The notes under the pieces are model-generated. The model was not told the DNA's origin and searched no databases. It was given only the letters and a program-made list of their open reading frames with translations. A stretch of DNA of 64,000 nucleotides from a virus, in IMG/VR virus record IMGVR_UViG_3300020048_000023, positions 1 through 64,000 of that record; one strand, written 5' to 3'. Numbering within the stretch: the first letter of the stretch is position 1; every line of letters starts with the position of its first letter. Both the position numbers and the translations under genes were made by a program. Below, in pieces: positions 1-64,000 of the stretch.

Positions 1-58
1 TCTTCGTTTAAGTTCATTTTTGTATCTTTGTCGGATATTTATAATAAATAATGAGCAA

Positions 59-535
59 ATGAAGAAAAACCTATTATCCGAAGAGCTGAGTAGAATAAAT
101 AAACTCGGCGGCACCCCAGTAGTAAAAGAAGAAAACATAACGTTTGACTCAAATTTTACCACACCCATAGTTGGCAGGGAAATTGACGCGTATAATATCA
201 AAACCGCATTAAACCTACCACCTGAAGCTGAAGTATCGGCTTGGGGTAGCGATCCCCGCACAAAGGGCGTAGTTATATGGAAATTAGACCCAGATATGCG
301 CAACTGGGGTATAAAATCAATGGGAATAAGCGTTGTAAGGGTGCAAGCTACAATTGGCTGGGAACACGATGTTACCGAGGACGATACGCAGGACGGTGTT
401 GTTGAGTTTGACACCCAGTTACCACAGTTCAAAGATTGGAGTATAGAGAGTGAGTTGCAGTTTACCCCAGACGGCGGAATTTACCCGAACGGTATAGATA
501 TTGACTTTATGAGTAAACGCGTAAGGGTTAACTAA
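59..535 (+). CDS. Hypothetical protein with N-terminal LxEELxRI motif (possible virion-packaged protein)
   Basis: ORF; MKKNLLSEELSRINKL start, preceded by TATTTATA motif. Confidence 0.55.
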   Translation: MKKNLLSEELSRINKLGGTPVVKEENITFDSNFTTPIVGREIDAYNIKTALNLPPEAEVSAWGSDPRTKGVVIWKLDPDMRNWGIKSMGISVVRVQATIGWEHDVTEDDTQDGVVEFDTQLPQFKDWSIESELQFTPDGGIYPNGIDIDFMSKRVRVN

Positions 536-603
536 CCTGTGCGGCGAATATAACCGCAAATTTGCGGCGAATAATGGCGCTTCGGCGCCATTTTCATTTT
601 TAT

Positions 604-634
604 TTTGTTATATCAAAACTTTGTTGTATATTTG
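604..634 (+). promoter_or_regulatory. Bacteroidota sigma-70 promoter (-33 TTTG / -7 TAnnTTTG)
   Basis: TTTG(604)-N19-TATATTTG(627); the same pattern recurs before many + strand operons. Confidence 0.75.
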
Positions 635-652
635 CAGTTCAAAATGTAATAT

Positions 653-964
653 ATGAACTTACCAGAGCTAAAATCAATTATCAACTCAGGATTACCCGAC
701 GATATAATTAAGTCCGAGATTATTAACTCTCTTGCAAAAGACGAGAATATAATTCCAGATATTTTGCAAATACTGGAAAAGGAGCGGGCATTCAAGAAAG
801 AGCTTCAAGCCGAAATGAACCTACTTTTATCTAAAGCCCACGTTGGCTTGGACGATAAAAAATTCAATAAGGGTGGATTTATGCAAAAGGAAATCATTGA
901 GTTTTACCGAAAATACAAGGGCTACGTAGGTCATTGCTTTAAAAATCTAAACGAAATAATATGA
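653..964 (+). CDS. Hypothetical protein
   Basis: ORF directly after promoter. Confidence 0.6.
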   Translation: MNLPELKSIINSGLPDDIIKSEIINSLAKDENIIPDILQILEKERAFKKELQAEMNLLLSKAHVGLDDKKFNKGGFMQKEIIEFYRKYKGYVGHCFKNLNEII

Positions 965-1545
965 TCAGAGAAATTGACATTCAGCAGGCTAAAGAAATCA
1001 AGTCGCTTCTACAGAAGCAATTTTTGAGCACAGAAACAGACGACTTCAACTGGGATATAGCAAACAAAATGGAGTTGATTGACCGAATGATCAGCAACCT
1101 ACAGAAAGCGCCGCTCAGTTATCGCCCAGCGCCGCCAGAAGACATAAAAGCAAATTATTATACTGCCATATGCGACAAATGCGGCTGGTGGGGTAGTTCA
1201 AAGCTCTTAGACGGCGGCGGGCAAATAGCAGATACTGGTGATTATGGCGACTGTTTCTGCCCTGTATGCGGTAATGCCAACACTGGTGAAGTGGAAGAAG
1301 ATAAACCAGAACCACCCAAAAATCGTAAAAAGTGTATTATTTCAAGGTATGACGAAACCATTACAGAGCCGCCGTATTTAACCATACCTATCGACAAGGT
1401 AGAAGTTATTGAACCAGAAAATGATGAAGATGGCATACTGTTTGCTGGTATATTAATGCGGGCTTGCATGGAAAAGGGCTATACGTTCCAGTTTTACACA
1501 ATGAGTACAGAAGAAGGTTCCGATTATAACATTGTTGTTTTTTAA
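961..1545 (+). CDS. Hypothetical protein with Zn-ribbon
   Basis: CDKC...CPVC motifs. Confidence 0.55.
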   Translation: MIREIDIQQAKEIKSLLQKQFLSTETDDFNWDIANKMELIDRMISNLQKAPLSYRPAPPEDIKANYYTAICDKCGWWGSSKLLDGGGQIADTGDYGDCFCPVCGNANTGEVEEDKPEPPKNRKKCIISRYDETITEPPYLTIPIDKVEVIEPENDEDGILFAGILMRACMEKGYTFQFYTMSTEEGSDYNIVVF

Positions 1546-1909
1546 TATGGAAGAGGTTAGAAAGGTAAAACAGTTACAGTCCCAGCTTAATGTATTGGCG
1601 GGCGACGCCGAGGCGTTAAAAATGGAAATAGCCAACAAGCAAAGGGACTACAGCTTGAAGCTACAGTCAATTACCCGACTAAAAGAAGAAATAGCCAAGA
1701 TCAAAGATACCAAAGTACCTACTGTATCAGAGCACGCTATACTCAGGTATTTAGAGCGCGTTAAAGGCTTGGACATACCAGAAATCGAGAAGGAGATATT
1801 GAGCGACGAGGTATTAAAGCTTGTGGATTACCTTGGCGGCTCTGGTACTTATCCAAATGGAAATTTTTCAGTTGTAATGAAAAACTACTGTGTAACCACG
1901 GTGGTTTAA
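1532..1909 (+). CDS. Hypothetical coiled-coil phage protein
   Basis: Coiled-coil N-terminus; VSEHAILRYLER motif. Confidence 0.55.
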   Translation: MLFFNMEEVRKVKQLQSQLNVLAGDAEALKMEIANKQRDYSLKLQSITRLKEEIAKIKDTKVPTVSEHAILRYLERVKGLDIPEIEKEILSDEVLKLVDYLGGSGTYPNGNFSVVMKNYCVTTVV

Positions 1910-1968
1910 ATTTTTATTTGGTAGTGTCAAAATTTATATGTATATTTGCAAATCAAAATATGTAATGT

Positions 1969-2379
1969 ATGAAAATTGAAGTTAACGAACACGGAACCAT
2001 AGTACTAAAATCGGTATTCACCCCAATCAAGCTAACCACTGATGCGGGTGAAAACCTTATTATTACTATGCGTGACTCTGGCTTTGAAATTTGCTATCAG
2101 AATGATTTCTATGAGCTTAAAAAGGGTGTAGTTGCACCCTATAAGCATAAGGACGGCGAAACACTAATAAGCGAAAATGAGGAACGCCAGCTGGCAAGTG
2201 GTTTCAATGCTGGCGTTGATTACGAGCTGATCGAAAAGGCTATTCAGTTTGTTTCGGTGTTCGGCGAAGACTCTTTAGAAATTATAGAACAAACACGGGC
2301 TGGGCTGTTATACCACCCTGCTCAGGAGCCGCTATTTCACGCGGTTGAATCAATGGTTAAAACAGAATCAAATGAGTGA
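1969..2379 (+). CDS. Hypothetical protein
   Basis: ORF after promoter near 1941. Confidence 0.55.
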   Translation: MKIEVNEHGTIVLKSVFTPIKLTTDAGENLIITMRDSGFEICYQNDFYELKKGVVAPYKHKDGETLISENEERQLASGFNAGVDYELIEKAIQFVSVFGEDSLEIIEQTRAGLLYHPAQEPLFHAVESMVKTESNE

Positions 2380-2734
2380 AGCACCACAAAAATTTTATCG
2401 CTACGAAGCAGTTGAATACGCTTCTATGGGTATGGACGGCGAATATGAAAGCCCAAGCGTTCCGAACCCTAAAATTGAGCTAAGAACGTACAACTTATTC
2501 AGGGAAACCCCGAAGGGTTACTGGATCGGTTACGGCTTCTTATACCAAGGATTAAAAAGCCACGGTAAATGGGTACCAAAGGAAGCCAAAAAGAGGTATG
2601 CGTACCCGACCAAGCAGGAAGCCATGGTCAATTTCATTAAACGAAATGAATACAGGATTAAAATACTCAAGCGTCAGCTATGGACTTGCGAAATGGCTGT
2701 GAGTAAGGCTAAAGATATGAAAATAGAAGATTAG
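2345..2734 (+). CDS. Hypothetical phage protein
   Basis: ORF; RETPKGYWI motif. Confidence 0.55.
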   Translation: MNQWLKQNQMSEAPQKFYRYEAVEYASMGMDGEYESPSVPNPKIELRTYNLFRETPKGYWIGYGFLYQGLKSHGKWVPKEAKKRYAYPTKQEAMVNFIKRNEYRIKILKRQLWTCEMAVSKAKDMKIED

Positions 2735-2793
2735 TGAAAATACCTTCGCCGCCGACAAGTTGCGGCGAAAATGTGTAACTAAAGTTAACCGTA

Positions 2794-3666
2794 ATGATGG
2801 TAAAAATAAGAATGAGAAAATTCGTTAATAAGGTACTTTGGGATAAGGATGAATTTTACAAGGACGACGAGTTGAAGTCCCGAGTAGAGCTTCATAATTA
2901 TTTGATCGAACAGATTATCGATTTGGAAAAGGCTATTATACCAGCAAAATTGGTGTATTTCTGGCGTAACAAGAAAACGTTTTTATTCCAATTATTTGGT
3001 AAATTAATATTCAAGGTAGCCGCTATCGGTGCTATTCTGTTTGCCGCTTGGTTCTTCGGGTTTAAGTACGACCCTACGCCAGTGGTTAAACACCCAAAGG
3101 TTATATACCGATATTTGGAGTCGGAAGTTAAAGACACCACGTATATTAAAGCACGCATTCCGAATGTTCAGCTGGTAATGATATTCCCGCCCGACCCTAC
3201 AAAAGATTGGGAACGCTATAAGGAAGAAATGCACTTTAGATTTGAAACCACAGGGTTACCAGACTCCGTAGCTTATAAAACACGAAGGATAAACCCAGAT
3301 GGTAACCCGAGTCAATATTGGGGTAAATACCAGATGGGTCAATCCGCTCGCACAGCTTGTGGTATAGGTAATATGAGCTGGGCTGAGTTCTCTTCAAACC
3401 CAGAAATTCAAGAAGGTACGTTTAAAGCTTGGATCAGAATACTTTATCGGGATATGATGCCGTACATCAATAAATACCAAGGTAGATATATGGGCGGACA
3501 CCAACTCACCGCGTCAGGTATAATTTCAATGGCTCACAACGTGGGTGAAGCACCAACAATAACATTCTTAAATAGTAACGGTACAATAATACCTTCGGAT
3601 GCAAACGCCGCCGCGACGAGGTTTCTTTCATTGGGCGGTTATGACCTAACTCCAATACTCAAGTAA
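2794..3666 (+). CDS. Membrane-anchored lysozyme-like / transglycosylase-like protein
   Basis: TM segment, then E...YWGKYQMG...AHNVG lysozyme-fold-like motifs. Confidence 0.5.
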   Translation: MMVKIRMRKFVNKVLWDKDEFYKDDELKSRVELHNYLIEQIIDLEKAIIPAKLVYFWRNKKTFLFQLFGKLIFKVAAIGAILFAAWFFGFKYDPTPVVKHPKVIYRYLESEVKDTTYIKARIPNVQLVMIFPPDPTKDWERYKEEMHFRFETTGLPDSVAYKTRRINPDGNPSQYWGKYQMGQSARTACGIGNMSWAEFSSNPEIQEGTFKAWIRILYRDMMPYINKYQGRYMGGHQLTASGIISMAHNVGEAPTITFLNSNGTIIPSDANAAATRFLSLGGYDLTPILK

Positions 3667-4517
3667 TGGAAAACGAATTTAAGAGTTTTTTAAAGACCGT
3701 CGAAGGTGGCGAGGGTGACCGATGTTTATACCCAACACGGCTTGATCTGTACGGTAAAGGTTGTGAGCATAATTGCTCATACTGCTATGCCAAGAGTCTG
3801 TTGGATTTCCGAAAGCTGTGGGATGAAGATAACCCAGCCGTAGCCGATATCGAAAAGGTATATAAAGCCATTGACAAGTTGGCTAAGGGTGGATTCAAAG
3901 GCGCCGTTCGTTTGGGTGGTATGACCGACTGTTTCCAGAAGAAAAAAGAATATAAGTACCGCAATACGTTGCACGCCATAGAGCGGCTTAACCAGCACCG
4001 CATTCATTACCTGATCGTAACAAAATCTGATCTGGTAGCCAGCCAATCATATATGGCTATTATGGATAAGGAGCTGGCACATATACAGATTTCAGTAACG
4101 TCTACGGACGATGCAACCAGCTGGAAAATGGAAAAAGCTGATTTCGTGTCAGACCGTATTAACGCCGTAGAAATACTGCAAAGAAATGGGTTTGACGTTA
4201 CGCTCAGGCTATCACCGTTTATTCCCGAATACTTCGATTACGACGTATTGAACAAAATAAAGTGCGATAAGGTGCTTATTGAGTTCCTGCGGGTAAACAC
4301 TTGGATAAAAAGGTGGTTTGACATTGATTACAGCCCCTACACGCTCAAATCAGGCGGGTACCAACACTTGCCGTTGGACGTGAAAATAGAAGCCTTAAAA
4401 CGCATTAAATTCGCTCAAATGTCCATATGCGAGGATGTACCTGAACATTACGAGTATTTCAAGGCAAACTTCAACCATAACCAAGTCGATTGTTGTAATT
4501 TAAACATACCACGATGA
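3666..4517 (+). CDS. Radical SAM protein (spore photoproduct lyase-like)
   Basis: GCEHNCSYCY CxxxCxxC motif; RLGGMTD. Confidence 0.8.
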   Translation: MENEFKSFLKTVEGGEGDRCLYPTRLDLYGKGCEHNCSYCYAKSLLDFRKLWDEDNPAVADIEKVYKAIDKLAKGGFKGAVRLGGMTDCFQKKKEYKYRNTLHAIERLNQHRIHYLIVTKSDLVASQSYMAIMDKELAHIQISVTSTDDATSWKMEKADFVSDRINAVEILQRNGFDVTLRLSPFIPEYFDYDVLNKIKCDKVLIEFLRVNTWIKRWFDIDYSPYTLKSGGYQHLPLDVKIEALKRIKFAQMSICEDVPEHYEYFKANFNHNQVDCCNLNIPR

Positions 4518-4903
4518 TACTAATAATCGTAACAATATTGTTCGCCCATTTCTTTGGGGATATGGTGGTTCAGCCGCGCGAATATGCCGTTAACAAGTGG
4601 CATAGCAATAAAGCTTTGCTCGGGCACGTTGCGATATACACTCTCTGCCTGTTTTTATGGACGGGGATGATTCTGGTTCCTATGATCGGACAGCAAACAA
4701 TGATATATTTCGCGGTATGGTCTTTAATCAATGGTGCGTATCACTTTATGGTTGACTACGTAACAGCCCGTTTAATGCGTAAGGCACAGTTTCAAAAGGA
4801 TAAAAAAATGTTCTTTGTTTATTTCGGAATAGACCAGTTTTTACACCACTCAATTTTGGCGATAACCTTTATAATTTTAATGGCAGTAATTATTTTCACT
4901 TAA
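4514..4903 (+). CDS. DUF3307-like membrane protein
   Basis: AHFFGD..Q, H...D and DQFLH motifs; hydrophobic. Confidence 0.7.
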   Translation: MILIIVTILFAHFFGDMVVQPREYAVNKWHSNKALLGHVAIYTLCLFLWTGMILVPMIGQQTMIYFAVWSLINGAYHFMVDYVTARLMRKAQFQKDKKMFFVYFGIDQFLHHSILAITFIILMAVIIFT

Positions 4904-4913
4904 AATAAGATAT

Positions 4914-6173
4914 ATGATAAAAAAGAAAGTTTGGCATCCAGCCGTAACATCACAATTTGCAGTATGCACGATTCCATTCCATATGGACACATACAGGGGT
5001 TGTTCCTACAACTGCGCTTATTGCTTCGCAAGGGATTTTACAACCTTCGCCCGTCGCAACTCGGAAAACAAACAATTCACCTACTTGGAGTGCAACGACC
5101 CAGCCAGTTTCAAACGTTGGGTTGACAGAACGCTGGCGGCTGATATCAACTATGATAAAGCCGAACAGGTAGCTTTCAAAGAGCGTATGCCTTTGAAAAT
5201 AGGCGCAACCGCCGACCCTTTTCCACGTATAGAGAAGATCGAAAGGGTTACCTACGAAATTCTGAAGACACTGCACGAAATTGATTACCCAGTGCAAATG
5301 TCAACCAAGAACCCGCAGGTACTTGCCAGCTACTCGGAAGACTTCAAAAATCCGAACTGGATAGTAAGCGTAAGCATCGTTACAATTAACGAAGAGCACG
5401 CAAAGGTTATAGAACCTGGAGCGATAGAACCTGAACGCCGTTTTCTTGGAATAGAGAAATTGGCACAACAGGGTTTAAACGTATTGGTTCGCATTCAGCC
5501 AACCATATACCCTAACATAATGGACGAATTACCAGAAATGGTAAAACGTATATTTGAGAGCGGCGCCAAAGGCTTCATTATGGAAGGTTTGAAGCTGAGG
5601 GTAACAATGCCTAAGCATGAACAGGAAATATTTCGCAAAATAGGCGACTTCCACGGGTATGACATTCGCCAGTGGTATAAAGACAACGGAAAGCTCACGG
5701 GCTCAGATTGGGAGATACCAGATCACCACAAATTGGAGTATATTACGCTTGCGCAAATGCTGGCAAAGACGTATGGGCTCAAATTTTATTGCGCCGATAA
5801 TATCGAAAAGAAATGCGGCGACAGTGCCGAGTGTTGTGGGACTGAATACCTACGGGACTACAATATTTTTGCTGGCACATTCCGCAATAAGCTTTTCGAT
5901 AACAAGAACCAAGGTAACTACTGTGTACACTTCCCTAAATGCCGCGTCAATTTTGTTCGCTCGAAGAATTTCAAGCATTTAACGGTTGAGGAAGCCGCTG
6001 ACCTTAAAAATAGCCAAGTCAAGAAGGAACCAGTTAAGAAAGTTAAAGCTAAACCAGCGCTGACACCAGCTGAGGAAGCCAAAGGGCGAACCCCTGATTA
6101 CCATTCACTATCGCCACGCGAGCAATGGGCTCAGGATAAACGTCTGGGTATCTTGGATTGGGATGGAAAATAA
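4914..6173 (+). CDS. Radical SAM protein (SPL-like)
   Basis: GCSYNCAYCF motif; GATADPF. Confidence 0.8.
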   Translation: MIKKKVWHPAVTSQFAVCTIPFHMDTYRGCSYNCAYCFARDFTTFARRNSENKQFTYLECNDPASFKRWVDRTLAADINYDKAEQVAFKERMPLKIGATADPFPRIEKIERVTYEILKTLHEIDYPVQMSTKNPQVLASYSEDFKNPNWIVSVSIVTINEEHAKVIEPGAIEPERRFLGIEKLAQQGLNVLVRIQPTIYPNIMDELPEMVKRIFESGAKGFIMEGLKLRVTMPKHEQEIFRKIGDFHGYDIRQWYKDNGKLTGSDWEIPDHHKLEYITLAQMLAKTYGLKFYCADNIEKKCGDSAECCGTEYLRDYNIFAGTFRNKLFDNKNQGNYCVHFPKCRVNFVRSKNFKHLTVEEAADLKNSQVKKEPVKKVKAKPALTPAEEAKGRTPDYHSLSPREQWAQDKRLGILDWDGK

Positions 6174-6195
6174 TAAACTAAACACAATTATACAA

Positions 6196-6630
6196 ATGGA
6201 AATTAACGAAGTACGCGATGCCGTACACAAAACATCAACCGACAAAGGATTTTGGAAAGACTATGACGACGCAAAGGACATTTTACCGTTAGGTGATTTG
6301 AGAAGCGCAGTTCAACGTGCCTTTATATCCCAAAAGATAATGCTTACCGTGTCTGAGCTTAGCGAGGCTATGGAAGCTCAAAGGGTTAACCATAGGGCTG
6401 ACAGGTTAGCATATGAGAAAGCGCTTATCGGCATAGAAGAAGGTAACGAACTTACCCATAAAGTGCTATTTGAAGAATATATAAAAAATAGTATTGAAGA
6501 CGAACTTGCCGACGCATTAATTCGTATTTGCGACTTGGCTGGTAAAATGGGTGTAGACCTTGATTGGCACGTTCAACGCAAAATGGAATACAACGGAGCC
6601 CGCCCGTATAAGCACGGCAAAAATTTCTAA
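6196..6630 (+). CDS. MazG-like nucleotide pyrophosphohydrolase
   Basis: SELSEAMEA...EDELADALIRICD...KMEYN..RPYKHGK. Confidence 0.8.
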   Translation: MEINEVRDAVHKTSTDKGFWKDYDDAKDILPLGDLRSAVQRAFISQKIMLTVSELSEAMEAQRVNHRADRLAYEKALIGIEEGNELTHKVLFEEYIKNSIEDELADALIRICDLAGKMGVDLDWHVQRKMEYNGARPYKHGKNF

Positions 6631-6653
6631 TAAACCAACTAATCTTAACAACA

Positions 6654-7352
6654 ATGAAAAAACTACTTTTAACACTCTTCGGCTTGGCGTTTATGTACAC
6701 CGTAGCAAATGCGCAGGTTATATGCCCGCCAAATGTACCCAATTTTGAATTTAGCTTTACTAAGCCCGTTGTGGTTGATCAAAAAGTTGGCGGGGCTTCC
6801 GTATGTGAACCAGACGCTGGACAAACGCACGTTTGGTCAATAGTTGAAACTGGAACACCTTGGAAAATCGTAAATGGTAATATTCTTGTTGCCGACGCCA
6901 ACGCCATTAATTCGGCTACTACGGCTTTTTATACCATTACCATTAAGGTAACCGATAATGGTGTACCACCATTATCAAATACTTCCATAGTAAAATTAAA
7001 TAACATAAACAGCCCGCCAGTTATCGCACCGCAAACCTTTACAGTTGCCGAAAATGCTCCTAATACAACGCTTGTAGGTACCGTAGTCGCAACAGACCCG
7101 AACGCTGGTCAGACAAAGACGTATTCCATTATATCTGGGAATACCAGTGGCGCTTTCTCCATTAATGCTTCCAATGGGAACATTCTTGTCACCAATATGA
7201 CTGTACTTAATTTTGAGGTTACACCTTCTTTTGCGCTGGTTGTAAAGGTGATGGATAATGGGAATCCGAGCCTTAGTGCGCAGGCTACTATTACGATCAA
7301 TTTAACCGACGTAAACGAAGCCCCTGTGGTTGTTGACCAGACTTTTCAATAA
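6654..7352 (+). CDS. Secreted cadherin-domain protein
   Basis: Signal peptide; ENAP..VGTVVATDP, LNFE, TDVNEAP cadherin motifs, two repeats. Confidence 0.8.
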   Translation: MKKLLLTLFGLAFMYTVANAQVICPPNVPNFEFSFTKPVVVDQKVGGASVCEPDAGQTHVWSIVETGTPWKIVNGNILVADANAINSATTAFYTITIKVTDNGVPPLSNTSIVKLNNINSPPVIAPQTFTVAENAPNTTLVGTVVATDPNAGQTKTYSIISGNTSGAFSINASNGNILVTNMTVLNFEVTPSFALVVKVMDNGNPSLSAQATITINLTDVNEAPVVVDQTFQ

Positions 7353-7419
7353 AATTTGGTTAATTCAAAATTAATGCATATATTTGCATTCTCAATAATT
7401 CACTTAAAACAGTAAAACA

Positions 7420-7641
7420 ATGAAAAGACTATTAAGAAGTAGAAACGGTATGATAGGCGGAGTATGCGCTGGTATAGCAGAATACATGAGCCATAGTGCT
7501 GAAAATTCCGACGATATCACGCCTATGTCATATAATATTGACCCTACTTGGATTCGTTTGATATGGGCTTTATTTGCCGTATTAGGCGGGGTAGGCATAT
7601 TGGCGTATCTGGTATGTTGGATTGTTATTCCTAAAAGATAA
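7420..7641 (+). CDS. pspC: PspC-domain membrane protein
   Basis: RSRNGMIGGVCAGIAEY...DPTWIRL...AYLVCWIVIP. Confidence 0.85.
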   Translation: MKRLLRSRNGMIGGVCAGIAEYMSHSAENSDDITPMSYNIDPTWIRLIWALFAVLGGVGILAYLVCWIVIPKR

Positions 7642-8201
7642 TGGACAAGGAGTTGTGGATAACCAGACTCCGATCAGAGGGCTTCAACGACGGACATATT
7701 CAACTTTTAAAAGGTACGAATAAGTCCGTCGCTATTGAAGTAGGTTGGTATTACTCGCCATGGGGATTTGAAACGAAATTCAAAAATGATAAACCACGTA
7801 TACGTAAATCAACCCTGACCAACTATTACATTAATGGGAAGAACCATTGGGGTTATGCCGTCGATTCTGATGGCGTGGTTGAGCTCAAGTATTTTACGGG
7901 CGAAAGTTTGAAAGATTTTAAATTGGTGCTCTATGAAGTGATTGACACAATAAACCACCCAGATTACCAAGAGTACCACAAAAAATTTGAAAATCAAGAA
8001 CATCTGGCATATGTTGCGCTGGAAGACGTGAATAAAGAATACCTGAGAATAGGCAACTTTGCGGCAAAACGCGAGGGTTCTGCGCTTATTCTTTTTACGT
8101 TTGAAGACGGCTCTAATAACGTTGACCAATTTATTCATATCGGTGCGGAACGGATTCACCTGTTCAAAGATTGGTTTGAAAAAGTAATGTTAAAAAAATA
8201 G
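7641..8201 (+). CDS. Hypothetical protein (paralog of next gene)
   Basis: Shares NYYINGKNHW..YFTG..DYQEY with 8204-8827. Confidence 0.55.
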   Translation: MDKELWITRLRSEGFNDGHIQLLKGTNKSVAIEVGWYYSPWGFETKFKNDKPRIRKSTLTNYYINGKNHWGYAVDSDGVVELKYFTGESLKDFKLVLYEVIDTINHPDYQEYHKKFENQEHLAYVALEDVNKEYLRIGNFAAKREGSALILFTFEDGSNNVDQFIHIGAERIHLFKDWFEKVMLKK

Positions 8202-8203
8202 TT

Positions 8204-8827
8204 ATGTCTGGAATGGTCTACACGGAGCTTAAAGCCGACCCGCAAAGGGCACTTACCACTATGCTTATTGGTAACGGGCACCTACGCAACCTTTTAGGTA
8301 CGCACAAGTCTGTAATGACCGCCCGTAAGAATAAGGACGGTAGAATAACCCGTAGTGCGCTTTTGGTAAACCATTACATTAACGGCGTCAATCACTGGGA
8401 ATATAGGTTCAACGTCGAAGCAACTGATCTATCCTGTTATTATACTGGTGATACATTTGACACATTAAAGCCCGCAAATCTGACCATAGAAACAACTGTC
8501 AGGGATGAAGACTATCAGGATTATATAAAGAAGTTCAAATCGTATACACCAATAAAAACATACGTCTTTGACGAGGTAGTTGGGTACAACATAATGCCTA
8601 AGCCAGATCATAGGGATAATAAAGACATTCATGTTGGCAGCGGTGGTGGCGGTGGTTATCCTAGAGTTAGGTTCCCTAAGAAAGTACGAGGAAAAGCCAC
8701 TTGGGAAAGATTTTGGACGTTATTTCCGCAATACAGAGGGTACAAGTCGCTTATGGAATACCAGAAGGCGATGTATGAGAATCGTAAAATCGAAGTAAAA
8801 AAAAGAGAAAATGAAGAAATCGGATGA
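8204..8827 (+). CDS. Hypothetical protein (paralog of previous gene)
   Basis: NHYINGVNHW..YYTG..DYQDY. Confidence 0.55.
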   Translation: MSGMVYTELKADPQRALTTMLIGNGHLRNLLGTHKSVMTARKNKDGRITRSALLVNHYINGVNHWEYRFNVEATDLSCYYTGDTFDTLKPANLTIETTVRDEDYQDYIKKFKSYTPIKTYVFDEVVGYNIMPKPDHRDNKDIHVGSGGGGGYPRVRFPKKVRGKATWERFWTLFPQYRGYKSLMEYQKAMYENRKIEVKKRENEEIG

Positions 8828-9242
8828 TGAAATACGGGCAATGGCTGGTAGCCATGATGCAACCCCTCCAGTATACGCTGAGCTATTTTTAGCTGGATGG
8901 CGTGCCTGTGAAGCTGGCGAAGCACCCAAATTAAAGCTGGTTGAAGTTCCACCAGAAGTAACCCAGTACATTGAAGAGGTGTACGACAAAGTAAGCGGCG
9001 GGCATAAAGTTAAACGAATTGCAAGATACGGCGGTAGCATTTTTGTGGTATTTGACGACGATCGCACGTACAGGGTTAACATAAACAAGTACGACAGCGT
9101 TATTAAGTTGGACGAAATGGCTAAAGAACAACAAAATTTATTGGATATGGCTGAGTCACTTGAATACGATCATCAACAATCAATGAAGCACGCTATGTTA
9201 CGTAAAGCAGATATTCTCAAATCAATTTTAGACGAAGTATAA
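8811..9242 (+). CDS. Hypothetical protein
   Basis: ORF in operon. Confidence 0.5.
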   Translation: MKKSDDEIRAMAGSHDATPPVYAELFLAGWRACEAGEAPKLKLVEVPPEVTQYIEEVYDKVSGGHKVKRIARYGGSIFVVFDDDRTYRVNINKYDSVIKLDEMAKEQQNLLDMAESLEYDHQQSMKHAMLRKADILKSILDEV

Positions 9243-9326
9243 AAAATATATTATACTGAAACTGCGACGTTTACGTACAGTGGAGTGGGCGAAGAGAAAA
9301 AAAGTTGAAAATATTTTCAATATTTC

Positions 9327-9357
9327 TTTGTTTATTCAAATATTATGTCTACATTTG
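9327..9357 (+). promoter_or_regulatory. Bacteroidota sigma-70 promoter upstream of tRNA group 1
   Basis: TTTG-N19-TACATTTG; about 30 nt identical to the promoter at 38051-38082. Confidence 0.75.
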
Positions 9358-9384
9358 CAGCATAATTCAAAAAACAACATTGAT

Positions 9385-9585
9385 ATGGCAAAAACATTGG
9401 CTCAATTTGACAATAAAATCAGGGTTAAATTCTTGGTAAACGAACAAAAGTACTTTTTGTTTTATGGCAACAGCCATATCATACTTGACGGTAAATTCGC
9501 AACACAATTTGACACACAGCCGCAAGCCGAAAAAGTAGGTAAAAAATTAATTCACAAAGGCGGTATTTATTATTCGTCAAAATAA
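9385..9585 (+). CDS. Small hypothetical protein
   Basis: ATG after promoter. Confidence 0.45.
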   Translation: MAKTLAQFDNKIRVKFLVNEQKYFLFYGNSHIILDGKFATQFDTQPQAEKVGKKLIHKGGIYYSSK

Positions 9586-9636
9586 AATCAGAATAATCTG
9601 AACTTTTTACAACAACAGACTATATATTAAAAGAAA

Positions 9637-9732
9637 ATGAAAACAGTTACAAGCATATTACGACTACGCCAGCGCAGACAAAGGCTGCTTCAACGCTCAC
9701 AAGCGTCTGGACGAGGTACGACTATGATGTAA
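9637..9732 (+). CDS. Putative attenuator leader peptide 1 (Arg/Leu/Gln-rich) MKTVTSILRLRQRRQRLLQRSQASGRGTTMM
   Basis: Manual translation; followed by terminator and Arg/Leu/Gln tRNAs. Confidence 0.8.
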   Translation: MKTVTSILRLRQRRQRLLQRSQASGRGTTMM

Positions 9733-9766
9733 TGTTTCTTAAAAAATAGAATATTATTTTGTGGAT

Positions 9767-9805
9767 AAACCCCCTAAGGACGCCAAGCGACCGAGGGGGT
9801 TTTTT
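9767..9805 (+). terminator. Intrinsic terminator (attenuator 1)
   Basis: AAACCCCCT...AGGGGGTTT hairpin plus T-tract. Confidence 0.8.
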
Positions 9806-9829
9806 ATTTTACACGTTCTTTAACAATAT

Positions 9830-9903
9830 GGCTCTGTAGCACAACTGGATGGTGCAGTGGTTTCCTAAACCAAAGGTTGCAGGTTCAAATCCTGCCTGAG
9901 TCA
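9830..9903 (+). tRNA. tRNA-Arg(CCT)
   Basis: Cloverleaf; loop TTCCTAA. Confidence 0.85.
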
Positions 9904-9911
9904 CACAATAT

Positions 9912-9990
9912 GCCCTCATATCGGCGGCGCCTTCTAAGCGTTAGTACCGTAACGGATAGGAAGATGTGCGTTCGAATCGCACTGGGGGTA
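9912..9990 (+). tRNA. tRNA-Arg(TCT), rearranged D-arm
   Basis: Acceptor GCCCTCA/TGGGGGT; loop CTTCTAA; T-arm GTGCG-TTCGAAT-CGCAC; no canonical D arm. Confidence 0.65.
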
Positions 9991-9995
9991 CATAT

Positions 9996-10069
9996 GGCAC
10001 TGTAGCTCAATGGATTAGAGCGTAGGTCTACGGAACCTGAGGTTGTGAGTTCGACCCTCACCAGTGTCA
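9996..10069 (+). tRNA. tRNA-Arg(ACG)
   Basis: Cloverleaf; loop CTACGGA. Confidence 0.85.
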
Positions 10070-10076
10070 CTTAAAT

Positions 10077-10155
10077 GCGGGATTAGCCCCCCCAGTCTTC
10101 GGAACTGGCAAGGGTAACGGAGCTGAAAATGTAGGTTCGAATCCTATCTCCCGTA
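10077..10155 (+). tRNA. tRNA-Arg(TCG), rearranged D-arm
   Basis: CCAGT-CTTCGGA-ACTGG arm; T-arm TAGG-TTCGAAT-CCTA; no canonical D arm. Confidence 0.6.
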
Positions 10156-10179
10156 CAAGATATGCAGATGCATATAAAT

Positions 10180-10262
10180 GTCGATGTGGTGAAAGTGGTA
10201 AACACGCATCCTTGAGGTGGATGTGCTCGCAAGGCTTGCTGGTTCGAGTCCAGTCATCGATA
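10180..10262 (+). tRNA. tRNA-Leu(GAG)
   Basis: Loop TTGAGGT; long variable arm. Confidence 0.85.
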
Positions 10263-10267
10263 CAAAT

Positions 10268-10352
10268 GCGGATATGGCGAAACTGGTTAGACGCGCCATC
10301 TTCAGACGGTGGTGGGAGTAATCCCGTGCAGATTCGACTTCTGCTATCCGCA
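10268..10352 (+). tRNA. tRNA-Leu(CAG)
   Basis: Loop TTCAGAC; long variable arm. Confidence 0.85.
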
Positions 10353-10357
10353 CAAAT

Positions 10358-10438
10358 GCCCATATGGTGGAACGGTAGACACCTGCGTTTTAGGTGCGCA
10401 CGCTGAAAAGCATATCAGTTCGAGTCTGATTATGGGTA
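10358..10438 (+). tRNA. tRNA-Leu(TAG)
   Basis: Loop TTTAGGT; long variable arm. Confidence 0.85.
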
Positions 10439-10443
10439 CATAT

Positions 10444-10517
10444 TGTCGTATAGCTCAACTGAATAGAGCGTCGGATTTTGGCTCCGAAGGTTGCTGGTTT
10501 GAACCCAGCTACGACAA
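10444..10517 (+). tRNA. tRNA-Gln(TTG)
   Basis: TCGGA-TTTTGGC-TCCGA. Confidence 0.8.
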
Positions 10518-10522
10518 CAAAT

Positions 10523-10593
10523 ACTTCTCTCGTCTAACGGTAGGATAGCAGATTCTGGCTCTGTTGGTGTTGGTTCGATTCCAATGAGAAGCG
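10523..10593 (+). tRNA. tRNA-Gln(CTG)
   Basis: GCAGA-TTCTGGC-TCTGT. Confidence 0.8.
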
Positions 10594-10671
10594 CAAAAAA
10601 AAAATGTCTTATTGAATAAACTTTTGTGTTTTTGCTAATATTTATAGATATAAACGCAAATATCTATACTT

Positions 10672-11481
10672 ATGGACATAAATTACAAGAACATTTCTAC
10701 GGAAGAATTAACCAACGCGGTTATTAATTCAGACTCATTTACTGATGTATTAAAATTTATGAGTTTGAAAATAAATCCAACCACTCGACGCAATATTGAG
10801 CGTTTAGTTAAGAAAAGAGGTATATCTGTGCAGCATTTTAGCACAGTTCAACGTGTAGTTGATTATAAGAAAAGGTATGATAAAGATAAAATATTACAAG
10901 TTATACCAGAATGCCATACGTTTAAAGATATATTAATTCATTTGGACTTACTACCCATTACGTCTAATTATAACACACTTAAAAAATATTTAGACTTATG
11001 GGGCGTGGATTATACCAGATTAACTAAACGGCTCAAAGCTAAATACGATAAGGAAAACTTAATTAAAGCGATAAGCACGTCGGCTACTTACAACGAAGTA
11101 TTATCAAAATTAGATTTGCAAACGGGAAATTCTATGTATTATACAGTATTAAAACACTGCAAATCGTATGGTATAGATACTTCACATTTAAACTCGGTAA
11201 AACGTAATGAAGCTAAAAAATTAGCCGATATTTTAGTGACAGGCGCTTCTTATAGTCGCAAAGATTTAAAAAAACGCTTATACAAAGAGGGGTTAAAACA
11301 ACCTGTATGCGAATTATGCGGTCAGGATGAATGGTGGTATGGCAAAAAAATGAGTCTTATTCTTGATCATATAAACGGAATTAACAATGACAATAGGATC
11401 GAAAACCTGCGTATAGTTTGCCCTAATTGTGAAGGTACACTGGAAACTCATTGTCGTGGGTATAAGCATTTGGATAAATAA
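10672..11481 (+). CDS. HNH homing endonuclease
   Basis: CELC...LDHINGINNDNRIENLRIVCPNC. Confidence 0.85.
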   Translation: MDINYKNISTEELTNAVINSDSFTDVLKFMSLKINPTTRRNIERLVKKRGISVQHFSTVQRVVDYKKRYDKDKILQVIPECHTFKDILIHLDLLPITSNYNTLKKYLDLWGVDYTRLTKRLKAKYDKENLIKAISTSATYNEVLSKLDLQTGNSMYYTVLKHCKSYGIDTSHLNSVKRNEAKKLADILVTGASYSRKDLKKRLYKEGLKQPVCELCGQDEWWYGKKMSLILDHINGINNDNRIENLRIVCPNCEGTLETHCRGYKHLDK

Positions 11482-11757
11482 CACATTTTGTTTTTTCATA
11501 TTTTATGTGTATATTTGCTGAAAATATATAAAATGGAAGGTATTACGATAACCAACGCGGTTAAGGCTCAGTTTGACGAACGAATTGAGTTTCTAAAAAC
11601 AAGAATAGACGCTTTACATAAAGAATTTCCCCAAGTAAAAAAATCAGGGGATACGATACGTAATTTCGATTGGAAAACACAAATGCTGTGCCATAGAAAT
11701 GAATTATCTCTTAGAGAGAACATACTTGAAGGTGCAAAAATTATTGATTAGAAGCTT

Positions 11758-12093
11758 ATGAAACTGTTTTTAGCTTTTTGTTTAGTTGTGCTGTCAACTA
11801 ATATTTTTGGTCAAACTAAGGCTGTAGGGCATATATATGCCGAGGTGGTGGATCATGTATCGGTTGGCATGGAATCAAAATTAAATATTTCAGATGATCG
11901 TATTAATCTTATTAATTTAACTATTAATGATCACTCGTTATCGTATGATGTATCAATAGTTAATAGTAATAATGTTGTAACTGGGTATATTAAAAATAAT
12001 TCGGATATAGGTATTTTTTGCCCTCTTGGAGAGCTGGAGAAATTACAATCAAATGACAGCAACAAATACACTATAATCATACACTATAATTAA
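11758..12093 (+). CDS. Secreted hypothetical protein
   Basis: Signal-peptide-like N-terminus. Confidence 0.5.
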   Translation: MKLFLAFCLVVLSTNIFGQTKAVGHIYAEVVDHVSVGMESKLNISDDRINLINLTINDHSLSYDVSIVNSNNVVTGYIKNNSDIGIFCPLGELEKLQSNDSNKYTIIIHYN

Positions 12094-12100
12094 CAGACGC

Positions 12101-12796
12101 ATGAAATTCTTAATACAGACCTATGGCGGACAAGTCACTCACGACTTCAGTTTTACCCTTATAGAAGCGCTTAAATACAACAACTGGTACTCCAACACAA
12201 AAGATTTTCAGGCTATATTCACAGACGACGAAAAGCCTGATTTTATAGAAGGCATTATTCCATGTGGGTCGGTTGAGTTCGTGACTAATTATATTGGGGA
12301 AGCTTATGGAAAGCATATATTACCACGTAATATTCCGCCCGAGCTTATGGGTGAGGAATTTACCCTGCGTAAGGTTTTTAACGGCGGGTATGAAGATATC
12401 GTTGGTAAAAAATTTGTTAAATCAAATGACCGCATAAAGTTGTTCACAGAAATAGTTACTGGATACGAATCAGTTCCAGTGGGTAATTACCAAATTTCCG
12501 ATCTTATTGACATTGAAAGTGAATGGCGTGGCTTTGTATACAGGAACACGCTGGTTGGCTTGCATAACTACGGCGGGGACTTCACAAAGTTTCCTAATGT
12601 GGAAACTATTCATAAAATGATCGGGGCGTTTAAATCGTCACCAGTAGCTTATACGCTGGACGTCGGCGTTAATAATCAGGGTACGTTTGTTATAGAGGTT
12701 CACGATTTCTTTAGCTGCGGGTTGTATGGATTTGCCGAGCTCAGGATACTTCCGTTTATGTTTGCACGCTGGTTTCAGGAGTATATAAAAGATTAA
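12101..12796 (+). CDS. ATP-grasp domain protein (DUF4343/R2K-like)
   Basis: GSVEFV, FVKS, SEWR.FV, AYTLDVG, VIEVHDFFSCGLYG. Confidence 0.7.
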   Translation: MKFLIQTYGGQVTHDFSFTLIEALKYNNWYSNTKDFQAIFTDDEKPDFIEGIIPCGSVEFVTNYIGEAYGKHILPRNIPPELMGEEFTLRKVFNGGYEDIVGKKFVKSNDRIKLFTEIVTGYESVPVGNYQISDLIDIESEWRGFVYRNTLVGLHNYGGDFTKFPNVETIHKMIGAFKSSPVAYTLDVGVNNQGTFVIEVHDFFSCGLYGFAELRILPFMFARWFQEYIKD

Positions 12797-12837
12797 TTGC
12801 CGTCTATTTATCTGTATAAGAACTAATACTTGGTAAA

Positions 12838-13140
12838 ATGGATTACAGAAAATTTATGGTAAAAAACTTCGTCGGTTTAGGTGGAGTAAAGCTTGCAACA
12901 ATGGGTAAAGATGGTAAGTTTAAACCAGCCAGAACGATAAGTTGGCTGAAAGCAGGCCCGAGAATCTTCCTTGTTTTTTTACTTTATGGCATTCTAAAGC
13001 TAATAACTGGTGTTTTCCTTACCATATGGGATATTCCTATGCTCGCGTTAGTAGCATTCTGTTTATACGCGGGGTTTATTTATGCCCAAAAGTACCCTCT
13101 TGAAGAGTGGGAAAAAAACGACGTTGAAAAGAATTTATAG
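12838..13140 (+). CDS. Membrane protein
   Basis: Two hydrophobic helices. Confidence 0.5.
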   Translation: MDYRKFMVKNFVGLGGVKLATMGKDGKFKPARTISWLKAGPRIFLVFLLYGILKLITGVFLTIWDIPMLALVAFCLYAGFIYAQKYPLEEWEKNDVEKNL

Positions 13141-13427
13141 TAATATTTGGATTTTACAAATACATTGACTATATTTGCAGCCGAAAGGTAAATAGTATGC
13201 TAAATGTTGTTAATGTAATAGACACACCGTATCTCGACATAGGCGGCGGAACGCGCATCCATCTTGGTACTTGGAATGCACCGTTAGCTAAGGTATTGTC
13301 AGATAACAGGAATTGTGATCTTTACGTTTACAGACCAACGTTACATAGCCCGTATATTAGGGGTGTAGCGGTAACAAAATCATTTATTAATAGAGTTAGA
13401 AGAGATTCACGTTAAAACACTAAACAT

Positions 13428-14003
13428 ATGTCAAAATTACTCGTTTACGACCTTGAAACAACAGGTAAAAAACACGAAGAAAACGCCATACACCAAATGT
13501 CTGGTATGATCATTATCAACGGAGAAAAGAAGCAGGATTTCGACTTCCGAATCCAGCCGCACCCAACCGCTATAATCAGTGATGAAGCTTTGGCTGTTTC
13601 AAATGTAACCAGAGAACAGATTATGGCTTATCCTGCCAACGTACTAGTACAAAGGCAGATTGTAGCTATGCTCGGTAAGTATGTGAACAAGTTTGATAAA
13701 CTGGATAAGTTCCACTTGCTCGGGTTCAACAACGTTAAGTTCGACGGCGACTTCCTGCGTGCATTGTGGAGCCTTTGCGGTGACACATATTACGGTTCAT
13801 GGTTTTTTGCCAATGAAATTGACGCTATGGTTCTTGCCTCAGACTACTTGCAGGATGAACGTCATAAACTGGCTAATTTCCAGCTCCGCACGGTTGCCGC
13901 ACATCTTGGCATACCAGTGGACGAAACCAAACTGCACGATGCCCAGTATGACATTTGGCTGACATATGAAATCTATAAAATAGTTACACACAGGAAGGTA
14001 TGA
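13428..14003 (+). CDS. DEDDh 3'-5' exonuclease (DnaQ-like)
   Basis: DLETTG...FNNVKFD...HDAQYD. Confidence 0.85.
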   Translation: MSKLLVYDLETTGKKHEENAIHQMSGMIIINGEKKQDFDFRIQPHPTAIISDEALAVSNVTREQIMAYPANVLVQRQIVAMLGKYVNKFDKLDKFHLLGFNNVKFDGDFLRALWSLCGDTYYGSWFFANEIDAMVLASDYLQDERHKLANFQLRTVAAHLGIPVDETKLHDAQYDIWLTYEIYKIVTHRKV

Positions 14004-14413
14004 TAACTCTAAACCTTAAAAAGGTCTATTTTACCACGCACACCGTAGAAGACCCGTATAGATACGTTGACAGCTACGGTATACCCGCCACGATATCTGG
14101 TGTTGTATCCCACGATTGCGAAGAACAGAAATTTGACCACGTAGGCGATAATGAACAGATTATTGTTACCGTGGATAAGATACCGTTCATCAAATTTGAA
14201 ATCATTTACGCCCCGTTAACCGACAGGTATCTTTTAAGCTCAGTCAGCCCGATCTCGCTGAGAACGTATACTGAACAGGGGTGTAAGGTTGAAAAATGGG
14301 GTGATTATGACAGTGTAGGCAAATGTGTTGATAAATGCATTTCAGTTGTAGCTGGGTTCATCAACGGTATGGGTAAGGAAGAAGTAAACGACGGAAACTA
14401 CTATAAAGACTAA
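14000..14413 (+). CDS. Hypothetical protein
   Basis: ORF in operon. Confidence 0.5.
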   Translation: MITLNLKKVYFTTHTVEDPYRYVDSYGIPATISGVVSHDCEEQKFDHVGDNEQIIVTVDKIPFIKFEIIYAPLTDRYLLSSVSPISLRTYTEQGCKVEKWGDYDSVGKCVDKCISVVAGFINGMGKEEVNDGNYYKD

Positions 14414-14417
14414 CACA

Positions 14418-15089
14418 ATGGGAAAAGTTAAAAAATCACACGGAAATATGTATGAATGGGTAACCCACATGTGGTCGCCGTCAGTAGGATGCCCTCACCA
14501 GTGCATCTATTGTTACATTACGGCTCACAAGGAATTACCAGAAACCGTGACTATGGAATTACCGTTTCCGCACCTTGGAACTGGTAGAACCATATTCGTC
14601 GGATTTGAGTGTGATCTATTTGCCGAAGGTGTGTCTTCAGAAGACATTAGCAGCGTTCTGACGCACTGTAGGTCGTTTGACAACAACTACGTCTTTCAGT
14701 CTAAAAACCCTGCCAGAATCGCTGATTTTAGCTCTGAGCTACCAGCTAATAGTCTTATAGGTACAACCATTGAAACAAACCGTGGCGGTCTTATTAGCGC
14801 CATATCAAAAGCCCCTTCCCCTTGGAAACGTGCTCACGGTCTTCGGTCTGTTAAAGAACTCGGGTTCAAAACATTTGTGACCGTAGAGCCTATTTTGGCT
14901 TGCGATCCATATTTACTACGTAATATGATAGCTACGTGTCAACCAGAGTTCGTTAATATAGGCGCTGACAGCAAAGACAGAGCCTTGAAAGAACCAAGCA
15001 AAGAAGCCGTTTTGGAATTAATTGAGTTCATACAGGCTGATGGTATTGAAATCAGGAATAAAAGCAACTTAGCAAGATTATTAACCTAA
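14418..15089 (+). CDS. Radical-SAM-like protein (DUF5131/gp37-gp68-like)
   Basis: W.P.VGCPHQCIYCY; DLF; QSKNP; VEPI. Confidence 0.7.
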   Translation: MGKVKKSHGNMYEWVTHMWSPSVGCPHQCIYCYITAHKELPETVTMELPFPHLGTGRTIFVGFECDLFAEGVSSEDISSVLTHCRSFDNNYVFQSKNPARIADFSSELPANSLIGTTIETNRGGLISAISKAPSPWKRAHGLRSVKELGFKTFVTVEPILACDPYLLRNMIATCQPEFVNIGADSKDRALKEPSKEAVLELIEFIQADGIEIRNKSNLARLLT

Positions 15090-15099
15090 ATATAGCACT

Positions 15100-15435
15100 A
15101 TGGGACAACTTGAACCAAAAGATATGAAGTTCGGCTTAATTGCCGTTGACCGTCGTGAGCTAGACTCCGACCCTAATTCCGAAGCGGTAATACTCCATTT
15201 CTGTGGATACGGTAGCAAACCAACACAACAGGACATTGACCTGTTCTTTAATACTATGGCTACCACCCCAGAATTCGGTGTAATGGACATAATGGAGCAC
15301 ATTGATGTGTATGAAGCCGAAGACAGTATTATCGAACAGTATAGAAACGACCTATTAAACGGAACAATAACCGAAATAAAATTGGAAGACGATGGAAAAA
15401 CTGTTTCTGGTTCTGACGCTGGCGGTACTATGTGA
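15100..15435 (+). CDS. Hypothetical protein
   Basis: ORF in operon. Confidence 0.5.
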   Translation: MGQLEPKDMKFGLIAVDRRELDSDPNSEAVILHFCGYGSKPTQQDIDLFFNTMATTPEFGVMDIMEHIDVYEAEDSIIEQYRNDLLNGTITEIKLEDDGKTVSGSDAGGTM

Positions 15436-15651
15436 GTACTTTTTACGCCCGAGGCTGGACTACGTGGTTGACACAATAAATAATGAAGGTTGGATTGTCT
15501 TATGGTACGGTAAAGGTAGCAGCAGGCAATACACCAAACTTTTTAAGTACACACCCCAAAATTAATTAAAAAAAGTTTGATTTTTTTATCACTGATAATC
15601 AAACACTTAACGAAAATATGAAAAATATTTTCACTTTTTTTTCAAAAATGT

Positions 15652-15682
15652 TTTGCTAATTCGAAAATTATGCATACATTTG
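15652..15682 (+). promoter_or_regulatory. Bacteroidota sigma-70 promoter for leader 2
   Basis: TTTG-N19-TACATTTG. Confidence 0.75.
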
Positions 15683-15726
15683 CAGAACAATTTCAGAAAC
15701 GAAACTATATATAACAAAACGAAGTA

Positions 15727-15849
15727 ATGGAAAACTTGATTTTAGACATAAGCAAAACGAGCCAATTTTATTGGGGCGTGCCAACAACCAATCCAACCAC
15801 AGACGGTGACGGATCAGGAAGGGGTATACTATGTCGAAAGCAAAGTTAA
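15727..15849 (+). CDS. Putative attenuator leader peptide 2 MENLILDISKTSQFYWGVPTTNPTTDGDGSGRGILCRKQS
   Basis: Manual translation; Y/W/G/P/T/D core; terminator follows. Confidence 0.75.
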   Translation: MENLILDISKTSQFYWGVPTTNPTTDGDGSGRGILCRKQS

Positions 15850-15870
15850 CATTTGCGCTAAAATATAGGA

Positions 15871-15907
15871 AAGCCCCGATCTGAAAACAGTTCGGGGTTT
15901 TTTTTTT
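15871..15907 (+). terminator. Intrinsic terminator (attenuator 2)
   Basis: AAGCCCCGATCTG-AAAA-CAGTTCGGGGTTT plus T-tract. Confidence 0.85.
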
Positions 15908-15936
15908 GAAAGTTCTTTGACATTTTGTAATTAGAA

Positions 15937-16713
15937 TTATGAGCCAATCTTAACTGACGCCCATTTTTTACCGTGTAGTATGTCCGATATTATGGACTCG
16001 GAAATAGCATATTTTTTAGCAATATCTTTTTGAAAAAAGTTACGAGTAGCTAAATCACGTTTTATTTCGGCTACGGTATCTGGTGTTAGTTTTTTAACGG
16101 CGTTTCCGCTGGCATAAGTATGCTGGGCGTTTGATCTACGGGTTAAGAATTCTAAATTAGAAGACCTATTATCGGTTTTAATACCGTTAATATGATTAAC
16201 TTCTAAAGTAGGCTCCCAAGACTCTTTTTTGAACGTGATAGCGACTAAACGATGAACTCGAAAGTTTTTACGTTTACGATCATCGCCAGTTAAAGCAAGA
16301 ACAAGGTATGATTGATTGAAATTTTGACGTATCACTTTACCTGTATCATTTTGTTTAACACGACCATAGTTGGAAACAGAATATTTGGAATACCCAGCGA
16401 TAGTCAACCACTCTTCGCCTTTTAATGATTCTCCGTTTAGATTTTTGTAAAAATTTCTGGCGTAGTTATTGTAATCGTTATCAATTTTAAGTTGGTGTGA
16501 TTGGTTAAAATCAACAACAATACGTTCATTAGGTATAAAACCATCTAAATTTCCGTTTTTAACGTCGTCATAATGATCAACGCTTTCAATGTATGGTGAG
16601 CCAAAATTATTACCAATGTAAATGAACTTATCATTCCACCATTGTGCGATTTTTGTTCTACGTGAGGCGCCTAAATAATAGTCGCCATTCACTAACTCTT
16701 GTTTTTTTATCAT
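15937..16713 (-). CDS. NUMOD4/HNH homing endonuclease
   Basis: EEW..I.GY.KYSVSNYGRV; VHRLVA; VNHINGIKTDNRSSNLE. Confidence 0.85.
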   Translation of the reverse strand: MIKKQELVNGDYYLGASRRTKIAQWWNDKFIYIGNNFGSPYIESVDHYDDVKNGNLDGFIPNERIVVDFNQSHQLKIDNDYNNYARNFYKNLNGESLKGEEWLTIAGYSKYSVSNYGRVKQNDTGKVIRQNFNQSYLVLALTGDDRKRKNFRVHRLVAITFKKESWEPTLEVNHINGIKTDNRSSNLEFLTRRSNAQHTYASGNAVKKLTPDTVAEIKRDLATRNFFQKDIAKKYAISESIISDILHGKKWASVKIGS

Positions 16714-17125
16714 AATTCTTTTTATATAAATATGTCGATAGAGAATAAAAGTACGTACATTGCGAATAAAATAAACAGTTCTTAAAAATATTGAAGATTG
16801 AACGTTCGAGAAACGAAGTTGGTAATCGTAGGAATGTAGGATTTATAGTGTCCATCATTTAGAGAGTAACTAACGGCGAGTCTACTGTGACAGGTTGTAT
16901 GATCATCTTTAGCTATCACGGCTAAGCGTGAGTACAGAAAATACAGAATGGCAGATCAGCGGTTTTTGGTGTAACAACACACCTACGCGGCGGAGTTTCG
17001 AGGATAACCCAGATAGAGGAAGGTGATTCAGCCAAAGGTAAACTTCAGAGCTTCGCGAGCTCTGGCATCAAAGTTCTGCGCGGAATGATGATGTTGCTTT
17101 TTCGAACAGGGCTCTGGGTTCTAAT

Positions 17126-17233
17126 GCGGTGATAGTATAATGGTAGTGCGCCTAACCAAATGCAATAGCCATCCGTTTGAAGGGTGGTGAGGCAAAGTAG
17201 TCGGGAAGTAGGGTTCGATTCCCAGATACCGCT
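17126..17233 (+). ncRNA. tRNA-Gly-like RNA with anticodon loop replaced by a long hairpin
   Basis: GCGGT...ACCGC ends, D-arm-like segment, GGGTTCGATTCCC T-arm; no 7-nt anticodon loop. Confidence 0.5.
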
Positions 17234-17242
17234 CAAATTAAT

Positions 17243-17316
17243 GCGAGGATAGCTCAGTTGGTAGAGTGCCCGCCAGTGGGGTGGGAAGGTCATTGGTTCG
17301 AATCCAATTCCCTGCA
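17243..17316 (+). tRNA. tRNA-like gene, possible His(GTG) with non-canonical loop
   Basis: Canonical D and T arms; CCCGC-CAGTGGG-GTGGG (A33). Confidence 0.5.
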
Positions 17317-17770
17317 CAGAATGTTGTTCTTTGAAAGTGTTTTACGCTGGATTGTAACAAATCTATGCTTAATTTGTTACAAGTTTTGTCGCAAATATAG
17401 CATATATTAGTGACAAGAAAATTAACCAAACTCACGCCAGTAATGGCTTGTAGGCGATTAATTCGCCAAAGGGGGTCGGCTAAATCCAGAGGAAATTAGA
17501 GCCATCATTGCTAATGGTCGGAGCCTTCGGGCGCTTGACGACCTTGATGAAACCCAAAACAGTTTAGACGGTTAGCAAGTCTACGACAACGAGGTAGGGG
17601 ATCAGACAGATGTAAGACGAGAAACAAAAGCCTAATTACGAAACATCGAACGACAAGTTCATTGACATATTGGAAGCCAAAAATAGTACCCAGCACCGTG
17701 AGGTAGCTGGATGATGTTTTATGTGCGGATGGTCAGGTTCATCCTGACTATCTTCACACGAAACATAAAT

Positions 17771-17854
17771 GGGTAGGTGGGTGAGTGGTTAATACCGCCA
17801 GTCTGTAAAACTGGTCGCCTTCGGCGTTCGCTGGTTCGAATCCAGCTCTACCCA
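17771..17854 (+). tRNA. tRNA-Tyr(GTA)
   Basis: CCAGT-CTGTAAA-ACTGG; long variable arm. Confidence 0.9.
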
Positions 17855-17888
17855 CAATTTTTTAATTTTTGCGTAGTATTTATGGTAT

Positions 17889-18539
17889 ATGAACCTAAAC
17901 GAAGAGCTTCAGCGCATCAAAGAGATAATGCAAGTGGATGAAATGGCTTATCCCGCCAACTTCAGCTTTGAAGAGTATGGTAATATAAGATCATTCGCTG
18001 GTAAGCTTAGATACGCTCAGGAACGCTTACTCGGTAAGGTTGGCGCTGGCTCAGGTAGAGCCGTATTTCGTGTTGACGACGAAAAGGTGCTAAAAGTAGC
18101 TATGAATGCTAAAGGCGTTGCTCAGAACGAGGCGGAATCCGATTGGGGCGCCCAAGGTTACGATGTTATTGCTAAGGTTTTCGACTCCGACAAAGATGAT
18201 GCTTGGGTTGAAATGGAACTTGCCAAAAAAGTTAATCCGAATAGATTCAAACAGTTAACGGGTGTTAGCTTGGAAGAGGTGGTAACTTGGCTTGGATACA
18301 TTACGGGAAAAGTACTTTACAGACCGCACCAAACGGTACCGAATGATTTGGGTGAAAATGAATTTGCCGAAGATTTAAGAAGCTTTGCTGCGGATTATAA
18401 TTACCCAGTACCAGGTGATTTCGGTAAGATTAATTCTTACGGTGAAGTACTTAGAAACGGTCAGCCTCGAATCGTTTTAGTTGATTTTGGGTTCAATGAT
18501 GCCACGTCTGATATACTAATTCAAACAAAAATTTATTAA
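17889..18539 (+). CDS. Protein-kinase-like fold protein with LNEELxRI leader
   Basis: GAGSGRAVF..VLKVA...N..E...DF...N.Y...VLVDFG. Confidence 0.6.
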   Translation: MNLNEELQRIKEIMQVDEMAYPANFSFEEYGNIRSFAGKLRYAQERLLGKVGAGSGRAVFRVDDEKVLKVAMNAKGVAQNEAESDWGAQGYDVIAKVFDSDKDDAWVEMELAKKVNPNRFKQLTGVSLEEVVTWLGYITGKVLYRPHQTVPNDLGENEFAEDLRSFAADYNYPVPGDFGKINSYGEVLRNGQPRIVLVDFGFNDATSDILIQTKIY

Positions 18540-18541
18540 CT

Positions 18542-18624
18542 GCCGATTTGGGACAGCGCTCGACTCCGCCCGCCTTGTAAGCGGGACGCTAACGCGCACA
18601 CTGGTTGGAATCCAGTAATCGGCT
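18542..18624 (+). tRNA. tRNA-Thr(TGT), atypical long variable region
   Basis: GCCGATT/AATCGGC acceptor; CCCGC-CTTGTAA-GCGGG. Confidence 0.6.
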
Positions 18625-18628
18625 CAAA

Positions 18629-18702
18629 GGGCGTCTGGTCGCAGGTTCGAGTCCTGCCCCGCACCTTCGGGTGAGGGTAGCTCAGTTGGATAGAGCACGC
18701 CC
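18629..18702 (+). ncRNA. Circularly permuted tRNA-like RNA (YrlA-type topology)
   Basis: GGGCGT-[T arm]-[acceptor closed by TTCG]-[D arm]-ACGCCC. Confidence 0.7.
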
Positions 18703-18719
18703 ATCGTATTTAATGTCAG

Positions 18720-18794
18720 GGGCTCAGGGACTGCTTGGGTGGTTGTCTGACTGTCACTCAGAATATCAGACGGGTTCGAATCCCGTTGGGCCCG
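18720..18794 (+). tRNA. tRNA-Asp(GTC)
   Basis: TCTGA-CTGTCAC-TCAGA; G73. Confidence 0.75.
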
Positions 18795-18960
18795 CTAAAG
18801 AATGAAAATGATCGCCTTGGACGGGCTTTGACTATGTGGCGTGCGCACAAAGCATAGTATGGCACCAGAAGATAGGGAGTAATTACCCGAAAATATGGAA
18901 AATAGGAATCATCCTGTTTGGAAGACTCGACTTCTTCATCACTTTCATTCTTTTTTACAC

Positions 18961-19036
18961 GGTTTATTGAGCCCCACGGCGTGGGAACTTGACTGTCACT
19001 CAAGTAGAACGAAGGGTTCGATCCCCTTATAGACCG
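18961..19036 (+). tRNA. tRNA-Asp(GTC)
   Basis: CTTGA-CTGTCAC-TCAAG; G73. Confidence 0.75.
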
Positions 19037-19045
19037 CTAAACTTT

Positions 19046-19216
19046 TGCGATGTAGAGCAAAGGGTCAATTTGGTTGAAGTTGTTTTATATGTTGCAGGTG
19101 AACGTATCAAGATGTACATTAGATACGGAATCCTAACACAGAAGTTAGCAATGGACAAGTTGCACAGCTCGCTGGGGCGCACCCAGAGGTTGAAGGTTCG
19201 AGTCCTTTCATCGCGA
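19046..19216 (+). ncRNA. Initiator-tRNA-like RNA with 108-nt D-loop insertion and 5-nt anticodon loop
   Basis: TGCGATG/CATCGCG; GAGC..GCTC D stem; CTGGG-GCGCA-CCCAG; T arm. Confidence 0.55.
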
Positions 19217-19221
19217 CAAAT

Positions 19222-19329
19222 GGCAATGTAGGCATAAAGTCTGAGCTTAAAGCGGAAGACGTCAGGGGGTCACCATCCCTTGATAGGAATAATGCCGTGG
19301 TTATCTGGGTTCGAGTCCCTTCAATGCCG
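19222..19329 (+). ncRNA. tRNA-like RNA (acceptor plus T arm, aberrant middle)
   Basis: GGCA..TGCC ends; GGGTTCGAGTCCC. Confidence 0.4.
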
Positions 19330-19803
19330 CAACATATCGGACAGTCCGATAAAATGTCCGTTAAATGTCCGCATAATGACTGAGATATCAGTCATTAAAA
19401 AAAATGGCTAAATACAACGTTGGCTGTGTAAGTGATTATTAATTAGGTTACTTGGGTATTTTATATCGAAAAAGCTAATGTATGAGATATCAGTCATTAT
19501 ACGGACAAATGAAATGTCCGCTTAATGTCCGTATAAGGATTCAAATGTTGGTTCCTGTGTTCGATAATGGGGGTTAACGACGAAAATAATAGCCATATCC
19601 GACATTAAGGAAATAACGTGTCGGGTGGCACGACATTAAATTATGGTTATGTCGTGTAAACGTCTGGATAACGACAGTAGCGCGGAAAAACTGTCAATAA
19701 TACAAATGTCACAAACACCTATAAAAGGCGTTTACTGGCGAATGTGACCAAAACTATAATACGGCAGCTGCGGGTCGGAAGTGCCGTAGATTTGGAAATA
19801 TAT

Positions 19804-19879
19804 AGGGTAGTAGAGGAGCTTGGCTTATCTCGCTTGATTTGGGATCAAGAGCACGCGGGTTCAAATCCCGCTTACCCTA
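19804..19879 (+). tRNA. tRNA-Pro(TGG)
   Basis: CTTGA-TTTGGGA-TCAAG. Confidence 0.85.
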
Positions 19880-19885
19880 CAATAT

Positions 19886-19958
19886 AGAGTAGTAGCGCAG
19901 TTGGTAGCGTACTTGCTTCGGGAGCAAGGGGTCGTCGGTTCGAATCCGCCCTATTCTA
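19886..19958 (+). tRNA. tRNA-Pro(CGG)
   Basis: CTTGC-TTCGGGA-GCAAG. Confidence 0.85.
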
Positions 19959-20058
19959 CAGTGTTCACGTAACGTGAACTAATAAAAATAATGTTCACTA
20001 TATTATTTGTTTTTTCGTAATGTTATATATATTTATATTATGAACAAAACAATTAGCT

Positions 20059-20613
20059 ATGAGAACAAAAATAACGAAAGAACTGGAACAGCAAGTTAAA
20101 GATTTAAGATTGCAAAATTTTACTTATAGACAAATTGCTGGTAAAGTTGGGTGTAGTCTTGGTGTAATTGGTTCCATATTAGACGGTACGCATATTGCCT
20201 ATGGAACAAAAGAAAAAAAGCCACCAAAAAAATATGTATATGTGCATAATGCCACCCCAACAGTAAAAAGAATAATATCCTTACGTTTAGGTAATTTTAG
20301 AGGTAGGCAGAAAGACGGCAGTACTGGTCGTAAAAATAGTTATTTATCCACGCAGGCTGTTTTGGATAAAATAGGTAGTAATCCTATTTGTTATTTATCG
20401 GGGCGTAGTTTAGACTTGAATGATCGCAAATCATTTGCTTTAGACCACATAATTCCAGCTACTAAAGGCGGTGATAATTCTTTGGATAATTTAGATATTG
20501 TCCATTCTGACGTAAATAAAGCTAAAAATAATTTATTGAACGAAGAGTTTATTCGGTTATGCTTAGATGTTGTAACGCATAACGGATATGATTGTATTAA
20601 AAGAATAAAGTGA
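20059..20613 (+). CDS. HTH plus HNH endonuclease
   Basis: CYLSG...LDHIIPATKGGDNSLDNL...N..K. Confidence 0.8.
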   Translation: MRTKITKELEQQVKDLRLQNFTYRQIAGKVGCSLGVIGSILDGTHIAYGTKEKKPPKKYVYVHNATPTVKRIISLRLGNFRGRQKDGSTGRKNSYLSTQAVLDKIGSNPICYLSGRSLDLNDRKSFALDHIIPATKGGDNSLDNLDIVHSDVNKAKNNLLNEEFIRLCLDVVTHNGYDCIKRIK

Positions 20614-20738
20614 TATGGTTAAAACGACGATGGCTGGGTAAGGCATATACGTGTCCAAAGCGTAGAATGACCACCAGAGGTTAACCCCCGATGCAATATC
20701 TGGTAACCTTACCCACCATATCACCGAATAAGAAACAC

Positions 20739-20812
20739 AGGCGTGTAGTTCAGCGAGTTAGAATAGCGCTCTCCAAAAGCGAAGGTCGGCGGTTCGAATC
20801 CGTCCACGTCTG
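20739..20812 (+). tRNA. tRNA-Trp(CCA)
   Basis: Loop CTCCAAA. Confidence 0.9.
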
Positions 20813-20930
20813 CAAAATATAATCAGCTGTTCAATTTTTTTGCGTGTTCATTTTAAATGAAAACCGCTCTACGTTATACAAGACTTCTATAATTAACAGT
20901 AAAACAAAGTATTAACTTAAAACAAGTAAA

Positions 20931-21161
20931 ATGGAAATCGTAAGACACTTCGATTGGTTCCCTTCATTTAAGAACCAACTCGACATTATCGACAAGACCA
21001 TAGAAATCAATATAGACAGGGATCAAGTTGAAATAACCTGTGATTGGGACTATGGCTGGGGCGGAAGGGGTACAGAGCATATGTCTATGCCGCTGGCTCA
21101 ACTCAAAGCCTTAATCAAAGAATTGGAAGATTCAGAAACTGCGGCAGTAGTTCAGGGATAG
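20931..21161 (+). CDS. Hypothetical protein (3' end overlaps tRNA-Gly)
   Basis: ORF with A-rich translation start. Confidence 0.5.
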   Translation: MEIVRHFDWFPSFKNQLDIIDKTIEINIDRDQVEITCDWDYGWGGRGTEHMSMPLAQLKALIKELEDSETAAVVQG

Positions 21162-21212
21162 AATATTACCTTCCCAAGGTAAGGGTCGTGGGTTTGAGCC
21201 CCACTTGCCGCT
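21141..21212 (+). tRNA. tRNA-Gly(CCC)
   Basis: TTACC-TTCCCAA-GGTAA. Confidence 0.8.
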
Positions 21213-21264
21213 CAATATGGCTCAAAATCGGAAGGTTATGGGCTTAAATCGGATGATTGGTGAG

Positions 21265-21519
21265 CTACATCGGTGGATTATCGGTAGATTGTGGTTGAGC
21301 TTCAACCCAGTTTTCGGTGATAAGTTCAATAAGGTACTGCACGCCACCTCTTAAATTTGCCGACATATGCGCAAAATTACCAGAGTTTGCACGTTGCAGG
21401 TCACGGTTCATTGCATTAAGAAACATTAAGGCTTCGGCTTTGGACGAAGTTTCTTCTTCTCTGATAGACGTAAGAGCCTTATACATTTGACCTTCTGTTA
21501 GCTTAATAAGTTTTGGCAT
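21265..21519 (-). CDS. Hypothetical protein (IKLTE N-terminal motif)
   Basis: MPKLIKLTEGQ start after TATTTATA motif. Confidence 0.5.
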   Translation of the reverse strand: MPKLIKLTEGQMYKALTSIREEETSSKAEALMFLNAMNRDLQRANSGNFAHMSANLRGGVQYLIELITENWVEAQPQSTDNPPM

Positions 21520-21547
21520 AGCGTTTGTTTTTATATAAATATAGACA

Positions 21548-21686
21548 TGATGCTGTAAGTGATGCTGTAAGTGATGCTCTAAGTGACGCTGTAATGATGG
21601 TGTAAATGATGGTGTAAATGATGGTGTAAATGAGGGAGCAAGTGAGGGAGTAAATGAGGGAATAAGGGAGCAATTGAGGGAGCAAA
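21548..21686. repeat. Degenerate ~12-nt tandem repeat (TGATGCTGTAAG / TGATGGTGTAAA / TGAGGGAGCAAG)
   Basis: About 11 units read directly. Confidence 0.8.
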
Positions 21687-21695
21687 TAATACAAT

Positions 21696-21767
21696 GCGGG
21701 TGTAGCACAGGGGTTAGTGCGAGAGCCTTCCAAGCTTTAGACGCGGGTTCGATTCCCGCCACCCGCT
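21696..21767 (+). tRNA. tRNA-Gly(TCC)
   Basis: Loop CTTCCAA. Confidence 0.9.
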
Positions 21768-21925
21768 CAGGTGAACAAATAATGGTGAATATTAAAGTGC
21801 CTTGCCGTGCCTTGTATAGGATAAATGGGGTCGCCAGAATATAGTAATCTTGCTATAACTTAGTAACGAAGGTAGCAAGATATCAAAGATAGGGGAAAGT
21901 TGCTGATACCCCTATACCAATTAAT

Positions 21926-21998
21926 GCGGATATAGCACAGTTGGTTAGTGCGGGAGCTTGCCAAGCTTCAGACGCGAGTTCGAATCTCGCTATCCGCT
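21926..21998 (+). tRNA. tRNA-Gly(GCC)
   Basis: Loop TTGCCAA. Confidence 0.9.
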
Positions 21999-22051
21999 CA
22001 AAATAATGACGTCTTAATTTTTATGGATATACATAATATTTATAAAAAACT

Positions 22052-22618
22052 ATGGTTATGTCAATATTAACAGAAATGCGTAGATTGCGGTCTATTATGG
22101 GTTTATCCGAAGAGGTTGAGGTGGGTAATTTATATTTGACAGATGAGGAAGTTACCGAAATAATGAGTGGTTATTTGGAAGCGGCTATTTGGACGGAAGA
22201 AGAACGACTGAAAGACGAGTATGAATCTGATAAGCCATCTGACGAGTACTACAGCCCAGACGACTATGAGGACACAACCGAAAAAATTGTTAAGCAATCT
22301 AATCAACAGCCGTCACAACAATTTCAGGGTTTTAGCGTTGCTGATATTGACCCCGATTCACGAATTCAAGCTTACGTTGATATTAAGAAATTTATCCTGA
22401 CAGTAGGCGACGCAGCGGCAAGCGAAGCGATAGACGACCAAGGTCTTAAAAGGCTAGGTATGGATATTTGGTTAAGCAGAAATAGTCATGGCTCTGGATT
22501 CTTCGACCATTCATACGAAAATGAAGAAATATTGATGGGTACAGCACATAATTTAGGCGGAGTTGATTTGTATTTAGGTGATGATAACAAGTTGTATTTC
22601 AGCAACGGACACAAATAA
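22052..22618 (+). CDS. Hypothetical protein (acidic; RNxHGxGFxD motif)
   Basis: ORF after TATTTATA; ILTEMRRLRSIM leader. Confidence 0.6.
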   Translation: MVMSILTEMRRLRSIMGLSEEVEVGNLYLTDEEVTEIMSGYLEAAIWTEEERLKDEYESDKPSDEYYSPDDYEDTTEKIVKQSNQQPSQQFQGFSVADIDPDSRIQAYVDIKKFILTVGDAAASEAIDDQGLKRLGMDIWLSRNSHGSGFFDHSYENEEILMGTAHNLGGVDLYLGDDNKLYFSNGHK

Positions 22619-22661
22619 ATTTCGATCATAAAAAATTATTTTCACTTTTTTTTCACTAATA

Positions 22662-22693
22662 TTTGGTAGTGTCAAAAATTGTGTGTATATTTG
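22662..22693 (+). promoter_or_regulatory. Bacteroidota sigma-70 promoter for ncRNA/Ro60 locus
   Basis: TTTG-N20-TATATTTG. Confidence 0.75.
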
Positions 22694-22715
22694 CATCGTT
22701 TTAAAGTTTAAAGAT

Positions 22716-22802
22716 GGTTGACGGTGGTGTTAGCTAAGAGTTACATCAAATCTAACTTTTAATTGGACAAAAACGCTCTAAGCGCCAGTTTCCCCGTCAG
22801 CC
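22716..22802 (+). ncRNA. Candidate Y-like RNA 1 with tRNA-Lys(TTT)-like anticodon stem-loop
   Basis: GGTTGACGG/CCGTCAGCC ends; GAGTTAC..AAACGCTC core; TCTAA-CTTTTAA-TTGGA. Confidence 0.65.
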
Positions 22803-22929
22803 GCCTTTTTTAAAGAAATTAAGAAATACCCCAATTATACTAGTAAATAAGCTGCTATCCTAACTCATCACCCAACAGCTTGAAATACGGTCACAAGGTT
22901 AGGAGCTAATTAATAGGGGTAAAAAAATG

Positions 22930-23024
22930 AAATAAACAGTGGTGTTAGTTAAGAGTTACTTCAATCCGACTCGTAAATCAGAAACTGAAACCAAACGCTC
23001 TTGACGCCTTTTCCCTGTTTGTTT
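22930..23024 (+). ncRNA. Candidate Y-like RNA 2
   Basis: AAATAAACAG/CTGTTTGTTT ends; same core; CTCGTAA loop. Confidence 0.65.
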
Positions 23025-23029
23025 TATAT

Positions 23030-23118
23030 GTCTGTGTAGCTCAGTTGGTTAGAGCGACTGCCGAGGGAAAGTAATTTCCCAGAGCGGGGGGTCAGCGGTT
23101 CAAGTCCGTTCAAAGGCA
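23030..23118 (+). ncRNA. tRNA-like RNA lacking a normal anticodon arm
   Basis: TAGCTCAGTTGGTTAGAGC D arm; GGTTCAAGTCC T arm; GGGAAA/TTTCCC hairpin in place of anticodon loop. Confidence 0.55.
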
Positions 23119-23356
23119 CTGGTTCATTGAAACACTTTTGATTGAAGCAAACTAAAAAAGGAATGTGGTTGGTTAACCGACACCGCAGAAGTAATTAGGT
23201 TCCTTTAGACTCCTAAGCAAGGTCGTTGTTTTGTGGATAGGTAAATGTTATCCAGTCGTCACGGCTGGTGAGGCGGTGTACGTGGGTTTGGGCGCGTATA
23301 TTTATTCCGTATGCTAAGCGGACAAAGACTTTTCAATGAACCCACCTATAAAAAAT

Positions 23357-23442
23357 AAACCGATAATGGCGCTTGATAGAGTTACATCAACAAATTTGGA
23401 TTTTGCTAAAAACGCTCTGTCGTCCTTTTCCTTAACGGTTTT
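23357..23442 (+). ncRNA. Candidate Y-like RNA 3
   Basis: AAACCG/CGGTTT ends; same core; CAAA-TTTGGAT-TTTG. Confidence 0.6.
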
Positions 23443-23460
23443 TTATTTACACTACAAACT

Positions 23461-23655
23461 ATGACACCAGAACAAGCGTCACAAAAACAAATGGCAATAG
23501 CATTTGCCGCCGAGTTTGCCTATTACAAGGCAAACCCCGAAACAAGAATGGACGTACCTTCTATGGTGTACGAAAACGCTGAGAAGGCGTTTAACAACTG
23601 GATAGAGCGGCACAATGAAAACCCATCCTATGCGGTAAACCCGTTTCAAAAATAA
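23461..23655 (+). CDS. Small hypothetical protein
   Basis: ORF upstream of TROVE gene. Confidence 0.45.
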   Translation: MTPEQASQKQMAIAFAAEFAYYKANPETRMDVPSMVYENAEKAFNNWIERHNENPSYAVNPFQK

Positions 23656-23689
23656 TTCAATAATAATAACCAATAAAAACCACGTATTT

Positions 23690-25129
23690 ATGTCAAAATT
23701 AAATCCGACCATCAAGCGAGAATCCAAATTCTCAACCCAGCGTTTAGCTGGTGGGTCTGGCGCTTTGGCTGCTAAGCAGGACGCCGAATCCTTGTTACGT
23801 AGGGCTGTTATGGCTTGCCTTTTATGGGAAGACCTGTTCTACAGCTCTGGTACCGATAACTCAGATAACATTGCAAAGTTGATCGCACAGGTTGACCCGC
23901 AGACTGTCGCTGAGATCGCTATTGAGGCTCGCGTTGCCCAGAAATTGAGGCACGTACCTTTGTACATCGCTTCCGAAATGCTCAAGCACCCTAAACATAG
24001 GGAATACGTAGGCGAAGTTCTTCCGCTGGTTATCACACGTGCCGACCAGATCACCGACTTCCTTTCTCTGTACTGGAAGGCTAACGGCAAGAGGAAAGCG
24101 ATTGCCGCACAGGTTAAAAAGGGCTTGGCTGATTCCTTCCATAACTTCAACGAGTACAAGCTCGCTAAGTATGACAGGGATTCCGAAATCAAGTTACGTG
24201 ACGTTATGCGTCTTGTACACCCTAAGCCGAGGAACGCCGCAGAAAGCGAACTGTTCGATAAGGTTATCAAGAGGACTCTGGAAACCCCAGATACTTGGGA
24301 AGTAGCTTTAAGCACAGGACGTGATAAGAAAGCAACTTGGGAACGTCTTATCGTTGAAGGTAAATTGGGTGCGCTTGCGTTCCTGAGGAACCTGAGCAAT
24401 ATGACCAAGGTTGGTGTTGATCACAACATAATCCGTCAGGGTTTTGAATCGATCTACTCAGCAATGTTGCTCCCGTTGAACTTCACCACGGCTGCCGCAC
24501 AGGTACCTGTATTCAAGGCTGATATCGAAAAGATGATGCTGAGGACTTACGCAGGATTACCTAAGCTTACAGGCTACACTATCTTCGTCGTAGACGTATC
24601 GGGTAGTATGAACTCTCGTACCAGCTCAAAGAGCACCGTGAACAGGATTGACGCAGCTTCAGCTATGGCTGTATTAGCAGCAAACCAGTGTGAAAACATT
24701 GATATCTATTGTACAGCAGGTAGTGACAGCTCACGTATCCATCAGACTGCAAAAATCGATTACCCGCAGAAGGGTTTCGGCTTGATCGACCAGATCGCTG
24801 AGTACAAACATATGGGTAAGAAAAGTTTAGGTGGTGGTGGTATCTTCACACGTCAGTGCTTGGAGTTCATCGCTACGCAAACTACAAAAGTGCCTGATAG
24901 GATTATCATCTTCTCAGACTCTCAGGACTGCGATTACCCGCACCTGAGGGTTCCGAAACCGTTCGGTAAGAACAACTACATCGTAGACGTATCGGCTGAA
25001 AAGCACGGCGTAAACTACAAGGGTGTATGGACGGCAGAAATCAGTGGTATGTCGGATCACTTCCTGACCTACATCGCTTCACTGGAAGGGTTGCAAAACA
25101 CTTTCGAAGACGACGATTCACTGCAATAA
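23690..25129 (+). CDS. rsr: Ro60/TROVE RNA-binding protein with vWA domain
   Basis: CLLWEDLFY, LRHVPL, YKLAKY, LRDVMRLVHPKP, PDTWEVALS, LRNL; DVSGSM MIDAS motif. Confidence 0.9.
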   Translation: MSKLNPTIKRESKFSTQRLAGGSGALAAKQDAESLLRRAVMACLLWEDLFYSSGTDNSDNIAKLIAQVDPQTVAEIAIEARVAQKLRHVPLYIASEMLKHPKHREYVGEVLPLVITRADQITDFLSLYWKANGKRKAIAAQVKKGLADSFHNFNEYKLAKYDRDSEIKLRDVMRLVHPKPRNAAESELFDKVIKRTLETPDTWEVALSTGRDKKATWERLIVEGKLGALAFLRNLSNMTKVGVDHNIIRQGFESIYSAMLLPLNFTTAAAQVPVFKADIEKMMLRTYAGLPKLTGYTIFVVDVSGSMNSRTSSKSTVNRIDAASAMAVLAANQCENIDIYCTAGSDSSRIHQTAKIDYPQKGFGLIDQIAEYKHMGKKSLGGGGIFTRQCLEFIATQTTKVPDRIIIFSDSQDCDYPHLRVPKPFGKNNYIVDVSAEKHGVNYKGVWTAEISGMSDHFLTYIASLEGLQNTFEDDDSLQ

Positions 25130-25225
25130 CCCAATCCTGAAAGGGAATAACAATGAAGCCGCTCCATTTCCAAAGTGGTCTTTTTTGCGAAAAGTACCTA
25201 TAAACGGTACTTTTCGCATTTTTAT

Positions 25226-25301
25226 GCCCGCGTAGCTCAGTTGATAGAGCAACGCACCCGTAATGCGTGGGTCGCTGGTTTGAGTCCAGCCGTGGGCTCC
25301 A
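25226..25301 (+). tRNA. tRNA-Thr(CGT)
   Basis: ACGCA-CCCGTAA-TGCGT; encoded CCA. Confidence 0.8.
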
Positions 25302-25304
25302 TTT

Positions 25305-25378
25305 GCCGACATAGCTCAGTTGGTAGCAGCGTTACCTCGGTAAGGTAAAGGTCGCCAGTTCAAGTCTGGCTGTCGGCT
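25305..25378 (+). tRNA. tRNA-Thr(GGT)
   Basis: TTACC-TCGGTAA-GGTAA. Confidence 0.8.
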
Positions 25379-25422
25379 CAAACATTTTGTAATATCCTAA
25401 TATTTATAATAAAATACAAGAT

Positions 25423-25692
25423 ATGGAAGCAGCAAAAATTCACAAGGCGTTGCATTTTCTACGCGATTATGGTATAGTGCTACTAACTGGTTTATTGATA
25501 GTTATATCAATTCAGTTATGCCACCACCAAAATAATGTTACGTATAACATTGAACCAGCTGTAAAGCAAAATGGTATATCCATAGATTCTAACCAACAGA
25601 TGATTAAAGACCTAACTAAGCAGTTAGACTCGTTACGTGTGGAGATTAAGTGGATGGAAAAGGAACACGTCAAAATACTTAAAAAGCGCTAA
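25423..25692 (+). CDS. Membrane-anchored coiled-coil protein
   Basis: TM helix plus coiled coil. Confidence 0.5.
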   Translation: MEAAKIHKALHFLRDYGIVLLTGLLIVISIQLCHHQNNVTYNIEPAVKQNGISIDSNQQMIKDLTKQLDSLRVEIKWMEKEHVKILKKR

Positions 25693-26048
25693 TCTGACTC
25701 TACTTCCTCTTGTATAACTTTTTTGGCTTCCTGTCTGGCTGTCTTTTTACTCTTGACAGTCCCCAGTTCAACTTCCCACCAATTTAACCACCCTTTTTTG
25801 GGGTGATGATCCGTGTAGTCGTACCGAAATTTGTTTCTTAACCCATAAGCTTTCATAGTAAAGTTGTATTTGTATGATAAATCAATCAGGTTTATTGTGC
25901 AAATATAGGTTTATTATTTTGAATAACAATGGATTTGTATTGTTTTACTGACAAACAACCTATTATCATTGTTTTTGCACGATTTACATACCTTATGATA
26001 ATGTGCATTTTTGGTGATAACGGCATATTTATAGTAAATAGTCTATTA

Positions 26049-27437
26049 ATGTTATTTACCAAAAGCCAGCTTATCTCCGAAGTAATACGTTTAGCTGAGT
26101 CTTCTGATTACAGGGATGCTTGGGATACGTTTTCCGAAATATTTGACCGCCAGAAAGAAAAAATAATTGAAGATATTCTGGAAGGTAAAACACATGAATA
26201 TTGGCAACTGATCAAATTCCCTCGTTTAAAGAAAATTTGGGAAGATTATGTCAGGTATGGTTTTGTTCGTGACGAAAAAGGCGTAGAAGAGATTAAATAC
26301 ATATGCATTCGTAATATAGCTAAATTAGTGGCTAATACGCAGTTTGTGGGTCACACTGAGGTGCACCCAGAGGAAATAGTGGATGATTATTTTGAAATCA
26401 ATGGTTTGAAATTTAAAACACATACTACGACACGTAAAAAATTTGTTGACCCAAACCAACTAAAAATACAATTTCCAGATAATACTGAAACTATTAGTAC
26501 GCCAGAGCCCGAAGAAGATTATCGACAAGAAATACAGTATACAAAAGAAGAATTTTTTGACAGGTTAGACGCTTATATAGGTGATGATAAATTTAGCGAT
26601 TACGCTACTGCTCCACTTGTTAAGTTATCATACGATCTGATTGAGGCGGAAGACCCAGTAGAACAACTTTTATTATGCGATCGCATTTTTAACGTTGTTC
26701 ATATGCGTGGCGATATTGCCGCGTTATTTGTTGAAGGTGGGTCACAGGCACTTAGTGCACTATCTGGCGAGCACGCTGATGCACAAGTATACAGACCAAT
26801 GGAAGAGTTATATCACATCTTACAAGCTAATTTACTAATAGAAGGCTTCCAAGGGGGCTCGGATATTGACGCAAGGCTTAAAAACTTAGTTGCGCCGACC
26901 ATAAATAACTTTATACGTAACATTAACGGTAAACAGAGGTGGACGGTAGTTCCATTCGAAATGTGGCGCCGCGTCAGAACTGAGTTTTTCAGGTATGGGT
27001 TTATTCGCAGCGAAAAGGCTCTACAGAACGTAATTGATATTGTTACCCATAATGTTTTACAGATCATAGTCAATACTATGATTGATTATTTCGCCCTATA
27101 TAATAGGTGGCGGGAAGAGCTGAGTATGATGGGGGACGAACACGAACTAAAACAGATATTCCCGTATATTGAGCAAGCCTGCGCCCAGTATAAATTAGAT
27201 AAAGAGGACTTGGATATGTTTGACGAATATGCCCAAGACGAGAAGGGTATTACTCGGGCTACCGACGCGGCACGTGCCGTATTACTATCCAATATTAAAG
27301 AGCTGGCACAGGAATCAGACCCAGTGCAACAGGTGGTTATTCTCGACCATATATTTGACATTAGCCACCAGCGTAATGATCTGGCTTCTTGGTTAATTGA
27401 AGGCGGAACTGCGTCGCTCAGCAAGCTAACTGCATAA
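26049..27437 (+). CDS. Hypothetical protein with internal domain duplication
   Basis: Two copies of RYGF(V/I)R.EK ... D.IF...H.R.D.A...EGG...L. Confidence 0.65.
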   Translation: MLFTKSQLISEVIRLAESSDYRDAWDTFSEIFDRQKEKIIEDILEGKTHEYWQLIKFPRLKKIWEDYVRYGFVRDEKGVEEIKYICIRNIAKLVANTQFVGHTEVHPEEIVDDYFEINGLKFKTHTTTRKKFVDPNQLKIQFPDNTETISTPEPEEDYRQEIQYTKEEFFDRLDAYIGDDKFSDYATAPLVKLSYDLIEAEDPVEQLLLCDRIFNVVHMRGDIAALFVEGGSQALSALSGEHADAQVYRPMEELYHILQANLLIEGFQGGSDIDARLKNLVAPTINNFIRNINGKQRWTVVPFEMWRRVRTEFFRYGFIRSEKALQNVIDIVTHNVLQIIVNTMIDYFALYNRWREELSMMGDEHELKQIFPYIEQACAQYKLDKEDLDMFDEYAQDEKGITRATDAARAVLLSNIKELAQESDPVQQVVILDHIFDISHQRNDLASWLIEGGTASLSKLTA

Positions 27438-27733
27438 TTTTTTTCCTAAGATTTTGTTTTTTCGTTTTTAATGACTATATTTGGGTATAATTTCTAACTA
27501 TGCGTCACGAATTACACGAAATAATAAACGGCACAACGGCTCATTTGGTACATATAGTGAACAGCGTTGCGATGTACCATATCAATGTAAAGGGTACAAT
27601 TTATTCGTGGGAGATAGATACGCGGGAGAATCGGTATTGGAACCACCATTTTACTCCTGAGCTACGACCAGCCGAATATATCACGTGGATAAAGTACGCA
27701 ATGTCAGAAAATCTTTTTCAACAAATAAATTAA

Positions 27734-28258
27734 ATGAGTTACTTTTCAATGGACGTAGAGTCCGACGGTGAATACCCACCCGATTATTCAATGGTATGCT
27801 TTGGGGCAGTCAAGGTAGACGACCCAACAAAAACATTTTACGGCAGAACAGCGCCAATTAGCACATTATGGAAGCCAGCGGCACTGGCTATATCAGGGAT
27901 AAGCCGACAGGAACATTTACTGTTTCCGAGCCCAACTGAAACAATGAACCAGTTCGGTATTTGGCTTAAAAAAAATTCGGATGGTAAACCAACGTTTATT
28001 TCCGACAACCCAGCTTATGACTGGCAGTGGATCAACTACTACTTTCATAAGTTTTATGGTAGCAACCCTTTTGGCTTCAGTGGAAGGCGAATAGGTGACC
28101 TGTACTGCGGTCTTGTTAAGAGCGGGAACGCCAATAAGATTTGGAAGGGAAAGTACCGTAAAACGCGCCATACGCACAATCCAGTGGATGATGCTATGGG
28201 CAACACGGAAGCTTTAATCGCCTTCAGAGATCAATTAGGACTTAAAATAGAATTCTAA
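27734..28258 (+). CDS. DEDDh exonuclease (RNase AS-like)
   Basis: DVESDG...DNPAYDW...HNPVDDA. Confidence 0.8.
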   Translation: MSYFSMDVESDGEYPPDYSMVCFGAVKVDDPTKTFYGRTAPISTLWKPAALAISGISRQEHLLFPSPTETMNQFGIWLKKNSDGKPTFISDNPAYDWQWINYYFHKFYGSNPFGFSGRRIGDLYCGLVKSGNANKIWKGKYRKTRHTHNPVDDAMGNTEALIAFRDQLGLKIEF

Positions 28259-28674
28259 TGCCAAACATACTATATACACCAGTTTCTTTCCTTGAACCAC
28301 AAACAACTCCACCTGATATTCTTGCAAAATGGGATGATCTTGGACTACTTGAAGGATTAGACGCAGAGAAAAAAAATACTTGTGCACAGTATTTTGAAAC
28401 CGCTGTACAGCGTGTTTTATCTACCGATAGCGACAATCAAGATTTACGGCTACAACTAACGCTACCTATTGTTAGGCGTGTTGTAACTGGTAGCGATGAT
28501 TTGGTAGATATACAACATCTTTTGGATGCTACAGACGATTTTATCTTTAACCATTATAAGGAACGTACAAACGCGCTTCAAGCTGAGGTTGATCCAGAAT
28601 TGTCTGCAATAGTCGAATTTTGCGACAATTATAAACCACCATTATTCACCAAGTTAAGACAACTATCATTATGA
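28258..28674 (+). CDS. Short protein resembling the N-terminus of a T4-like major capsid protein
   Basis: LAKWDDLGLLEGL...A..FE...LPIVRRV. Confidence 0.4.
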   Translation: MPNILYTPVSFLEPQTTPPDILAKWDDLGLLEGLDAEKKNTCAQYFETAVQRVLSTDSDNQDLRLQLTLPIVRRVVTGSDDLVDIQHLLDATDDFIFNHYKERTNALQAEVDPELSAIVEFCDNYKPPLFTKLRQLSL

Positions 28675-28872
28675 GAGAAGACGACTACAAACCACTTATC
28701 GTAGACCATTTGAGTCTTATTGGCGATCCGAGCAGAGGCAACTATTATTTCAAACAAGAATTGTTTGATCGCCTAACGGCGCTTTCCAAACTTTATAAGA
28801 TTAGTGTGATTACTGGCTCACAAAAGCCAAAGTTCACTTTAGGTAAACTAAAACCATTAAACATAGTATAGT

Positions 28873-29292
28873 ATGGAATTAGGTGGTTTACGCCAGTTAG
28901 TTTTTACTGCCGAAGGTCTTCGGGAGCAGTGGGATTTTATCGTGGGTGATAGGATGGATAACAAGAGCCAAGATTATAAAGAAAAGGCATACAGGGTACT
29001 TGAAGATATTTTTGACTTTGTTGAAAAGACGCGTGCTACAGAATACTTGGGCAATGAGGATGCTACTGGATTTGTTAACGCGGCATTCTTAATATTCCTG
29101 AGAAGCGGCTGCACTGAACCTGAAATAGTTTATGAAGTATTCAGGGATATTGCCGCTGTTGAACACCTATCAGACGATCAACTTGACGACTACCCAGAAT
29201 TTATTGATAATTTTTCACTTGCCTATTGTAACATGAAAGAAACATTAAACAGGCACCCGAGCTACCAAGAAAAAAAAGTTTTGGTTAATTAA
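28873..29292 (+). CDS. Hypothetical protein
   Basis: ORF in operon. Confidence 0.5.
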   Translation: MELGGLRQLVFTAEGLREQWDFIVGDRMDNKSQDYKEKAYRVLEDIFDFVEKTRATEYLGNEDATGFVNAAFLIFLRSGCTEPEIVYEVFRDIAAVEHLSDDQLDDYPEFIDNFSLAYCNMKETLNRHPSYQEKKVLVN

Positions 29293-29585
29293 AATAATAA
29301 GCGTATATTTGCACCAAATTAATGATATGAGTAACAATAAATCAGATTTCCTTACCATAGTCGGTAAATACGTGGACGGTAAGCTGGAATACTCATATCC
29401 AAGGTGGATGATGATGTATTTTTCGGGCATAGATTTTCTACCGCAGGTTCCCGCCACAGATACGGCACATTACGAAATATTCAACCCATCCCAAATGGAA
29501 TTAGTTGAGAACGTACAATATTCAGCCAGACTCATATCGTTCGACGATGGTGATATTGCTGAAATAATCGATCAATTCGAGCCTA

Positions 29586-30248
29586 ATGGAACTACAGAGT
29601 AAAATCATTAACGATGATTACACCAGTTGGGTGTACGACGCCTACGACATTCAGAATAAAGAATCGGTCGTAACGCACGTAGCCGATTTTACCATACCTA
29701 CTGACCAGTGGAACGTAGGGCTCATTTACGGCAACTCTGGAAGCGGAAAATCTACCCTGCTCAGGAGTTACGACGGCGATATGAATATATCATTTGATAG
29801 CGACAAAGCACTCATTTCTAATTTCACACACCTGCAACCGCAGGAAGCCTGTAAGGTACTGGCAAGCGTAGGGCTGGCATCTGTACCCAGCTGGCTAAAA
29901 CCTTTTGACGTTCTATCCAACGGCGAGAAATTCAGGGCTGAGATCGCAATGCGTATCAGTCAGGCTGATGGTGTTTGCTTCATTGACGAGTTTACCAGTG
30001 TTGTAGACCGTGACGTGGCAAAGGCTATGTCGGTGGCTGTGGCTAAGTGGGTTCGCAGGGAGAATAAACAGGTTGTGCTTGCCAGCTGTCATAAAGACAT
30101 TATAGAATGGTTGCAGCCAGATTGGATTTACTCCACGGAAACGTGCGAGTATCAAAAAAAAAAGTCTGCGACAGACCAACCCTCGATTTACAAGTCTTTC
30201 GTGCAAAGTATGAAGCGTGGGACTTATTTAAACACCATCACTATCTAA
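29586..30248 (+). CDS. ABC-type ATPase (N-terminal part of likely ATPase-GNAT fusion)
   Basis: GNSGSGKS; LSNGEKFR; IDEFTSVVDR; SCH. Confidence 0.85.
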   Translation: MELQSKIINDDYTSWVYDAYDIQNKESVVTHVADFTIPTDQWNVGLIYGNSGSGKSTLLRSYDGDMNISFDSDKALISNFTHLQPQEACKVLASVGLASVPSWLKPFDVLSNGEKFRAEIAMRISQADGVCFIDEFTSVVDRDVAKAMSVAVAKWVRRENKQVVLASCHKDIIEWLQPDWIYSTETCEYQKKKSATDQPSIYKSFVQSMKRGTYLNTITI

Positions 30249-30676
30249 CCGAAAACCTGAATAACAGCGCCAGATTATACGTGGCAACGTTACACGATAA
30301 CCCGATAGCCTGTGTTGCTGTATTAGCCCAGCCGAATGGTTATCTAAAAAACGCATTCAGGGGCTCAAGGACGGTAGTAATGCCAGATTATCAGGGAATG
30401 GGTATAGGTTCATTGTTTAGTAACTTCATTGCGGGCAGTTATGTGCTGGCTGGCAACAGATACTTCACTAAGACCGTAAATCCTGCCCTTGGAGAGTACC
30501 GAAACAACCACCCTGACCTATGGAAGCCTACCAGCAAAAACGGCGTCCTACGCAAGGATATGAAGGGCAGACAGAAAGAACGTATGAAGTGGGATGAACA
30601 GCCGAGGGCTTCCTATTGCCACGAATTTATCGGCAAGAATATAGGGGATATAAACCTACTAAGCGAAAAAATTTAA
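30155..30676 (+). CDS. GNAT/Mom-like acetyltransferase (-1 frame continuation of the ATPase)
   Basis: WDLFKHHHYL; RTVVMPDYQGMGIG acetyl-CoA motif. Confidence 0.75.
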   Translation, partial: KKKVCDRPTLDLQVFRAKYEAWDLFKHHHYLTENLNNSARLYVATLHDNPIACVAVLAQPNGYLKNAFRGSRTVVMPDYQGMGIGSLFSNFIAGSYVLAGNRYFTKTVNPALGEYRNNHPDLWKPTSKNGVLRKDMKGRQKERMKWDEQPRASYCHEFIGKNIGDINLLSEKI

Positions 30677-30682
30677 AATAAA

Positions 30683-30714
30683 TTTGGTGGATTCAAAAAC
30701 TTGTTGTACATTTG
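30683..30714 (+). promoter_or_regulatory. Promoter of cas operon
   Basis: TTTG-N20-TACATTTG; a second promoter at 34178-34209 precedes cas8. Confidence 0.7.
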
Positions 30715-30733
30715 CGGCATAAATTAAAGCCGT

Positions 30734-31420
30734 ATGAGAGTTATACTACATTTAAGTAAAAACAAAGTACCAATTTCAAACCCACGGAGCCACGCACTAA
30801 GCCGTTTACATAAATGGTTTGGGCGAAATAATGAAATACATAACGAGCAATCATTCTATACTTTTTCCGACATTTGGGGTAAAGATAGTACGTCTAAAGA
30901 TGGCGTATTAGACTTTCCAAATGGCGGAAAATTTGTTTTCAGCTCGAATGATACTGGATTAATAAGTAAAATTCTTTTTGCTATTGATCAGGACTCCGAA
31001 TTTATATTTGGTATGAAGGTAATAGGTAGGGATTACGTTGTATTTGACCCATCTGCTGATTTTGGTGACTACTTTTTGTTTCAATCACCAATACACCTTA
31101 CGCAAAAATCCGCTGAAATCGGTTCAAAAAATAAATCTATAACATTCAAAGATACAAATAGCTCGGATGTTATGACCCATATTATGAAGCTGAAAATGGA
31201 TAAAGCTGGTGTCAATTCAGAAGGTTTTAGCATAGCATTCGATACCAAATCTCCAAGCAAAAGAACTCACGTGTGGAAACATAGTGATAATAAAAAACTG
31301 GTATTAAATTATTGCCCCGTAATCATCAACGGCACTAACGAGCAGAAAATATTCTGTCTTGACGTTGGCGTAGGTAAATCAACAGGTACTGGATTAGGTT
31401 GTATTAAACCCACAAAATAA
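30734..31420 (+). CDS. cas6: CRISPR endoribonuclease Cas6
   Basis: C-terminal GVGKSTGTGLG glycine loop; context. Confidence 0.85.
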   Translation: MRVILHLSKNKVPISNPRSHALSRLHKWFGRNNEIHNEQSFYTFSDIWGKDSTSKDGVLDFPNGGKFVFSSNDTGLISKILFAIDQDSEFIFGMKVIGRDYVVFDPSADFGDYFLFQSPIHLTQKSAEIGSKNKSITFKDTNSSDVMTHIMKLKMDKAGVNSEGFSIAFDTKSPSKRTHVWKHSDNKKLVLNYCPVIINGTNEQKIFCLDVGVGKSTGTGLGCIKPTK

Positions 31421-31426
31421 ATTACT

Positions 31427-31981
31427 ATGTATACGATAAAATATTCTGGCGTTTTTGCGTTTATGGCGCCGTACAGTACTGGCAGGAACACCTATATTAA
31501 AAGCAGGTCTTTCGTTATTCCGTCAACACTCAAAGGTATAGAACGATTTCTATTCCCAGAGCTTTTGAGGGATAAGTCCGTAAAACTGCAAAAAATATCA
31601 CGTTGTAAGTTACAATATGAGAGCATACACAATACTCAGGAAGAAGTAACAAGGTGCTCAGTTAAAAAAAACAAGAACAAAGATATAATACAGGAAAAAT
31701 CGGTCATTACCCGAGGCTTGCTTTATAATGTGTCCTGTTTTATTGCTTTTAAAAACGAGGAAGATGCCAAAAGAGCTTATGCTGAAACAATAAGATTATC
31801 CCGCAAAGAGGATATGTTATTGCCAAAGGAGTTTAATGAATGCAGCGACGAAGAGTTTTCAAATCTGAAAGGTATTGAGTTTGTTGAAACCAACGAAGCA
31901 GACTCACAAGCTATACTGGTAGGAAACAATAGGTACGATGATTACAGTAAAACGTATGGAAGAGTTGTTATCACACGTTAG
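31427..31981 (+). CDS. cas5: Cas5
   Basis: YSGVFAF.P...S..F..PSTL.GI N-terminal motif; context. Confidence 0.7.
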   Translation: MYTIKYSGVFAFMAPYSTGRNTYIKSRSFVIPSTLKGIERFLFPELLRDKSVKLQKISRCKLQYESIHNTQEEVTRCSVKKNKNKDIIQEKSVITRGLLYNVSCFIAFKNEEDAKRAYAETIRLSRKEDMLLPKEFNECSDEEFSNLKGIEFVETNEADSQAILVGNNRYDDYSKTYGRVVITR

Positions 31982-34163
31982 AGCTAAAGGTAGTCCTACT
32001 AATACGTCAGTCTTTCAACATTTGAAAGATACTGCGTATATTATGAACATACTATCACGCCACTTTAAGTTTAATAAGTGGGTGAGTAAAAATGGCGCAT
32101 TATTGCACGACATAGGCAAATGCCACCCAGTATTTCAATCAAGGCTCAGTACACCGTATGACGGCTCCGACCTCTGGATAATACCGTTTAGACACGAAAT
32201 ATCATCCATACTTTTTATCTCGTTATTTAAGCCAAAATACTGGGATATACTTATTGAACTTATTATTGGGCACCATAAATCTGTTTATCTACGGGGCGGA
32301 AATGAAATAGGTAGTAACCATAAGGGGCTACTAACTTTAATAGCCAATAACCCAGACGTATTTGAACGCCACGCTGGAACGGAAGAGGAATGGAATGAGT
32401 GGTCAAAAACAGCTTTATCTATACTTGGCTATCTTAAAATTAAAACTAAGCCTATTAGCTACAGCGAAGCCAGAGCCAACTATGATTACGTTGTATCGTA
32501 TTGTAGAGAAATAAGGAAAACAGGTAAGGGTATATCTAAATGGCGCGGAATACTCAATGCCGCCGACCATATATCATCGCACCTTGATCTATTTAGGGAT
32601 TCATTTGAATCAACTAAAAAAAGTATGTTTGTAAAGCCAGACGTTAGTGTTTATGACAAAATGGCTAATTCCTTATATCCTCTTTCGGTTATAGATATGA
32701 AAAAGGAGAAAAAGCATAAGCATACACTTATTATAGCACCTACTGGGGCTGGTAAAACCCAAGCTCTTCTAAGGTGCGCAACTGGTAGAATATTTTATAT
32801 TCTTCCGTTCCAAGCGGCAATTGACGCTATGTTTAGGCGTTTTAAACACGATCTAACAACAACAAACCCAAACTTGGCTATTTCTATACTTCACTCAAAA
32901 TCGGTACCTATTATAGAAAGAGAGGGTACCGTAGCGGAAGCAGTACTGCGGGATAAAATTGGATGCGGACTGAAAGTAGCAACACCATACCAAATATCAA
33001 AAATACTTGTTGGGTCGTCTGGATTTGAGCAGACCATACTTGATATAAGCGGGCAGGATATAATAATGGATGAAATACACTCCTATAATAGAGAGGCTAA
33101 ATCTTTTATATTAACGCTTATTCGTGTTTTACTGCTATTTAATTGTCGTATACACTTCGGAACCGCCACACTTCCAACGGATTTAAAAAATAAGATCATT
33201 AAAATACTTGGCGGAAAAGATAACGTTGATATAATTGAATTAACGAGCGAGCAGCAAGACACATTTGATAGACATATAATTTATAAAAGAGATAGTTTTA
33301 CTGACTGTCTTCCAACTATAGACGAAGCAGTGGCTAATAAGAAAAAAATCTTGATAGTAGCTAATACTGTAGGCGTTGCCCAAAGAATATATAATGATAT
33401 ACTACAAAGGTATCCACATTATAAGTCGTCGCTACTTCACAGCCGATTCAGACGTAAAGATAGGTCTGTTAAAGAAAACGAATTGTTTGATAATAATGCT
33501 TGGAAGGACGGTGGTATTCTCGTAGCAACACAAGTGGTTGAGGTTAGCCTTGACATTAATTACGATGTATTATTTACCTATTGTGCTCCATTTGACGCAC
33601 TCATACAAAGAGGTGGTCGTATTAATAGAGATAGAAATAGACCCCCAGACCGTATTTGCCCCATATACGTAATAAAGACACGAATGAATCATACTAATCG
33701 GGGTGAAGTTATTAGAACCGAGCTTGGCGGTTATAACGAAGGTATAGTAAATGCCACGTGGAATATTTTAAAAGATGGCGAAATACTAAAAGAATCAAGC
33801 ATACAGGGGATGATTGATGCAATATACCCTAATACAGTGGATGATCAAAACCTTATCACAAACTGTATATTTGACGCAGATGGTAACTGTATTATGCAGA
33901 AGCTAACTAATCAAAAAAACGACATACTCGAACAGATATTCACCCAGTCCAATGATATCTTGATTTTGGAAAGCGACGTGGAAGAATATAGGAGAAATTA
34001 TAAATCCAGAGCCGAACTTGAAATACCAGTGTTCTATCTGTCAAGGCATATAGAGAATGTGCTTATACATAATGAGTTAGGTGAGCTAAAGAAAATGGAC
34101 TGCGGGCTCGAACCGTACATTTTACCCAATGCAAACTACAGCTTTGAACGCGGAATTATTTAA
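31956..34163 (+). CDS. cas3: Cas3 HD nuclease-helicase
   Basis: HL..T, LHDIGK, RHE, HH, AD; APTGAGKT, DEIH, TAT, ATQVVEVSLDI, QRGGRINR. Confidence 0.95.
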   Translation: MEELLSHVRAKGSPTNTSVFQHLKDTAYIMNILSRHFKFNKWVSKNGALLHDIGKCHPVFQSRLSTPYDGSDLWIIPFRHEISSILFISLFKPKYWDILIELIIGHHKSVYLRGGNEIGSNHKGLLTLIANNPDVFERHAGTEEEWNEWSKTALSILGYLKIKTKPISYSEARANYDYVVSYCREIRKTGKGISKWRGILNAADHISSHLDLFRDSFESTKKSMFVKPDVSVYDKMANSLYPLSVIDMKKEKKHKHTLIIAPTGAGKTQALLRCATGRIFYILPFQAAIDAMFRRFKHDLTTTNPNLAISILHSKSVPIIEREGTVAEAVLRDKIGCGLKVATPYQISKILVGSSGFEQTILDISGQDIIMDEIHSYNREAKSFILTLIRVLLLFNCRIHFGTATLPTDLKNKIIKILGGKDNVDIIELTSEQQDTFDRHIIYKRDSFTDCLPTIDEAVANKKKILIVANTVGVAQRIYNDILQRYPHYKSSLLHSRFRRKDRSVKENELFDNNAWKDGGILVATQVVEVSLDINYDVLFTYCAPFDALIQRGGRINRDRNRPPDRICPIYVIKTRMNHTNRGEVIRTELGGYNEGIVNATWNILKDGEILKESSIQGMIDAIYPNTVDDQNLITNCIFDADGNCIMQKLTNQKNDILEQIFTQSNDILILESDVEEYRRNYKSRAELEIPVFYLSRHIENVLIHNELGELKKMDCGLEPYILPNANYSFERGII

Positions 34164-34228
34164 CATCTAAAAATAAATTTGGTAGATTCAAAAATTAGTT
34201 ATATATTTGCCACGTTAATCCAAAACAT

Positions 34229-35566
34229 ATGGAAGCCATAAATTTAGGTAGAATACTTTTACGTCAATACAATAAGGTTAATTCAACGAATTACTCAGCA
34301 AAGGAGTTTTTTGAGAATCATTTTGAAGTGTTCCATAGCCCAAAGTCTGAAAAGAATTTTATAAGCATAACAAATAGCCCATTTCATAATAATGGTGGCA
34401 AAAAACCAAAACCATACGAAAAACGTATGGCTGAATATCTGGAAAAAATAGCGTCTGGTAATAGAACTACTTCAATAGGTCGTGATTTTCCAGCGGAAGG
34501 GGAATCACAAGCGACCAGATCACAGGTTGATATGAGAAACATAGACGCATTAACTACGGAAGATATCTATTTGGCTCAGATTGGTGATAATCTATTTGTT
34601 AACATAGAATCATATTCGGTCGGAATAGGGCACCCAGAAGTGTTGTATGAAATCTACCAAGGGTGGTTGGTATACCGAGATAAAATATTGGATAATACGT
34701 TTTACAATTACAAAGGCAACCAGTGTGATACGTGGAACGGTATATGGTTATTGGCTAATACCGAAGACCAATCAGTTGATATGACCGTAAATGATATAGT
34801 AAACAGCTATACGGCAAAGAAAAAAGATAAAAGCGGCAACGAAAAACCTATTGTTGATGAACATAAGTGTTTAAGGTTTGAATCAGTTCGCTGGCACCAA
34901 TTTTTTATTAACCTCGCGGTAAAGTATGCAGATGAATCATTTAACATTAATGTCAAATTATTTAGTGATACAAATAAAGCGTATGGTGATATTACCGTCG
35001 ACCTTAAAGACCTGCGTTACGTGTACGACTTCCTGAAATTGCATACCGAAATAACTGGTAGTAAAAGAGCGTATATTCAAAAGATATTTGAGTCTTGGGA
35101 TATAAAAAGCTTTCGGTATATACTTGAAGGAGATACCTTGGAAAAACATTGCTTTGAACCAAATAATTTTTATGATATCATTCATAATCTCAAACAAGAT
35201 AAAAAAGTTAAACAGAAAGATATAATTAATCTTAAAAACTACTACTTTATGATACTGAGTACCCCAGAAATAATAGCTACAACCGATAGACTATCAACGC
35301 AGTTAATTAATTTCGCCAAAAGTAAGGCTGGTATGAGAAATAGAATAACTGACGTTGAAAAGTTGGTTAATTCTTGGTCAGTGGCTCACTTTAGTAAGAA
35401 CTTAGCTGAAATGGCTAAAACTTATGAAGATGATTTTACAATCGATATATTGGATAATAACACTATTATACAGCTCAATAAGGACTGCTTCAATGTGTTT
35501 ATATCCCAGCTTAAACTTAAATTCTATTTATCCACCTCTAAATCAAACAAAAATGTTAAATTCTAA
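34229..35566 (+). CDS. cas8: Cas8-like large subunit (type I-B-like)
   Basis: Position between cas3 and cas7; size; GR..L..YN...Y.AK.FF N-terminus. Confidence 0.55.
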   Translation: MEAINLGRILLRQYNKVNSTNYSAKEFFENHFEVFHSPKSEKNFISITNSPFHNNGGKKPKPYEKRMAEYLEKIASGNRTTSIGRDFPAEGESQATRSQVDMRNIDALTTEDIYLAQIGDNLFVNIESYSVGIGHPEVLYEIYQGWLVYRDKILDNTFYNYKGNQCDTWNGIWLLANTEDQSVDMTVNDIVNSYTAKKKDKSGNEKPIVDEHKCLRFESVRWHQFFINLAVKYADESFNINVKLFSDTNKAYGDITVDLKDLRYVYDFLKLHTEITGSKRAYIQKIFESWDIKSFRYILEGDTLEKHCFEPNNFYDIIHNLKQDKKVKQKDIINLKNYYFMILSTPEIIATTDRLSTQLINFAKSKAGMRNRITDVEKLVNSWSVAHFSKNLAEMAKTYEDDFTIDILDNNTIIQLNKDCFNVFISQLKLKFYLSTSKSNKNVKF

Positions 35567-36692
35567 AAGATTAAGAATCAAACAGGTTATTTATTACAAT
35601 AACCCAACCCTATTTTGCGTGGGTAAAGAAGGGCAAAAACGAGTATATGATAAAACATATGGAAAATACCTTGCGTATTCGTCTGGGCAGCAACAAAAAA
35701 CTACCCGCGTAAACGAGGTGTGTGAATTGCTTGGTATACCACTTGCGGATTTTGTGTTTTACTACAATGAAAAGCACAAGCAAGCGTCAAAAGGTATTTC
35801 ACAAGACCCGAGGCACGTAGAGGCTATGACACGTGGGTATATGAATGTAACCACTAATAATATTAAACGGGAAAGTCCACTTAATATTAGTACTATGTTT
35901 CCAATACACCCATTATTGGTTGAATCCATCGATGATTTAATTGCCGTAGGTCACGGGGTAAGGGAAAAAAGTTTTACCCTTATACAGGAAAAGAAAAAGA
36001 CCAAAAAAGCTGGCGAGGATGATGATGAATCAGAAAAATCAGACGGCTCAAAGACAGAAGGTAAGTACGAAGAGGTTCCAAAAACAACCGATGAATACAA
36101 AAAATTTCTCGACGAAATGGCTGATACTCGAAAAAAAGGTATAGAACATAGTTTAGCTGGTGGTAAATTATTAACCCGTGGGGTGTTCGAAAGATATATT
36201 GAAATTGACCTAACCAGATTGTTCGCATTTAACAATGATATCTTACTTCCGAGCAAAGAGATTGCCGCTGAATATATGGACGCGATCATTAAGGACGGGT
36301 GGAAAGAAGTAGACACCAAATTGTATGGTAAAATGTTTATCGTACCAAAGTCAATACGCGATAAATATATCCCTGCAATTGCCGAAGCTCTGGTTATGGC
36401 TCTTCCAAACACTAATCAGTCCAGTTCATACTCAGTAGGCGAAATAGTTGCTACGGCGGTTAGTTATGACGCCTCGGAAAATTCATATGCAATTGTGTGC
36501 GAAGAAAATAATGAAACCGCTAATGTTATATTAGACAAGGATGCTGGTTCCAAATTATTCATCACGCCTATTGCCAAAAGTAGCAGGATATTCGCAGGGT
36601 ACGACCGTGAATCAGCTACCTCAAAGGCTAATAAAGAAGCCATTGCGTATATAACTCAGGAATTGCTAAACTTCGACTACGAGGGTATATAA
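35553..36692 (+). CDS. cas7: Cas7 backbone subunit
   Basis: YSSGQQ.K; RGYM; KRESPL.IS; IDL.RLF; context. Confidence 0.7.
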   Translation: MLNSKRLRIKQVIYYNNPTLFCVGKEGQKRVYDKTYGKYLAYSSGQQQKTTRVNEVCELLGIPLADFVFYYNEKHKQASKGISQDPRHVEAMTRGYMNVTTNNIKRESPLNISTMFPIHPLLVESIDDLIAVGHGVREKSFTLIQEKKKTKKAGEDDDESEKSDGSKTEGKYEEVPKTTDEYKKFLDEMADTRKKGIEHSLAGGKLLTRGVFERYIEIDLTRLFAFNNDILLPSKEIAAEYMDAIIKDGWKEVDTKLYGKMFIVPKSIRDKYIPAIAEALVMALPNTNQSSSYSVGEIVATAVSYDASENSYAIVCEENNETANVILDKDAGSKLFITPIAKSSRIFAGYDRESATSKANKEAIAYITQELLNFDYEGI

Positions 36693-36767
36693 ACGTGAAA
36701 TAAGCCATTTTGTTCTTTGACAAATCTGGTGTAGTAAATTAATGTTTAAGGGGTTACACATAGGTAC

Positions 36768-38025
36768 ACTGTGCGTAACCCCATTCTGTAAGGAAATAAC
36801 AACATAATCGGTACATTTCTCTTAAACAATTGTACTGTGCGTAACCCCATTCTGTAAGGAAATAACAACTAACCATCGGGTTCTCCTTACCGTTCCCAAC
36901 TGTGCGTAACCCCATTCTGTAAGGAAATAGTAATACATATGCGGTTGAGTTTGCATTAGTTTTTATTGCGCATAAACCCATTCTGTAAGGAAATAATAAT
37001 CACTGACCAATTACCAGATCAGTCCAGTTAGAGTAACCCCATTCTGTAAGGAAATAACAACGAGTGATTTAAGGTGCCCGCCTCGAATACGACTGTGTGT
37101 AACCTCATTCTGTAAGGAAATAATAATTATGATAATTGAGCAGAGCCAGAGTCTTATACTGTGTGTAATCCCGTTCTGTAAGGAAATAATAAGTAGTAAA
37201 ATAAATGGCGCAATACCTTAAAAACTGCGCGTAACCCCATTCTGTAAGGAAATAATAATACACAAACGAAGGAGTAACCCATAACGTCAACTGTGTGTAA
37301 CCCTATTCTGTAAGGAAATAACAACATCGAAAAGATCAGGCAAATAGAAGCTTCAATTGTGCATAACCCAATTCTGTAAGGAAATAAAAACTTTTCGAAA
37401 GGGTTAAAGGTGTTGAACTATATGTAACCCTATTCTGTAAGGAAATAACAACTACCGACACCCTCGAACAAAGCTATTACCTACTGTGTGTAACCCTATT
37501 CTGTAAGGAAATAACAACTAATCGAAGTTGAACACATAAGCTCTAAAAACTGTGCATAACCCTATTCTGTAAGGAAATAACAACGACGGAATAATAAACC
37601 TCTGGTTGGAAAAACTGTGTGTAGCCCCATTCTGTAAGGAAATAATAATACATCGCAGGTAATCGCATTGCCAACTGTACGTAACCCTATTCTGTAAGGA
37701 AATAAAAATAGTTGTATTTGCACAGCGCCACAACCAGCAATGTGTGTAGCCCCATTCTGTAAGGAAATAACAATCAGAAACTCATTATGCTATGCTTAGC
37801 TAATATAACCTCATTCTGTAAGGAAATAAAAATAAGGAGCAATTCAAGAAGGTTGACTTAGATACGGTGCGTAACCACATTCTGTAAGGAAATAATAATA
37901 TGTACACCAGTGCAGTATCATCAGTGCACTGCGCATAACCCCATTCTGTAAGGAAATAATAATAATCAACACTTTAACCGAAAGATAAAACCATACATAA
38001 CCCTATTCTGTAAGGAAATTAAAAA
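36768..38025. CRISPR. CRISPR array: 20 degenerate 36-nt repeats (consensus ACTGTGYGTAACCCYATTCTGTAAGGAAATAAYAAY), 19 spacers mostly 29-30 nt
   Basis: Repeats at 36768, 36834, 36899, 36965 ... 37990; core TTCTGTAAGGAAAT invariant. Confidence 0.95.
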
Positions 38026-38050
38026 TAATTTAAAGTTTTTTTCACAAAAG

Positions 38051-38082
38051 CTTGTTTTATTCAAATATTATGTCTACATTTG
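38051..38082 (+). promoter_or_regulatory. Bacteroidota sigma-70 promoter for leader 3
   Basis: (C)TTG-N20-TACATTTG. Confidence 0.7.
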
Positions 38083-38123
38083 CAGCACTTTTTGAAACTA
38101 ACAACTATATATAAGAAAATACA

Positions 38124-38249
38124 ATGAAAAAGATCACCTACATAACCAGTTCCAATAACCTTATTCTGAAAGGAAATAACAATAGTTGTTTGGAAGCATC
38201 GTCAGAGGCGTTAGCCACTACGAATGGAATCGGTATGTACGTGAGGTAA
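38124..38249 (+). CDS. Putative attenuator leader peptide 3 MKKITYITSSNNLILKGNNNSCLEASSEALATTNGIGMYVR
   Basis: Manual translation; S/C/L/E/A core; terminator follows. Confidence 0.8.
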   Translation: MKKITYITSSNNLILKGNNNSCLEASSEALATTNGIGMYVR

Positions 38250-38276
38250 AGAATTTTTGATTACCAGAGCTCGATC

Positions 38277-38305
38277 AGCCCGATTCCAAAAGAGTCGGGT
38301 TTTTT
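38277..38305 (+). terminator. Intrinsic terminator (attenuator 3)
   Basis: AGCCCGATTC-CAAAA-GAGTCGGGTT plus T-tract. Confidence 0.85.
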
Positions 38306-38340
38306 GTTTTTTGTTCTTTGAATGTCTGGAAAAATATTGT

Positions 38341-38481
38341 GTGCGTCGTGGCGGAATTGGTATACGCGCTTGTCAGTGTACCCTACAAGGCAGGAATTGG
38401 GGAAAACAGGTGGACAACGGAAACTGCATTCCGTGGGCTTTATAGATTAAATCCGCGCTGGTTCGAGTCCAGCCGCGCACA
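38341..38481 (+). ncRNA. tRNA-Leu-like RNA with large insertion in the anticodon region
   Basis: GTGCG../..CGCAC ends; TGGCGGAATTGGTATACGC D arm; GCTGGTTCGAGTCCAGC T arm. Confidence 0.55.
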
Positions 38482-38488
38482 CAAACAT

Positions 38489-38564
38489 GGGTCGTTAGCT
38501 TAGTCTGGCTTAAAGCGTCTGCCTTGCAAGCAGAAGAGCAAGGGTTCGAATCCCTTACGATCCA
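38489..38564 (+). tRNA. tRNA-Ala(TGC)
   Basis: Loop CTTGCAA; G3:U70. Confidence 0.85.
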
Positions 38565-38593
38565 CAATACCGTCTGGAAATTCCAGACAAAAT

Positions 38594-38663
38594 GGGTCTG
38601 ATCCCGAAGGTAGGGAGCTTCACTTGCAATGAAGACATTTGGGTTCGATTCCCACAGTATCCA
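38594..38663 (+). tRNA. tRNA-Ala(TGC), divergent
   Basis: CTTCA-CTTGCAA-TGAAG. Confidence 0.6.
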
Positions 38664-38668
38664 CAAAC

Positions 38669-38752
38669 GGTGCGTTATACAAGCGGTTCAAAGTAGGCAG
38701 CCCTTCAAGCTGTCCCTGTAAAGGTTCGTGGGTTCGAATCCCACACGCACTA
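38669..38752 (+). tRNA. tRNA-Glu(TTC) with long variable arm
   Basis: GCAGC-CCTTCAA-GCTGT. Confidence 0.65.
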
Positions 38753-39250
38753 CACTAATAAAAATCGTCTGGAATTTCCAGACAAATTAAAAAAAGAAAG
38801 GAAATATTATGCTAAAAGCACTAAACACGAAAGGATAGAAAACCGAAAAAAAGAGATCGGAAGCCGAGAAGAAAGAAGGCGGCAAAAACACTCTAATAAG
38901 TTCATTGAAATTTTTAACTTTTTCTTACATTCATACCGCAAAGGAATACTGGATTTCTGCGGTATGGAAGTAAAAGTCACGTACAACGTGAACGGTAAAG
39001 ATGGTATGGTGTCTTTCAAAGAATACGAAAACGGTGTTATGAAGCTGTATAATTTAAGCACGCGGCACCCAAATATATTGAAAGGGGTTATTATCGGTAA
39101 AAAAAGCTGGGGTCTTTGGTTACAGGAATGGACTGACGGAATATCTGAGGGGTCATTCACAACCAGAGAAATCATATCTCAGTTCGATGGTATAAAAATA
39201 CCTGAATCGCTAATGACGGACTTTTATAACGTGTTACATAAAAAAATAAT

Positions 39251-39322
39251 GGCGCGTTCGTCTAGGGGTTAGGACGTTTGGTTTTCAGCCAAAAGACAGG
39301 GGTTCGATTCCCCTATGCGCTA
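39251..39322 (+). tRNA. tRNA-Glu(TTC)
   Basis: TTTGG-TTTTCAG-CCAAA. Confidence 0.85.
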
Positions 39323-39359
39323 CCTTGAATAAAATCGTCTGGATATTCCAGACAAAACT

Positions 39360-39447
39360 GGAAGATGAAACTGGCGTGGGCTGGTCGCGGTCTTGAAAAC
39401 CGAGGGGACGGGTAAAACTGTCTGGTAATCGTGCTATCCTTCTTCCG
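39360..39447 (+). tRNA. tRNA-Ser(TGA), 8/4 fold
   Basis: Loop CTTGAAA; 8-bp acceptor; 4-bp T stem; T loop ATCGTGC. Confidence 0.7.
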
Positions 39448-39499
39448 CTTAGCCGAAACAACTGCGAATATATAAATAAGCGGTTGTTTTGGACAAAAT

Positions 39500-39585
39500 G
39501 GGGCTGTGCTGTAACTGGTAGCCAAGACGGACTTAAAATCCGTTGTGCCGTAAGGCACGTGTGGGTTCGAATCCCACCAGCCCTA
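39500..39585 (+). tRNA. tRNA-Leu(TAA)
   Basis: ACGGA-CTTAAAA-TCCGT. Confidence 0.9.
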
Positions 39586-39593
39586 CAATAATT

Positions 39594-39679
39594 GGAAGCG
39601 TGGGAGAGTGGTTTAATCCACCAACTTGGAAAGTTGGCAGCCTCGCAAGGGCTCGTAGATTCGAATTCTACCGTTTCCG
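39594..39679 (+). tRNA. tRNA-Ser(GGA)
   Basis: CCAAC-TTGGAAA-GTTGG. Confidence 0.85.
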
Positions 39680-40363
39680 CTAATAGTTCTTTGACATTTT
39701 TATGTTAATAATATTAATAATAATTTGTAGGTATTTGTTGGCTCTATCTGGTTTAAAGTATTTCAAACCAGAAGCATCAACAATACACATTTCAATACCG
39801 CGTTCGATACACGCTTGAAATTTACGTGTATCGTTATTTTGAATTTGAGATAGTTTATCGGTTCCGTAAATGGGCTCATAATGAAATATACCATTCAATT
39901 CAAAAGCCAGTTTAAGTGACGGTATGTAAATATCCAATTCGGAGTTGATTGCGTCTTTTTTGTTGTAGTGTATTTCTAATAACGGAAATTGAATGGGTAA
40001 TTCCTGTTCCAGATAAATTTCGAGTTTTGAACGCCTGTTACCAGTTGTTTTATGCGTATTGTTATACGTAGCCGCGCAGGATTTAGTGCAGAAATCGTTT
40101 CCTTTAGTTGATTTTTGCTGCGAAAGTAGTTTACTAAAATTTTTACCGCAATTAGCACACGTGGTTTGTTTTCTGGTTCTTTCGTATACACCCCAGCATT
40201 TCATTGAGCAAAAATCACCAATATCTAATTTATTAGGATTAAAAACGTCTTGTATTCTCTTTTTAGTTAAATAAAAAGTTTTTTCACATTGTTTACATTG
40301 GCACGGAAGCTTATCATATGATTTTGCCGTACTAAATTCTAATTCGTTAAATAGCGCTTTCAT
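39680..40363 (-). CDS. Zn-finger plus PD-(D/E)XK/Vsr-like endonuclease (homing-type)
   Basis: CxxC/FCS repeats; ELDIYIP...AFELNG.FHY. Confidence 0.7.
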   Translation of the reverse strand: MKALFNELEFSTAKSYDKLPCQCKQCEKTFYLTKKRIQDVFNPNKLDIGDFCSMKCWGVYERTRKQTTCANCGKNFSKLLSQQKSTKGNDFCTKSCAATYNNTHKTTGNRRSKLEIYLEQELPIQFPLLEIHYNKKDAINSELDIYIPSLKLAFELNGIFHYEPIYGTDKLSQIQNNDTRKFQACIERGIEMCIVDASGLKYFKPDRANKYLQIIINIINIKMSKNY

Positions 40364-40440
40364 TAATTGTTTTATTATAAATAGTCTTTGGCGGAGCAAA
40401 ATTCGTATTTTCGAAAAATAAACTTACCGCTAAATAAATT

Positions 40441-40524
40441 GCCTTAGTGGGGGAATTGGTTATACCCAGCAGTTTCAAAAACTGCCGCGCTTAGCGCATA
40501 CAGATTCGACTTCTGTCTGAGGCA
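40441..40524 (+). tRNA. tRNA-Leu(CAA)
   Basis: GCAGT-TTCAAAA-ACTGC. Confidence 0.85.
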
Positions 40525-40531
40525 CATATAG

Positions 40532-40617
40532 GGAAGGTGAAACCGCCGAGGGGTGGTCGATGCCTGCTAAGCATACGGTACCCGTAAGGGTATGGGAATC
40601 GTGCTCTCCGCCTTCCG
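40532..40617 (+). tRNA. tRNA-Ser(GCT), 8/4 fold
   Basis: Loop CTGCTAA; GGAAGGTG/CGCCTTCC; GGGA-ATCGTGC-TCTC. Confidence 0.75.
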
Positions 40618-40625
40618 CAAAAAAT

Positions 40626-40696
40626 GCCGTCTAAGTCAATTGGGTTGGCGCTGGTCTGCAAAACCAGTTTGGTGAGTCCGATTCTCACAGACGGCT
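40626..40696 (+). tRNA. tRNA-Cys(GCA)
   Basis: CTGGT-CTGCAAA-ACCAG; U73. Confidence 0.75.
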
Positions 40697-40795
40697 CAAA
40701 ATTACCGTTGTAACGGTAACATTTAACAATAAAATTACCTATGGGTAGTTTTAGCTCTAATTCAGAGCTTAATGTTCGCTGTAGCTGGAAATTAC

Positions 40796-41053
40796 TTACT
40801 TTACCTGAGATAGGTAAATAGTGTTATTTGAAAGGTTGACAGTCGTATCATTGTAGGATATGAGCGATACGCGGGCTTGTTTGTTTGGTCGGTATTCAAA
40901 TTTACCGTCCATGTCTGTATATACTGTATTTCCATCCACCTTAACGGCAACGCCGCATAGTGTTTCGTGAGTTATTGCGTCTTTTACCTGATAGGTTTTA
41001 GGTGTGGAGAATAGTTGCAAGATGAATGCGAAAATAACGAATGTCTTTACCAT
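40796..41053 (-). CDS. Small secreted CarboxypepD_reg-like domain protein
   Basis: VKDAITHETL.GV.V...YTDMDGKF...ISY. Confidence 0.6.
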   Translation of the reverse strand: MVKTFVIFAFILQLFSTPKTYQVKDAITHETLCGVAVKVDGNTVYTDMDGKFEYRPNKQARVSLISYNDTTVNLSNNTIYLSQVK

Positions 41054-41139
41054 ACTTAATGTTTTAAAATAAGTATGAGTTGAATTAAAGAAAGTCTAAC
41101 TTACAGATTAAGTTACTGTTACCTACAGGTTAAATAATT

Positions 41140-41224
41140 GGAAGATTGACCGAGTGGAAAGGTACCCGCCTCGAAAGCGGTGGTCGGGGTAATTCCCGCG
41201 CAGTTTCGATCACTGCATCTTCCG
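41140..41224 (+). tRNA. tRNA-Ser(CGA)
   Basis: Loop CTCGAAA; long variable arm; G73. Confidence 0.75.
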
Positions 41225-41281
41225 CAAAATTTTATTTGGTTATTACTATTTTTAGTTTTATATTTGCAAAAAAATATTTAT

Positions 41282-41872
41282 ATGATGGCTCGGGAACCTA
41301 TGAAAACCACTAAAAAGCAAATTGTTGCTTATTGGGTAAATAAAGGTATTGACGAATGTGAGTTAAATTTTGACTGGTCTGAAGCTGATGGTGTGTGCTG
41401 GAATTGCGGGCATTTAACAAAACACGCTCAAAGATGCCATATCATACCTGATATGTTAGGTGGTGAAGATACACCAAGTAATTACGTTTTATTATGTGAA
41501 GAATGTCACGAAGAAGCCCCGAATATAAATAATTCGGAAGCTATGTGGGATTGGATTAAACACAATAAAAACGATTTTGGTATGTATAATACTTATAAAG
41601 CGTTTAAAGCGTTTAAAGCATTTAAAAAACGAAATGGATTTGACTTTTTTGAAAAAGCGATATACATCACAAATTTTGCTGAATTATTTGTTAATGGGTT
41701 TAAAAATATTGGACTGCACGGAGCGAAGCTAACCATTAGTACTTATATATATATGTTTGAAGATATAATAAAAAAAGGTATTTATAGTGATATCCCACAG
41801 AATATTGGTTTTTTTGAAATATCTGATTTAGTAGAAAAGTCAAATTTAGTGAAAAAGGAAGTACCGCAATAA
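41282..41872 (+). CDS. HNH endonuclease
   Basis: CWNC...RCHIIP..LGG.D..SN.VLLCEECH. Confidence 0.8.
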   Translation: MMAREPMKTTKKQIVAYWVNKGIDECELNFDWSEADGVCWNCGHLTKHAQRCHIIPDMLGGEDTPSNYVLLCEECHEEAPNINNSEAMWDWIKHNKNDFGMYNTYKAFKAFKAFKKRNGFDFFEKAIYITNFAELFVNGFKNIGLHGAKLTISTYIYMFEDIIKKGIYSDIPQNIGFFEISDLVEKSNLVKKEVPQ

Positions 41873-41876
41873 CCGA

Positions 41877-42203
41877 TTATTTACCTAATAGTTTATTTGC
41901 TTCTTTTTCCCCAGCTTTAAGCTCGGTTTTTTGTTCGCCGTCCAGTTTAAGAAGCATGGCTTCAAATTCACCAACGTGTGTTTTTTCTTCTTTGGCTACG
42001 TCCAGCATAAGTTTTTTAACTTGTGGGTCTGTGGCTTTGCTTGCCATTTGTTCATATAGGCTAACGGCGTCCAGTTCGGAAATAATAGCCATACGCAGCA
42101 CCTGTTTATTAACATCTTTTCCTGATATGTCGGTGGGAACGGCTGAGGTTATCTCATTGAGCTGCCTAAACCTGTTCAGTTCTTCGAATAAAAGCTTATC
42201 CAT
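41877..42203 (-). CDS. Ferritin-like (rubrerythrin/encapsulin-cargo-like) protein
   Basis: ELDAVSLYEQ...EEKTHVGEF. Confidence 0.75.
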   Translation of the reverse strand: MDKLLFEELNRFRQLNEITSAVPTDISGKDVNKQVLRMAIISELDAVSLYEQMASKATDPQVKKLMLDVAKEEKTHVGEFEAMLLKLDGEQKTELKAGEKEANKLLGK

Positions 42204-42284
42204 AATGCGTTATTTTCTATAAATATTACGTAACATTTGGTAGTGTCGAATATTAGTTATATATTTGCAGCTAAATAAAAAAAT

Positions 42285-42752
42285 ATGAAGACCGCAGTAG
42301 TAAACAGAATTATCAACGAGAAGGGCGAAATGCTCTTTCTGCTCAGGACTACCAGACCATTCGGATGGGGTTTAGTGGGTGGTAAAACAGAACCCGATGA
42401 CAAAGATGCTCTTGCGGCTTGCATTCGTGAAACTGAGGAAGAAACAGGTATTATGCTGCAACGAAGTCAGGTGGTATTAATTGGCGAAGAAAAGTCGATT
42501 AATGGCACCCCTATTACCGTGTTTGAAACCGTACTGGATTATACCCCAAGTGTCAAGCGTGACCCAAGGGAGCACCTTAATTACGTTTGGATTAAAACAC
42601 ATACATATAAATATAAACGGAATTATACCACCGATATTTACAGCCGTTCTTTTGCAGGCAAAACGCTTGATTTCGTTGATCTGGGTCGCGAAGATTTTAT
42701 CCCAGAATTTCTAACCCGTCCGTTCGGTCAAAGACCAACCGAAGACGAATAA
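42285..42752 (+). CDS. Nudix hydrolase
   Basis: GGKTE......A.IRETEEETG Nudix box. Confidence 0.85.
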   Translation: MKTAVVNRIINEKGEMLFLLRTTRPFGWGLVGGKTEPDDKDALAACIRETEEETGIMLQRSQVVLIGEEKSINGTPITVFETVLDYTPSVKRDPREHLNYVWIKTHTYKYKRNYTTDIYSRSFAGKTLDFVDLGREDFIPEFLTRPFGQRPTEDE

Positions 42753-42762
42753 TACTAAAAAT

Positions 42763-43137
42763 ATGTCAGAATTACACAAAAAATGGGTTGACGCGCTGGA
42801 CGTAGCGACGTCAAGGCGGTGTTCCAATCATATGGAGTTATCACCGAGAATAGCTAACGCTATGATTGGGGCTTCGGAGTTTCAAAACCGACTACTGAAA
42901 AAGTTGCAAGAAAAAATCGACTTATATCCGCAGTCAGTTTTCGAAGAAAATTCTCCTATTATATCTGCCGACGGCTACAGGGAGATAATAAAAATGGTAC
43001 AAAACTTGGAGCCGCACGTACCAGTTATGGCGCATTCGACTACAATACGTAATGGGTGCCCAAATTGTGGCGGTGATGTTTTTGACGGAACTGGTACTGG
43101 CTGGCGCATATGCCATAAATGCGGATTAATGTTTTAA
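42763..43137 (+). CDS. Hypothetical protein with C-terminal Zn-ribbon
   Basis: CPNC...CHKC. Confidence 0.5.
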   Translation: MSELHKKWVDALDVATSRRCSNHMELSPRIANAMIGASEFQNRLLKKLQEKIDLYPQSVFEENSPIISADGYREIIKMVQNLEPHVPVMAHSTTIRNGCPNCGGDVFDGTGTGWRICHKCGLMF

Positions 43138-43205
43138 GTATTTATTTTTTGTGGGGTGATGTTTATATTTATAGGAAACCAATAAATATTTAAAACCTTA
43201 CAACA

Positions 43206-43283
43206 ATGAATACTTGGGTAACCGTCCGTTTTATGTTGCGCCGTATCGCGCATTGCTCTTCTTGCACACAAGGGGGCTGTTAA
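43206..43283 (+). CDS. Small Cys-rich peptide MNTWVTVRFMLRRIAHCSSCTQGGC
   Basis: A-rich start context; TATTTATA motif upstream; hairpin downstream. Confidence 0.4.
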   Translation: MNTWVTVRFMLRRIAHCSSCTQGGC

Positions 43284-43401
43284 CTCAGGCGGGTAACGCC
43301 CGCTTTCAATGTTCTGTAACTTCGGGATAAAGAATCAATTATTAGGGCTGCGTAACTTCGGGATAAGTAAGCCCTTTTTATTTATACTAATATTTATTAA
43401 T

Positions 43402-44820
43402 ATGGCAAATAGATATGTAATGTATAATAGTACACAGAAGGTCGTACTTAAAAAAGATGTTGAATCGGGGAATATACGTTTAGTACATTTGAATGATGTA
43501 GCCAGTCCGTTTGTACTTCCATTCGAAAATTATTTAAGAATGGCTGTGGTTCGTAACACTCAGTTAGATAATTATAACGTTGCTGGGGAGAATCGTTTCA
43601 CCATTGCATCAATAGACACCACTAATAGAAGGATTGTTCTTAATCAAGCCATTCCAGAAGTGGTAAAAACTGGCGTTGCGGTATATGGAAGCGGTTATAA
43701 ATGGGGATTATGCAAAGATTATGCAAATGCAAAACTTGTTGAGTATTTATCTGGTACAACTTTAACATATTCGGCTACTAAAACTGTTGGTACCTTGGCA
43801 GCTGGAAACACAGTAACATTTTTTAACCCGTTTATTAATTATGCATTTACACAACTTACAGGCATTGCGGCTTTAGGGTCAGCTGGTACTTGGAATTCAC
43901 TTGGTATGCAAACAAATGGTATGTGGCGCGGGGTCGACGGTGTTTATAGAATGATTGTTGGCGGAACCAATACAAATGGAAACCCTATTAGATTAGGCTT
44001 GATGACAAGCAACGACTTAAATACGTGGTCATATGCTAATGGGGGTAATTATATGTATACAGGTGGTGAGGGGGTATTTAATATACCTGGGGTTTCTATA
44101 GCTAATTCCGTTGTTTACCCTATGTCTAATCCTATTAAACTTGCAGATAATTCTTACCTTTCATTTTTTACGACGGTTCCATCAACTGGTCTGGCGGCTA
44201 TAGCGCCAGTATATTTTGATGATAACTTCATAGTTACTTCCGTTGGGGCTAATTTAATTATTCCTGATTATCCCATAGACTACGTTACGATATCTGGCGG
44301 TGCCGTTATGCTTAACGGTGTTTGTCATCTTTATTTTTGCGATAGGTTAAACTCTACTCCATCAACGTGGAAGCTTATTGAGGCAATTATTCCAGATTTA
44401 AGTACAATGGAAGTTACCGATTCTAATATAGTTTTATCAAATAATACCGCGGATGTTTGGCATAATCTTCATACAGACGCTATTGTACCGTTTTTATGGA
44501 ATAACACAATATATTTATGGGCATTTGGAACAGGTATAAACACTACTAATAGTATTTACCAAGGGAATAGGGAGTTAGGTCTTATAAAACGTAATCAAGA
44601 CGGTAGTTTTACCATTGACCCAAGATCGCCATTATACTTAAATCCTATTTTAGGAAACTATTTATGGGACTCTGCAATGTCTATTGCAGCTGACCATACA
44701 GGCGGTGGTTGTTCCATGTGGGCTGACGGTCAAGATATGCATATGTTTTCTACTATGAATGCTTCGTCAAACACATATAAGATTTTTCACACAAAAATAT
44801 TATTAAAAGACCAAACATAA
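43402..44820 (+). CDS. Putative virion protein with beta-propeller/glycosidase-like C-terminus
   Basis: Beta-rich T/G/N composition; SNDLNTW motif. Confidence 0.45.
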   Translation: MANRYVMYNSTQKVVLKKDVESGNIRLVHLNDVASPFVLPFENYLRMAVVRNTQLDNYNVAGENRFTIASIDTTNRRIVLNQAIPEVVKTGVAVYGSGYKWGLCKDYANAKLVEYLSGTTLTYSATKTVGTLAAGNTVTFFNPFINYAFTQLTGIAALGSAGTWNSLGMQTNGMWRGVDGVYRMIVGGTNTNGNPIRLGLMTSNDLNTWSYANGGNYMYTGGEGVFNIPGVSIANSVVYPMSNPIKLADNSYLSFFTTVPSTGLAAIAPVYFDDNFIVTSVGANLIIPDYPIDYVTISGGAVMLNGVCHLYFCDRLNSTPSTWKLIEAIIPDLSTMEVTDSNIVLSNNTADVWHNLHTDAIVPFLWNNTIYLWAFGTGINTTNSIYQGNRELGLIKRNQDGSFTIDPRSPLYLNPILGNYLWDSAMSIAADHTGGGCSMWADGQDMHMFSTMNASSNTYKIFHTKILLKDQT

Positions 44821-44879
44821 TAAACTATTACAATAACCAAACTATTTATTGATATAAGAATTCTTAAACTTACAAAAAA

Positions 44880-45152
44880 ATGACAACAGCAAATTTTGCA
44901 CAGGTAGGTATAGCTAACCAACCAGCTCTTGACCCAATCCCAACAGGTACAACAGTGTCGTTCAATAACGACAAATCAAACGTGTACGGTAGCTTAACTA
45001 TTACCAAGCCATCAATGAAAAAGCAAGTTCAGGCTTCAACTTCGGCTGATATATCAAGCGTTGGTGGAGCATTGACCTACACAGAGGTAACACCAGCAAT
45101 GGTTAGAACCGTGTCGGATCGTGTTGACAACCCAGCACAGGTTCAGGTGTAA
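44880..45152 (+). CDS. Hypothetical protein
   Basis: ORF after TATTTAT motif; terminator-like hairpin at about 45172-45198. Confidence 0.55.
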   Translation: MTTANFAQVGIANQPALDPIPTGTTVSFNNDKSNVYGSLTITKPSMKKQVQASTSADISSVGGALTYTEVTPAMVRTVSDRVDNPAQVQV

Positions 45153-45241
45153 CAACCGCAAGTATCAAACCAAAATACCCCTATTTTAGGGGTTTTTTGG
45201 TTTTTGGATGATTGTTTCGTATATTTAAGTAAAATTATAAT

Positions 45242-45799
45242 ATGGATACAACAACAAAATACCTGATATATGGGTTACATTGCCCAGTAACAAACAATTT
45301 GCATTATGTAGGTAAGAGTACAAGTTATCTAACCAGACCTATGCAACATATGTCAGCGTCACATTCTGATAAAATACGTGAATGGGTTGGTCAATTAAAA
45401 GAATTTGGGCAAGCGCCCATTATTAGAGTTATTGAGTACGTGGAATACCCAGAGGACTTAGACGAGAGAGAAAAATATTGGATATATAAATCGCTTGAAG
45501 ATGGCTGCTATTTACTGAATAAACAACATAATACAGTTAAAGATTTAATAACAGCTAAGTTAGATGCAAAAACTGCGTATGAAGATAATTCATATAAAAT
45601 AATATCAAATTTCGTAAAAGGTAAACGAAAACAGTTTGGGCTTTCCCAGCCAGAATTAGCCCAAAAATCTGGTGTTGGTCTTAGGTTGCTACGGGAAATA
45701 GAGCAAGGTAAGAAATGTACATTAAGAATGGATAAAGTTAACCAAGTTTTACAAATGTTTGGCGTGGAACTATCAATAAAGGTTAAAGATAGAATATAA
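45242..45799 (+). CDS. GIY-YIG nuclease plus XRE HTH
   Basis: IYGL.CP....YVGKS; RKQFGLSQPELAQKSGV.LR.LREIEQG. Confidence 0.75.
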   Translation: MDTTTKYLIYGLHCPVTNNLHYVGKSTSYLTRPMQHMSASHSDKIREWVGQLKEFGQAPIIRVIEYVEYPEDLDEREKYWIYKSLEDGCYLLNKQHNTVKDLITAKLDAKTAYEDNSYKIISNFVKGKRKQFGLSQPELAQKSGVGLRLLREIEQGKKCTLRMDKVNQVLQMFGVELSIKVKDRI

Positions 45800-45800
45800 G

Positions 45801-48800
45801 TTACGTCCTACGAATCTTCCCGTCTTGGCAATTGTATAAATCGTAGGTAATACCCTTCTTACGCAGGGCGTTTCGGACGTCCGTAATATTCTTTTCCTGA
45901 TCATCGTAGAAAGCCACGTAGCGTATGCTCGGGTTTTCTTTTAGTATCTGTAGTATGCGTTCGCCTTTGTTCTGCATCGCATAGGACGCCATATTCAGGG
46001 CGTCAGGGTTTATCCTGTTTAATCTGAGTACCCGTTTAACTTGTCGTTCCAGCGTATCCAGCCTGTTAGTCATAACCACAACCATTGTATCGGATCGGCG
46101 CTGTTCGTCGCGCATTTGGTTGAATACTGGGGCTATAGCTGTAATTTCAAAGACGTTGGTATCTAAGCTTTCAGGCACGCTCCACCAAGCTTTTTCGCTC
46201 GGGAAATCGCCACCTGTTTTTTGTTTGTATTCTTCCCTGCCGAACTCGGGCATAGGGCTATTGATAAGCGTGCTATCCATATCAAACAATACCAATCTCT
46301 TTAGCTGGCTTCTCTGTGCTTCCATAATTGCTTCTTGTAGTTGTTGTTTTGTAAACTTTGTTTTTTTCTCTTCCGCCTGTAGTTTAAACATTTGCTTTAT
46401 CTGGGCAATTTGCTTGGGATAGAAATATTGCTGCAAGGCGTATTCATCATTATTTTTTACAATATATTCGATGAATTGATCAACGCTCCATTGGCGTTTT
46501 TCGAGCTCTGATTTAAGACGATCCATATTCAGATCGTCATTTGGTTGGAATAACTTGTTGATCTTATCGTAATATTTATCACCCTTACGCACCAAATCTT
46601 TGGTATATTTTTGTAAGAAATCCTTACGGCTCATTCTAACCCATTGACCGCCCCATCTATCGTTTAGAAGTAGTGCTTCATTAACCCAAACGGCGCGTAT
46701 CATATTGGGGTTTAAGTTGCCTATGAATAACGCCTGCTTTTCAGCATTTTGGAATAATGTTTGACCAAGTTCTGGTCTTTGGCTTTGTGATATGGCTGGG
46801 TATGGACTTGCCTGATACCTACCCCTGTTTTGTATGCGTTGTGCTTCGCGTTCTTCATCATTTGAAAAACCACTGGTGTAGTCACCCTGTACAAAATAAG
46901 AGCCACCGCCAGCCCATACTGGTGCTTCAAGGTTTGAAACCTTTGTGGCGAATTCTATGATAATACCTGAGCCAGCAAATTCCTTTTTAACTATGTTAAA
47001 ATCAATACTAACGAATAATCCTTTTGGGTTATTAACATTTTCATAACTATAAATTCTACTAACATTTTCCTGACCAGACAGCCCAAACGTTATCGCTAAC
47101 TTGGCGTCAGTTGTGCTATGCCTGCTAAATCCGTGATATACTATCAGAGTTTCATCGTCGTTTATTGGCTCCATTGATTTAACATCGTAGTTTTTGTAGT
47201 TTTCGTGGCGAACTTCTAATATGGTCTTGGTTATATTTTCTACAATATTTTTGGTATAATTCTTTTTAGATTCATTCCAGTATTCGCTATCGTCATATTG
47301 TTCTGGTTTTTCACCGTACAAGAAAAATCGCTTAATAGCTTCGATTATCATATCTGTTGGTGTATCTTCCTCAAATCTAAGGTAAGTTTGTTCATCACCA
47401 TAAACGTCAATTAGGCTTTCACCTCGTTTTTGCTGAAAAAATCTACGTAGTTGGGTAAATTGGTCTTGCGTCGGCATTGAACGCATTTCTATATTACCAG
47501 ATTCTGGTATAACACGAATGAAGCCCATATCGAGAGCGATATATAACCATTTTGAGAACGAGTTCTCATAAGCCTTTCCGTTATATAACCCCCAATCTAT
47601 TGGTAAATTCTCAATAGTACCCATAATATTCCTATGGTCATTTCCACCAGCGCCGCGTATATTAATGCAATACCCACTTGGTGAAATATACCCACATTGG
47701 GTAACATTTGTTTCGCCGTATTCGGCTAATATAGCTTTCTCTACCTTGAGTATGTCGTAGTCCTTGAACTGCTGCTGTGGCGCTTCGTGGAGTTTTTGCT
47801 CGAATATCTCAGTGCGGGTAAAGTTATTAACGTGATCTTCAAACTCAAATGTTTTACGGTTTATTTCGTTTATGATCGCATCAATGTCTGCTTGCTGGTA
47901 GGTAGACGTTTCGGGAACCATTAGTTCCTTATGGTACGAATACTTATCGTTCAGCATATTGAACGCCGTCTGCATAACAAACCGTTCCATATCAGAGCCA
48001 AACGTGTCGGGTATATCAAAGAAAATCTGGTTTTTCAGTGTGAAGTTATACCATTTCTTTTCGTTGAAGTTTCGGTAGCTCATTTTGAACTCAGACATAA
48101 TAGCCACGTTAGTTAGGGTCACCTGCTGGTTATGCCAATATACATCGGCTTTACCAATTCTCTTACTTAGCTGGAAGTGGTCGTAGTTCTCTTCAGGGAA
48201 TTCGTTATACTTAGCCAGCGACGGTACACGCTGTTTAACCTGTTGTACCAGAGCTTCGAAATTACCATCCAGATTACCCTCGGCTTCATTTAACGACTCA
48301 CGGTTTTTGTAAACTGGGTCAGGAATCCTTTGGTGTATAAATTCGATACTTGGATTCTTTTGTCTGGCTAATGTTAAACCGTTTTTTATTTTAGCAAGCA
48401 TTTCACGCCTACCGTTAATATCAGTATCAAAATTATTGGGGTATAATTCACCTAACTTAAATGCGTCAGTATTGCCAGCCCTTTGAACTGGAATCAACAC
48501 ATCGGGGCTTTTATATATTAGACCGTAATCTGTTGGAAAACGCATATTCAATTTATTGTTCACCCATTGAATTATTTCATTATGAAAATATCCAGTGCCA
48601 TTTATAACATATAAATCACCAGTCTTAGCATCAATAAAACCCCTAATATTTTGTATTAAATTTCTGATTGACTTTGGGTTTTTAAATGCTTCTATAGTTT
48701 CAATATCGTCGCCGTTATTGATATAATTAACTACACCCAAAAAATCTTCACGCAATATTTTAGCCGTAAGCTCTTGTATTTTCTGTGGAGTATTAGTTAT

Positions 48801-51800
48801 TTGGTTAGGGTACCTGTTAGCCATTTTTAATTTAACCTCGCCGTCGTCATCGCGGAATTGATCAAAATATTCGATCTGTTGCTTGGCTTCCGACAGCTTC
48901 CCGTCGATCAAGTTAAAAATTAGTTGCAACGCCACCTTTTGCGCTTCTGTTACCACTGGCTGTATTTCATAGGCGTGGCGCAGGGCTTTTAAATTATCAG
49001 CATTCAATATTTTGAGCGTGCTGTACTTGTCGTCGTAATGCAGTCTATTTTCGTTTCCGAAGGCATTAATAAATGATTCGATTTTATTAATCTTTTCGAA
49101 TATATAATTTCCATCCAAAAATTGGTTATGGTATTTACCCAATTCCCGCAATATGTCGCCAGCGTTTTCAAACCTATATCTCCACTGATTACCACCAGCT
49201 CCATTCCAAGATGTATGTATTATTTTTTCGGCGTGTCTGTCTTGAAATTCGTATACGTCTGGTATATTATTGCTATTTTCTTTGAGTATTTTAACCGCAA
49301 TCTCGCGTATTTTCTGCGGGGTTGACTTGTACTTATCGAAGTTTTGCTGTATGTAGCCCATAACGGCATCACGGGTGTTTTCAAGTTTATCACCGTAGAT
49401 AAGATTCAATAAATCGGTGTTTAGCTGACCGTGCTGACCACCAGTAATACCCATAGCGTCAATTTCGCCCCCTGTAACGGCTAAATCAGCCGCTTTGCGG
49501 GGGTATTTTTCTTCTGGATGCATTGATGCGTCTTTTAGCTTATCTTGCACCACAAAGCTTCCTACGGCTTTTGGATCGATTTTATTGACTGCGTTCATTA
49601 GCCATCTTTCCTCAGCTGGCGTATTGATCTCTTTTCGGGTCAATTCAAAGGCTGTAATAATCTTTGACAGGTTGCCCCAGTTGCCGAAACGTTGAACATA
49701 AAAACTTGACGGCGATTCCTTGGAATCCTTTGTAAGTAGGAAGATAAACTCAGCAAGCGTTTTAACCTTAGGGAACTGTTCGTATGTACCCCTAAAATCG
49801 TCGCCGAAAATAGCTCTATATAGCCCAGATGAAACCAACAATTCGGCTGATTGCTTAATGTCGGTTTTGTGAACTATTTTATCAAATTCAATAACGAAAC
49901 GCTCGTCTTTGATATGTTTAATGTCTTCAGCATTTTGCCTGATCATATTCCACGTATTCGGCTCAATGGTAAACCCGAACCGTGCGGCGAACTGTACGGC
50001 ACGCAGCATCCTGAGCGGGTCTTCCGCAAAGGCTTTTGGGCTGACCATTCGTATGATCTTGTTTTTAAGGTCTTCCCGACCGTTAAACGGGTCGTATATC
50101 TGACCGTGTATATCCTTGGCAATAGCGTTGATCGTGAAGTCGCGGCGTTCCAAGTCTTGATTAAGTGTTATACTCGGGTTGGCTGTAACTTCAAATCCGC
50201 CGTACCCCTGACCTACCTTCTTTTCGGTGCGGGCTAATGCTACGTCAATATCTTCTTTATCGCCGAACGGTTTGAACTTGATTACGGCAAAGCTACCGCC
50301 GACAAATCCAGTATCATTCTTTTCGTTCTTGGCTATATTACCAAATTTCGATAATATGTTAATGACAACCTGCGCATCCAAGCCAGCTACCATAATATCC
50401 AAGTCCTTGGAAACTGTGTTTAGGAAGGTATCGCGCACGGCTCCGCCAACCTGATATACCCTACCGCCAGCTTTTTCTATTTCGGTTACGAAAGGTAATT
50501 TTGCTATGTCGGTATGTTCTATCTCTCTAAGGTTTTCATCGCCAGCCCTGTCAGTCCAGCTGTCGTATGTTGCCTGAGCGCTCCCCACGTTGTATGGGAA
50601 GGTACTTACAATTTCTTTAAGTGCTAATTTTTTCACGATATCTTCTGTTACTGAATTTCCGTTGGCAAAGATAAACCATTTTGGTTTATCATACGGAAAT
50701 CTAAAATGATAACTTCCACGGTTTGGTATATCAATGAAAAATTGCGGTGCTGGGTATTTCGCCATAAATGGGTAGTATATTCTAAGTAGAATATTTTTGA
50801 TTCGTTCCTTGTCATTACCTTCAAGACTTAGGTGAGGCCCGCCGCTCAAAAATGCATAACTAAGCCTTATATATCCGTCATTAAATGCGCGTTTATATAG
50901 TTCAGCCAGATACCCATTTGTATCTTTTTCCATTCTTTTTACGTCTATTTTGTAAAGTGGGTCAAACAGGTCAAAGTGCGACCCCACTTTTATAAACTTA
51001 TTATCTGGGGTAATCCAGCAGAAATGCCGTGTTGTTAAATCAGGACTATATTTGTACTCTAATTCTTCTTTAAGTATATTTTCATTTACTTGTTGAACCT
51101 TATTTAAAAAATTATCGAGTGCTTCGACGTATTTGCTCGATAATTGATCACGAAATTTATTTAACAGTGCGCTCACATATATTTTTTGGTGTTCTGGCGT
51201 TAAGTTATGTAAACCGTCAACGGATAAAAATAACCTTAATTTAGGGAACTTTAACATATTCATATAATATGTAAATTTTTCTGGCTCTGTTAATGTGCTG
51301 AATAAAATGCGTGGCACGTTTGTAGAATTATTTAAAAAATATGGCTTTAATGACTGCTGTAATGATGGTGATAAACTATCGTATAGTAAATCTATTAATC
51401 TTTGACTATCAATCCTAAATTTGTTATCCAGTTCTATGATAATAGATGGTTTTTCTTTATCCGAAAACATACTAAATATTTGTAGATAGAAATTATTTTG
51501 TTCAGATAAAGCGCCTCTATCAAAAAATTGTTCATTCTGTTTATCAAAAAAGTCCATAATCTTATATAAGACATTTTTTCTATTTTCAAACGGCACAGCA
51601 TTCCACCTACGCGCTAATAACCTTTGTTCTTGGTCATAAGTATTAGAACGGGTGTCCTGATTTATTATTAATTTTTCTAATATTTTTTCTTTATCTTGGT
51701 CGTTCAGCAAACTAAATAATTTATCATTTTCTAAATGTTTGCGCTCAAACCCCATAAAAAATATTATTTCGTTAGAACTCAGAAATTCCAGTTCATTTGG

Positions 51801-53366
51801 GTTTATTCTAACACCCCAAGCTTCGTGGTTCATTATCTGGTCGGCTTTGATACGAGCCATATGTGCAAAGTATTTTATAAGCTTATCATTGCCGCGTATA
51901 GTATTAAATTTAGCATCAGATAACCCGAGCCCGAGTCCTATATACTTATTTTTTAGATCGTCTGGCAAAACACTAAACTTATAATCAGATATACCGTTAT
52001 TTTGGGTATTTGGGTATATTTCTAAAAATGCTTTTTTTTCTTCGTATGATAATGCGGCGAATTCTGAATCAGGTATATCTTTTTTAAACCGTTCATAATT
52101 ATTCTTTTCGGTGTCAGTTAATGGAACGGCTTTGAATAATTCCTGTAACCCATTAAGTTTAGGTTCAAGCTTAACTATATCATCCCATTTCATTTCTTTA
52201 TCACCGTCGTTATTGGCTGAGGTAACAACGTATCCATTGTATTGAGCCTGTACAACGAATATATGGTATTTATCTTGAAAGGTTCCACCTTTCCATTTTG
52301 CCAACTCAGCATTTGTTCTCTCAATGTTTTTAACAAAGTAGAACGCAGGCTCGTTTCCAGCGTACCTGTAGCTATTGTACATATTAGACGCGTCATTTCT
52401 GGCTATACACCAACCATACGGTATTTTACCCTTATATTGGATGCAAGCTTTCGCACTATCCGCGTAGAAAACTTCGATGCCATTTTGGTTATATATTAAT
52501 TTACCTGAAATTTCGGCGTTTTCTTCTGGATCGGTATCTATGTTAGTAGCAGTAGACCTTTGACCCCTAACATAATCTACTACCTGTTCTAACTCCCTAA
52601 AATCCTTATAAGCGTCTATGTTATTACGTTGGTTAACTGGTACAGATATATGAACATTCTGTGAGTATAATTCTCTCAGGTTTTTATTTTTTATTTCTTT
52701 AAAATAAGTCACATACTGATTTACAATATTTTGATCGAAACCCTGTTTTATGTAGTTAGCTTGTTGACTTTTAAAATCTTCTTCCAGCAACTTCTTTGTT
52801 AATGATTTAACAATAGACTCACTCATAGACCCACTATATTTTACGTGACCTGTTGACGGGTATAGGGCTGATGTTGTGTAGTCGCCACCGTCCAGCTGGT
52901 CATTCCATCGGTCGCCCATAGGAATAACGGTATCCGAGGTTAAATCAATCTCGCCAAGCACTTCACCAGCATCGCCGTTGCCCATAATGGTTCCGTGCAT
53001 AGTGAAACTCTTTATTTTCTTCCAGTTAGTGATTAAATTTGAGTTCTTTGGCGAGCCGCCTTGTGGGGTTGCCAATGTGACGTGAGCCAGTTTACCTTCA
53101 AGCGGGTATCCTTCTACCTTAACGGCAATAGCTTGGTTTGATAAACCGATATGTGTTGCTACTAAAGCTACTTGCTTGCGTGATCGTGCCAGTTCCCCAT
53201 ATGGTTCAGGAAAATCTTCGGAGTACATCGGGTCGTAGGAAAATTTGATGGTCATATGATCACCATACCAAACCCAATCCTTTGGTACAAAGCTCCTTAG
53301 CTTACCGAGAGCACCTTTGGAATTTTGGTCTAAAAATATGGCAATGTAGTTGGATAGGAAGCTCAT
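45801..53366 (-). CDS. 2521-aa polyprotein: 2H phosphoesterase, CCA-adding nucleotidyltransferase, HAD phosphatase and other modules
   Basis: HMTI/HVTL; VGGAVRD..DLDI, DLERRDFTINA, EDPLRMLRAVQFAARF; LFDMDSTL...YDD. Confidence 0.85.
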   Translation of the reverse strand: MSFLSNYIAIFLDQNSKGALGKLRSFVPKDWVWYGDHMTIKFSYDPMYSEDFPEPYGELARSRKQVALVATHIGLSNQAIAVKVEGYPLEGKLAHVTLATPQGGSPKNSNLITNWKKIKSFTMHGTIMGNGDAGEVLGEIDLTSDTVIPMGDRWNDQLDGGDYTTSALYPSTGHVKYSGSMSESIVKSLTKKLLEEDFKSQQANYIKQGFDQNIVNQYVTYFKEIKNKNLRELYSQNVHISVPVNQRNNIDAYKDFRELEQVVDYVRGQRSTATNIDTDPEENAEISGKLIYNQNGIEVFYADSAKACIQYKGKIPYGWCIARNDASNMYNSYRYAGNEPAFYFVKNIERTNAELAKWKGGTFQDKYHIFVVQAQYNGYVVTSANNDGDKEMKWDDIVKLEPKLNGLQELFKAVPLTDTEKNNYERFKKDIPDSEFAALSYEEKKAFLEIYPNTQNNGISDYKFSVLPDDLKNKYIGLGLGLSDAKFNTIRGNDKLIKYFAHMARIKADQIMNHEAWGVRINPNELEFLSSNEIIFFMGFERKHLENDKLFSLLNDQDKEKILEKLIINQDTRSNTYDQEQRLLARRWNAVPFENRKNVLYKIMDFFDKQNEQFFDRGALSEQNNFYLQIFSMFSDKEKPSIIIELDNKFRIDSQRLIDLLYDSLSPSLQQSLKPYFLNNSTNVPRILFSTLTEPEKFTYYMNMLKFPKLRLFLSVDGLHNLTPEHQKIYVSALLNKFRDQLSSKYVEALDNFLNKVQQVNENILKEELEYKYSPDLTTRHFCWITPDNKFIKVGSHFDLFDPLYKIDVKRMEKDTNGYLAELYKRAFNDGYIRLSYAFLSGGPHLSLEGNDKERIKNILLRIYYPFMAKYPAPQFFIDIPNRGSYHFRFPYDKPKWFIFANGNSVTEDIVKKLALKEIVSTFPYNVGSAQATYDSWTDRAGDENLREIEHTDIAKLPFVTEIEKAGGRVYQVGGAVRDTFLNTVSKDLDIMVAGLDAQVVINILSKFGNIAKNEKNDTGFVGGSFAVIKFKPFGDKEDIDVALARTEKKVGQGYGGFEVTANPSITLNQDLERRDFTINAIAKDIHGQIYDPFNGREDLKNKIIRMVSPKAFAEDPLRMLRAVQFAARFGFTIEPNTWNMIRQNAEDIKHIKDERFVIEFDKIVHKTDIKQSAELLVSSGLYRAIFGDDFRGTYEQFPKVKTLAEFIFLLTKDSKESPSSFYVQRFGNWGNLSKIITAFELTRKEINTPAEERWLMNAVNKIDPKAVGSFVVQDKLKDASMHPEEKYPRKAADLAVTGGEIDAMGITGGQHGQLNTDLLNLIYGDKLENTRDAVMGYIQQNFDKYKSTPQKIREIAVKILKENSNNIPDVYEFQDRHAEKIIHTSWNGAGGNQWRYRFENAGDILRELGKYHNQFLDGNYIFEKINKIESFINAFGNENRLHYDDKYSTLKILNADNLKALRHAYEIQPVVTEAQKVALQLIFNLIDGKLSEAKQQIEYFDQFRDDDGEVKLKMANRYPNQITNTPQKIQELTAKILREDFLGVVNYINNGDDIETIEAFKNPKSIRNLIQNIRGFIDAKTGDLYVINGTGYFHNEIIQWVNNKLNMRFPTDYGLIYKSPDVLIPVQRAGNTDAFKLGELYPNNFDTDINGRREMLAKIKNGLTLARQKNPSIEFIHQRIPDPVYKNRESLNEAEGNLDGNFEALVQQVKQRVPSLAKYNEFPEENYDHFQLSKRIGKADVYWHNQQVTLTNVAIMSEFKMSYRNFNEKKWYNFTLKNQIFFDIPDTFGSDMERFVMQTAFNMLNDKYSYHKELMVPETSTYQQADIDAIINEINRKTFEFEDHVNNFTRTEIFEQKLHEAPQQQFKDYDILKVEKAILAEYGETNVTQCGYISPSGYCINIRGAGGNDHRNIMGTIENLPIDWGLYNGKAYENSFSKWLYIALDMGFIRVIPESGNIEMRSMPTQDQFTQLRRFFQQKRGESLIDVYGDEQTYLRFEEDTPTDMIIEAIKRFFLYGEKPEQYDDSEYWNESKKNYTKNIVENITKTILEVRHENYKNYDVKSMEPINDDETLIVYHGFSRHSTTDAKLAITFGLSGQENVSRIYSYENVNNPKGLFVSIDFNIVKKEFAGSGIIIEFATKVSNLEAPVWAGGGSYFVQGDYTSGFSNDEEREAQRIQNRGRYQASPYPAISQSQRPELGQTLFQNAEKQALFIGNLNPNMIRAVWVNEALLLNDRWGGQWVRMSRKDFLQKYTKDLVRKGDKYYDKINKLFQPNDDLNMDRLKSELEKRQWSVDQFIEYIVKNNDEYALQQYFYPKQIAQIKQMFKLQAEEKKTKFTKQQLQEAIMEAQRSQLKRLVLFDMDSTLINSPMPEFGREEYKQKTGGDFPSEKAWWSVPESLDTNVFEITAIAPVFNQMRDEQRRSDTMVVVMTNRLDTLERQVKRVLRLNRINPDALNMASYAMQNKGERILQILKENPSIRYVAFYDDQEKNITDVRNALRKKGITYDLYNCQDGKIRRT

Positions 53367-53749
53367 AAACGATTTTTTTATAAATAGTTTGCAAAGGTCG
53401 AAAAAGAGTTGTACATTTGCAAACGGATTTCTTAATATTTATTGTAAATGGTTCAAGATAAATACATACAGGACTTTACAAACTGGTGCCTTCGGGAACA
53501 CATCAGGGTTACGCCGAATAATGAGATATTCTTTATTAACGAGCGTAAGACGTTGAAACCGATGTTTAAGCTCGGTAATAATGTGTTTGTGCATATAGTA
53601 GACAACGATATTCCGCCCGAAGACGAGTCAATGTATCAGGCATTTGCTCACTCATTCCAGAGTATTATTGTAATACCCAAGGATGATATAGACGATATGA
53701 TCAAGCACATAAGCCGCAAAGATATTACTACTCACTTTAAGATCAGCTT

Positions 53750-54154
53750 ATGATAATGACCGATTTTATTCATAGGTACATCAAAGACCATAATGTAAAG
53801 GATTTTGAAAAGGACGTAACGGCTCAAAAGGGTGTAACAACCACATTTGCGCTTTCTTATTATGATACCTATGTTTTATTAGCTGCAACACAAAAAAATA
53901 TTAAGTACCTAAATGAAGATATTATTAAAGAAGTGAAGGTACACAAAAATAAGCTTTATTTCGTGATTTCATATAACAAACATTCAGACGTATTTGAATT
54001 GGAAAAAATCATATATGACGCCCCGATAGGTAAATGCATCAGGGTAATTACAGCTATAAGGCGGGCGTTAGTTGGTCAGGGTATCGGTACCATTATTGAA
54101 GACGCGAGAAAAGGAAAGACGCAGTACACCAAAATCTTTTTAACGAAATTTTAA
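53750..54154 (+). CDS. Hypothetical protein
   Basis: ORF. Confidence 0.5.
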   Translation: MIMTDFIHRYIKDHNVKDFEKDVTAQKGVTTTFALSYYDTYVLLAATQKNIKYLNEDIIKEVKVHKNKLYFVISYNKHSDVFELEKIIYDAPIGKCIRVITAIRRALVGQGIGTIIEDARKGKTQYTKIFLTKF

Positions 54155-54207
54155 TAATTGTTTGGTTTTTTCGAAAACATTGCATATATTTGCAGAAAAA
54201 TTATACG

Positions 54208-55281
54208 ATGAAATACCAAGACCTCGACCCTAAAAACATTCTCTTCCTGTCAAAATCAGGGAGCCACGCCTATGGGCTGAATACGCCGACTTCAGATGTC
54301 GATCTACGCGGTATTTTCATTGCACCTAAAAACGTGTTCTATGGGCTCAATTTGCCAGATCAGGCTTCCGACGACACCAACGACACCACTCTGTATGAAC
54401 TAAGGCGTTTTATCGACCTATTGTCCAAGCAGAACCCTAATATCGTGGAGTTGCTGGGTGTGCCAGAAGATTGTATCCAGTTTAAGCACCCGTTGTTCGA
54501 CAAAATCTTGGCTCATAAAGACAAGTTTATTACGCGTAACATTCGTAATACATTTGGTGGATATGCTATTGCCCAGATCGGGAAGTCCCGCGGATTGAAC
54601 AAAAAGATTGTTAAGCCGATGGATTTAGCTAAAAAGACCCCTATGGACTTCTGCTACGTTCCAAACCAGAAAGGTGAAACCTACAGCCTTACCGAATGGC
54701 TTGACCGCCGCAACCTGAAAGCCAAATATTGTGGCTTGGCGGCACTCTCACATATTAAGGATGGTTACGGCTTGTTCTATGACTGGTGTTCGCTCGATAG
54801 CGGTACTTCGGTTCTACGCGGTGTCTGCTTCGACGATTCAAACGAAGTTCATTTGAGCTCAATCCCGAAGGATTTTGTGATGATGACTACGATGTTCTAC
54901 AATAAGGACGCGTATTCAACGTATTGCCGAGAGTACAAGGAGTACTGGGAATGGGTTGAAAAGCGTAACCCGCACCGATATGACAAGAATATGGAAGTCG
55001 GCAAAGGGTACGACACCAAAAATATGATGCACTGTATCCGACTTCTCAGAATGGCGGAAGAAATGCTTCGTACTGGTGAGCTTAATGTAAGGCGCCCAGA
55101 CAGGGAATACCTGCTCGATATCCGTAATGGAAAATTCGAACACGCCGAACTATTGGAATACGCCGAAAACAAGATCAAATTGCTGGACGAACTCGTACCA
55201 GTATCACCACTTCCTACAGACGTGGATATCGATTTGCTTAATAATCTATTAATTGAAATACGCGATGAATTCTACGCCTGA
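54208..55281 (+). CDS. Pol-beta-superfamily nucleotidyltransferase (RlaP/YcgL-like)
   Basis: SGSHAYGL.TPTSDVD.RG; NPN..E; YDTKNMMHCIRLL. Confidence 0.85.
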   Translation: MKYQDLDPKNILFLSKSGSHAYGLNTPTSDVDLRGIFIAPKNVFYGLNLPDQASDDTNDTTLYELRRFIDLLSKQNPNIVELLGVPEDCIQFKHPLFDKILAHKDKFITRNIRNTFGGYAIAQIGKSRGLNKKIVKPMDLAKKTPMDFCYVPNQKGETYSLTEWLDRRNLKAKYCGLAALSHIKDGYGLFYDWCSLDSGTSVLRGVCFDDSNEVHLSSIPKDFVMMTTMFYNKDAYSTYCREYKEYWEWVEKRNPHRYDKNMEVGKGYDTKNMMHCIRLLRMAEEMLRTGELNVRRPDREYLLDIRNGKFEHAELLEYAENKIKLLDELVPVSPLPTDVDIDLLNNLLIEIRDEFYA

Positions 55282-55753
55282 TTTACCCGAAGATGCTATT
55301 GATCACTACCTGTATGACGCCACTAAATTACTTCTGGACGACGATAAAAAACGGACTCCCGAAGTAATTTATGGTTATACAAAAAATACCATATATACCT
55401 ACCCTAACTGGGACATAGTGAGAAACTACGACCAGTTTGTTGAGTATATAAAAAATAACCCTATGCCTAAGCTGATAAGTTTCGATCATGACCTTGCAGA
55501 TATTCACTACAAAACATTCTTAACGCCACCGACAGAGGCTGAAAAGCAAGCCGCTTGGACTGCATACCACGAACGTACTGACGAACGTGAAATGACAGGC
55601 TACGACTGCCTGAAGTGGTTGACTGAATATTGCCACGATAATACGATCATATTCCCGCAAATTCTGATTCACACGATGAACGTCGTAGGGTACAATAATA
55701 TGGTGTTCTATTACCGTGCCGCGTTGCGCAATAAGTTTATAAGAATTAACTAA
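55265..55753 (+). CDS. Cyclic-phosphate-processing receiver-domain-like protein
   Basis: LLLDDD.R.P; ISFDHDL; TGYDC.KW; HTMNVVG. Confidence 0.7.
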   Translation: MNSTPDLPEDAIDHYLYDATKLLLDDDKKRTPEVIYGYTKNTIYTYPNWDIVRNYDQFVEYIKNNPMPKLISFDHDLADIHYKTFLTPPTEAEKQAAWTAYHERTDEREMTGYDCLKWLTEYCHDNTIIFPQILIHTMNVVGYNNMVFYYRAALRNKFIRIN

Positions 55754-55916
55754 GTATGAACCCAGTTAAAGTTGAAGAAATTGAAACACTTATAAAACAA
55801 AAGCTTAATATAACTGATCCAATAGAAGAACCAATACAGCTACATATAGCTGAATTACTCGAAGAGCCTATGGACGACCCGCAAATGCCGCTCAAACGCT
55901 ATTCACTCACTGATTA

Positions 55917-56645
55917 ATGGCTGATATATTCCTAGCATCTACTCCGCCTTTTGACGCTGAGATCAATGCCGATCCTCAGCGCCAAAAGGATTATATCAAC
56001 CTTAAATCAATGTTGAGAAATTGGGACGTGGAGTTAACCGAAATGGACGCCTATTTCAGACATGCCGATACTGAGGAAGAAGCCGAAGAGTTTGAATACG
56101 CCAGCCATCGCATACCAGTAAAGAAGTCTATAGCAATAAACAACTATGCTAATATATATGCCAAATTTAAGCTATTTGACGACGTACAGGTTATTGAAAA
56201 CAATAGGGTTTTATATCTGGGTCAGATACGCAGGGTTGTGGTAGCTTTATCTTTCAAAGATATTGAGAAAGCCAGAAACATACAGCCTAGGGATATTCAA
56301 TTTGTTCACCAAACTGACACCATTTATCATATTGAGAATGAATTTATTTATATCATTTACAGCCACAGCAACACTATTAGCAAGAGCGGCTACAATAAAA
56401 GGTCACCACGCATAATAATGAAAGTTCCGCGTGTTATGCACCGTTTTTGCCCCGTATGTATAACATACGATAAACCTTTAATAGACACCGTTATAGGTAA
56501 AGCTGACAAGGTTATATGTCCTGACTGCAATCAACTGCTCAGGGATATGTTCGGCGACGACTACGTGACTAATACAATGAAATTCGATACCATTTCAGAC
56601 CTACCAGAATACGACCGTATCTGGAAAATTTCAAGCAACCTGTAA
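55917..56645 (+). CDS. Hypothetical protein with Zn-ribbon
   Basis: CPVC...CPDC. Confidence 0.5.
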   Translation: MADIFLASTPPFDAEINADPQRQKDYINLKSMLRNWDVELTEMDAYFRHADTEEEAEEFEYASHRIPVKKSIAINNYANIYAKFKLFDDVQVIENNRVLYLGQIRRVVVALSFKDIEKARNIQPRDIQFVHQTDTIYHIENEFIYIIYSHSNTISKSGYNKRSPRIIMKVPRVMHRFCPVCITYDKPLIDTVIGKADKVICPDCNQLLRDMFGDDYVTNTMKFDTISDLPEYDRIWKISSNL

Positions 56646-56648
56646 TGA

Positions 56649-57380
56649 TTATTCGTATTGATACCCAGCGAATTTTTTATTTAAACTCAGAACCCGCCAC
56701 CTAATAGTAACCATAGGTATGTTTAATATTGTGGAAGCATAACTGGCTGATCGGTATTTTACACCGTCAATTATTATTGGTTTATTTTGTTCACCAAAGT
56801 ACTTTCCGATGCGTTGAGCGGCTATTTTATCTTTAGCCTCTTTTGTATGTGTTTTTTCGTAGAAGGGGTTTTTTTCCTTATTACGATCTCTACATTCACG
56901 GCAGGTCTTATTTATTGGTGCTATTTCTTTACCACATTTACAATATTTAACTGAGCTTCCGTTTCTCCAATTTGGGTTTAATTCTTGAGGACGCGAAAAT
57001 TTAAACTTTTTTTCTTCAGCGGTCATAGAGTCAAATGTTAATTTAACCGTAGTTCGAATACGTTCAATTATATCAATTTTATCTGGATTTTTACTTAAAT
57101 TATCCCCGCCGCTGGCTTTCAACCCTATATTATATGCTGGGTTCTTATCTAAATAATGCTGTTCAGTTTGCAGTAATAAGTCGAACGTGCATTCTTCAAC
57201 CAATTCAAATGTGAAGTTTTCGTTACCATATTTATCCCAAGCCCGTTGTAGGTGGGAGTTATGGTGTTTATTATTTTGCAATTCATTGCGGTGTCGAATT
57301 AATCTTTTATCAACATCTTTAGACGAGCCGTAATATGCGTCGCCGTTAGCTGTATTAACTATTCTATATACGCCTATCAT
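56649..57380 (-). CDS. GIY-YIG homing endonuclease (NUMOD3)
   Basis: GVYRI.N...YYGSS...R...H; NPFY.K.HT.E. Confidence 0.85.
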   Translation of the reverse strand: MIGVYRIVNTANGDAYYGSSKDVDKRLIRHRNELQNNKHHNSHLQRAWDKYGNENFTFELVEECTFDLLLQTEQHYLDKNPAYNIGLKASGGDNLSKNPDKIDIIERIRTTVKLTFDSMTAEEKKFKFSRPQELNPNWRNGSSVKYCKCGKEIAPINKTCRECRDRNKEKNPFYEKTHTKEAKDKIAAQRIGKYFGEQNKPIIIDGVKYRSASYASTILNIPMVTIRWRVLSLNKKFAGYQYE

Positions 57381-57492
57381 AGGTCTACCTTTTAATATAA
57401 ATATCAACACAAATAGAAAAAATTCAATATCGCATTTGTTTTTCTAATAATTATTGCATATATTTAAGCCATAAATTATTAAACACACAAAA

Positions 57493-58173
57493 ATGAAGCT
57501 TATTAAACCGTCTTATGAAATCATCAGTAAAATAGATACTGATTACCTACTTCAGCTGATTGAAGAAGCTGGGAGAACTTGTTACAAAAGTGAAGATAAA
57601 ATAACACCTACTTCAGCCAAGGATTTTATTAAAATGATACTTGGAAGACACCACGAATCTGTTATTGAACACGGCGGTATGACCGTAAGATTTATAGTAG
57701 ATCGTGGGGTGTCGCACGAATTAGTCCGCCATAGATTAGCATCATTTTCGCAAGAAAGTACACGTTATTGCAATTATTCAAAGGATAAATTTGACAATCA
57801 GATCACATTTATACTACCTAATTGGATAAATGAAGATGATTTGGGTAAAGCCATAAATTGGAAAGACGGCGACCCGTCATATACGCCAGCAATAGAAGCC
57901 GCTGACATATGGCATTCACATATGTCAATTCTGGAAGGTGCGTATAATGACCTTATAAAATTAGGGTGGCAGCCACAACAAGCACGATCGGTGCTTCCAA
58001 ACTCACTTAAAACTGAAATAGTAGTGACGGCTAATTTCAGGGAGTGGCGCACAATATTCAAACAAAGATGTTCGTCTGCGGCACACCCGCAAATGCGCGA
58101 AGTAATGATACCTTTATTATCAGAGGTAAAAGAACTGGTGCCAGTAATATTTGACGATATTACTACGGACTAA
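57493..58173 (+). CDS. thyX: Flavin-dependent thymidylate synthase
   Basis: HESVIEH; HELVRHR.ASFSQESTRY; ARSVLP; AHPQMR. Confidence 0.95.
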   Translation: MKLIKPSYEIISKIDTDYLLQLIEEAGRTCYKSEDKITPTSAKDFIKMILGRHHESVIEHGGMTVRFIVDRGVSHELVRHRLASFSQESTRYCNYSKDKFDNQITFILPNWINEDDLGKAINWKDGDPSYTPAIEAADIWHSHMSILEGAYNDLIKLGWQPQQARSVLPNSLKTEIVVTANFREWRTIFKQRCSSAAHPQMREVMIPLLSEVKELVPVIFDDITTD

Positions 58174-58350
58174 TAAGTATCTAATACCTACTATTTATGA
58201 AATGCCCACACTGCAACTCGGAGTTAACTTATAAGTTAACCCAGTACAAGAACGAGAAAAATAAACTTGTTAAAATTTACCGTTGCGTGAATTGCCAAGG
58301 AAACATTGTTGTTCCGCCAAAAGAACCAATAAAAACTAAAACAAACTAAT

Positions 58351-59172
58351 ATGTCAACATTAAAACCAACATTTAAAGACTGGGTTATACGAACATGGTT
58401 AGAGTTAAAATCAAACGTTAGGTATATTCTGGGTATTAAAAGGAAAGGCGCTCTTGTAGTACCTACCGAGTATAATCAGGTTTTTTCAGACGACTTTACC
58501 ACGCCATATCAAGCTAATTGGGACACTGGGGCTGAATGGGGTATACCGCCTTATCACACGTCTTACCTCAAACAGTGGTACGATAATGCCCAGATAAATC
58601 AAAATACCGATGGTTTTGTTGGCGCGATATTTAATGCTGTAATGAAGCCACAATATTTCCCAGAGATAGATACTACGATTCCAGTTGCCATTGGGGTAAT
58701 GAGGACAAAGGGTTCTTGGAAATACGGTATATTTACATTTCGCGCAAAATTACCTAAAGGAACGTACTTATGGTGCGCATTATGGCTGAGCGGAAGATGG
58801 AACTGGCCGCCCGAAATTGACCTCAACGAGTCATATTCTGATGATACCGTAGACTACCATAAAAATAAGGAACTAAAATCCAATGTGCATATAAGTGATG
58901 GAACTGGCGGGAGTATTTCAGCTGGTGCAAGAACTCATAGGTTACCGAATAAGGTAACACAGGATTATGTTGATTATACTGTATGGTGGGAAGCCGATTT
59001 CATCAAAATATACTACAATGGATACTTAGTTAGACACATAACTGACAGACGTATTCTTGACGGTATGTTTGAAGAACAGCGTATTATTATTGGAACTGGG
59101 GTACAGGAAGGCTTTGACACCGACAACTTAGAACCTATGGCTGTACGTCACGTGAAAGTGTATCAAAAATAA
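58351..59172 (+). CDS. Glycoside hydrolase family 16
   Basis: KYG....AKLP.G..LW.A.W; WPPEIDLNE catalytic motif. Confidence 0.8.
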   Translation: MSTLKPTFKDWVIRTWLELKSNVRYILGIKRKGALVVPTEYNQVFSDDFTTPYQANWDTGAEWGIPPYHTSYLKQWYDNAQINQNTDGFVGAIFNAVMKPQYFPEIDTTIPVAIGVMRTKGSWKYGIFTFRAKLPKGTYLWCALWLSGRWNWPPEIDLNESYSDDTVDYHKNKELKSNVHISDGTGGSISAGARTHRLPNKVTQDYVDYTVWWEADFIKIYYNGYLVRHITDRRILDGMFEEQRIIIGTGVQEGFDTDNLEPMAVRHVKVYQK

Positions 59173-59669
59173 ATTTGGTTAATCCAAAATTAGGTTGTAT
59201 CTTTGCAAAAAATAAGACAATGACTAAAGCTGAATATTTCAAACAGTTTCGCATTGACGTGATCACCAACACTGTGTTCATTTCAAGCAAAAATTTTCAG
59301 TTCGCCTTCACGCCAGCCGACAGCTTGGTAAAGGAAGAATACATCGGCAAATACCGATATATTGGCGGGCTGCAATGCGATCACGACTCAGAATCAGAAG
59401 AGTATAAACGCTTGGAAAGATGGCTGTGTGAATTAGCAGAACAGACATTGTTAACGATCACAATGCTCAAATGATCAAACTACCAGACCCGCATATTGCC
59501 GCGATAAAAGTTGTCGCTGTTATAGAGAGTTGCACTACAATGACTCAATTTGAGGCAGCCCGAGAAATGTATCGACGATACAACATATTATTCAGAGGCT
59601 CTTGGGATTGGATTTATAATGATGAATTTCACGAAGCATTAAACGAAAAATACTTATATCTTAAACAAA

Positions 59670-60890
59670 ATGTTGACGTACAAGGGAAAATATAACGAAG
59701 CCGTAGTGTATACGGATAACATCGAAGAAACCGCTGCATCGCAGTTAATCGAATTGTGTAGCCAAGAATTTATGTCTGGCTCCAAAGTTCGTGTTATGCC
59801 TGACGTGCACGCTGGTAAAGGCTGTGTTGTCGGTACTACATTGACCATCGGTGAAAAGATTGTCCCGAACTTAGTCGGCGTGGATATAGGGTGTGGTATG
59901 CATACAGTTAAGCTGGATGTACGTGCTCACGAAATTGACTTGGCTAAACTGGATAAGAATATCAAGAAGTTCGTACCGTTGGGAACCAGCGTGCGTAACG
60001 TGCCGTTCTTAAAGTACTACAACCAGATCAAGGACGAAATGGAATCTATGGCTTCGGCTGCCAATGTGGACTTAGTGCGAGCTAAGTTGAGTATGGGTAG
60101 CTTGGGTGGTGGTAACCACTTCATTGAGCTGGACGTTGACGACGACGGGTACGTGTACCTTGTTATCCATACTGGTAGCCGTAAGGCTGGTACCCAAGTA
60201 TGTGAATTTCACCAAGATTTGGCTTACAAGCTGTTAAAGCAGCGAGGTAAGGAAAAGAGCCAGCTTGTTGATTCGTTGAACTCACAGGGTCGTCAGAAGG
60301 AAATTCAGGCTGAGTTGAAGAAACTTGCGCCAGTTACGAATATCCCAAAAGCTCTGGCTTACTTGGAAGGTGATCAACTGAAGGCTTACCTGAATGATAT
60401 GGGCGTAATGCAGAAGTATGCCGACTTGAACCGTAAGGCTATCGCTGAAACGATTATAGTTGGTATGCGTTGGAAGGCGGTGGCATCGTTCACTACAATC
60501 CATAACTACATTGACTTGGATACTATGATTCTGCGTAAGGGTGCTATCTCAGCTCAGAGCGGTGAACTGGTACTTATCCCAATGAACAATGAAGACGGAT
60601 CGTTGATTTGTACAGGTAAGGGTAACCCAGATTGGAACTTCTCGGCGCCTCACGGTGCTGGTCGTTTAATGAGCCGTTCAAAGGCTAAGGCTTCCTTATC
60701 CTTAGAATTGTACCAGCAGGGGTTGAAGGATGCTGGCGTATACAGTACGACTGCCAACCAATCAACCTTAGACGAATCGAAGCAGGCTTACAAGCCAATC
60801 GACGAAATCATGGCTAACATTGGCGATACCGTAAATATCGTCAAGCGTATCAAACCTATTTTTAACATCAAGGCTGGGGACGAAGATTAA
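59670..60890 (+). CDS. rtcB: RtcB RNA ligase
   Basis: MPDVHAG; VGVDIGCG; GSLGGGNHFIE; HTGSR; HNY; RKGA; SAPHGAGR. Confidence 0.95.
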   Translation: MLTYKGKYNEAVVYTDNIEETAASQLIELCSQEFMSGSKVRVMPDVHAGKGCVVGTTLTIGEKIVPNLVGVDIGCGMHTVKLDVRAHEIDLAKLDKNIKKFVPLGTSVRNVPFLKYYNQIKDEMESMASAANVDLVRAKLSMGSLGGGNHFIELDVDDDGYVYLVIHTGSRKAGTQVCEFHQDLAYKLLKQRGKEKSQLVDSLNSQGRQKEIQAELKKLAPVTNIPKALAYLEGDQLKAYLNDMGVMQKYADLNRKAIAETIIVGMRWKAVASFTTIHNYIDLDTMILRKGAISAQSGELVLIPMNNEDGSLICTGKGNPDWNFSAPHGAGRLMSRSKAKASLSLELYQQGLKDAGVYSTTANQSTLDESKQAYKPIDEIMANIGDTVNIVKRIKPIFNIKAGDED

Positions 60891-61196
60891 TCCCCAGCTT
60901 TTTCTTTTCTTATGAAGCTAAAACCGCTTAAAGAGCAGCCTATTGTTGGTGAAATTAAAAAGACCAGCGACGAATGGTATAAAGAATTGTACCCGACAGG
61001 TGAGTTTATTATATATGACCCAGATGGGTGGGATCGCCGAAATTACCATTATTCTTATTTCGAAGAGAAGATTACAGTAATGGAATTTACTGGCAGGGTG
61101 ATGCGCTCAACCTGTTTACATAGCCCTCGCACAATAGAATAAATTTGGTTTTCTCATTTTTATTGTTTATCTTTGCTGAACTTTAATAAAACAAGT

Positions 61197-61694
61197 ATGA
61201 CAAACGTAAGACCTCATGGAGTTATGACTACACGAAGTGGCGATTCCATTGACTTAAATAACCCTAATGTCGATCCAGTTAGTATTGATGATGTAGCGCA
61301 CAATTTATCACATATTTGTCGTTGGGGCGGCAAACCAGAAGATTATTTTTCGGTTGCCGAACACTGCGTAATGGCGGCTGAAAGGGCGCCAAAGCATAAA
61401 AGGCTTGGTATATTGATGCACGATTGTGAAGAGTCAATACTTGGTGATAATATTCAACCGCTTAAAGAAGTTATTCCAGAACTGGTTGAATTAGGTGATA
61501 AAATCCGCCGCCTATTACTGATCAAATTTGAAGTGCCGTATGACCCAGAATTAGTTTTGGTTCTGGACAAACAACAGCTTGAGTGGGAGCGGTTTAATAT
61601 TATAAAACACCAAAACCATGTAGGGTTACCGCCTAAAATAGCTAAGGCGTTATTTTTAGGTAAATTTCAAGAGTATAAAGAGTATGTAAAATAA
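61197..61694 (+). CDS. HD-domain phosphohydrolase (5'-deoxynucleotidase-like)
   Basis: AH.LS..CR; SVAEH; LMHD..E...GD. Confidence 0.8.
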   Translation: MTNVRPHGVMTTRSGDSIDLNNPNVDPVSIDDVAHNLSHICRWGGKPEDYFSVAEHCVMAAERAPKHKRLGILMHDCEESILGDNIQPLKEVIPELVELGDKIRRLLLIKFEVPYDPELVLVLDKQQLEWERFNIIKHQNHVGLPPKIAKALFLGKFQEYKEYVK

Positions 61695-61698
61695 AAAT

Positions 61699-63144
61699 AT
61701 GCCAGCAAGTAAATTTAAGAGTAAACCTAAAAAGGGTGGGGTAAATCATTTAAAAGCGGCGTTTAAGACTACGGAAGTATACGAAGATATACTACTGGAA
61801 TTACAACTAAGTCAATACAAAGCTTTCGACGAGATTATCGAATTTTTCGACCCGAAGAATAAGAACAAATTTATGTTACTTAGTGGTAGTGCTGGAACAG
61901 GTAAAACATACCTATCTGGTAAAATTGCTGACTACCTTAAAAAAGCTTATTTTTGTAATATTCTACTATGTGCCCCGACCAACAAAGCAGTTAAGGTACT
62001 TAGAAAAACGCAGCATATCAAGTCTACTTTAGATTTTATGACTATTCATTCGGCTCTCGGGCGACAGGTCTTCATAGACGATGATGGTAAGGAAATTTTT
62101 ACTAATCAAAAGGTTGAATCTATTAAGATAAACAACTATGATTATGTTATAGTGGACGAGGCTTCTATGATTGACGACGAGCTATTTCATATGTTATTAA
62201 CCGAAATAAAAGATTATCAGATTAAGGTATTATTCGTTGGTGATAAAGTTCAAATACCGCCTGTTAACTATCCTGAAAGTATGGTTTTCAAAGAAGAAAC
62301 CAAGGCTGAGTATAATATCAAGGAAGTTGAGCTTACAGCTATCATACGTCAGCACCACGGCAACCCTATTATCAGCTTTGCTAACAAGATCAAGCATGGA
62401 CTGGAAAACCCAAAGATTATTTCTGAGTTAACCTGTATGCCCGAGTTCCAAAATGTGTCACAGATAACCTTTATGCATAAGCAGAAGGAAGCTCTGGTCA
62501 GCGTAATCCGTAAGTATTTCCTTACGGAAGAGTTTGATCAGGATGCTGACTACTGCAAGGTACTGGCGTGGACGAATACACGTGTCAATAAATTCAATAA
62601 GATTATCCGTAAAATGAAGTACGGCAAGGACGCCGAACAGTTGGTTATTGGCGAAAAGCTTATATTTGACCGCCCGTGGTTGGTACACCGTAAAATGATA
62701 TATGGGACAAACGACGAGATTACTGTACGTGGTTTTGTTGATGGTGAGTTGAATGTATTTGATAAAACCTTTGAGTACTATGATACAAAGGTTAGCAGAG
62801 AGGGCTCCGATACAATTGAAAGTTTAAGCGTACCGATACTCAAAGAAAAGTGCTACCCAGACTATTTTGCGGTTAAGAAATACCTTACTGATCAGGCTTA
62901 CCTGTACCCAAAAGGTTCGCAGGAGTTTAAGGGGTGGTTTGCCACTTGGTATACCTTTCGAGATAAATTTGCCGCAATCAAATACAACTATGCTATTACG
63001 GTACACAAGTCGCAGGGCTCTACGTACACCAACGCCATTGTCGCCAATTACGACATAAACAACAACCCGAATTTGATCGAGCGTAACCGAATAAAATACA
63101 CGGCGGTTACCAGACCCAAAGATAAATTATTCATAATCGTTTAA
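61699..63144 (+). CDS. dda: Dda/RecD-like SF1B helicase
   Basis: GSAGTGKT; APTNKA; TIHS; VDEASM; GD..Q.PPV; YAITVHKSQGS; YTAVTR. Confidence 0.85.
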   Translation: MPASKFKSKPKKGGVNHLKAAFKTTEVYEDILLELQLSQYKAFDEIIEFFDPKNKNKFMLLSGSAGTGKTYLSGKIADYLKKAYFCNILLCAPTNKAVKVLRKTQHIKSTLDFMTIHSALGRQVFIDDDGKEIFTNQKVESIKINNYDYVIVDEASMIDDELFHMLLTEIKDYQIKVLFVGDKVQIPPVNYPESMVFKEETKAEYNIKEVELTAIIRQHHGNPIISFANKIKHGLENPKIISELTCMPEFQNVSQITFMHKQKEALVSVIRKYFLTEEFDQDADYCKVLAWTNTRVNKFNKIIRKMKYGKDAEQLVIGEKLIFDRPWLVHRKMIYGTNDEITVRGFVDGELNVFDKTFEYYDTKVSREGSDTIESLSVPILKEKCYPDYFAVKKYLTDQAYLYPKGSQEFKGWFATWYTFRDKFAAIKYNYAITVHKSQGSTYTNAIVANYDINNNPNLIERNRIKYTAVTRPKDKLFIIV

Positions 63145-63161
63145 TCCTAATCTTAACAACA

Positions 63162-63896
63162 ATGCCTAACAAATTCAGAACCCGACTAAAAGAATCCATT
63201 GTGCACCTATTTGGCGGCACTGTAATTCAGGACTACGGCGCAACGCTAAGTAGTAGCGAGTCGCTAAGTGACAACTTCCTGTTCGACTTCAAACAGGGCT
63301 ACAGAACCAGTTGGAATGGCGGCGGTACCATTGCCGTTAACGGTCAATACAGCAGTGGTGAACCATTTACACCGCCTGCAAAGATCATTATCAAACCTAT
63401 TGACGTGATCAATGAGTTGCAGACCGTACCCACCCCGTTCGATGTAAACTATCTGGACGAGAAAATTTCGGTGTTACAAGCTAAATCTGAGCTTATTCGC
63501 CAGACCTACGCAAAGCAGGAAGTTACAGCTCTTATTGAGCGTTTAACCAACCGCAAGCAGTATGCCGAAAACAAAGCGTTTTTCGACAAATTTGAAAACA
63601 CCACTCAGGAAAAGATCGACGAGTTACTGGCTAAATACGCCTTGGAAATGCACCCGTCCGATATTTTTGTACCAGAGTTCCCAGACGATGCTATCAAAAT
63701 AATGAAGGACTACACCAAGAAGGTAAAAGCCATTTCTGGTAAGAGCCCTGTTTATTACGTGATAGCTGAGCCCGCTGATTTCCGTAAGGCTTACGAGAAA
63801 CGCGATCCGATCTTACTTGCTCAAAGTCCGTTCGGTTTCTACTACCAAATTTTGGGTGCGTGGGATAAAGAAATGCTAATCTTATCAGAGCTATAG
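63162..63896 (+). CDS. Conserved phage hypothetical protein
   Basis: DPILLAQSPFG...ILGAWD. Confidence 0.55.
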   Translation: MPNKFRTRLKESIVHLFGGTVIQDYGATLSSSESLSDNFLFDFKQGYRTSWNGGGTIAVNGQYSSGEPFTPPAKIIIKPIDVINELQTVPTPFDVNYLDEKISVLQAKSELIRQTYAKQEVTALIERLTNRKQYAENKAFFDKFENTTQEKIDELLAKYALEMHPSDIFVPEFPDDAIKIMKDYTKKVKAISGKSPVYYVIAEPADFRKAYEKRDPILLAQSPFGFYYQILGAWDKEMLILSEL

Positions 63897-64000
63897 TAAA
63901 ATATTTTATAGTAAATTTGGTTTTCTAAAAACCGTTTACTATATTTAAGGCAAAATAAATAATATAAACTTAAAAATCAATTACAATGAAAAAATTTGAT

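Follow-up and report, generated by a model that had tools for sequence, protein, structure and literature searches.

Predicted leader-peptide attenuators at the entry of three amino-acid-sorted tRNA arrays in a Bacteroidota-type phage

In this Bacteroidota-type phage, whose host is presumably a member of the Bacteroidota, all tRNA genes of the 160.9-kb genome are held in three amino-acid-sorted arrays, and the entry to each array is a cassette composed of a promoter, a 5' motif, a short ORF, an intrinsic terminator and a boxA-like element. We suggest, with a probability of about three in four, that all three cassettes work by multivalent, ribosome-mediated (leader-peptide) attenuation of transcription and that each gates its own tRNA array. 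This prediction is based on the sequence anatomy, the codon-match statistics, the complementarity between leaders and terminators and the conservation of the cassettes in relatives. Since each leader is made of the amino acids of its own array and is followed by a switchable stop, a block of tRNAs is probably made only when those codons are read slowly. The three-fold arrangement of motif, leader ORF, terminator, boxA and tRNAs had been proposed in a first-pass annotation of this DNA, and all of these elements were recovered. The annotation had also considered such control of tRNA arrays to be undescribed, and no publication on leader-peptide (trp-operon-style) attenuation of tRNA genes was found. 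It is the presence of tRNA genes behind the terminators, in place of the amino-acid biosynthesis or synthetase genes that are the classical targets, that constitutes the novelty, and this is not a structural failure of the device.

ARAGORN identified 28 tRNA genes, on the + strand only, between positions 9830 and 41225 of the window (the whole stretch of 64,000 nt that was analysed) and none in the rest of the genome, while Rfam gave two further tRNAs. Array 1 (9830-10594) comprises Arg CCT, a structurally odd tRNA-like unit with a UCU loop, Arg ACG, an odd unit with a UCG loop, Leu GAG, Leu CAG, Leu TAG, Gln TTG and Gln CTG. Array 2 (17125-21999), in which ORFs are interspersed, contains an odd unit followed by His, Tyr, Thr TGT, two Asp, Pro TGG, Pro CGG, Trp, Gly CCC, Gly TCC and Gly GCC. 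A pair formed by Thr CGT and Thr GGT (25226-25379) is preceded by its own promoter (22662-22693) and terminator (25186-25218), and control of this pair by leader 2 is therefore uncertain. Array 3 (38336-41225) is composed of an odd unit, two Ala TGC, two Glu TTC, an odd unit with a UGA loop, Leu TAA, Ser GGA, Leu CAA, an odd unit with a GCU loop, Cys GCA and Ser CGA. A gene encoding an HNH homing endonuclease (15937-16713, - strand) is inserted between cassette 2 and array 2, and is missing from this site in the relative L167. Genes for Ro60, a CCA-adding-type protein and RlaP are also found near the arrays.

The cassette elements described below lie on the + strand. The annotation had placed a promoter in each cassette; all three do have one, although that of cassette 1, of the Bacteroidota type (TTTG ... 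TAnnTTTG), is located 280 nt upstream (9327-9357), with a 66-codon ORF (9386-9585) between it and leader 1. In the relative L248 the same sequence is placed directly 5' of leader 1. Cassette 2 has a Bacteroidota-type promoter at 15652-15682, and the promoter of cassette 3 (38051-38082) carries the -7 box TACATTTG at 38075-38082. The motif ACTATATATWA is found in the 5' UTR of cassette 1 (9619-9629) and likewise in cassettes 2 (15704-15714) and 3 (38104-38114). Only four copies exist in the 160,910-bp genome, three of which are located 7-11 nt 5' of the leader ATGs.

Each leader ORF has a start, a stop and a cluster of codons cognate to what the operon supplies, as expected of an attenuator. 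Leader 1 (9637-9732) has 31 codons plus the stop, and in its core (codons 8-22, 9658-9702) Arg, Leu and Gln account for 14 of the 15 residues. Leader 2 (15727-15849; 40 codons plus the stop) has a core at codons 15-31 (15769-15819) with Tyr, Trp, Gly, Pro, Thr or Asp in 14/17, and leader 3 (38124-38249; 41 codons plus the stop) encodes the core SCLEASSEALA (codons 21-31, 38184-38216), composed entirely of Ser, Cys, Leu, Glu and Ala (11/11). Codons 11-20 of leader 3 are an in-frame insert resembling a CRISPR repeat. In the best 11-codon window the amino acids of the leader's own array occupy 11/11, 10/11 and 11/11 positions for leaders 1, 2 and 3, and the leader-by-array matrix is diagonal, with these 11, 10 and 11 residues set against only 3-5 for the other arrays. 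An enrichment test of the kind that the annotation had proposed with shuffled short ORFs was based on the 585 ATG ORFs of 25-60 codons in the six frames of the whole genome and supported the proposal, the ORF richest in the amino acids of each array being the one just upstream of it (rank 1/585 for all three). Moreover, when 39,678 windows were taken from long ORFs, the values observed for leaders 1, 2 and 3 were reached in no more than 0, 3 and 0 of them. The match between leader and array codons is far beyond chance.

The proposal that the leader cores specify the amino acids of the downstream tRNAs thus stands in large part, except that His codons, CCG and GGG are all missing from leader 2; the cores also include some codons foreign to their arrays (Val, Asn, Ser, Arg). 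That every tRNA should have its codon in the leader is a weak argument when taken alone, as 2-12% of random short ORFs do equally well in offering some codon for every array anticodon. Matching at the isoacceptor level is only suggestive: Leu codons divide 3:1 between CTN and TTR in leader 1 and 0:4 in the relatives' leader 3 (one-sided Fisher about 0.07), and leader 3 of the window also contains CTT and CTG, both located in the inserted segment.

G+C-rich terminator hairpins are found 3' of each leader ORF, between the leader and the tRNA genes. Terminator 1 (9770-9810) consists of a hairpin at 9770-9799 and a U run at 9800-9810 (RNAfold -21.7 kcal/mol), terminator 2 (15873-15908) of a hairpin at 15873-15898 and a U run (-20.9 kcal/mol), and terminator 3 (38277-38312), which was also listed by a simple terminator scan, of a hairpin at 38277-38301 and a U run (-16.5 kcal/mol). 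A promoter scan found no Bacteroidota-type (TTTG/TAnnTTTG) promoter in the interior of arrays 1 and 3, and no canonical one in 15682-22662, from the cassette 2 promoter through array 2. In cassettes 1 and 3 the U run and the first tRNA or tRNA-like unit are only about 20-25 nt apart, a gap that is taken up by boxA and leaves no space for a promoter; read-through of the terminator would therefore be obligatory for transcription of these arrays.

The 3' end of each leader is predicted to pair with the 5' arm of its terminator, in agreement with the anti-terminator that the annotation had located there. In cassette 1 the antiterminator strand (9703-9717) would pair with the 5' arm and loop (duplex -12.6 kcal/mol; 13/500 shuffles as good), in cassette 2 the strand lies at 15811-15825 (-14.7 kcal/mol; 29/500), and in cassette 3 the strand TGGAATCGG (38225-38233) is the exact complement of CCGATTCCA in the terminator 5' arm (38280-38288; -15.1 kcal/mol; 4/500). 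In all three the pairing is stronger than in most of the 500 dinucleotide shuffles made of each leader (Fisher-combined about 0.001). We modelled the switch by masking the RNA behind the ribosome. For cassette 3 the modelled terminator forms with a probability of 0.00-0.12 as long as core codons 21-30 are in the A site, and of 0.99 once codon 31, where the core ends, is reached; the diverged cassette 3 of the relative L253 showed the same modelled behaviour. In cassettes 1 and 2 the modelled pairing that the 5' arm has while the 3' arm is still to be transcribed is lost at codon 23, just past the core, and at codons 28-29, three to four codons before the core end, respectively. Modelling thus puts the switch point at or within a few codons of the core end, and in silico an alternative antiterminator using the terminator 5' arm would be free when the ribosome is held in the core, while the terminator would be regained with the ribosome farther along. 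At equilibrium, folding of the whole free transcript always favours the terminator in cassettes 1 and 2, so that the switch depends on a kinetic model of folding during transcription.

In all three cassettes the boxA-like sequence GTTCTTTRA begins 1-5 nt past the U run: at 9815-9823 (10/11 to the E. coli rrn boxA core), at 15912-15920, with a second copy at 17326-17334, 3' of tRNA-His, and at 38313-38321, with a further copy at 39686-39694 within array 3. The sequence GYTCTTTRA has 12 matches in the 64,000-nt window, where 3.2 are expected; its + strand sites follow the three terminators, occur within arrays 2 and 3 and precede the CRISPR array, and a single one is located in an ORF (15243). 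By sequence comparison, these are matches at the head of untranslated RNA operons to the boxA consensus, which is UGCUCUUUAACA in E. coli and AUGAUCUUUGAAA in B. subtilis (PMC13753749).

Contigs from other metagenomes retain the cassettes, and in these relatives the core codons vary in frame while remaining largely within the amino acids of the array. Leader 1 is identical in the window phage, L247 and L248. Four variants of leader 2 were found, in which the UTR, the first codons, the last 110 nt and the terminator are nearly invariant and a core segment of roughly 36 nt is hypervariable, with indels of 3 nt only; it nevertheless remains rich in amino acids of the array, with 10 of 15 residues against 30% expected. 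Leader 3 occurs in three variants that differ at the 3' end and in the terminator. The core is of Ser/Cys/Leu/Glu/Ala in each of them, and the antiterminator helix is preserved, with one compensatory change of a G-C to an A-U pair between the window and L253/L258. The more distant relative L168 (60% protein identity) has a homologous array 2 with boxA for which no leader or terminator was found. The device is therefore dispensable and, among the loci compared, restricted to a narrow clade.

The best surviving of the other explanations, though an unlikely one, is that the terminators are regulated by a protein or RNA factor, such as one binding ACTATATATWA or an N/Q-like antiterminator, and that the ORFs are incidental. 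The 11-nt motif, to which no role is assigned, is strictly conserved across all cassettes and relatives, and the boxA elements point to the use by the phage of host Nus-type antitermination. However, boxA lies 3' of the terminator and so cannot act on it, and a factor would leave unexplained the codon composition, the reading frame kept across 3-nt and 30-nt indels in the relatives and the position of the antiterminator strand inside the ORF, just past the core.

Slightly less probable again is that the ORFs code for small peptides with a function of their own, such as binding of RNA by an Arg-rich peptide from leader 1, the hairpins being ordinary leaky terminators and the likeness to the tRNA sets having another cause. 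N-type antiterminators carry arginine-rich motifs, which the core of leader 1 resembles; this leader is unchanged in three phages, and gene-calling pipelines reported two of the leader 2 variants as genes. Nevertheless, three unrelated peptides each match the amino acids of their own array and not those of the others. Conservation is lowest in the core of leaders 2 and 3, although the composition of the core is kept, whereas a peptide that folds or binds would show the reverse; the invariant parts of the leaders coincide with RNA pairing partners. Such short peptides had no family match, only near-identical homologues.

It is improbable that the leader RNA senses tRNAs directly in a T-box-like manner, by codon-anticodon pairing without translation. 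The runs of codons cognate to the downstream tRNAs do adjoin a terminator/antiterminator pair, as in T-box leaders, but they lie in a single frame between an ATG and a stop, the specifiers are numerous and varied where a T-box has one, and a conserved T-box bulge is missing. Neither a T-box nor any other riboswitch matched the window at Rfam gathering thresholds, or cassette 1 at E up to 1. The least probable account, a chance resemblance of short ORFs in A+T-rich leaders to the arrays, could draw on the 2-12% of random ORFs mentioned above but is already contradicted by the diagonal matrix, by a first rank obtained three times at the right place and by the conserved composition in diverged relatives.

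The position of the terminators, the antiterminators, the modelled switch and the relatives all give in silico support to ribosome-mediated attenuation of the tRNA arrays. From these data we infer that the leaders are translated, in which direction the switch works, what boxA does and what the physiological trigger may be. The expression data covered were contigs from one metatranscriptome sample, which carry no information on transcript ends, strand or level. Given sufficiently tight coupling of transcription and translation in the host, transcription would begin at the host-type promoter and a ribosome would translate the short leader ORF. With an ample supply of charged tRNAs for the core codons, the ribosome would reach the 3' end of the ORF and cover or melt the antiterminator strand, the terminator hairpin would form and RNA polymerase would halt before the first tRNA. 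If any core codon is slowly decoded, the ribosome would be held upstream, the free leader 3' end would pair with the terminator 5' arm and read-through would follow. Past the terminator the polymerase would meet boxA and probably become resistant to Rho and to later terminators, so that the entire array is transcribed. The new tRNAs would relieve the stall and the gate would close again, the net effect being a negative-feedback loop on decoding capacity, separate for the three amino-acid groups.

We tentatively propose that the cassettes act as three independent decoding sensors, each gauging for its own group of codons whether translation still works in the infected cell, and that replacement tRNAs may be switched on once anticodon nucleases, tRNA-cleaving toxins or starvation responses have removed host tRNAs by destroying or withholding them. 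The trigger put forward in the annotation, a loss of host isoacceptors to anticodon nucleases or toxins, is suggested by context only, namely the nearby Ro60, CCA-adding-type and RlaP genes, and defence nucleases as the trigger are a speculation. The same switch would respond to amino-acid starvation, or to plain demand arising from the codon usage of the phage. If the cassettes are indeed decoding sensors, the replacements would include the structurally odd tRNA-like units, which may escape such nucleases, and the hypervariable leader core would be a tunable sensor part evolving with the defence repertoire of the hosts.

The ilv and thr leaders are multivalent leader-peptide attenuators. The phage cassettes share with these (ilvGMEDA for Ile/Leu/Val, thr for Thr/Ile) and with trpL, hisL, leuL and pheL a short, here predicted, translated leader rich in regulatory codons, and an intrinsic terminator opposed to a mutually exclusive antiterminator, chosen by the position of the ribosome, with several amino acids per multivalent leader. 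They differ in regulating tRNA genes and not biosynthetic enzymes, and the sensed decoding step would therefore be under direct feedback from the product. They would also sense up to 6-7 amino acids each, are phage-borne in a host type without Shine-Dalgarno-led initiation, have a boxA after the terminator and show no sequence relationship to the enterobacterial leaders. Multivalent leader-peptide attenuation as such is an established mechanism (PMC1183508).

The pheST-type attenuator of an aminoacyl-tRNA synthetase operon is similar in that a component of the translation apparatus, rather than biosynthesis, is attenuated, but that operon is protein-coding and senses one amino acid, whereas the output of the phage cassettes is the tRNAs themselves. 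T-box riboswitches likewise couple the state of specific tRNAs to terminator read-through before translation-related genes; however, they bind uncharged tRNA through one specifier codon and the T-box bulge, with no ribosome, while the phage codons lie in an ORF. As in rrn-type boxA/Nus antitermination, GTTCTTTRA, which is near the E. coli and B. subtilis consensus, heads long untranslated RNA operons (the tRNA arrays and the CRISPR array at 36712), although the putative phage boxA would be a downstream accessory of the cassette and not its sensor.

The tRNA genes of this phage are carried in three arrays in which they are grouped by amino acid. ARAGORN identified 28 tRNA genes, all on the plus strand and all within 9830-41225, and none in the other 120 kb of the genome, a single contig of 160,910 bp whose first 64 kb make up the window; two further tRNAs, at 23030 and 38594, were recognized by Rfam. 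Array 1 (9830-10594, plus strand) serves Arg, Leu (CTN) and Gln, array 2 (17243-21999, plus a Thr pair at 25226-25379, plus strand) His, Tyr, Thr, Asp, Pro, Trp and Gly, and array 3 (38489-41225, plus strand) Ala, Glu, Leu (TTR), Ser and Cys. No tRNA for Asn, Ile, Lys, Met, Phe or Val is encoded by the phage. Genes encoding HNH homing endonucleases are found in or beside the arrays at 10672-11481 (plus strand), 15937-16713 (minus strand) and 41180-41872 (plus strand), the second being placed between cassette 2 and array 2, a position where the related locus L167 has no HNH gene. Two unannotated ORFs (38807-39175 and 39680-40399, both on the minus strand) lie between the tRNAs of array 3. Several tRNAs of this array are followed by near-identical palindromic hairpins (GTCTGGAA..TTCCAGAC; 38566-38590, 38762-38790 and 39335-39358), which may be processing sites or terminators of the opposite strand.

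The first-pass annotation had described one cassette repeated ahead of the three arrays, and this was borne out, since the order of elements is common to all of them: a promoter, the motif ACTATATATWA, a leader ORF (9637-9732, 15727-15849 and 38124-38249; 31, 40 and 41 codons), a G+C-rich hairpin with a U run, the sequence GTTCTTTRA and the first tRNA or tRNA-like unit. The leader ATG is found 7-11 nt downstream of the 11-nt motif, of which the genome holds four copies, three of them in cassettes. The fourth copy (ACTATATATAA, at genome position 160003, beyond the window) has a promoter-like box upstream, and no leader, terminator or tRNA behind it. Promoters of the Bacteroidota type (TTTG, about 20 nt, TAnnTTTG) gave 25 matches against 3.7 expected, nearly all of them on the plus strand and 5' of genes. 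A promoter of this type was found for each of the three cassettes, with the qualification that in cassette 1 it is placed 280 nt upstream and a 66-codon ORF intervenes; in the related locus L248 the same promoter directly abuts leader 1.

GTTCTTTRA begins 1-5 nt beyond the U run of the terminator and agrees with the boxA consensus of the rrn operons of E. coli and B. subtilis (PMC13753749). Other plus-strand copies occur after tRNA-His, inside array 3, in an ORF at 15243 and before a CRISPR-like array (36712); most of these sites lie where long untranslated RNAs would need shielding from Rho. The U run is separated from the first tRNA unit by no more than the space of the boxA, and the arrays can therefore be expressed only by read-through of the terminator.

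The claim that the core codons of each leader specify the amino acids of its own array proved to be real, both by window counts and by the ranking of ORFs. In the best 11-codon window of leaders 1, 2 and 3, respectively 11, 10 and 11 residues belong to the leader's own array, against 3-5 for the other two arrays, and windows equalling these values were found 0, 3 and 0 times among 39,678 windows of long ORFs. When the 585 ATG ORFs of 25-60 codons in the six frames of the genome were scored, the top scorer for each array was the leader directly upstream of it. At codon level, with wobble allowed, 10, 10 and 8 of the 11 codons match; by this score leaders 1 and 2 are unique among short ORFs and leader 3 is equalled by two others. 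The statistic of a leader codon for every anticodon, which 2-12% of random short ORFs reach, is weaker and was not relied on. The further proposal, that the match extends to isoacceptors, can be assessed on Leu codons alone and is suggestive. In its favour are the CTA, CTG and CTT codons of leader 1, the TTG and TTA of the leader 3 core and the TTA or TTG in all four Leu codons of leader 3 in the related loci L253 and L258 (TTR makes up 43% of Leu codons in phage genes); against it are one TTA in leader 1 and the CTT and CTG contributed by an inserted segment of leader 3 in the window.

Just past the core of every cassette, the last part of the ORF carries a segment complementary to the terminator 5' arm; in cassette 3 the complementarity between TGGAATCGG (38225) and CCGATTCCA (38280) is exact. 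Among 500 dinucleotide shuffles of the leader, 13, 29 and 4 equalled or beat the duplex of cassettes 1, 2 and 3, respectively; in L253, whose cassette 3 has diverged, 14 of 500 did so. When the upstream RNA was allowed to fold freely at equilibrium, the terminator was predicted for almost every ribosome position in cassettes 1 and 2. This treatment was replaced by a model that masks the RNA as far as the leading edge of the ribosome, together with a measure on the nascent transcript. The full-length equilibrium fold favours the terminator, as would be expected of a kinetic device. The replacement model puts the terminator probability in cassette 3 at 0.00-0.12 while the A site is on core codons 21-30 and at 0.99 once it has reached codon 31, which ends the core. 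In the other two cassettes the 5' arm is predicted to be paired at 0.55-0.8 before the 3' arm is made, falling later to 0.03-0.04; the drop comes at codon 23, just past the core, in cassette 1 and at codons 28-29, three to four codons before the core ends, in cassette 2. The model of L253 agrees, its switch being two codons ahead of the core end. Such switch positions give the geometry of trp-type attenuators.

We consider it probable, at roughly three in four, that the three cassettes are multivalent leader-peptide attenuators exerting group-wise negative feedback on tRNA supply. A ribosome stalled in the core would lead to read-through and unhindered translation of the leader to termination. 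The signal could be any lack of charged cognate tRNA, whether from the codon demand of the phage, from starvation or from tRNA destruction by host defence. We infer that the last of these fits three genes placed nearby, encoding a Ro60/TROVE protein (23690-25129), a 2521-aa protein with a CCA-adding-type nucleotidyltransferase (PolyA_pol head) domain (45801-53366, minus strand) and an RlaP-family nucleotidyltransferase (54190-55281). Taken together, these three genes form a set for RNA repair or quality control.

Phage tRNA arrays are usually regarded as constitutive aids to codon usage, or as spares against defences that target tRNAs, and to our knowledge little has been established on how their expression is controlled. 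Full-text literature searches returned no account of attenuators ahead of tRNA genes; the class of mechanism is classical and its target is new. If the reading is correct, an attenuator before tRNA genes would be the most direct feedback on decoding capacity known, because the quantity sensed, the speed of codon reading, is set by the product, tRNA. Classical attenuation would also reach three new settings: RNA genes, phages, and a phylum in which such attenuators have been little studied. The element, of about 200 nt, makes simple predictions that can be tested by codon swaps. It could also be used as a naturally occurring reporter of tRNA loss in infection, or be transplanted as a module that puts tRNA supply under synthetic control.

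The same cassette was sought in relatives and was found, with leaders 1, 2 and 3, in metagenome loci. The neighbouring 223-aa protein, used in a metagenome scan, and look-ups with the peptide of leader 2 and with a 503-aa protein yielded six useful loci, and a 226-kb contig was traced by means of exact-protein look-ups. Close relatives were absent from GenBank phages and IMG/VR: BLAST searches of GenBank phages with cassettes 1 and 3 gave generic tRNA matches only, DNA-pattern scans of IMG/VR (the motif alone, or promoter plus motif) gave chance matches and no cassettes, and the 422-aa protein upstream of cassette 3 had no IMG/VR relatives. No called homologue of leader 3 was present in the protein collection. 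In IMG/VR the 223-aa protein has distant relatives (36-52%), of which L118 alone has tRNAs; no leader was seen in the stretches examined upstream of these. The likewise distant L169 and L232 have no leader beside their tRNAs. At 60% identity, L168 carries a homologous array 2 behind a promoter and an E. coli-type boxA (GCGCTCTTTGACA; L168:3560-3600), with no leader or terminator, so that, among the loci reached, the attenuator is an addition confined to a narrow clade.

Leader 1 is identical in L247 and L248. Four versions of leader 2 were found. They differ hardly at all in the 5' UTR, codons 1-10, the final 110 nt and the terminator. The 5' half of the core holds a hypervariable island of about 36 nt (15769-15804, compared with L250, L247 and L167) in which indels are of 3 nt only and which remains rich in Tyr, Trp, Gly, Thr and Pro; it resembles an adjustable element of the sensor or a recombination hot spot. 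Leader 3 occurs in three versions: L258 shares the core of the window but differs in its 3' end and terminator, the core of L253 is rearranged with its composition unchanged, and the window has an additional 30 nt in frame. The antiterminator helix of leader 3 is retained, with one compensatory change from G-C to A-U and one wobble-compatible change. All leader-bearing relatives have essentially identical amino-acid sets, and the evidence for leader/array co-variation, as read from sequence, comes from comparing the three paralogous cassettes.

The alternatives each explain less than attenuation does. They are a leader peptide with a function of its own, factor-dependent antitermination with the ORFs incidental, direct sensing of tRNA, and chance. 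Sequence that drifts while its composition is kept would be predicted by a codon sensor and not by a functional peptide, and chance is contradicted by the ranking of the leaders among short ORFs.

Several tRNA-like stretches missed by ARAGORN and Rfam show a T arm or acceptor pairing. Among the Arg genes these are units with UCU (9905-9995) and UCG (10071-10179) anticodon loops, and among the Ser/Leu genes units with UGA (about 39360-39445) and GCU (about 40530-40620) loops; all four have clean 7-nt anticodon loops, each suited to its position in the array. Further non-canonical units lie at 17125-17240, 18626-18700, 19046-19217 and 38336-38488. Some of the odd units lack a clear D arm and have an extended variable region, and others are unusual in the T-arm region. 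At the same positions relatives have canonical tRNAs with UCU, UCG, UGA and GCU anticodons, and in the reverse case an odd CCU unit of L247 occupies the position of the canonical Arg CCT of the window. When the odd units are counted, most core codons without a called cognate tRNA gain one (AGA in leader 1; AGT and TCA in leader 3).

In three RNA libraries of one freshwater sample, contigs of related phages overlap leader 1 (9402-9748) and leader 2 (15210-15823), with DNA carry-over being possible; such contigs give no transcript ends, strand or level. Their cover is low over the tRNA parts, which carries no weight either way.

A CRISPR-like array of about 20 repeats (36766-38035; 36-nt repeat, period 65-66) stops just 5' of the cassette 3 promoter and is placed downstream of a Cas3 gene (31938-34163) and of the boxA-like element at 36712. 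A copy resembling its repeat lies in frame within leader 3 (codons 11-20; 38154-38193) and is absent from relatives, and a repeat-like stretch is also found 3' of the TROVE gene at about 25130-25155. Where the window has cas genes and the CRISPR-like array upstream of cassette 3, L253 (1130-2425) and L258 (10001-11296) have a gene encoding an IS605-type TnpB (OrfB).

Follow-up and report, generated by a model that had tools for sequence, protein, structure and literature searches.

The nine tRNA genes clustered near the start of the phage genome studied here are, on present evidence, likely to be controlled by ribosome-mediated (leader-peptide) transcription attenuation, and the phage probably makes these nine tRNAs only when ribosomes read the codons of the leader slowly. 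Upstream of the genes lies a short open reading frame whose central codons are matched to the downstream anticodons; it is followed by an intrinsic terminator and overlaps a set of alternative RNA pairings, and the whole arrangement is conserved in related phages. There are no expression, ribosome or termination data for the element, and confidence in this interpretation is limited because of the absence of expression data and because the antiterminator of this first cassette is modest.

The window, that is, the whole stretch of DNA that was analysed, comprises the first 64 kb of a single virus record of 160,910 bp (IMGVR_UViG_3300020048_000023). It has a G+C content of 39% and carries about 30 tRNA genes, among which HNH homing-endonuclease genes and one TROVE/Ro60 gene are scattered. 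When the region from 9200 to 11500 was compared at the DNA level with GenBank phages, only tRNA-sized matches were obtained. The promoters of the phage have the form TTTG / TAnnTTTG, which is the Bacteroidota promoter consensus (PMC7366714), and its TROVE protein is closest (57–58% identity) to those of crAss001-type phages of Bacteroides intestinalis; on these two grounds a Bacteroidota host is likely, albeit not shown. Bacteroidota mRNAs lack a Shine-Dalgarno sequence and make use of upstream A residues instead (PMC7366714). The coupling of transcription and translation in the host is not established, and this remains a caveat on the attenuator reading.

The tRNA Array and Its Matched Leader

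The coordinates of the features discussed in this work are collected in Table 1. Within the array, ARAGORN and Rfam recognized seven tRNAs only (Arg-CCT, Arg-ACG, Leu-GAG, Leu-CAG, Leu-TAG, Gln-TTG and Gln-CTG), leaving two tRNA-sized slots at 9911–9993 (Arg-UCU) and 10076–10170 (Arg-UCG), each at most 10 nt from its neighbours. Both slots display a single layout with three stems (the acceptor, an outer one and an inner one of 5 bp), each of which differs from one gene to the other by compensatory changes; a 7-nt anticodon loop centred on UCU or UCG, a conserved 15-nt linker and a T arm are present, and a D arm is lacking. In L316, a contig from a close relative, the same two slots are occupied by canonical tRNA-Arg(tct) and tRNA-Arg(tcg) genes with a similar acceptor stem. 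Because of this shared rearranged architecture, with its compensatory stem changes, and of the canonical genes found in the slots of L316, the array was accepted, from its sequence, as one of nine tRNAs, two of them non-canonical. These two may not be functional decoders.

Table 1. Features of the first tRNA cassette and location of the two other cassettes within the window (L316 is the contig of a close relative that carries the orthologous cassette).
Feature	Position	Strand	Details
Promoter, Bacteroidota type	9327–9357	+	TTTG at 9327–9330; −7 box TACATTTG at 9350–9357
Putative insertion	9363–9601	+	239 nt between promoter and leader, with a 66-codon ORF (9385–9585); absent in L316
ACTATATATTA motif	9619–9629	+	8 nt 5′ of the leader ATG; probable A/U-rich translation-initiation region
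Leader ORF	9637–9732	+	31 codons; ATG 9637, TAA 9730–9732; near-identical in L316, with one change (codon 6)
Regulatory run (segment 1 of the RNA switch)	9661–9696	+	12 consecutive Arg, Leu (CTN) and Gln codons
Segment 2	9701–9720	+	Antiterminator 5′ strand; core GCGTCT at 9703–9708
A/U-rich hairpin	9722–9764	+	Lies across the stop codon; in the antiterminator state, the 2:3 helix closes it
Intrinsic terminator	9768–9810	+	Segment 3, 9768–9783; loop; segment 4, 9787–9801; T tract, 9800–9810
boxA-like element GTTCTTTAACAAT	9815–9827	+	12/13 identical to the E. coli rrnB boxA core GCTCTTTAACAAT
tRNA array	9830–10594	+	Nine genes, spacing of at most 10 nt; Arg-CCT, Arg-TCT (non-canonical), Arg-ACG, Arg-TCG (non-canonical), Leu-GAG, Leu-CAG, Leu-TAG, Gln-TTG, Gln-CTG
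Cassette 2	15727–15849		Same promoter, ACTATATATAA motif, leader, terminator and boxA-like element
Cassette 3	38124–38249		Same promoter, ACTATATATAA motif, leader, terminator and boxA-like element

The leader is preceded by an in-frame stop 9 nt upstream of its ATG and, after a TTA codon at 9658, it reads CGA CTA CGC CAG CGC AGA CAA AGG CTG CTT CAA CGC. An earlier note on this DNA had claimed that the leader contains a cognate codon for each of the nine downstream tRNAs, and the claim was confirmed. Indeed, all 12 codons of the run are read by the downstream anticodons, and every one of the nine anticodons finds its own best-match codon there. When 12-codon windows were scanned under standard wobble rules in the six frames of the whole genome, this was the only one, out of about 322,000, to reach 12/12, the next independent window scoring 9/12. 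At the level of amino acids, approximately 4 of the 193,188 stop-free windows of 10 residues reach 10/10, a figure that fits the leader's own overlapping windows. The choice among synonymous codons was evaluated separately, by drawing codons from the phage usage while holding the leader peptide constant: one-to-one coverage of all nine tRNAs had a P of about 0.005, which rose to 0.03–0.07 if wobble was allowed. The other tRNAs of the window (for instance, His at 17243 or Thr at 25226) are not preceded by a matched ORF of their own.

The ACTATATATTA motif in front of the leader occurs four times on the plus strand of the genome and never on the minus strand, and three of these copies sit 8–13 nt before a leader ATG. 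It is probably an A/U-rich translation-initiation region, a function that is inferred, as is the translation of the leader itself in the absence of ribosome data.

Promoter, Terminator and boxA-like Element

The promoter of cassette 1 includes a stretch of 32 nt identical to the promoter of cassette 3 and is 95.6% identical in L316. In the latter the promoter continues directly into the 5′ region of the leader and, for this reason, the intervening 239 nt are regarded, from the comparison of both sequences, as an insertion in the phage studied here; the 66-codon ORF that they contain gave no Pfam match. The terminator consists of a hairpin (9768–9801) with an energy of −19 to −20 kcal/mol and, after it, a T6-A-T4 tract; the stem of the hairpin is identical in L316. 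It lies 24 nt before the first tRNA, and no TAnnTTTG promoter box is found between the terminator and the tRNA genes.

The element that follows was compared with the boxA core of E. coli rrnB, in the version present on a primer (PMC2176067). Similar boxA-like elements are located after the terminators of cassettes 2 and 3, as well as after those of contigs L157, L165, L179, L206, L207 and L357, which are described below. It is inferred that the element recruits Nus factors and protects the untranslated array from Rho; no data on binding or on Rho resistance support this role.

A Predicted RNA Switch between Leader and tRNA Genes

The earlier note had also proposed that a GCGTCT..AGG sequence can pair with CCT..GGACGC in the 5′ arm of the terminator, so that a ribosome stalled upstream would allow anti-termination. 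The pairing does exist at the positions proposed: GCGTCT (9703–9708) is complementary to GGACGC (9778–9783), and AGG (9714–9716) to CCT (9773–9775). This 2:3 pairing amounts to −8.0 kcal/mol alone and to −22.0 kcal/mol within the local fold. In both the minimum free energy and the centroid folds of the full leader, segment 1, which holds the regulatory codons, is paired with segment 2, and the terminator is formed.

The behaviour of the nascent transcript was modelled by folding the RNA up to 9786, that is, before the 3′ arm of the terminator is made, with a ribosome footprint of 30 nt masked. With the ribosomal A site placed on positions 9649–9688, a range in which each of the nine tRNAs has one or more cognate codons, segment 2 paired with the terminator 5′ arm with a probability of 0.6–0.99. 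The probability of this 2:3 pairing was 0.03 without a ribosome, 0 with a ribosome covering segment 2 and 0.02 with a ribosome at the stop codon. The 1:2 pairing followed the opposite course, with a probability of 0.93 in the absence of a ribosome and of 0.89 with a ribosome at the stop codon, dropping to 0–0.1 for most A-site positions between 9649 and 9688 (0.3 at 9661). In these models, the folding of segment 2 back onto the regulatory codons is an anti-antiterminator, missed in the earlier note, which completes a trp-like 1:2 / 2:3 / 3:4 design. The masked fold thus supports the notion that a ribosome stalled upstream would permit anti-termination, and in vivo dependence on translation has not been shown.

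The antiterminator behaved as anticipated when the run was occupied by a ribosome, but it was not competitive once the full-length RNA was considered at equilibrium, where its probability fell to 0 and that of the terminator was 0.83, the terminator winning in every ribosome state. One of the conditions under which the earlier note would have considered its reading refuted, an antiterminator unable to compete in folding, is thereby half fulfilled. Because the terminator out-competes the antiterminator at equilibrium in all of these states, the modelled switch must be kinetic, and kinetic switching is therefore an inference. The direct-path barrier from the antiterminator to the terminator state of cassette 1 was estimated at 11.3 kcal/mol. 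Its 2:3 duplex (−13.4 kcal/mol) beats dinucleotide shuffles with a P of 0.029; the antiterminator of cassette 1 is the weakest of the three in the genome. The firm 6-bp 2:3 helix sequesters only the upper stem of the terminator. Unless three additional weak pairs are made as well, formation of the lower C5/G5 stem (−12.7 kcal/mol) remains possible, in a topology compatible with a pseudoknot. In the folding model of cassette 1, mutual exclusivity of antiterminator and terminator is consequently firm for the upper stem only and, because the lower stem can co-exist with the 6-bp helix, read-through may be partial. Cassettes 2 and 3, as well as contigs L157, L158 and L165, present a clearer case of exclusivity.

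Other Cassettes in the Genome and in a Close Relative

Two further cassettes of the same architecture are present in the genome. Leader 2 is the unique best window (14/17) for the set formed by Tyr, Trp, Gly, Pro, Thr and Asp (and His), and leader 3 contains eight out of nine consecutive codons cognate to Ala, Glu, Leu-TAA, Leu-CAA, Ser and Cys tRNAs. When each of the three leaders was scored against each of the three arrays, the diagonal of the table gave 14, 17 and 9, and the off-diagonal cells 3–9. The codons for leucine are split between cassettes, CTN being found in cassette 1 (GAG, CAG and TAG tRNAs) and TTR in cassette 3 (TAA and CAA tRNAs). The 2:3 duplexes of cassettes 2 and 3 cover nearly the whole 5′ arm of their terminators and beat dinucleotide shuffles (P of 0.046 and 0.011), with barriers from the antiterminator to the terminator state of 8.3 and 13.6 kcal/mol, respectively. 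A minus-strand HNH gene, absent in the close relative, separates cassette 2 from its tRNAs.

A scan of metagenomes with the promoter pattern, which had 0 matches in IMG/VR, yielded four contigs from one sample (L316, L307, L347 and L357), with 74–97% identity to the phage and one cassette each. L316 bears the orthologue of cassette 1: the alignment of the stretch between leader and first tRNA, leader included, has 229 matches in 234 bases and a single 1-nt gap, and all regulatory codons as well as segments 2 to 4 are identical. The identity in this interval (97%) compares with 80.6% in the flanking gene, a difference that could reflect recent recombination instead of selection. L307 and L347 carry the orthologues of cassettes 2 and 3. 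In both, the structure-forming flanks are identical and the regulatory cores have been rewritten, one of them with a 27-nt indel, while preserving the restricted set of amino acids; the core of L347 encodes Ser, Cys, Leu, Ala and Glu only, and the 8-bp 2:3 complement is kept. The fourth cassette, that of L357, has a leader core of Lys, His, Asn, Phe, Val, Ile and Met in front of an array of Phe, Ile, His and Met tRNAs. The amino acids of this core, His excepted, are those without a tRNA in the phage studied here.

These data bear on other mechanisms that might link the leader to the tRNA genes. The one that survives best, improbable as we consider it, is a coupling of a different kind or polarity, in which translation of the leader blocks the loading of Rho or is needed for the loading of Nus factors at boxA, so that slow decoding lowers the output of tRNAs, or in which the hairpin and boxA together form an rrn-like boxB/boxA antitermination site. 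The position of the boxA-like element after the hairpin and its close identity to the rrnB core would fit such a site, and the equilibrium folds, always favourable to the terminator, together with the weakness of the cassette 1 antiterminator, leave room for it. However, the T6-A-T4 tract marks the hairpin as a terminator, and the hairpin is 38 nt beyond the stop codon, too far for a ribosome to cover it. Moreover, the alternative 1:2 and 2:3 pairings recur in three cassettes and in the relatives, a 1:2 / 2:3 / 3:4 design that would remain unexplained, and producing fewer tRNAs under slow decoding has no evident benefit. Even so, coupling based on Rho or boxA cannot be excluded.

Sensing at the RNA level without translation has still less in its favour. 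The run does hold one codon per downstream tRNA and could, in principle, pair directly with tRNA anticodons, as a T-box with many specifiers. However, no T-box (stem I specifier loop, T-box bulge) was matched in Rfam, either at the gathering score or at E-values up to 5, nor was any other Rfam family, even in a permissive scan, and a conserved element for the 3′ end of the tRNA is lacking. The codons occupy one frame between an ATG and a stop, and the rewritten cores of the relative keep amino-acid composition and frame, not sequence. We give slightly less credence again to the possibility that the Arg-rich peptide is an N-like antiterminator with an arginine-rich motif, binding the adjoining hairpin and boxA-like RNA in the manner of lambda N at nut sites: the core is indeed rich in Arg, but the four Arg tRNAs of the array explain this, the peptides of cassettes 2 and 3, which have the same architecture, are not basic, and the order of hairpin and then boxA differs from that of nut sites.

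Cassettes in More Distant Phages

Leader-peptide attenuation as the preferred reading gains from eleven cassettes identified in more distant phage contigs, in which leader composition tracks the downstream tRNA set. Four of these contigs (L157, L158, L165 and L179) were found by means of the TROVE protein, and they contain three classes of leader, each located before a terminator, a boxA-like element and a matching array. The first class encodes Leu, Cys, Ser and Tyr; the second, Asn, Gln, Gly, Thr, His, Ala, Phe, Pro and Arg; and the third, Trp, Met, Lys, Arg, Val, Ile and Gly, with or without Thr, Asp and Glu. Six of nine distant leaders are individually significant (P of 0.005 or lower after correction). 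The optional residues follow the arrays as well: Asp and Glu are restricted to the leader of L165, whose array holds Asp and Glu tRNAs, and Thr appears in the leaders of L158 and L179, which have arrays with Thr, and is absent from that of L157, which has no Thr tRNA. An exception is that the leader of L165 has Thr residues and its array contains no Thr tRNA. The terminators of L157, L158 and L165 differ in sequence, and each of them is overlapped by an antiterminator hairpin. The partition of amino acids among cassettes is not the same in all phages, Gln being grouped with Asn and Gly in the distant ones and with Arg and Leu here. Since the leaders follow the arrays in spite of this different partition, shared ancestry alone is insufficient as an explanation. 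Contigs L206 and L207 have the same layout, and their matches are not significant on their own.

Other searches delimited the distribution of the device. A scan for a T tract plus boxA, from which L206 and L207 were retained as useful, returned 119 loci, with tRNAs downstream in only 4, and one for the promoter plus an ACTATATATWA motif in IMG/VR returned 96 loci, none of them related to the phage by blastn. The 503-residue protein encoded at 43309–44820, used as a query, retrieved no related loci, and the R2K ATP-grasp protein retrieved six, all without tRNAs. Contig L267 has a leader-like ORF before Arg tRNAs, but with only two Arg codons, and was not counted. In four crAss-like contigs (L103, L109, L114 and L163), the first tRNA comes immediately after a promoter, a very short ORF and a terminator; these contigs were rejected as support, their arrays covering most amino acids and the match being uninformative. 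The tRNA array of the Bacteroides phage crAss001 lacks such a leader and terminator and, because of this, it was concluded that the device is not universal.

The least tenable proposal, on a par with the N-like peptide, is that of coincidence, with an ordinary small gene or spurious ORF at 9637–9732 and a hairpin that merely terminates the upstream 66-codon gene: the ORF is short and without database homologues, and in this phage the terminator does come after that gene, but the leader is the unique best window of the genome, the match recurs in two further cassettes, in the four of the close relative and in more from distant relatives, and L316 keeps leader and terminator without the upstream ORF.

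Proposed Mechanism

The leader-peptide attenuator can be formulated as a sequence of events, of which the switching and its physiological trigger are inferred. Briefly, host RNA polymerase would start at the promoter near 9350, and a ribosome would translate the 31-codon leader. As long as the aminoacyl-tRNAs for Arg, CTN-Leu and Gln were plentiful, the ribosome would clear the regulatory run, and segment 2 would then be either covered or re-paired with segment 1 behind the ribosome; the 3:4 terminator would form, and transcription would stop at 9800–9810. If any one of the nine decoders were scarce, the ribosome would stall within 9661–9688, occupying segment 1, and segment 2 would pair with the 5′ arm of the terminator before the 3′ arm is made. 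The polymerase would in that case read through, pass the boxA-like element and transcribe all nine tRNAs. The cassette would behave as an OR-gate that raises the supply of tRNAs on demand and shuts itself off once the supply is restored.

A more speculative extension, which we regard as possible but doubtful, would see in the cassettes alarm-triggered switches for tRNA replacement within a counter-defence island. In such a scheme, the leaders would read out the intactness of the host decoders, and an anticodon nuclease or the shut-off of the host would cause stalling and turn on the phage copies. The rearranged tRNA-Arg might escape cleavage, and the Ro60/Y-RNA-like neighbours and an ORF of 2521 residues (whose RNA-repair label is unchecked) would belong to the same programme.

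Relation to Known Systems and Significance

The element shares with trpL, hisL, the multivalent thrL (Thr/Ile) and ilvL (Ile/Leu/Val), and ilvBN a short leader ORF in which regulatory codons form a run, and with the enterobacterial leader-peptide attenuators in general the organization, here predicted from folding, in four segments (1:2, 2:3 and 3:4) and the intrinsic terminator before the regulated genes. The sensing of several amino acids by one leader is also a property of the multivalent enterobacterial leaders. In trp, the 3:4 hairpin is more stable than 2:3, and hence the trp switch is also kinetic. In contrast to the enterobacterial systems, what is regulated here is not a set of biosynthetic enzymes but tRNAs, and for this reason the signal would be the supply of the very molecules being made. 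Sensing would also resolve isoacceptors and codons, with nine anticodons for three amino acids, and the element belongs to a phage, whose likely host group lacks Shine-Dalgarno sequences, and has a boxA-like element behind it.

A component of the translation machinery is controlled by a leader-peptide attenuator through the supply of charged tRNA in the case of E. coli pheST (pheM leader), but there the product is a synthetase and one amino acid is sensed; to our knowledge, an attenuator of this type is not known for tRNA genes. T-box riboswitches are similar in that they read the status of tRNAs, decide between a terminator and an antiterminator and lie upstream of translation-related genes. 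However, they bind uncharged tRNA directly, by means of a specifier codon and the T-box bulge and without a ribosome, whereas the element described here has an ORF. Finally, the boxA-like sequence that heads this long untranslated RNA operon recalls rrn boxA antitermination, which involves NusB/NusE, NusA, NusG and SuhB, with the difference that it sits here after a regulated intrinsic terminator and that no Nus-binding data exist.

Full-text searches of the literature gave no report of leader-peptide control of tRNA genes. The evidence supports a real and conserved variant of leader-peptide attenuation, whose application to tRNA genes has no published case that we could find. Phage tRNA genes are usually discussed as constitutive supplements for codon usage or as decoys against tRNA-cleaving defences. 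If the proposal is true, the phage would measure decoding speed codon by codon and supply tRNAs on demand, with a sensor before each amino-acid-sorted block of tRNAs, and textbook leader-peptide attenuation would be extended to a new class of regulated genes, the product of which feeds back directly on the sensor. From the match between leader and array, one could predict by sequence which tRNAs are regulated as a unit, and the match supports the anticodons assigned to the non-canonical tRNAs. Such leaders could also serve synthetic biology as compact, programmable, codon-specific sensors, and the reason why phages carry tRNAs would become a testable question.

Differences around the cassettes

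Coordinates refer to the window unless a contig is named. The features compared are listed in the table.

Features in and around the tRNA cassettes of the phage and in comparison contigs
Feature	Location	Strand	Remarks
239-nt insertion	9363-9601		between promoter and leader of cassette 1; absent from relative L316
tRNA-Arg-like gene pair	9911-9993 and 10076-10170		anticodon loops centred on UCU and UCG
HNH homing-endonuclease genes (n=3)	10672-11481; 15937-16713; 20059-20613	+; -; +	interrupting or flanking tRNA arrays
tRNA-like gene	17118-17235; relative L307:1597-1682		acceptor stem and T arm present
Additional GTTCTTTRA boxA-like elements	17326, 39686, 15243, 36712	+
Fourth ACTATATATAA copy	G000 contig C1 160003, beyond window		54 nt downstream of promoter-like box
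Fourth cassette, relative phage	L357:519-1700	+	no counterpart in our phage's genome
crAss001-like comparison loci	L103, L109, L114, L163 (strand -); L299:1500-1700

Comparison with the contigs of a close metagenomic relative revealed several differences in the surroundings of the cassettes. The insertion in cassette 1 carries a 66-codon ORF (9385-9585), for which Pfam gives no match. In cassette 2, the minus-strand HNH gene sits between the leader and its tRNAs, and the relative's orthologue (L307) lacks that gene. In the cassette 3 orthologue, L347, the homologue of 29586-30685 abuts the promoter directly, and thus a 7.3-kb block (30686-38016) is absent there.

The relative, in turn, has a fourth cassette, whose leader contains Lys, His, Asn, Phe, Val, Ile and Met. 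Downstream of this leader lie, in order, a terminator, a boxA-like element, a tRNA-like gene interrupted by a long insert, and tRNA genes for Phe, Ile, His (two) and Met. Genes for Lys, Asn, Met, Ile, Val and Phe tRNAs are all missing from our phage.

In several crAss001-like contigs, a promoter and an ORF of about 12 codons are followed by a terminator, 7-15 nt upstream of a tRNA-Gln gene, the first in an array of some 20 tRNA genes. In cultured crAss001, the promoter immediately precedes tRNA-Gln, and both the ORF and the terminator are absent.

Further copies of the cassette elements

Two of the additional boxA-like elements lie 6-9 nt downstream of tRNA genes, namely tRNA-His (17243-17317) and tRNA-Ser (39594-39680), a placement suggestive of Nus-factor reloading within the arrays. 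Downstream of the fourth copy of ACTATATATAA, the motif that precedes the leader start codons, neither a leader ORF nor tRNAs were found.

Non-canonical tRNA-like and other candidate RNA genes

The two tRNA-Arg-like genes of cassette 1 lack a D arm. Their anticodon arm is extended and consists of two parts, and the T arm is preceded by a conserved 15-nt linker containing GG. Neither was detected by ARAGORN (default settings) or Rfam; in L316, their slots are occupied by canonical tRNA-Arg(tct) and tRNA-Arg(tcg). The tRNA-like gene shared with L307 contains in our phage an insert of about 35 nt, absent from the relative's copy; when run in intron mode, ARAGORN assigns the gene to Ser(tga), but this assignment is not reliable.

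Rfam also gave a sub-threshold match to YrlA (Y RNA-like) at 18629-18702 (39.7 bits, versus a gathering score of 69), 5 kb away from the TROVE/Ro60 gene (23690-25129).

Finally, tRNA-Gln(TTG) (10444-10518) shares 91% identity over 57 nt with tRNA-Arg(TCG) of L316 (strand -, about 189-245). This similarity may reflect recruitment of a tRNA by a one-base change in its anticodon.

What the first reader, a model, noticed from the sequence alone, without database searches (positions are those of the whole stretch)
15727..25378. Attenuator 2: Y/W/G/P/T/D leader ahead of the Tyr, Trp, Gly, Pro, Thr and Asp tRNAs
In the core YWGVPTTNPTTDGDGSG, 14 of 17 residues belong to the six amino acids of the tRNAs at 17771-25378 (Tyr, Thr x3, Asp x2, Pro x2, Trp, Gly x3). 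CGGATC (about 15810) pairs with GATCTG in the terminator arm. Caveat: the tRNAs are spread over 9.5 kb with intervening genes and promoters, so co-transcription is inferred.
Basis: partly seen in the sequence, partly recalled or inferred. Interest (0 to 1): 0.8.

Follow-up and report, generated by a model that had tools for sequence, protein, structure and literature searches.

The report
Leader-peptide attenuator ahead of phage tRNAs
A giant phage has a 40-codon test gene and a switchable transcription stop in front of a block of its tRNA genes; the test gene is packed with codons those tRNAs read, so the phage probably makes more of them only when ribosomes decode these codons slowly, a control I found no paper describing for tRNA genes.

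Summary
ORF 15727-15849 has the stated 17-residue core, and 14 of its 17 codons are read by the tRNAs at 17771-25379. No other small ORF or long-ORF window in the 161 kb record reaches this, and the match is frame-specific. A strong terminator follows at 15870-15907.

L2 is one of three paralogous modules in this phage. Five more turned up in three related giant phages. Across all eight, leader codons track their own tRNA block (5 of 40320 permutations do as well), and each leader's 3' end pairs best with its own terminator (3 of 40320).

The 1.2 kb gap behind L2 is an HNH homing-endonuclease insertion. A close relative (L043) lacks it, and there tRNA-like genes start 21 nt after the terminator.

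Limits:
- Nothing is experimental.
- Only 9 of 12 anticodons are covered, which is not significant.
- The first two downstream genes are aberrant tRNA-like RNAs.
- The two distal Thr tRNAs lie behind a Ro60 module with its own promoter and terminator.
- A 60% relative has the same tRNA array without any leader.

This scan has noted the same class before, in this genome and in other phages. I found no published account.

The parts
15618..15682 (+). Promoter of the RNA-gene class: AT-rich upstream element, -33 TTTG (15652-15655) and -7 TAnnTTTG box (15675-15682)
   Evidence: The stretch is repeated at 9314-9375, 22632-22695 and 38018-38119. It matches the Bacteroidota-type consensus. It is nearly identical in L043.
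15704..15714 (+). 11-nt 5' box shared by all three leaders of this phage
   Evidence: Exact matches in the window occur only at 9619, 15704 and 38104, each 9-14 nt before a leader start codon. The same box precedes two leaders of G003.
15727..15849 (+). Leader ORF L2, 40 codons (P0001)
   Evidence: Translation. Three natural variants of 39-40 codons keep the frame.
15769..15819 (+). Codon-dense core, codons 15-31: 14 of 17 are read by the downstream tRNAs
15810..15825 (+). Region 2: near copy of the terminator 3' arm, forming the 5' strand of the antiterminator
   Evidence: Duplex with 15873-15883 of -14.7 kcal/mol, the best value in both its row and its column of the 8 x 8 matrix. Folds.
15829..15865 (+). 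Two nested hairpins inside the antiterminator; they enclose the last leader codons and the stop codon (15847-15849)
   Evidence: Folds.
15870..15907 (+). Intrinsic terminator: 13-14 bp G+C-rich stem, 4-nt loop, run of 10 T
   Evidence: About -17 kcal/mol. Conserved in L043.
15937..16713 (-). HNH_3/NUMOD4 homing endonuclease, part of a 1.2 kb insertion (15908-17125) that is absent from L043
   Evidence: Pfam hits. BLAST and alignment against L043.
17126..17235 (+). Atypical tRNA-like gene X. In L043 it starts 21 nt after the terminator; here it carries an extra 25-nt hairpin.
17243..17317 (+). His-type tRNA with A at position 33. Its L043 homologue has an 18-nt insert in the anticodon region.
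17318..17579 (+). Conserved non-coding stretch, 74% identical to L043, with no Rfam match
17771..21999 (+). tRNA array Tyr, Thr-UGU, Asp x2, Pro x2, Trp, Gly x3, interspersed with + strand ORFs including a second HNH gene
   Evidence: L044 has the same order. No full promoter consensus and no strong terminator lies inside the array.
22632..25223 (+). Ro60/TROVE module with its own copy of the promoter and a strong terminator (25186-25223). It is an insertion relative to L044.
25226..25379 (+). tRNA-Thr CGU and GGU. They are contiguous with Gly-GCC in L044 but cut off here by the Ro60 module.

Best explanation
L2 is a ribosome-mediated (leader-peptide) transcription attenuator. It gates read-through from the promoter at 15652-15682 into the RNA-gene array behind it: tRNA-like X, the His-type tRNA, then Tyr through Gly-GCC.

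The proposed steps are inferred, not shown:
1. The leader is translated as it is made.
2. If the ribosome moves quickly through codons 15-31 and on to the stop codon at 15847-15849, it unwinds the hairpins inside the antiterminator. The 5' arm of the terminator (15873-15883) is then free to pair with its 3' arm, and transcription ends in the T run.
3. If decoding of the Tyr, Trp, Gly, Pro, Thr or Asp codons is slow, the ribosome stalls upstream of region 2 (15810-15825). Slow decoding would follow from scarce, cleaved or uncharged tRNAs.
4. Region 2 then pairs with the terminator's 5' arm, the terminator cannot form, and the polymerase runs on into the tRNA genes.
5. The new tRNAs restore decoding and shut the switch. 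This gives product feedback on tRNA supply.

In this genome a homing-endonuclease gene has inserted between the switch and the array, and a Ro60 module has cut off the last two Thr tRNAs.
For: - Anatomy: promoter, 5' box, 40-codon ORF, strong terminator and a competing 11-bp pairing.
- Codon density: the genome-wide maximum, and frame-specific.
- Best block: L2 matches its own block far better than the other two blocks, 17 cognate codons against 5 and 4.
- Paralogues: L1 and L3 lie about 25 nt ahead of their tRNA blocks, and each covers 7 of 7 anticodons.
- Relatives: five more modules in G001, G002 and G003 carry other amino-acid sets. Leader-to-block matching is equalled or beaten by only 5 of 40320 permutations. 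Leader-to-own-terminator pairing is equalled or beaten by only 3 of 40320.
- L043 (87% neighbouring protein) has the same module with no HNH gene, and tRNA-like genes start 21 nt after the T run.
- Four natural leader variants differ almost only in codons 8-22. They keep the frame through 3-nt indels and stay rich in the same amino-acid set, while the flanks are about 100% identical.
- Between 15908 and 22000 there is no full promoter consensus and no strong + strand terminator.
Against: - No transcript or ribosome data exist.
- 1.2 kb carrying an opposite-strand HNH gene separates the terminator from the first RNA gene.
- The first two downstream genes are aberrant tRNA-like RNAs, and the leader has no His codon.
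- Anticodon coverage of 9 of 12 is not significant.
- The core contains Val, Asn and Ser codons, and Phe sits just before it. This record has no tRNA for any of these.
- L044 has the same tRNA array with no leader or terminator.
- The stop codon lies 22 nt past region 2. A ribosome at the stop does not cover region 2 directly, and my simple masking model predicts some upstream pairing of the terminator's 5' arm at every ribosome position.
- Part of the Pro/Thr and Gly/Asp richness sits in C-rich and G-rich strands that also pair with each other, so these codons are not independent draws.
Confidence: 0.68

Rival explanations
1. The attenuator is real but decoupled in this genome. After the HNH insertion, L2 only makes a short terminated transcript or antisense RNA to the HNH gene. 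The tRNAs from Tyr onward are transcribed from other, unrecognised promoters.
For: A 1.2 kb insertion with a convergent gene. L044 expresses the same array without any leader, and 50 nt upstream of Tyr are conserved between L044 and this phage. Two moderate hairpins with short T runs lie at 17064-17102 and 17681-17720.
Against: No full promoter consensus lies between 15908 and 22000, although the record has 76 such matches on the + strand. L044 carries an extra AT-rich stretch of about 75 nt with a near-consensus -7 box just upstream of Tyr, and this phage lacks it. Homing endonuclease genes usually insert without disabling their neighbours (general knowledge).
Confidence: 0.15
2. The ORF is a stand-alone gene for a small protein, with its own promoter and terminator. 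The peptide itself is the product, and its composition only happens to resemble the downstream tRNA set.
For: The N- and C-terminal thirds of the peptide are conserved in four variants. The unit is self-contained.
Against: The database of 5.8 billion proteins holds no family beyond two near-identical homologues. The three paralogous units conserve nucleotides, not peptide, at the 3' end. That conserved stretch is a copy of each unit's own terminator arm. Composition tracks the tRNA block in eight modules.
Confidence: 0.08
3. It is an untranslated RNA switch or protein-binding leader. The apparent codon bias would be a by-product of a C/A-rich strand pairing with a G-rich strand.
For: Eight of the fourteen matching codons lie in a CA-rich run that pairs with the G-rich region 2.
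Against: The match is frame-specific. The ORF stays open through a hypervariable cassette with 3-nt indels. Other modules of the family match tRNA sets such as Ala/Phe/Asp/Glu or Ser/His/Trp/Asn/Arg, which need no such strand bias. No Rfam family matches.
Confidence: 0.06
4. Chance: an ordinary intergenic ORF next to an ordinary terminator.
For: Anticodon coverage is not significant.
Against: The codon density is the genome-wide maximum. The architecture is repeated three times in this genome and five times elsewhere, and two independent permutation tests give about 1e-4.
Confidence: 0.03

Closest known systems
Multivalent leader-peptide attenuators of enterobacterial amino-acid operons (thrL, ilvL of ilvGMEDA; also trpL, hisL, leuL, pheL)
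   Same: A short translated leader rich in the sensed codons, an intrinsic terminator, and an alternative pairing that blocks the terminator. Ribosome position is the signal.
   Different: The genes behind the switch are tRNA genes rather than biosynthetic enzymes, so the product feeds back directly on decoding. Six amino acids are sampled instead of one to three. The host type has no Shine-Dalgarno-led initiation. The stop codon sits inside the antiterminator hairpin rather than next to region 2. Membership of the mechanism class is inferred from sequence only.
The L1 and L3 modules of this same phage (9637-9732 and 38124-38249), and the modules found here in G001, G002 and G003
   Same: The G000 modules share the promoter class and the box after the terminator. 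The 5' box is also shared by two G003 modules. All eight have a region-2 copy of the terminator's 3' arm and codon content matched to the tRNA block behind them.
   Different: L2 is the only one separated from its array by an inserted gene. It has the largest amino-acid set and incomplete anticodon coverage, and it carries three more codons after region 2.
Anabaena sp. PCC 7120 trn operon, a tRNA array induced by translational stress (PMC8421152, PMC10272220)
   Same: An accessory tRNA array that is switched on when translation is impaired.
   Different: Control there is by the repressor TrcR, which binds direct repeats over the promoter. PMC8421152 contains neither 'attenuat' nor 'leader peptide' (abstract). 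No leader ORF or terminator switch is involved.
T-box riboswitches
   Same: They sense tRNA status and act through a terminator/antiterminator choice.
   Different: T-boxes bind uncharged tRNA directly through a specifier loop and need no translation. No T-box model matches the window at Rfam's gathering score.

Membership tests
Ribosome-mediated leader-peptide transcription attenuator | A short ORF with a start codon lies in the 5' leader of the transcript | tested here: met
   The 40-codon ORF starts about 37 nt after the predicted transcription start. The frame is kept in four natural variants despite a hypervariable cassette.
Ribosome-mediated leader-peptide transcription attenuator | A run of codons for the sensed amino acids or tRNAs | tested here: met
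   14 of 17 codons match, the genome-wide maximum and frame-specific. Anticodon coverage of 9 of 12 is not significant.
Ribosome-mediated leader-peptide transcription attenuator | An intrinsic terminator lies between the leader and the regulated genes | tested here: met
   15870-15907, about -17 kcal/mol, with a run of 10 T.
Ribosome-mediated leader-peptide transcription attenuator | An antiterminator pairing that excludes the terminator | tested here: met
   An 11-bp duplex of 15810-15825 with 15873-15883, -14.7 kcal/mol. Own-terminator specificity across eight modules is equalled or beaten by only 3 of 40320 permutations.
Ribosome-mediated leader-peptide transcription attenuator | Ribosome position decides which structure forms (a stalled ribosome frees region 2; a ribosome at the stop codon prevents 2:3 pairing) | tested here: inconclusive
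   In masked folds, region 2 pairs with the terminator's 5' arm for most stalls at codons 5-28 (another upstream G-run pairs instead at codons 8-11). However, some upstream pairing is predicted at all positions. The stop codon is 22 nt past region 2, so occlusion would act by melting the inner hairpins.
Ribosome-mediated leader-peptide transcription attenuator | The regulated genes are co-transcribed directly downstream | tested here: inconclusive
   This genome has a 1.2 kb HNH insertion, and no consensus promoter or strong terminator before 22000. In L043 the first RNA gene starts 21 nt after the T run.
Ribosome-mediated leader-peptide transcription attenuator | Read-through rises when the cognate charged tRNA is limiting | not testable with these tools
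   This needs infected cells or a reporter assay.
T-box riboswitch | Match to the T-box leader model (specifier loop, T-box sequence) | tested here: not met
   The Rfam gathering-threshold scan of the whole window returns only tRNA hits.
RiPP precursor or other small secreted peptide gene | Adjacent maturation or export genes, and a conserved peptide family | tested here: not met
   The neighbours are a DUF5131 protein, small unknown ORFs and an HNH endonuclease. Only two near-identical homologues exist.

The most novel reading that the evidence does not exclude
The phage splits its tRNA repertoire into separately gated blocks. Each block sits behind a paralogous leader whose codon cassette is a readout of exactly that block. 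The cassette is hypervariable between near-identical phages because it is retuned as tRNA sets, or host attacks on tRNAs such as anticodon nucleases, change. L2 would then be a six-amino-acid sensor that lets the phage replace a depleted tRNA subset on demand, with the tRNAs themselves closing the feedback loop.
Probability: 0.45. Interest if true: 0.85.

Novelty: new variant of a known kind. Interest (0 to 1): 0.74.

Why it matters
Leader-peptide attenuation is a textbook mechanism for amino-acid operons. My library searches found no account of it gating tRNA genes. The nearest published case, the Anabaena trn array, uses a repressor.

If the switch works as read, it gives phages a direct, self-correcting way to sense decoding capacity codon by codon and to top up only the tRNAs that are short. 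That bears on two open questions: why large phages carry tRNAs, and how they cope with host shut-off or tRNA-cleaving defences.

The eight modules with different codon sets form a natural set of variants for experiment. The hypervariable cassette in L2 offers a way to watch such a sensor evolve.

Tried and rejected
- Close relatives in public collections: megablast, blastn and tblastn against GenBank phages found nothing. Exact and degenerate DNA patterns from the promoter, 5' box and conserved leader 3' end found only chance hits or nothing in viral contigs and genome contigs.
- Unreachable contigs: P0003 lies on a 226.6 kb contig and P0002 on a 3.85 kb contig. Covariation of the L2 variants with their own tRNA sets is therefore untested.
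- Identity of tRNA-like X: relaxed ARAGORN calls the L043 copy Phe(AAA) with a poor anticodon stem. The copy here has a 25-nt hairpin inserted at that spot, so I do not rely on that call.
- A sigma-70-type promoter after the terminator: the recurring box after each terminator contains a -35-like hexamer. In L1 it lies only about 8 nt before the tRNA, so I rejected a promoter role.
- G001: among 33 + strand terminators, only one leader candidate is convincing, and its significance is moderate.
- G003: its other two tRNA clusters showed no leader in my scan.
Full report
WHAT THE WINDOW IS
The window is the first 64 kb of a 160.9 kb IMG/VR virus record, estimated 67% complete. ARAGORN finds 28 tRNA genes, all on the + strand and all within the window. 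The record has 76 + strand and 8 - strand matches to the Bacteroidota-type promoter consensus (TTTG, 17-23 nt, TAnnTTTG), which fits a phage of a Bacteroidota-type host (the consensus itself is general knowledge).

OBSERVATION
- ORF 15727-15849 translates to 40 residues (P0001) and holds the quoted 17-residue core at codons 15-31.
- 14 of the 17 core codons are read by tRNAs at 17771-25379 under conservative wobble rules.
- These cognate codons make up 28% of long-ORF codons. None of 30249 17-codon windows in long ORFs reaches 14 of 17. Among 585 small ORFs in six frames, only L2 itself does. The amino-acid count gives the same result.
- The other two frames of the core give 6/16 and 2/16, the latter with a stop codon.
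- Against the three tRNA blocks of the phage, L2 has 17 cognate codons for its own block and 5 and 4 for the others.
- The weak point is completeness. Only 9 of 12 distinct anticodons are represented, which random 39-codon windows reach 17% of the time.

TERMINATOR AND COMPETING STRUCTURE
- 15870-15907 is a 13-14 bp G+C-rich hairpin followed by ten T, at about -17 kcal/mol. It is one of only two strong + strand terminators between 15.6 and 25.5 kb.
- The best duplex between the leader's last 48 nt and the terminator's 5' arm has two parts. The other is 15821-15825 with 15873-15877. Together they give 11 bp with a 5-nt bulge, -14.7 kcal/mol.
- In co-transcriptional folds (the transcript cut before the 3' arm), this helix closes a 68-nt hairpin. 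The interior of that hairpin holds two small stems and the leader's stop codon.
- A ribosome finishing the leader must melt that interior. A ribosome stalled at most positions from codon 5 to about codon 28 leaves region 2 free; at codons 8-11 my model instead pairs the arm with another upstream G-run (15770-15777).
- The simple masking model does not give a clean on/off picture for L2, so the ribosome-position step stays inconclusive.

L2 IS ONE OF A FAMILY
- The about 100 nt around the promoter recur at 9314, 22632 and 38018.
- An 11-nt box occurs exactly three times in the window, each time just before a small ORF that is followed by a strong terminator: L1 (9637-9732), L2 and L3 (38124-38249).
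- L1 and L3 end about 25 nt before their tRNA blocks, and each covers 7 of 7 anticodons (P below 0.01 each).
- The three units align from the box to the T run. What they share near the 3' end of the ORF is nucleotide sequence, not peptide sequence.

RELATIVES
- A metagenome scan with the neighbouring 223-residue protein gave L043 (87% identity, 2 kb contig) and L044 (60%).
- L043 has the same promoter, box, leader and terminator. Identity is about 100% except for codons 9-21, which are heavily substituted with a 3-nt indel that keeps the frame.
- L043 has no HNH gene. After the T run come 21 nt, then tRNA-like X, then the homologue of the His-type tRNA, then the conserved non-coding stretch.
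- So 15908-17125, which includes the HNH_3/NUMOD4 gene on the - strand, is an insertion in this phage.
- Two more leader variants exist in the protein database, P0002 and P0003. All four variants differ mainly at residues 8-22, and all keep a run rich in the same amino-acid set.
- L044 carries Tyr, Thr, Asp x2, Pro, Trp x2, Gly x3, Thr x2 in the same order within 6 kb. The Thr pair lies 210 nt after Gly-GCC there, so the Ro60 module here (own promoter at 22632-22695, TROVE gene, terminator 25186-25223) is also an insertion.
- L044 has no leader or terminator upstream of Tyr. It has instead an extra AT-rich stretch with a near-consensus -7 box that this phage lacks.

CROSS-PHAGE TEST
Searching relatives for a small ORF followed by a terminator ahead of tRNAs found five more modules:
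- one in G001, ahead of Arg, His, Ala, Gln x3, Pro, Val, Pro, Tyr, Pro;
- one in G002, ahead of Ser, His, Trp, Asn, Arg, Arg, Ser, with a cognate codon for all seven anticodons;
- three in the complete 339.6 kb G003, ahead of Tyr-Pro, Cys-Leu and Ala-Phe-Asp-Glu.

I scored eight leaders against eight blocks. The true assignment is equalled or beaten by 5 of 40320 permutations, and five leaders, including L2, score best on their own block. In every module the 3' end of the leader holds a near copy of its own terminator's 3' arm. For duplex energies of leader ends against terminator 5' arms, the true assignment is equalled or beaten by 3 of 40320 permutations. L2's own pairing is the best in both its row and its column. 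This covariation is the strongest support for both halves of the model.

CO-TRANSCRIPTION IN THIS GENOME
- Between 15908 and 22000 there is no full promoter consensus (the next is at 22662) and no strong terminator. There are moderate hairpins at 17064-17102 and 17681-17720.
- All credible genes except the HNH gene are on the + strand.
- Read-through into the array is therefore plausible but unproven.
- The Thr pair starts 3 nt after the strong terminator of the Ro60 module, so I do not assign it to L2 in this genome, although two core codons are read only by Thr-GGU.

CAVEATS
- Eight of the matching codons lie in a CA-rich run that pairs with the G-rich region 2, so codon content and RNA structure are entangled.
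- tRNA-like X and the His-type tRNA are atypical and of uncertain decoding function.
- Nothing here is experimental.

LITERATURE AND EARLIER NOTES
Seven of my full-text searches looked for leader-peptide or attenuator control of tRNA genes, in phages or bacteria, and found no paper. The nearest published system is the Anabaena trn array, induced by translational stress through the TrcR repressor. That paper does not mention attenuation. Earlier notes of this scan describe the same class for L1 and L3 of this genome and for several other phages. I treated these as leads only. The tests reported here are my own.

VERDICT
The attenuator reading is supported as the best explanation (about 0.68). 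Its reach in this genome is probably from tRNA-like X through Gly-GCC rather than to 25378. It is a new variant of a known kind of switch.

Noticed in passing
window 15752-15792, compared with L043:1430-1465: Between two phages whose promoter, 5' leader, antiterminator and terminator are about 100% identical, codons 9-21 of the leader are a hypervariable cassette with a frame-keeping 3-nt indel. P0002 and P0003 are further variants at the same spot.
   Followed up: partly
window 17126-17235 and 17243-17317; L043:1597-1781: There are two atypical tRNA-like genes. X has a weak T arm and a long variable region, and the copy here has an extra 25-nt hairpin with a 7-nt anticodon-like loop. The His-type tRNA has A at position 33, and its L043 homologue has an 18-nt insert in the anticodon region.
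   Followed up: partly
window 17318-17579: A non-coding stretch of about 260 nt is conserved with L043 at 74% identity. It has no Rfam match and no convincing ORF, so it may be a structured RNA.
   Followed up: no
window 18629-18702: A tRNA-like element with the T arm before the D arm gives a sub-threshold match to YrlA (RF02553, 39.7 bits against a cut-off of 69). It lies between tRNA-Thr and tRNA-Asp, and the phage also encodes Ro60/TROVE at 23690-25129.
   Followed up: no
window 22632-25223: The Ro60/TROVE module has its own copy of the RNA-gene promoter. It also holds repeated Y-RNA-like segments, a tRNA-like element at 23030-23118 and a strong terminator. Relative to L044 it is inserted inside the tRNA array.
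   Followed up: partly
window 36783-38019, 38163-38177 and 25134-25148: A CRISPR-like array of 20 repeats with a period of about 66 nt ends at the L3 promoter. One repeat copy lies inside the L3 leader. A degenerate copy (2 mismatches in 15) lies just after the Ro60 stop codon.
   Followed up: no
window 9815, 15912, 17326, 38313, 39686: A 9-nt box (GTTCTTTRA) follows each of the three attenuator terminators and two tRNA genes. There are 8 matches in the window against 2 expected. Its function is unknown, and it lies too close to the tRNA in L1 to be a promoter.
   Followed up: partly
window 25153-25203: A 16-codon ORF runs into the 5' arm of the strong hairpin 25186-25223, with its stop codon in the loop, directly ahead of the Thr pair. 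It has no Thr codons. L044 also has a G-run/C-run hairpin just before its Thr pair.
   Followed up: no
L130:13117-13367 (G001 193117-193367): The 250 kb relative G001 carries two tRNAs with anticodon CUA (amber readers) next to a tRNA that ARAGORN calls with a four-base anticodon. This hints at stop-codon reassignment or frameshift decoding in that phage.
   Followed up: no
L133:5964-6128 and L140 (minus strand, upstream of tRNA-His): A conserved protein of about 55 residues sits between the leader or terminator and the first tRNA in G002. A homologue sits directly upstream of a tRNA cluster in G003.
   Followed up: no

Follow-up and report, generated by a model that had tools for sequence, protein, structure and literature searches.

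The short open reading frame that begins at position 38124 of the window (the whole stretch of DNA that was analysed, 64,000 nucleotides of a phage genome of 160.9 kb) is probably the leader of a transcription attenuator of the ribosome-mediated, leader-peptide kind, which would control a tRNA operon in a Bacteroidota-type phage. The original prediction of such an attenuator is supported, as all of its sequence-testable features are present and the cassette recurs, both in this phage, which has three paralogous leader-tRNA cassettes (the leader at 38124 belongs to cassette 3), and in seven related phages. The elements ahead of the tRNA genes of cassette 3 are as follows.

38051..38082, + strand: Bacteroidota-type promoter, with a -33-like CTTG, a 20-nt spacer and the -7 box TACATTTG
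38104..38114, + strand: motif ACTATATATAA in the 5′ UTR, common to all three cassettes of the phage
38124..38249, + strand: leader ORF, 41 codons
38134..38154, + strand: region 1, the predicted 5′ strand of the anti-antiterminator (~18 bp with 38225-38244 in the minimum free energy fold without a ribosome)
38154..38183, + strand: CRISPR-repeat-like insertion of 30 nt (10 codons), in frame, from repeat comparison
38184..38216, + strand: putative regulatory run of eleven S/C/L/E/A codons, from codon analysis
38225..38244, + strand: region 2, of which 38225-38233 pairs with the terminator 5′ arm and the whole with region 1
38277..38305, + strand: intrinsic terminator, with a 10-bp stem, a 5-nt loop and a T tract
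38313..38321, + strand: boxA-like GTTCTTTGA, from a motif search, at the head of the predicted untranslated transcript

An in-frame TAA lies 12 nt 5′ of the ATG of the leader ORF, and codons 21-31 read AGT TGT TTG GAA GCA TCG TCA GAG GCG TTA GCC. Two Ser codons stand ahead of this run as codons 9-10 (38148-38153), within region 1: an AGT, followed by the TCC that had already been pointed out as an earlier member of the series. The claim that all eleven codons of the run match the downstream tRNAs holds by amino acid; under strict wobble rules 10 of the 11 are cognate, GCC being an Ala codon yet not strictly read by the UGC anticodon. A cognate run of at least 10 codons occurs in 0 of 20,000 random coding windows of the phage genome, and the leader codons cover nine of the nine downstream anticodons (P=0.011). 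The codon signal of cassette 3 sits in this run and in the anticodon coverage, not in the cognate fraction of the whole leader (12/40 against 0.20 expected, binomial P=0.09).

The -7 box of the promoter, at 38075, is the sole TAnnTTTG box within 36000-41258, and the next promoter lies at 41235-41266, after tRNA-Ser (CGA), so that the promoter-to-promoter interval (38075-41259) contains the leader and exactly the eleven-tRNA block, with no internal promoter. Genome-wide, the strict promoter motif is found 73 times on the + strand and 4 times on the - strand, against 0.7 in shuffles. The 5′ UTR motif has copies in the three cassettes at 9619, 15704 and 38104; a fourth copy of ACTATATATWA at 160003 was considered and set aside, as there is no cassette there. 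When viral contigs were searched for the combination of the promoter and this motif, only chance matches were returned. Downstream of the terminator lie a tRNA-like gene and eleven tRNA genes with nine anticodons, each of which has a cognate codon in the leader:

38339..38480, + strand: tRNA-like gene with acceptor and T arms and an insertion of ~67 nt, from its fold
38489..38565, + strand: tRNA-Ala (UGC), ARAGORN and Rfam
38594..38662, + strand: tRNA-Ala (UGC), divergent, ARAGORN -ps and Rfam (36.9 bits)
38669..38753, + strand: 85-nt tRNA with anticodon UUC and an extra arm, called as Glu, ARAGORN and fold
39251..39324, + strand: tRNA-Glu (UUC), ARAGORN and Rfam
39360..39446, + strand: Sec-like class II tRNA with anticodon UGA (reads Ser UCA), Rfam and fold
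39500..39586, + strand: tRNA-Leu (UAA), ARAGORN and Rfam
39594..39680, + strand: tRNA-Ser (GGA), ARAGORN and Rfam
40441..40525, + strand: tRNA-Leu (CAA), ARAGORN
40532..40618, + strand: candidate tRNA with anticodon GCU (reads Ser AGY), a paralogue of the 39360 gene, from fold and paralogy only
40626..40697, + strand: tRNA-Cys (GCA), ARAGORN
41140..41225, + strand: tRNA-Ser (CGA), the final gene before the next promoter, ARAGORN

Four Ser tRNAs (GCT, CGA, TGA and GGA) had been proposed for this block. Those with anticodons GGA and CGA are called by ARAGORN, as are the two Ala-UGC, the two Glu-UUC, the Leu-UAA, the Leu-CAA and the Cys-GCA genes, whereas the UGA and GCU genes are non-canonical. 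More specifically, the Ser-UGA gene matches only the tRNA-Sec-like model of Rfam (29.5 bits, under the gathering score), and the Ser-GCU gene folds as a cloverleaf and shares 60/87 identity with the Ser-UGA gene, with no tRNA match in an Rfam search over 40505-40630. The tRNA-like gene ahead of the block has conserved ends and a variable inner part when compared with a related phage (X3).

Between the leader and the tRNA genes, an independent terminator scan calls a hairpin at 38277-38301 followed by the T tract. The 9-bp complementarity announced for this region is exact, TGGAATCGG (38225-38233) being the perfect reverse complement of CCGATTCCA (38280-38288), and the resulting antiterminator duplex is predicted at -14.6 kcal/mol (shuffle P=0.018), values to be read with the caveat that the duplex predictions were fitted to the very structure that they test. 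When the full terminator is included in equilibrium folding, it prevails at almost all ribosome positions. Any switch must therefore be kinetic, since the terminator always wins at equilibrium, and because such folding is uninformative in this respect the ribosome-position scan used transcripts that end before the terminator 3′ arm. Of the 25 cassettes scanned in this way, most form the antiterminator while the ribosome occupies the regulatory codons and lose it once the ribosome stands on the last 8-10 codons; several terminate by default without a ribosome. In cassettes 1 and 2 of this phage, as in most related cassettes, stalling on the regulatory codons leaves region 2 free in the folding model.

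In the phage itself, the leader of cassette 1 (9637-9732) has 12 consecutive R/L/Q codons that cover all 9 of its downstream Arg, Leu-CUN and Gln anticodons, and that of cassette 2 (15727-15849) has Y/W/G/P/T/D codons at its core, with Tyr, Thr, Asp, Pro, Trp and Gly tRNAs downstream. Seven related large phages contribute 23 more cassettes (26 in total), which fall into four classes with P/H/Q, D/E/V/L/A/W, K/Y and C/N/I/S/F/G/T/R leaders, each followed by matching tRNAs. The same anatomy is found here and in the relatives (G001-G020): a promoter, a leader matched to its array, a terminator that the leader 3′ end mirrors, a GTTCTTTRA motif and the tRNA genes.

Codons cognate to the array are above the genome background in 26/26 leaders, the run length has P < 5e-5 for cassettes 1 and 3, and the true pairing of leaders with arrays ranks first among all permutations in 8/8 genomes. 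For 154 of 212 anticodons, the exact Watson-Crick codon is present in their own leader, and isoacceptors with C34 are associated with NNG codons (Fisher P=0.02). The 26 cassettes are homologous and are not independent trials; these counts correspond to roughly seven independent leader classes. The helix arms vary together as well. Specifically, the 3′ segment of the leader is complementary to the terminator 5′ arm in 25/25 cassettes scored by script (shuffle P<0.03 in 23/25), and changes in that arm are compensated both in region 2 and in the 3′ arm. Cassette 1, the 26th and scored by hand, has a weaker antiterminator (-12.6 kcal/mol, shuffle P=0.11). Pair partners were tabulated with an anchored script, as region 2 of cassette 3 was misaligned by MAFFT, and the arm pair of cassette 3, GGAATCGG / CCGATTCC, turned out to be common to the K/Y class of the relatives.

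Only tRNA-sized matches are shared with GenBank phages, no relatives emerged when two neighbouring genes were used as protein queries, and metagenome and viral contigs contained 0 matches to a codon-degenerate version of the run. Among the relatives, the Leu/Leu/Met tRNA clusters come after a tmRNA-like gene, and no dedicated leader could be identified for them.

The boxA-like motif has 8 copies on the + strand against ~1.2 expected from base frequencies (our own estimate), 7 of the 8 lying in the tRNA/CRISPR region: there is one after each of the three cassette terminators and another before the CRISPR array (36712). The boxA sequence GTTCTTTAAAA is quoted in a passage of PMC7862264 that cites Stringer et al., and the GTTCTTTRA motif of the phage matches the core given there. 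As described in that passage, boxA/Nus antitermination acts on rRNA operons and CRISPR arrays, where it likewise heads long untranslated transcripts; the phage motif differs from the cases in the passage in lying 3′ of a conditional terminator, so that only polymerases past the gate would be modified.

The sequences show the anatomy of the cassettes, its conservation, and the joint variation of codons with arrays and of one helix arm with the other. That the leader is translated, that a switch operates and what it responds to we infer by analogy, the mechanism being modelled on the trp and ilv attenuators. Transcription would start at the promoter (38051-38082), and a ribosome would move along the 41-codon leader while RNA polymerase approaches the terminator (38277-38305). 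If the codons for Ser (four), Cys, Leu-UUR (two), Glu and Ala are decoded slowly, the ribosome would lag, region 2 (38225-38233) could pair with the terminator 5′ arm, no terminator would form and the polymerase would read on; the boxA-like element (38313) would then probably give it the processivity to cross the 3 kb of tRNA genes, which are untranslated. With fast decoding, the ribosome would reach the last 8-10 codons and cover region 2, allowing the terminator to form, and without translation region 1 (38134-38154) would sequester region 2, with the same result. The predicted outcome is negative feedback on the supply of these tRNAs, in which any one scarce species could open the gate.

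Cassette 3 carries a complication of its own. The insertion at 38154-38183 is 24-26/30 identical to the repeats of the CRISPR array and 26/30 to a solitary copy at 25125, and it splits the early AGT TCC from the main codon run. It is missing from two freshwater relatives, X3 and X7, both of which have a single unbroken 13-codon run and keep the codons at 38184-38216 with one change, a synonymous TGT>TGC, while the flanks diverge. Judged from this sequence comparison, the insertion has shifted the main run by 30 nt away from region 1, and because of it one stalled ribosome on the run would no longer mask region 1. Indeed, the probability of the antiterminator in the folding model is 0.04 without a ribosome, and with one ribosome it is near 1 only at A-site codons 1-15, near 0 on the run (codons 21-31), where regions 1 and 2 pair again in the wake of the ribosome, and 0 for A-site codons 32-41; in a reconstructed relative free of the insertion, the permissive window takes in 7 of the 8 codons that open the contiguous run. 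Together with the two natural relatives, these scans would fit an attenuator that the insertion has disabled or retuned, in which case cassette 3 might terminate by default, sense only the two Ser codons in region 1, or be controlled by way of the repeat. We consider this unlikely, given that the insertion is exactly in frame and has TGAAAGG in place of the TGTAAGG of the array repeats, so that the in-frame TAA of the repeat is missing and the ORF stays open, that the run, region 2 and the terminator are intact, and that the antiterminator of cassette 3 is restored in the model by a queued second ribosome, and only by this. On the reading of cassette 3 as a working attenuator, stalls on the run may, as the two-ribosome model suggests, need such a queued ribosome, or the gate may respond less sensitively than those of the relatives. 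Cassette 3 is in this sense a natural experiment, with an in-frame repeat placed between sensor codons and switch and with insertion-free relatives for comparison.

The repeat could also be the point of the locus, the unit and the next 33 nt forming a CRISPR-related RNA (a solitary repeat unit, a CreA-like guide or an RNA anti-CRISPR) and the codon match being incidental. A 20-repeat array located behind a Cas3 gene ends 120 nt from the unit, whose sister solitary copy at 25125 likewise precedes tRNA genes. This is nevertheless very improbable: the likeness to the repeat is real, but no genomic target was found, the 33-nt segment having no partial match elsewhere in the phage genome; the repeat is absent from the nearest relatives, from cassettes 1 and 2 and from every related cassette; and the run, the antiterminator and the terminator all persist in relatives that have neither the repeat nor a neighbouring array. 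Least probable of all is an ORF that encodes a functional micropeptide or is untranslated, with the terminator as an ordinary insulator after the CRISPR array, which would suit the fair conservation of the peptides within each class of related cassettes but offers no account of two observations: leader composition tracks array content across seven classes, and the terminator arm is always mirrored, compensatory changes included, at the leader 3′ end.

Little is known of how phages regulate the tRNA genes that they carry, and the literature searched yielded no published account of leader-peptide control of tRNA genes. Placing phage tRNA genes behind a sensor of the scarcity of their own product would amount to direct, codon-by-codon feedback on the translation apparatus, an extension of textbook attenuation, known for amino-acid supply, to the supply of tRNAs. 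Gating by attenuators would also account for the sorting of tRNA genes into amino-acid blocks in these phages. In practical terms, leader composition predicts array content and can serve as a bioinformatic marker, and the cassettes offer portable, testable parts as multi-input sensors of decoding speed. The phage also encodes RtcB, an RNA ligase and Ro60/TROVE, which fits a phage invested in tRNA supply. More tentatively, the cassettes could be an inducible counter-defence in which the leader is a live assay of the host tRNA pool, and the repeat copy in the leader of cassette 3 could further tie the gate to the Cas6 or Cascade of the phage, which encodes a Cas6-like protein (30734-31420). If this were true, the tRNA block would be switched on when host anticodon nucleases or host shut-off deplete any matching tRNA, and would act alongside the RtcB, RNA ligase and Ro60 repair genes.

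Several known systems resemble the attenuator proposed here. T-box riboswitches also use transcription attenuation to report tRNA status for translation-related genes, but they bind the tRNA directly and need no ribosome, and the T-box covariance model gave no match in the cassette 3 region at the gathering score or at E<=1. CreT RNA toxins adjoin CRISPR-Cas loci, where they act by sequestering a rare tRNA and a CreA guide keeps them repressed; a small translated RNA beside a CRISPR locus, a tRNA-dependent action and a degenerate repeat nearby are shared with the phage, which differs in having a terminator switch ahead of tRNA genes and in having relatives without the repeat. Another such system is the pheST operon of E. 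coli with its pheM leader, in which leader-peptide attenuation of a gene of the translation apparatus senses the cognate aminoacyl-tRNA, although the gene controlled there is a synthetase, a single amino acid is involved and the system is chromosomal. The proposed attenuator likewise resembles the multivalent leader attenuators of the amino-acid operons of enterobacteria, such as ilvGMEDA (Ile/Leu/Val) and thr (Thr/Ile), alongside trp, his, leu and pheA. Shared with these are a short leader ORF, clustered regulatory codons for several amino acids, an intrinsic terminator and a four-region logic of 1:2, 2:3 and 3:4 pairings in which, as is proposed for the phage, ribosome position decides read-through (for a modelling paper on leader-peptide attenuators, see PMC1183508). 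The enterobacterial attenuators control biosynthetic enzymes, whereas the phage cassettes would control tRNA genes, have about one codon per tRNA species for up to eight amino acids, are phage-borne with Bacteroidota-type promoters and are followed by a boxA-like element. The phage cassette would be a variant of the leader-peptide attenuators and not a classical member, because the genes under its control are tRNA genes and not genes for amino-acid biosynthesis or for synthetases.

Cassette 3 of this phage, one of its three units of leader, terminator and tRNA genes, is most probably a kinetic leader-peptide attenuator that puts the supply of the tRNA species in its own array under feedback. 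Its leader ORF has 41 codons, and an in-frame TAA 12 nt upstream of it rules out an earlier start. The original prediction of a leader run matched to the tRNAs behind it (38124-41224) stood in that the run is real (codons 21-31, AGT TGT TTG GAA GCA TCG TCA GAG GCG TTA GCC) and all nine anticodons of the array, borne by eleven tRNA genes, have a cognate codon in the leader; it went too far for GCC, an Ala codon that the UGC anticodon does not strictly read. None of 20,000 coding windows drawn at random from this genome had a run of at least ten cognate codons, and full anticodon coverage has P=0.011.

Cassette 3 and its tRNA block (window coordinates)
38124-38249: leader ORF
38277-38301: terminator, followed by a T tract
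38339-38480: tRNA-like gene, its acceptor and T arms good, carrying an insertion of ~67 nt; ends conserved in the related contig X3, 10 changes in the inner part (38421-38456)
38571-38590, 38768-38787, 39336-39355: palindromic hairpins, nearly identical to one another (GTCTGGAAATTCCAGAC type), between tRNA genes, which may be processing or protein-binding sites
38669-38753: non-canonical 85-nt UUC tRNA with extra arm and C33
39360-39446, 40532-40618: two Sec-like tRNAs of class II, each with a Ser anticodon and an odd T loop

Behind the leader, ARAGORN called Ala-UGC (twice), Glu-UUC (twice), Leu-UAA, Ser-GGA, Leu-CAA, Cys-GCA and Ser-CGA. Two genes that it did not call have class II cloverleaf folds, their anticodon loops being CU-UGA-AA and CU-GCU-AA; the former gives an end-to-end alignment to the tRNA-Sec model (29.5 bits, under the gathering score), and the latter has no match in Rfam and shares 60/87 positions with the former. 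The assignment of both as Ser tRNAs rests on their folds, and a pair of Arg tRNAs in cassette 1 was assigned by fold only. The only Bacteroidota-type -7 box (TAnnTTTG) within 36000-41258 is at 38075 and the next at 41259, immediately past the last tRNA; therefore the leader and exactly the cassette 3 tRNA block fill one promoter-to-promoter interval. Strict promoter motifs number 73 on the + strand and 4 on the - strand (0.7 in shuffles), a bias that points to a Bacteroidota-type host.

The predicted 9-bp complement between leader and terminator (38225-38233 with 38280-38288) proved exact (-14.6 kcal/mol, shuffle P=0.018), and an independent scan called the terminator as well. In all 25 script-scored cassettes the last third of the leader has a segment complementary to the terminator 5′ arm, with shuffle P < 0.03 in 23 of them; cassette 1, whose branched terminator was scored by hand, has a weaker antiterminator (-12.6 kcal/mol, shuffle P=0.11), despite which it behaves like the other cassettes in a ribosome scan. 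Changes in the 5′ arm (G/C/A, T/C/A etc., at four aligned positions) are matched by the leader and 3′-arm partners so that pairing is kept, in pairings that were chosen by the energy model and hence lean toward the structure. The scan moved a masked 28-nt footprint one codon at a time along transcripts that stop 5′ of the 3′ arm, leaving out sterics and kinetics; in most of the 25 scanned cassettes the antiterminator probability was near 1 with the A site on regulatory codons and went to 0 across the last 8-10 codons, and several terminated by default in the no-ribosome model. At full-equilibrium folding the terminator always wins, and the switch must therefore be kinetic.

Cassettes 1 and 2 share with cassette 3 an ACTATATATWA motif, a short ATG-led ORF, a G-x-G-coding 3′ part, a terminator and a boxA-like motif.

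Cassettes 1 and 2, with homing-endonuclease genes interspersed with the tRNA blocks (window coordinates)
9637-9732: cassette 1 leader; twelve consecutive R/L/Q codons cover 9/9 downstream anticodons (Arg CCU, UCU, ACG, UCG; Leu GAG, CAG, UAG; Gln UUG, CUG)
9911-9992, 10076-10160: non-canonical Arg tRNAs (UCU, UCG) not called by ARAGORN
10672-11481, 41282-41872: HNH homing-endonuclease genes
15727-15849: cassette 2 leader, its core made of Y/W/G/P/T/D codons; the tRNAs behind it are Tyr, Thr, Asp, Pro, Trp and Gly
15937-16713, - strand: HNH homing-endonuclease gene, an antisense insertion between the cassette 2 terminator and its tRNAs

Nowhere in the whole genome was a tRNA gene detected for Lys, Asn, Ile, Met, Val or Phe; related larger phages have such genes behind leaders of their own. 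Relatives were located via a conserved 746-aa protein (20 viral contigs) and their homologous cassettes via the terminator-plus-boxA pattern; seven records were taken whole and 23 further cassettes curated, giving 26 cassettes from eight genomes with this phage. The 23 form four leader classes.

Leader classes in related phages
P/H/Q (motif PQPQHPQ): Pro, His, Gln tRNAs
D/E/V/L/A/W: Asp, Glu, Val, Leu, Ala, Trp tRNAs
K/Y (motif YYYGKKSYKK): Lys, Tyr tRNAs
C/N/I/S/F/G/T/R: tRNAs for those amino acids

The tRNAs of this phage are sorted unlike those of its relatives, and its three leaders differ to match. Array-cognate codons exceed the genome background in 26/26 leaders, which as homologues are not independent, and the true leader-array assignment is the best of all permutations in 8/8 genomes (product of ranks 2e-8, or ~1/144 counting only two independent lineages, besides the run statistics). 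An exact Watson-Crick codon stands in the own leader for 154 of 212 anticodons, and C34 isoacceptors accompany NNG codons (28/39 vs 22/46, P=0.02, on non-independent data). In relatives G008, G020, G014 and G001 a CUA-anticodon (amber suppressor) tRNA ends the largest array (e.g. G008:148036), and relatives including G010 and G015 have a tmRNA-like gene 5′ of a Leu-UAA/Leu-CAA/Met cluster, which together hint at TAG recoding.

Within the cassette 3 leader, nucleotides 38154-38183 are a copy of the core of the phage's CRISPR repeat (24-26/30 identity to array repeats; 26/30 to another solitary copy, at 25125). Both copies have TGAAAGG, array repeats TGTAAGG; the leader copy spans exactly 10 codons, without the repeat's in-frame TAA.

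CRISPR-related features (window coordinates)
25125-25217: region of the second solitary copy, directly after the TROVE/Ro60 gene stop; 3′ of the copy, a 16-codon ORF, two T-run hairpins, then tRNA-Thr CGU and GGU (the ORF, without Thr codons, is ruled out as a codon-matched leader)
30734-38035: CRISPR-Cas locus, which also holds two ORFs of 445 and 422 aa
30734-31420: weak Cas6-like ORF
31938-34163: Cas3 gene (HD and helicase domains), preceding the array
36712: boxA-like motif
36766-38035: array of twenty 36-nt repeats, unusually heterogeneous in their 5′ third, with spacers of ~30 nt

The contigs X3 (9.2 kb, depth 72) and X7, from closest relatives in two other freshwater studies, cover cassette 3 with 27 net bases fewer by the full difference list. 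They appear to be this sequence minus 38154-38183 plus one extra TTA codon, which would give a leader of 32 codons with thirteen contiguous S/C/L/E/A codons. Their run has one change, synonymous (TGT>TGC), with many changes in the ORF's last codons and in the spacer 5′ of the terminator; no CRISPR array lies upstream of the cassette in the X3 contig. As both lack 38154-38183, the insertion is specific to this phage. The predicted earlier TCC is present (codons 9-10, AGT TCC), set apart from the run by the 30-nt copy and, judging from X3 and X7, once within it.

In folding models, an 18-bp helix of 38134-38154 with 38225-38244 is a classical 1:2 anti-antiterminator. In a reconstructed insertion-free relative the permissive window takes in seven of the eight leading codons of the run; that of cassette 3 is codons 1-15 with one ribosome, and with the A site on the run region 1 (38134-38154) re-pairs behind the ribosome, while a queued second ribosome brings the antiterminator back. 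In this phage the gate may be retuned, collision-dependent or weakened. Among the rival readings, that cassette 3 is a family member disabled or retuned by the insertion seems unlikely. Reading the repeat-bearing leader as a CRISPR-related RNA is far less credible, since relatives without the repeat keep everything else, and a micropeptide or plain insulator, which leaves the co-variation unexplained, is the least credible of all.

The motif GTTCTTTGA lies at 38313, 3′ of the cassette 3 terminator, and also 3′ of both other cassette terminators and 5′ of the CRISPR array. PMC7862264 quotes, for a natural CRISPR array, a boxA core that this motif matches, and cites Stringer et al. on boxA upstream of CRISPR arrays. 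The genome also encodes an RNA-repair set of TROVE/Ro60 with a VWA domain, RtcB and an RNA ligase (window 23690-25129 and 59670-60890; whole record, of 160,910 bp with the window as its first 64 kb, 70947-72374), and a minus-strand ORF of 2521 aa (45801-53366).

An Rfam search matched no T-box or other leader family, and full-text literature searches found no account of leader-peptide control of tRNA genes. The logic of the attenuator that we favour for cassette 3 is shared with the trp and his attenuators, and above all with the multivalent ilv and thr attenuators; in the trp attenuator, likewise, the terminator wins at full equilibrium.
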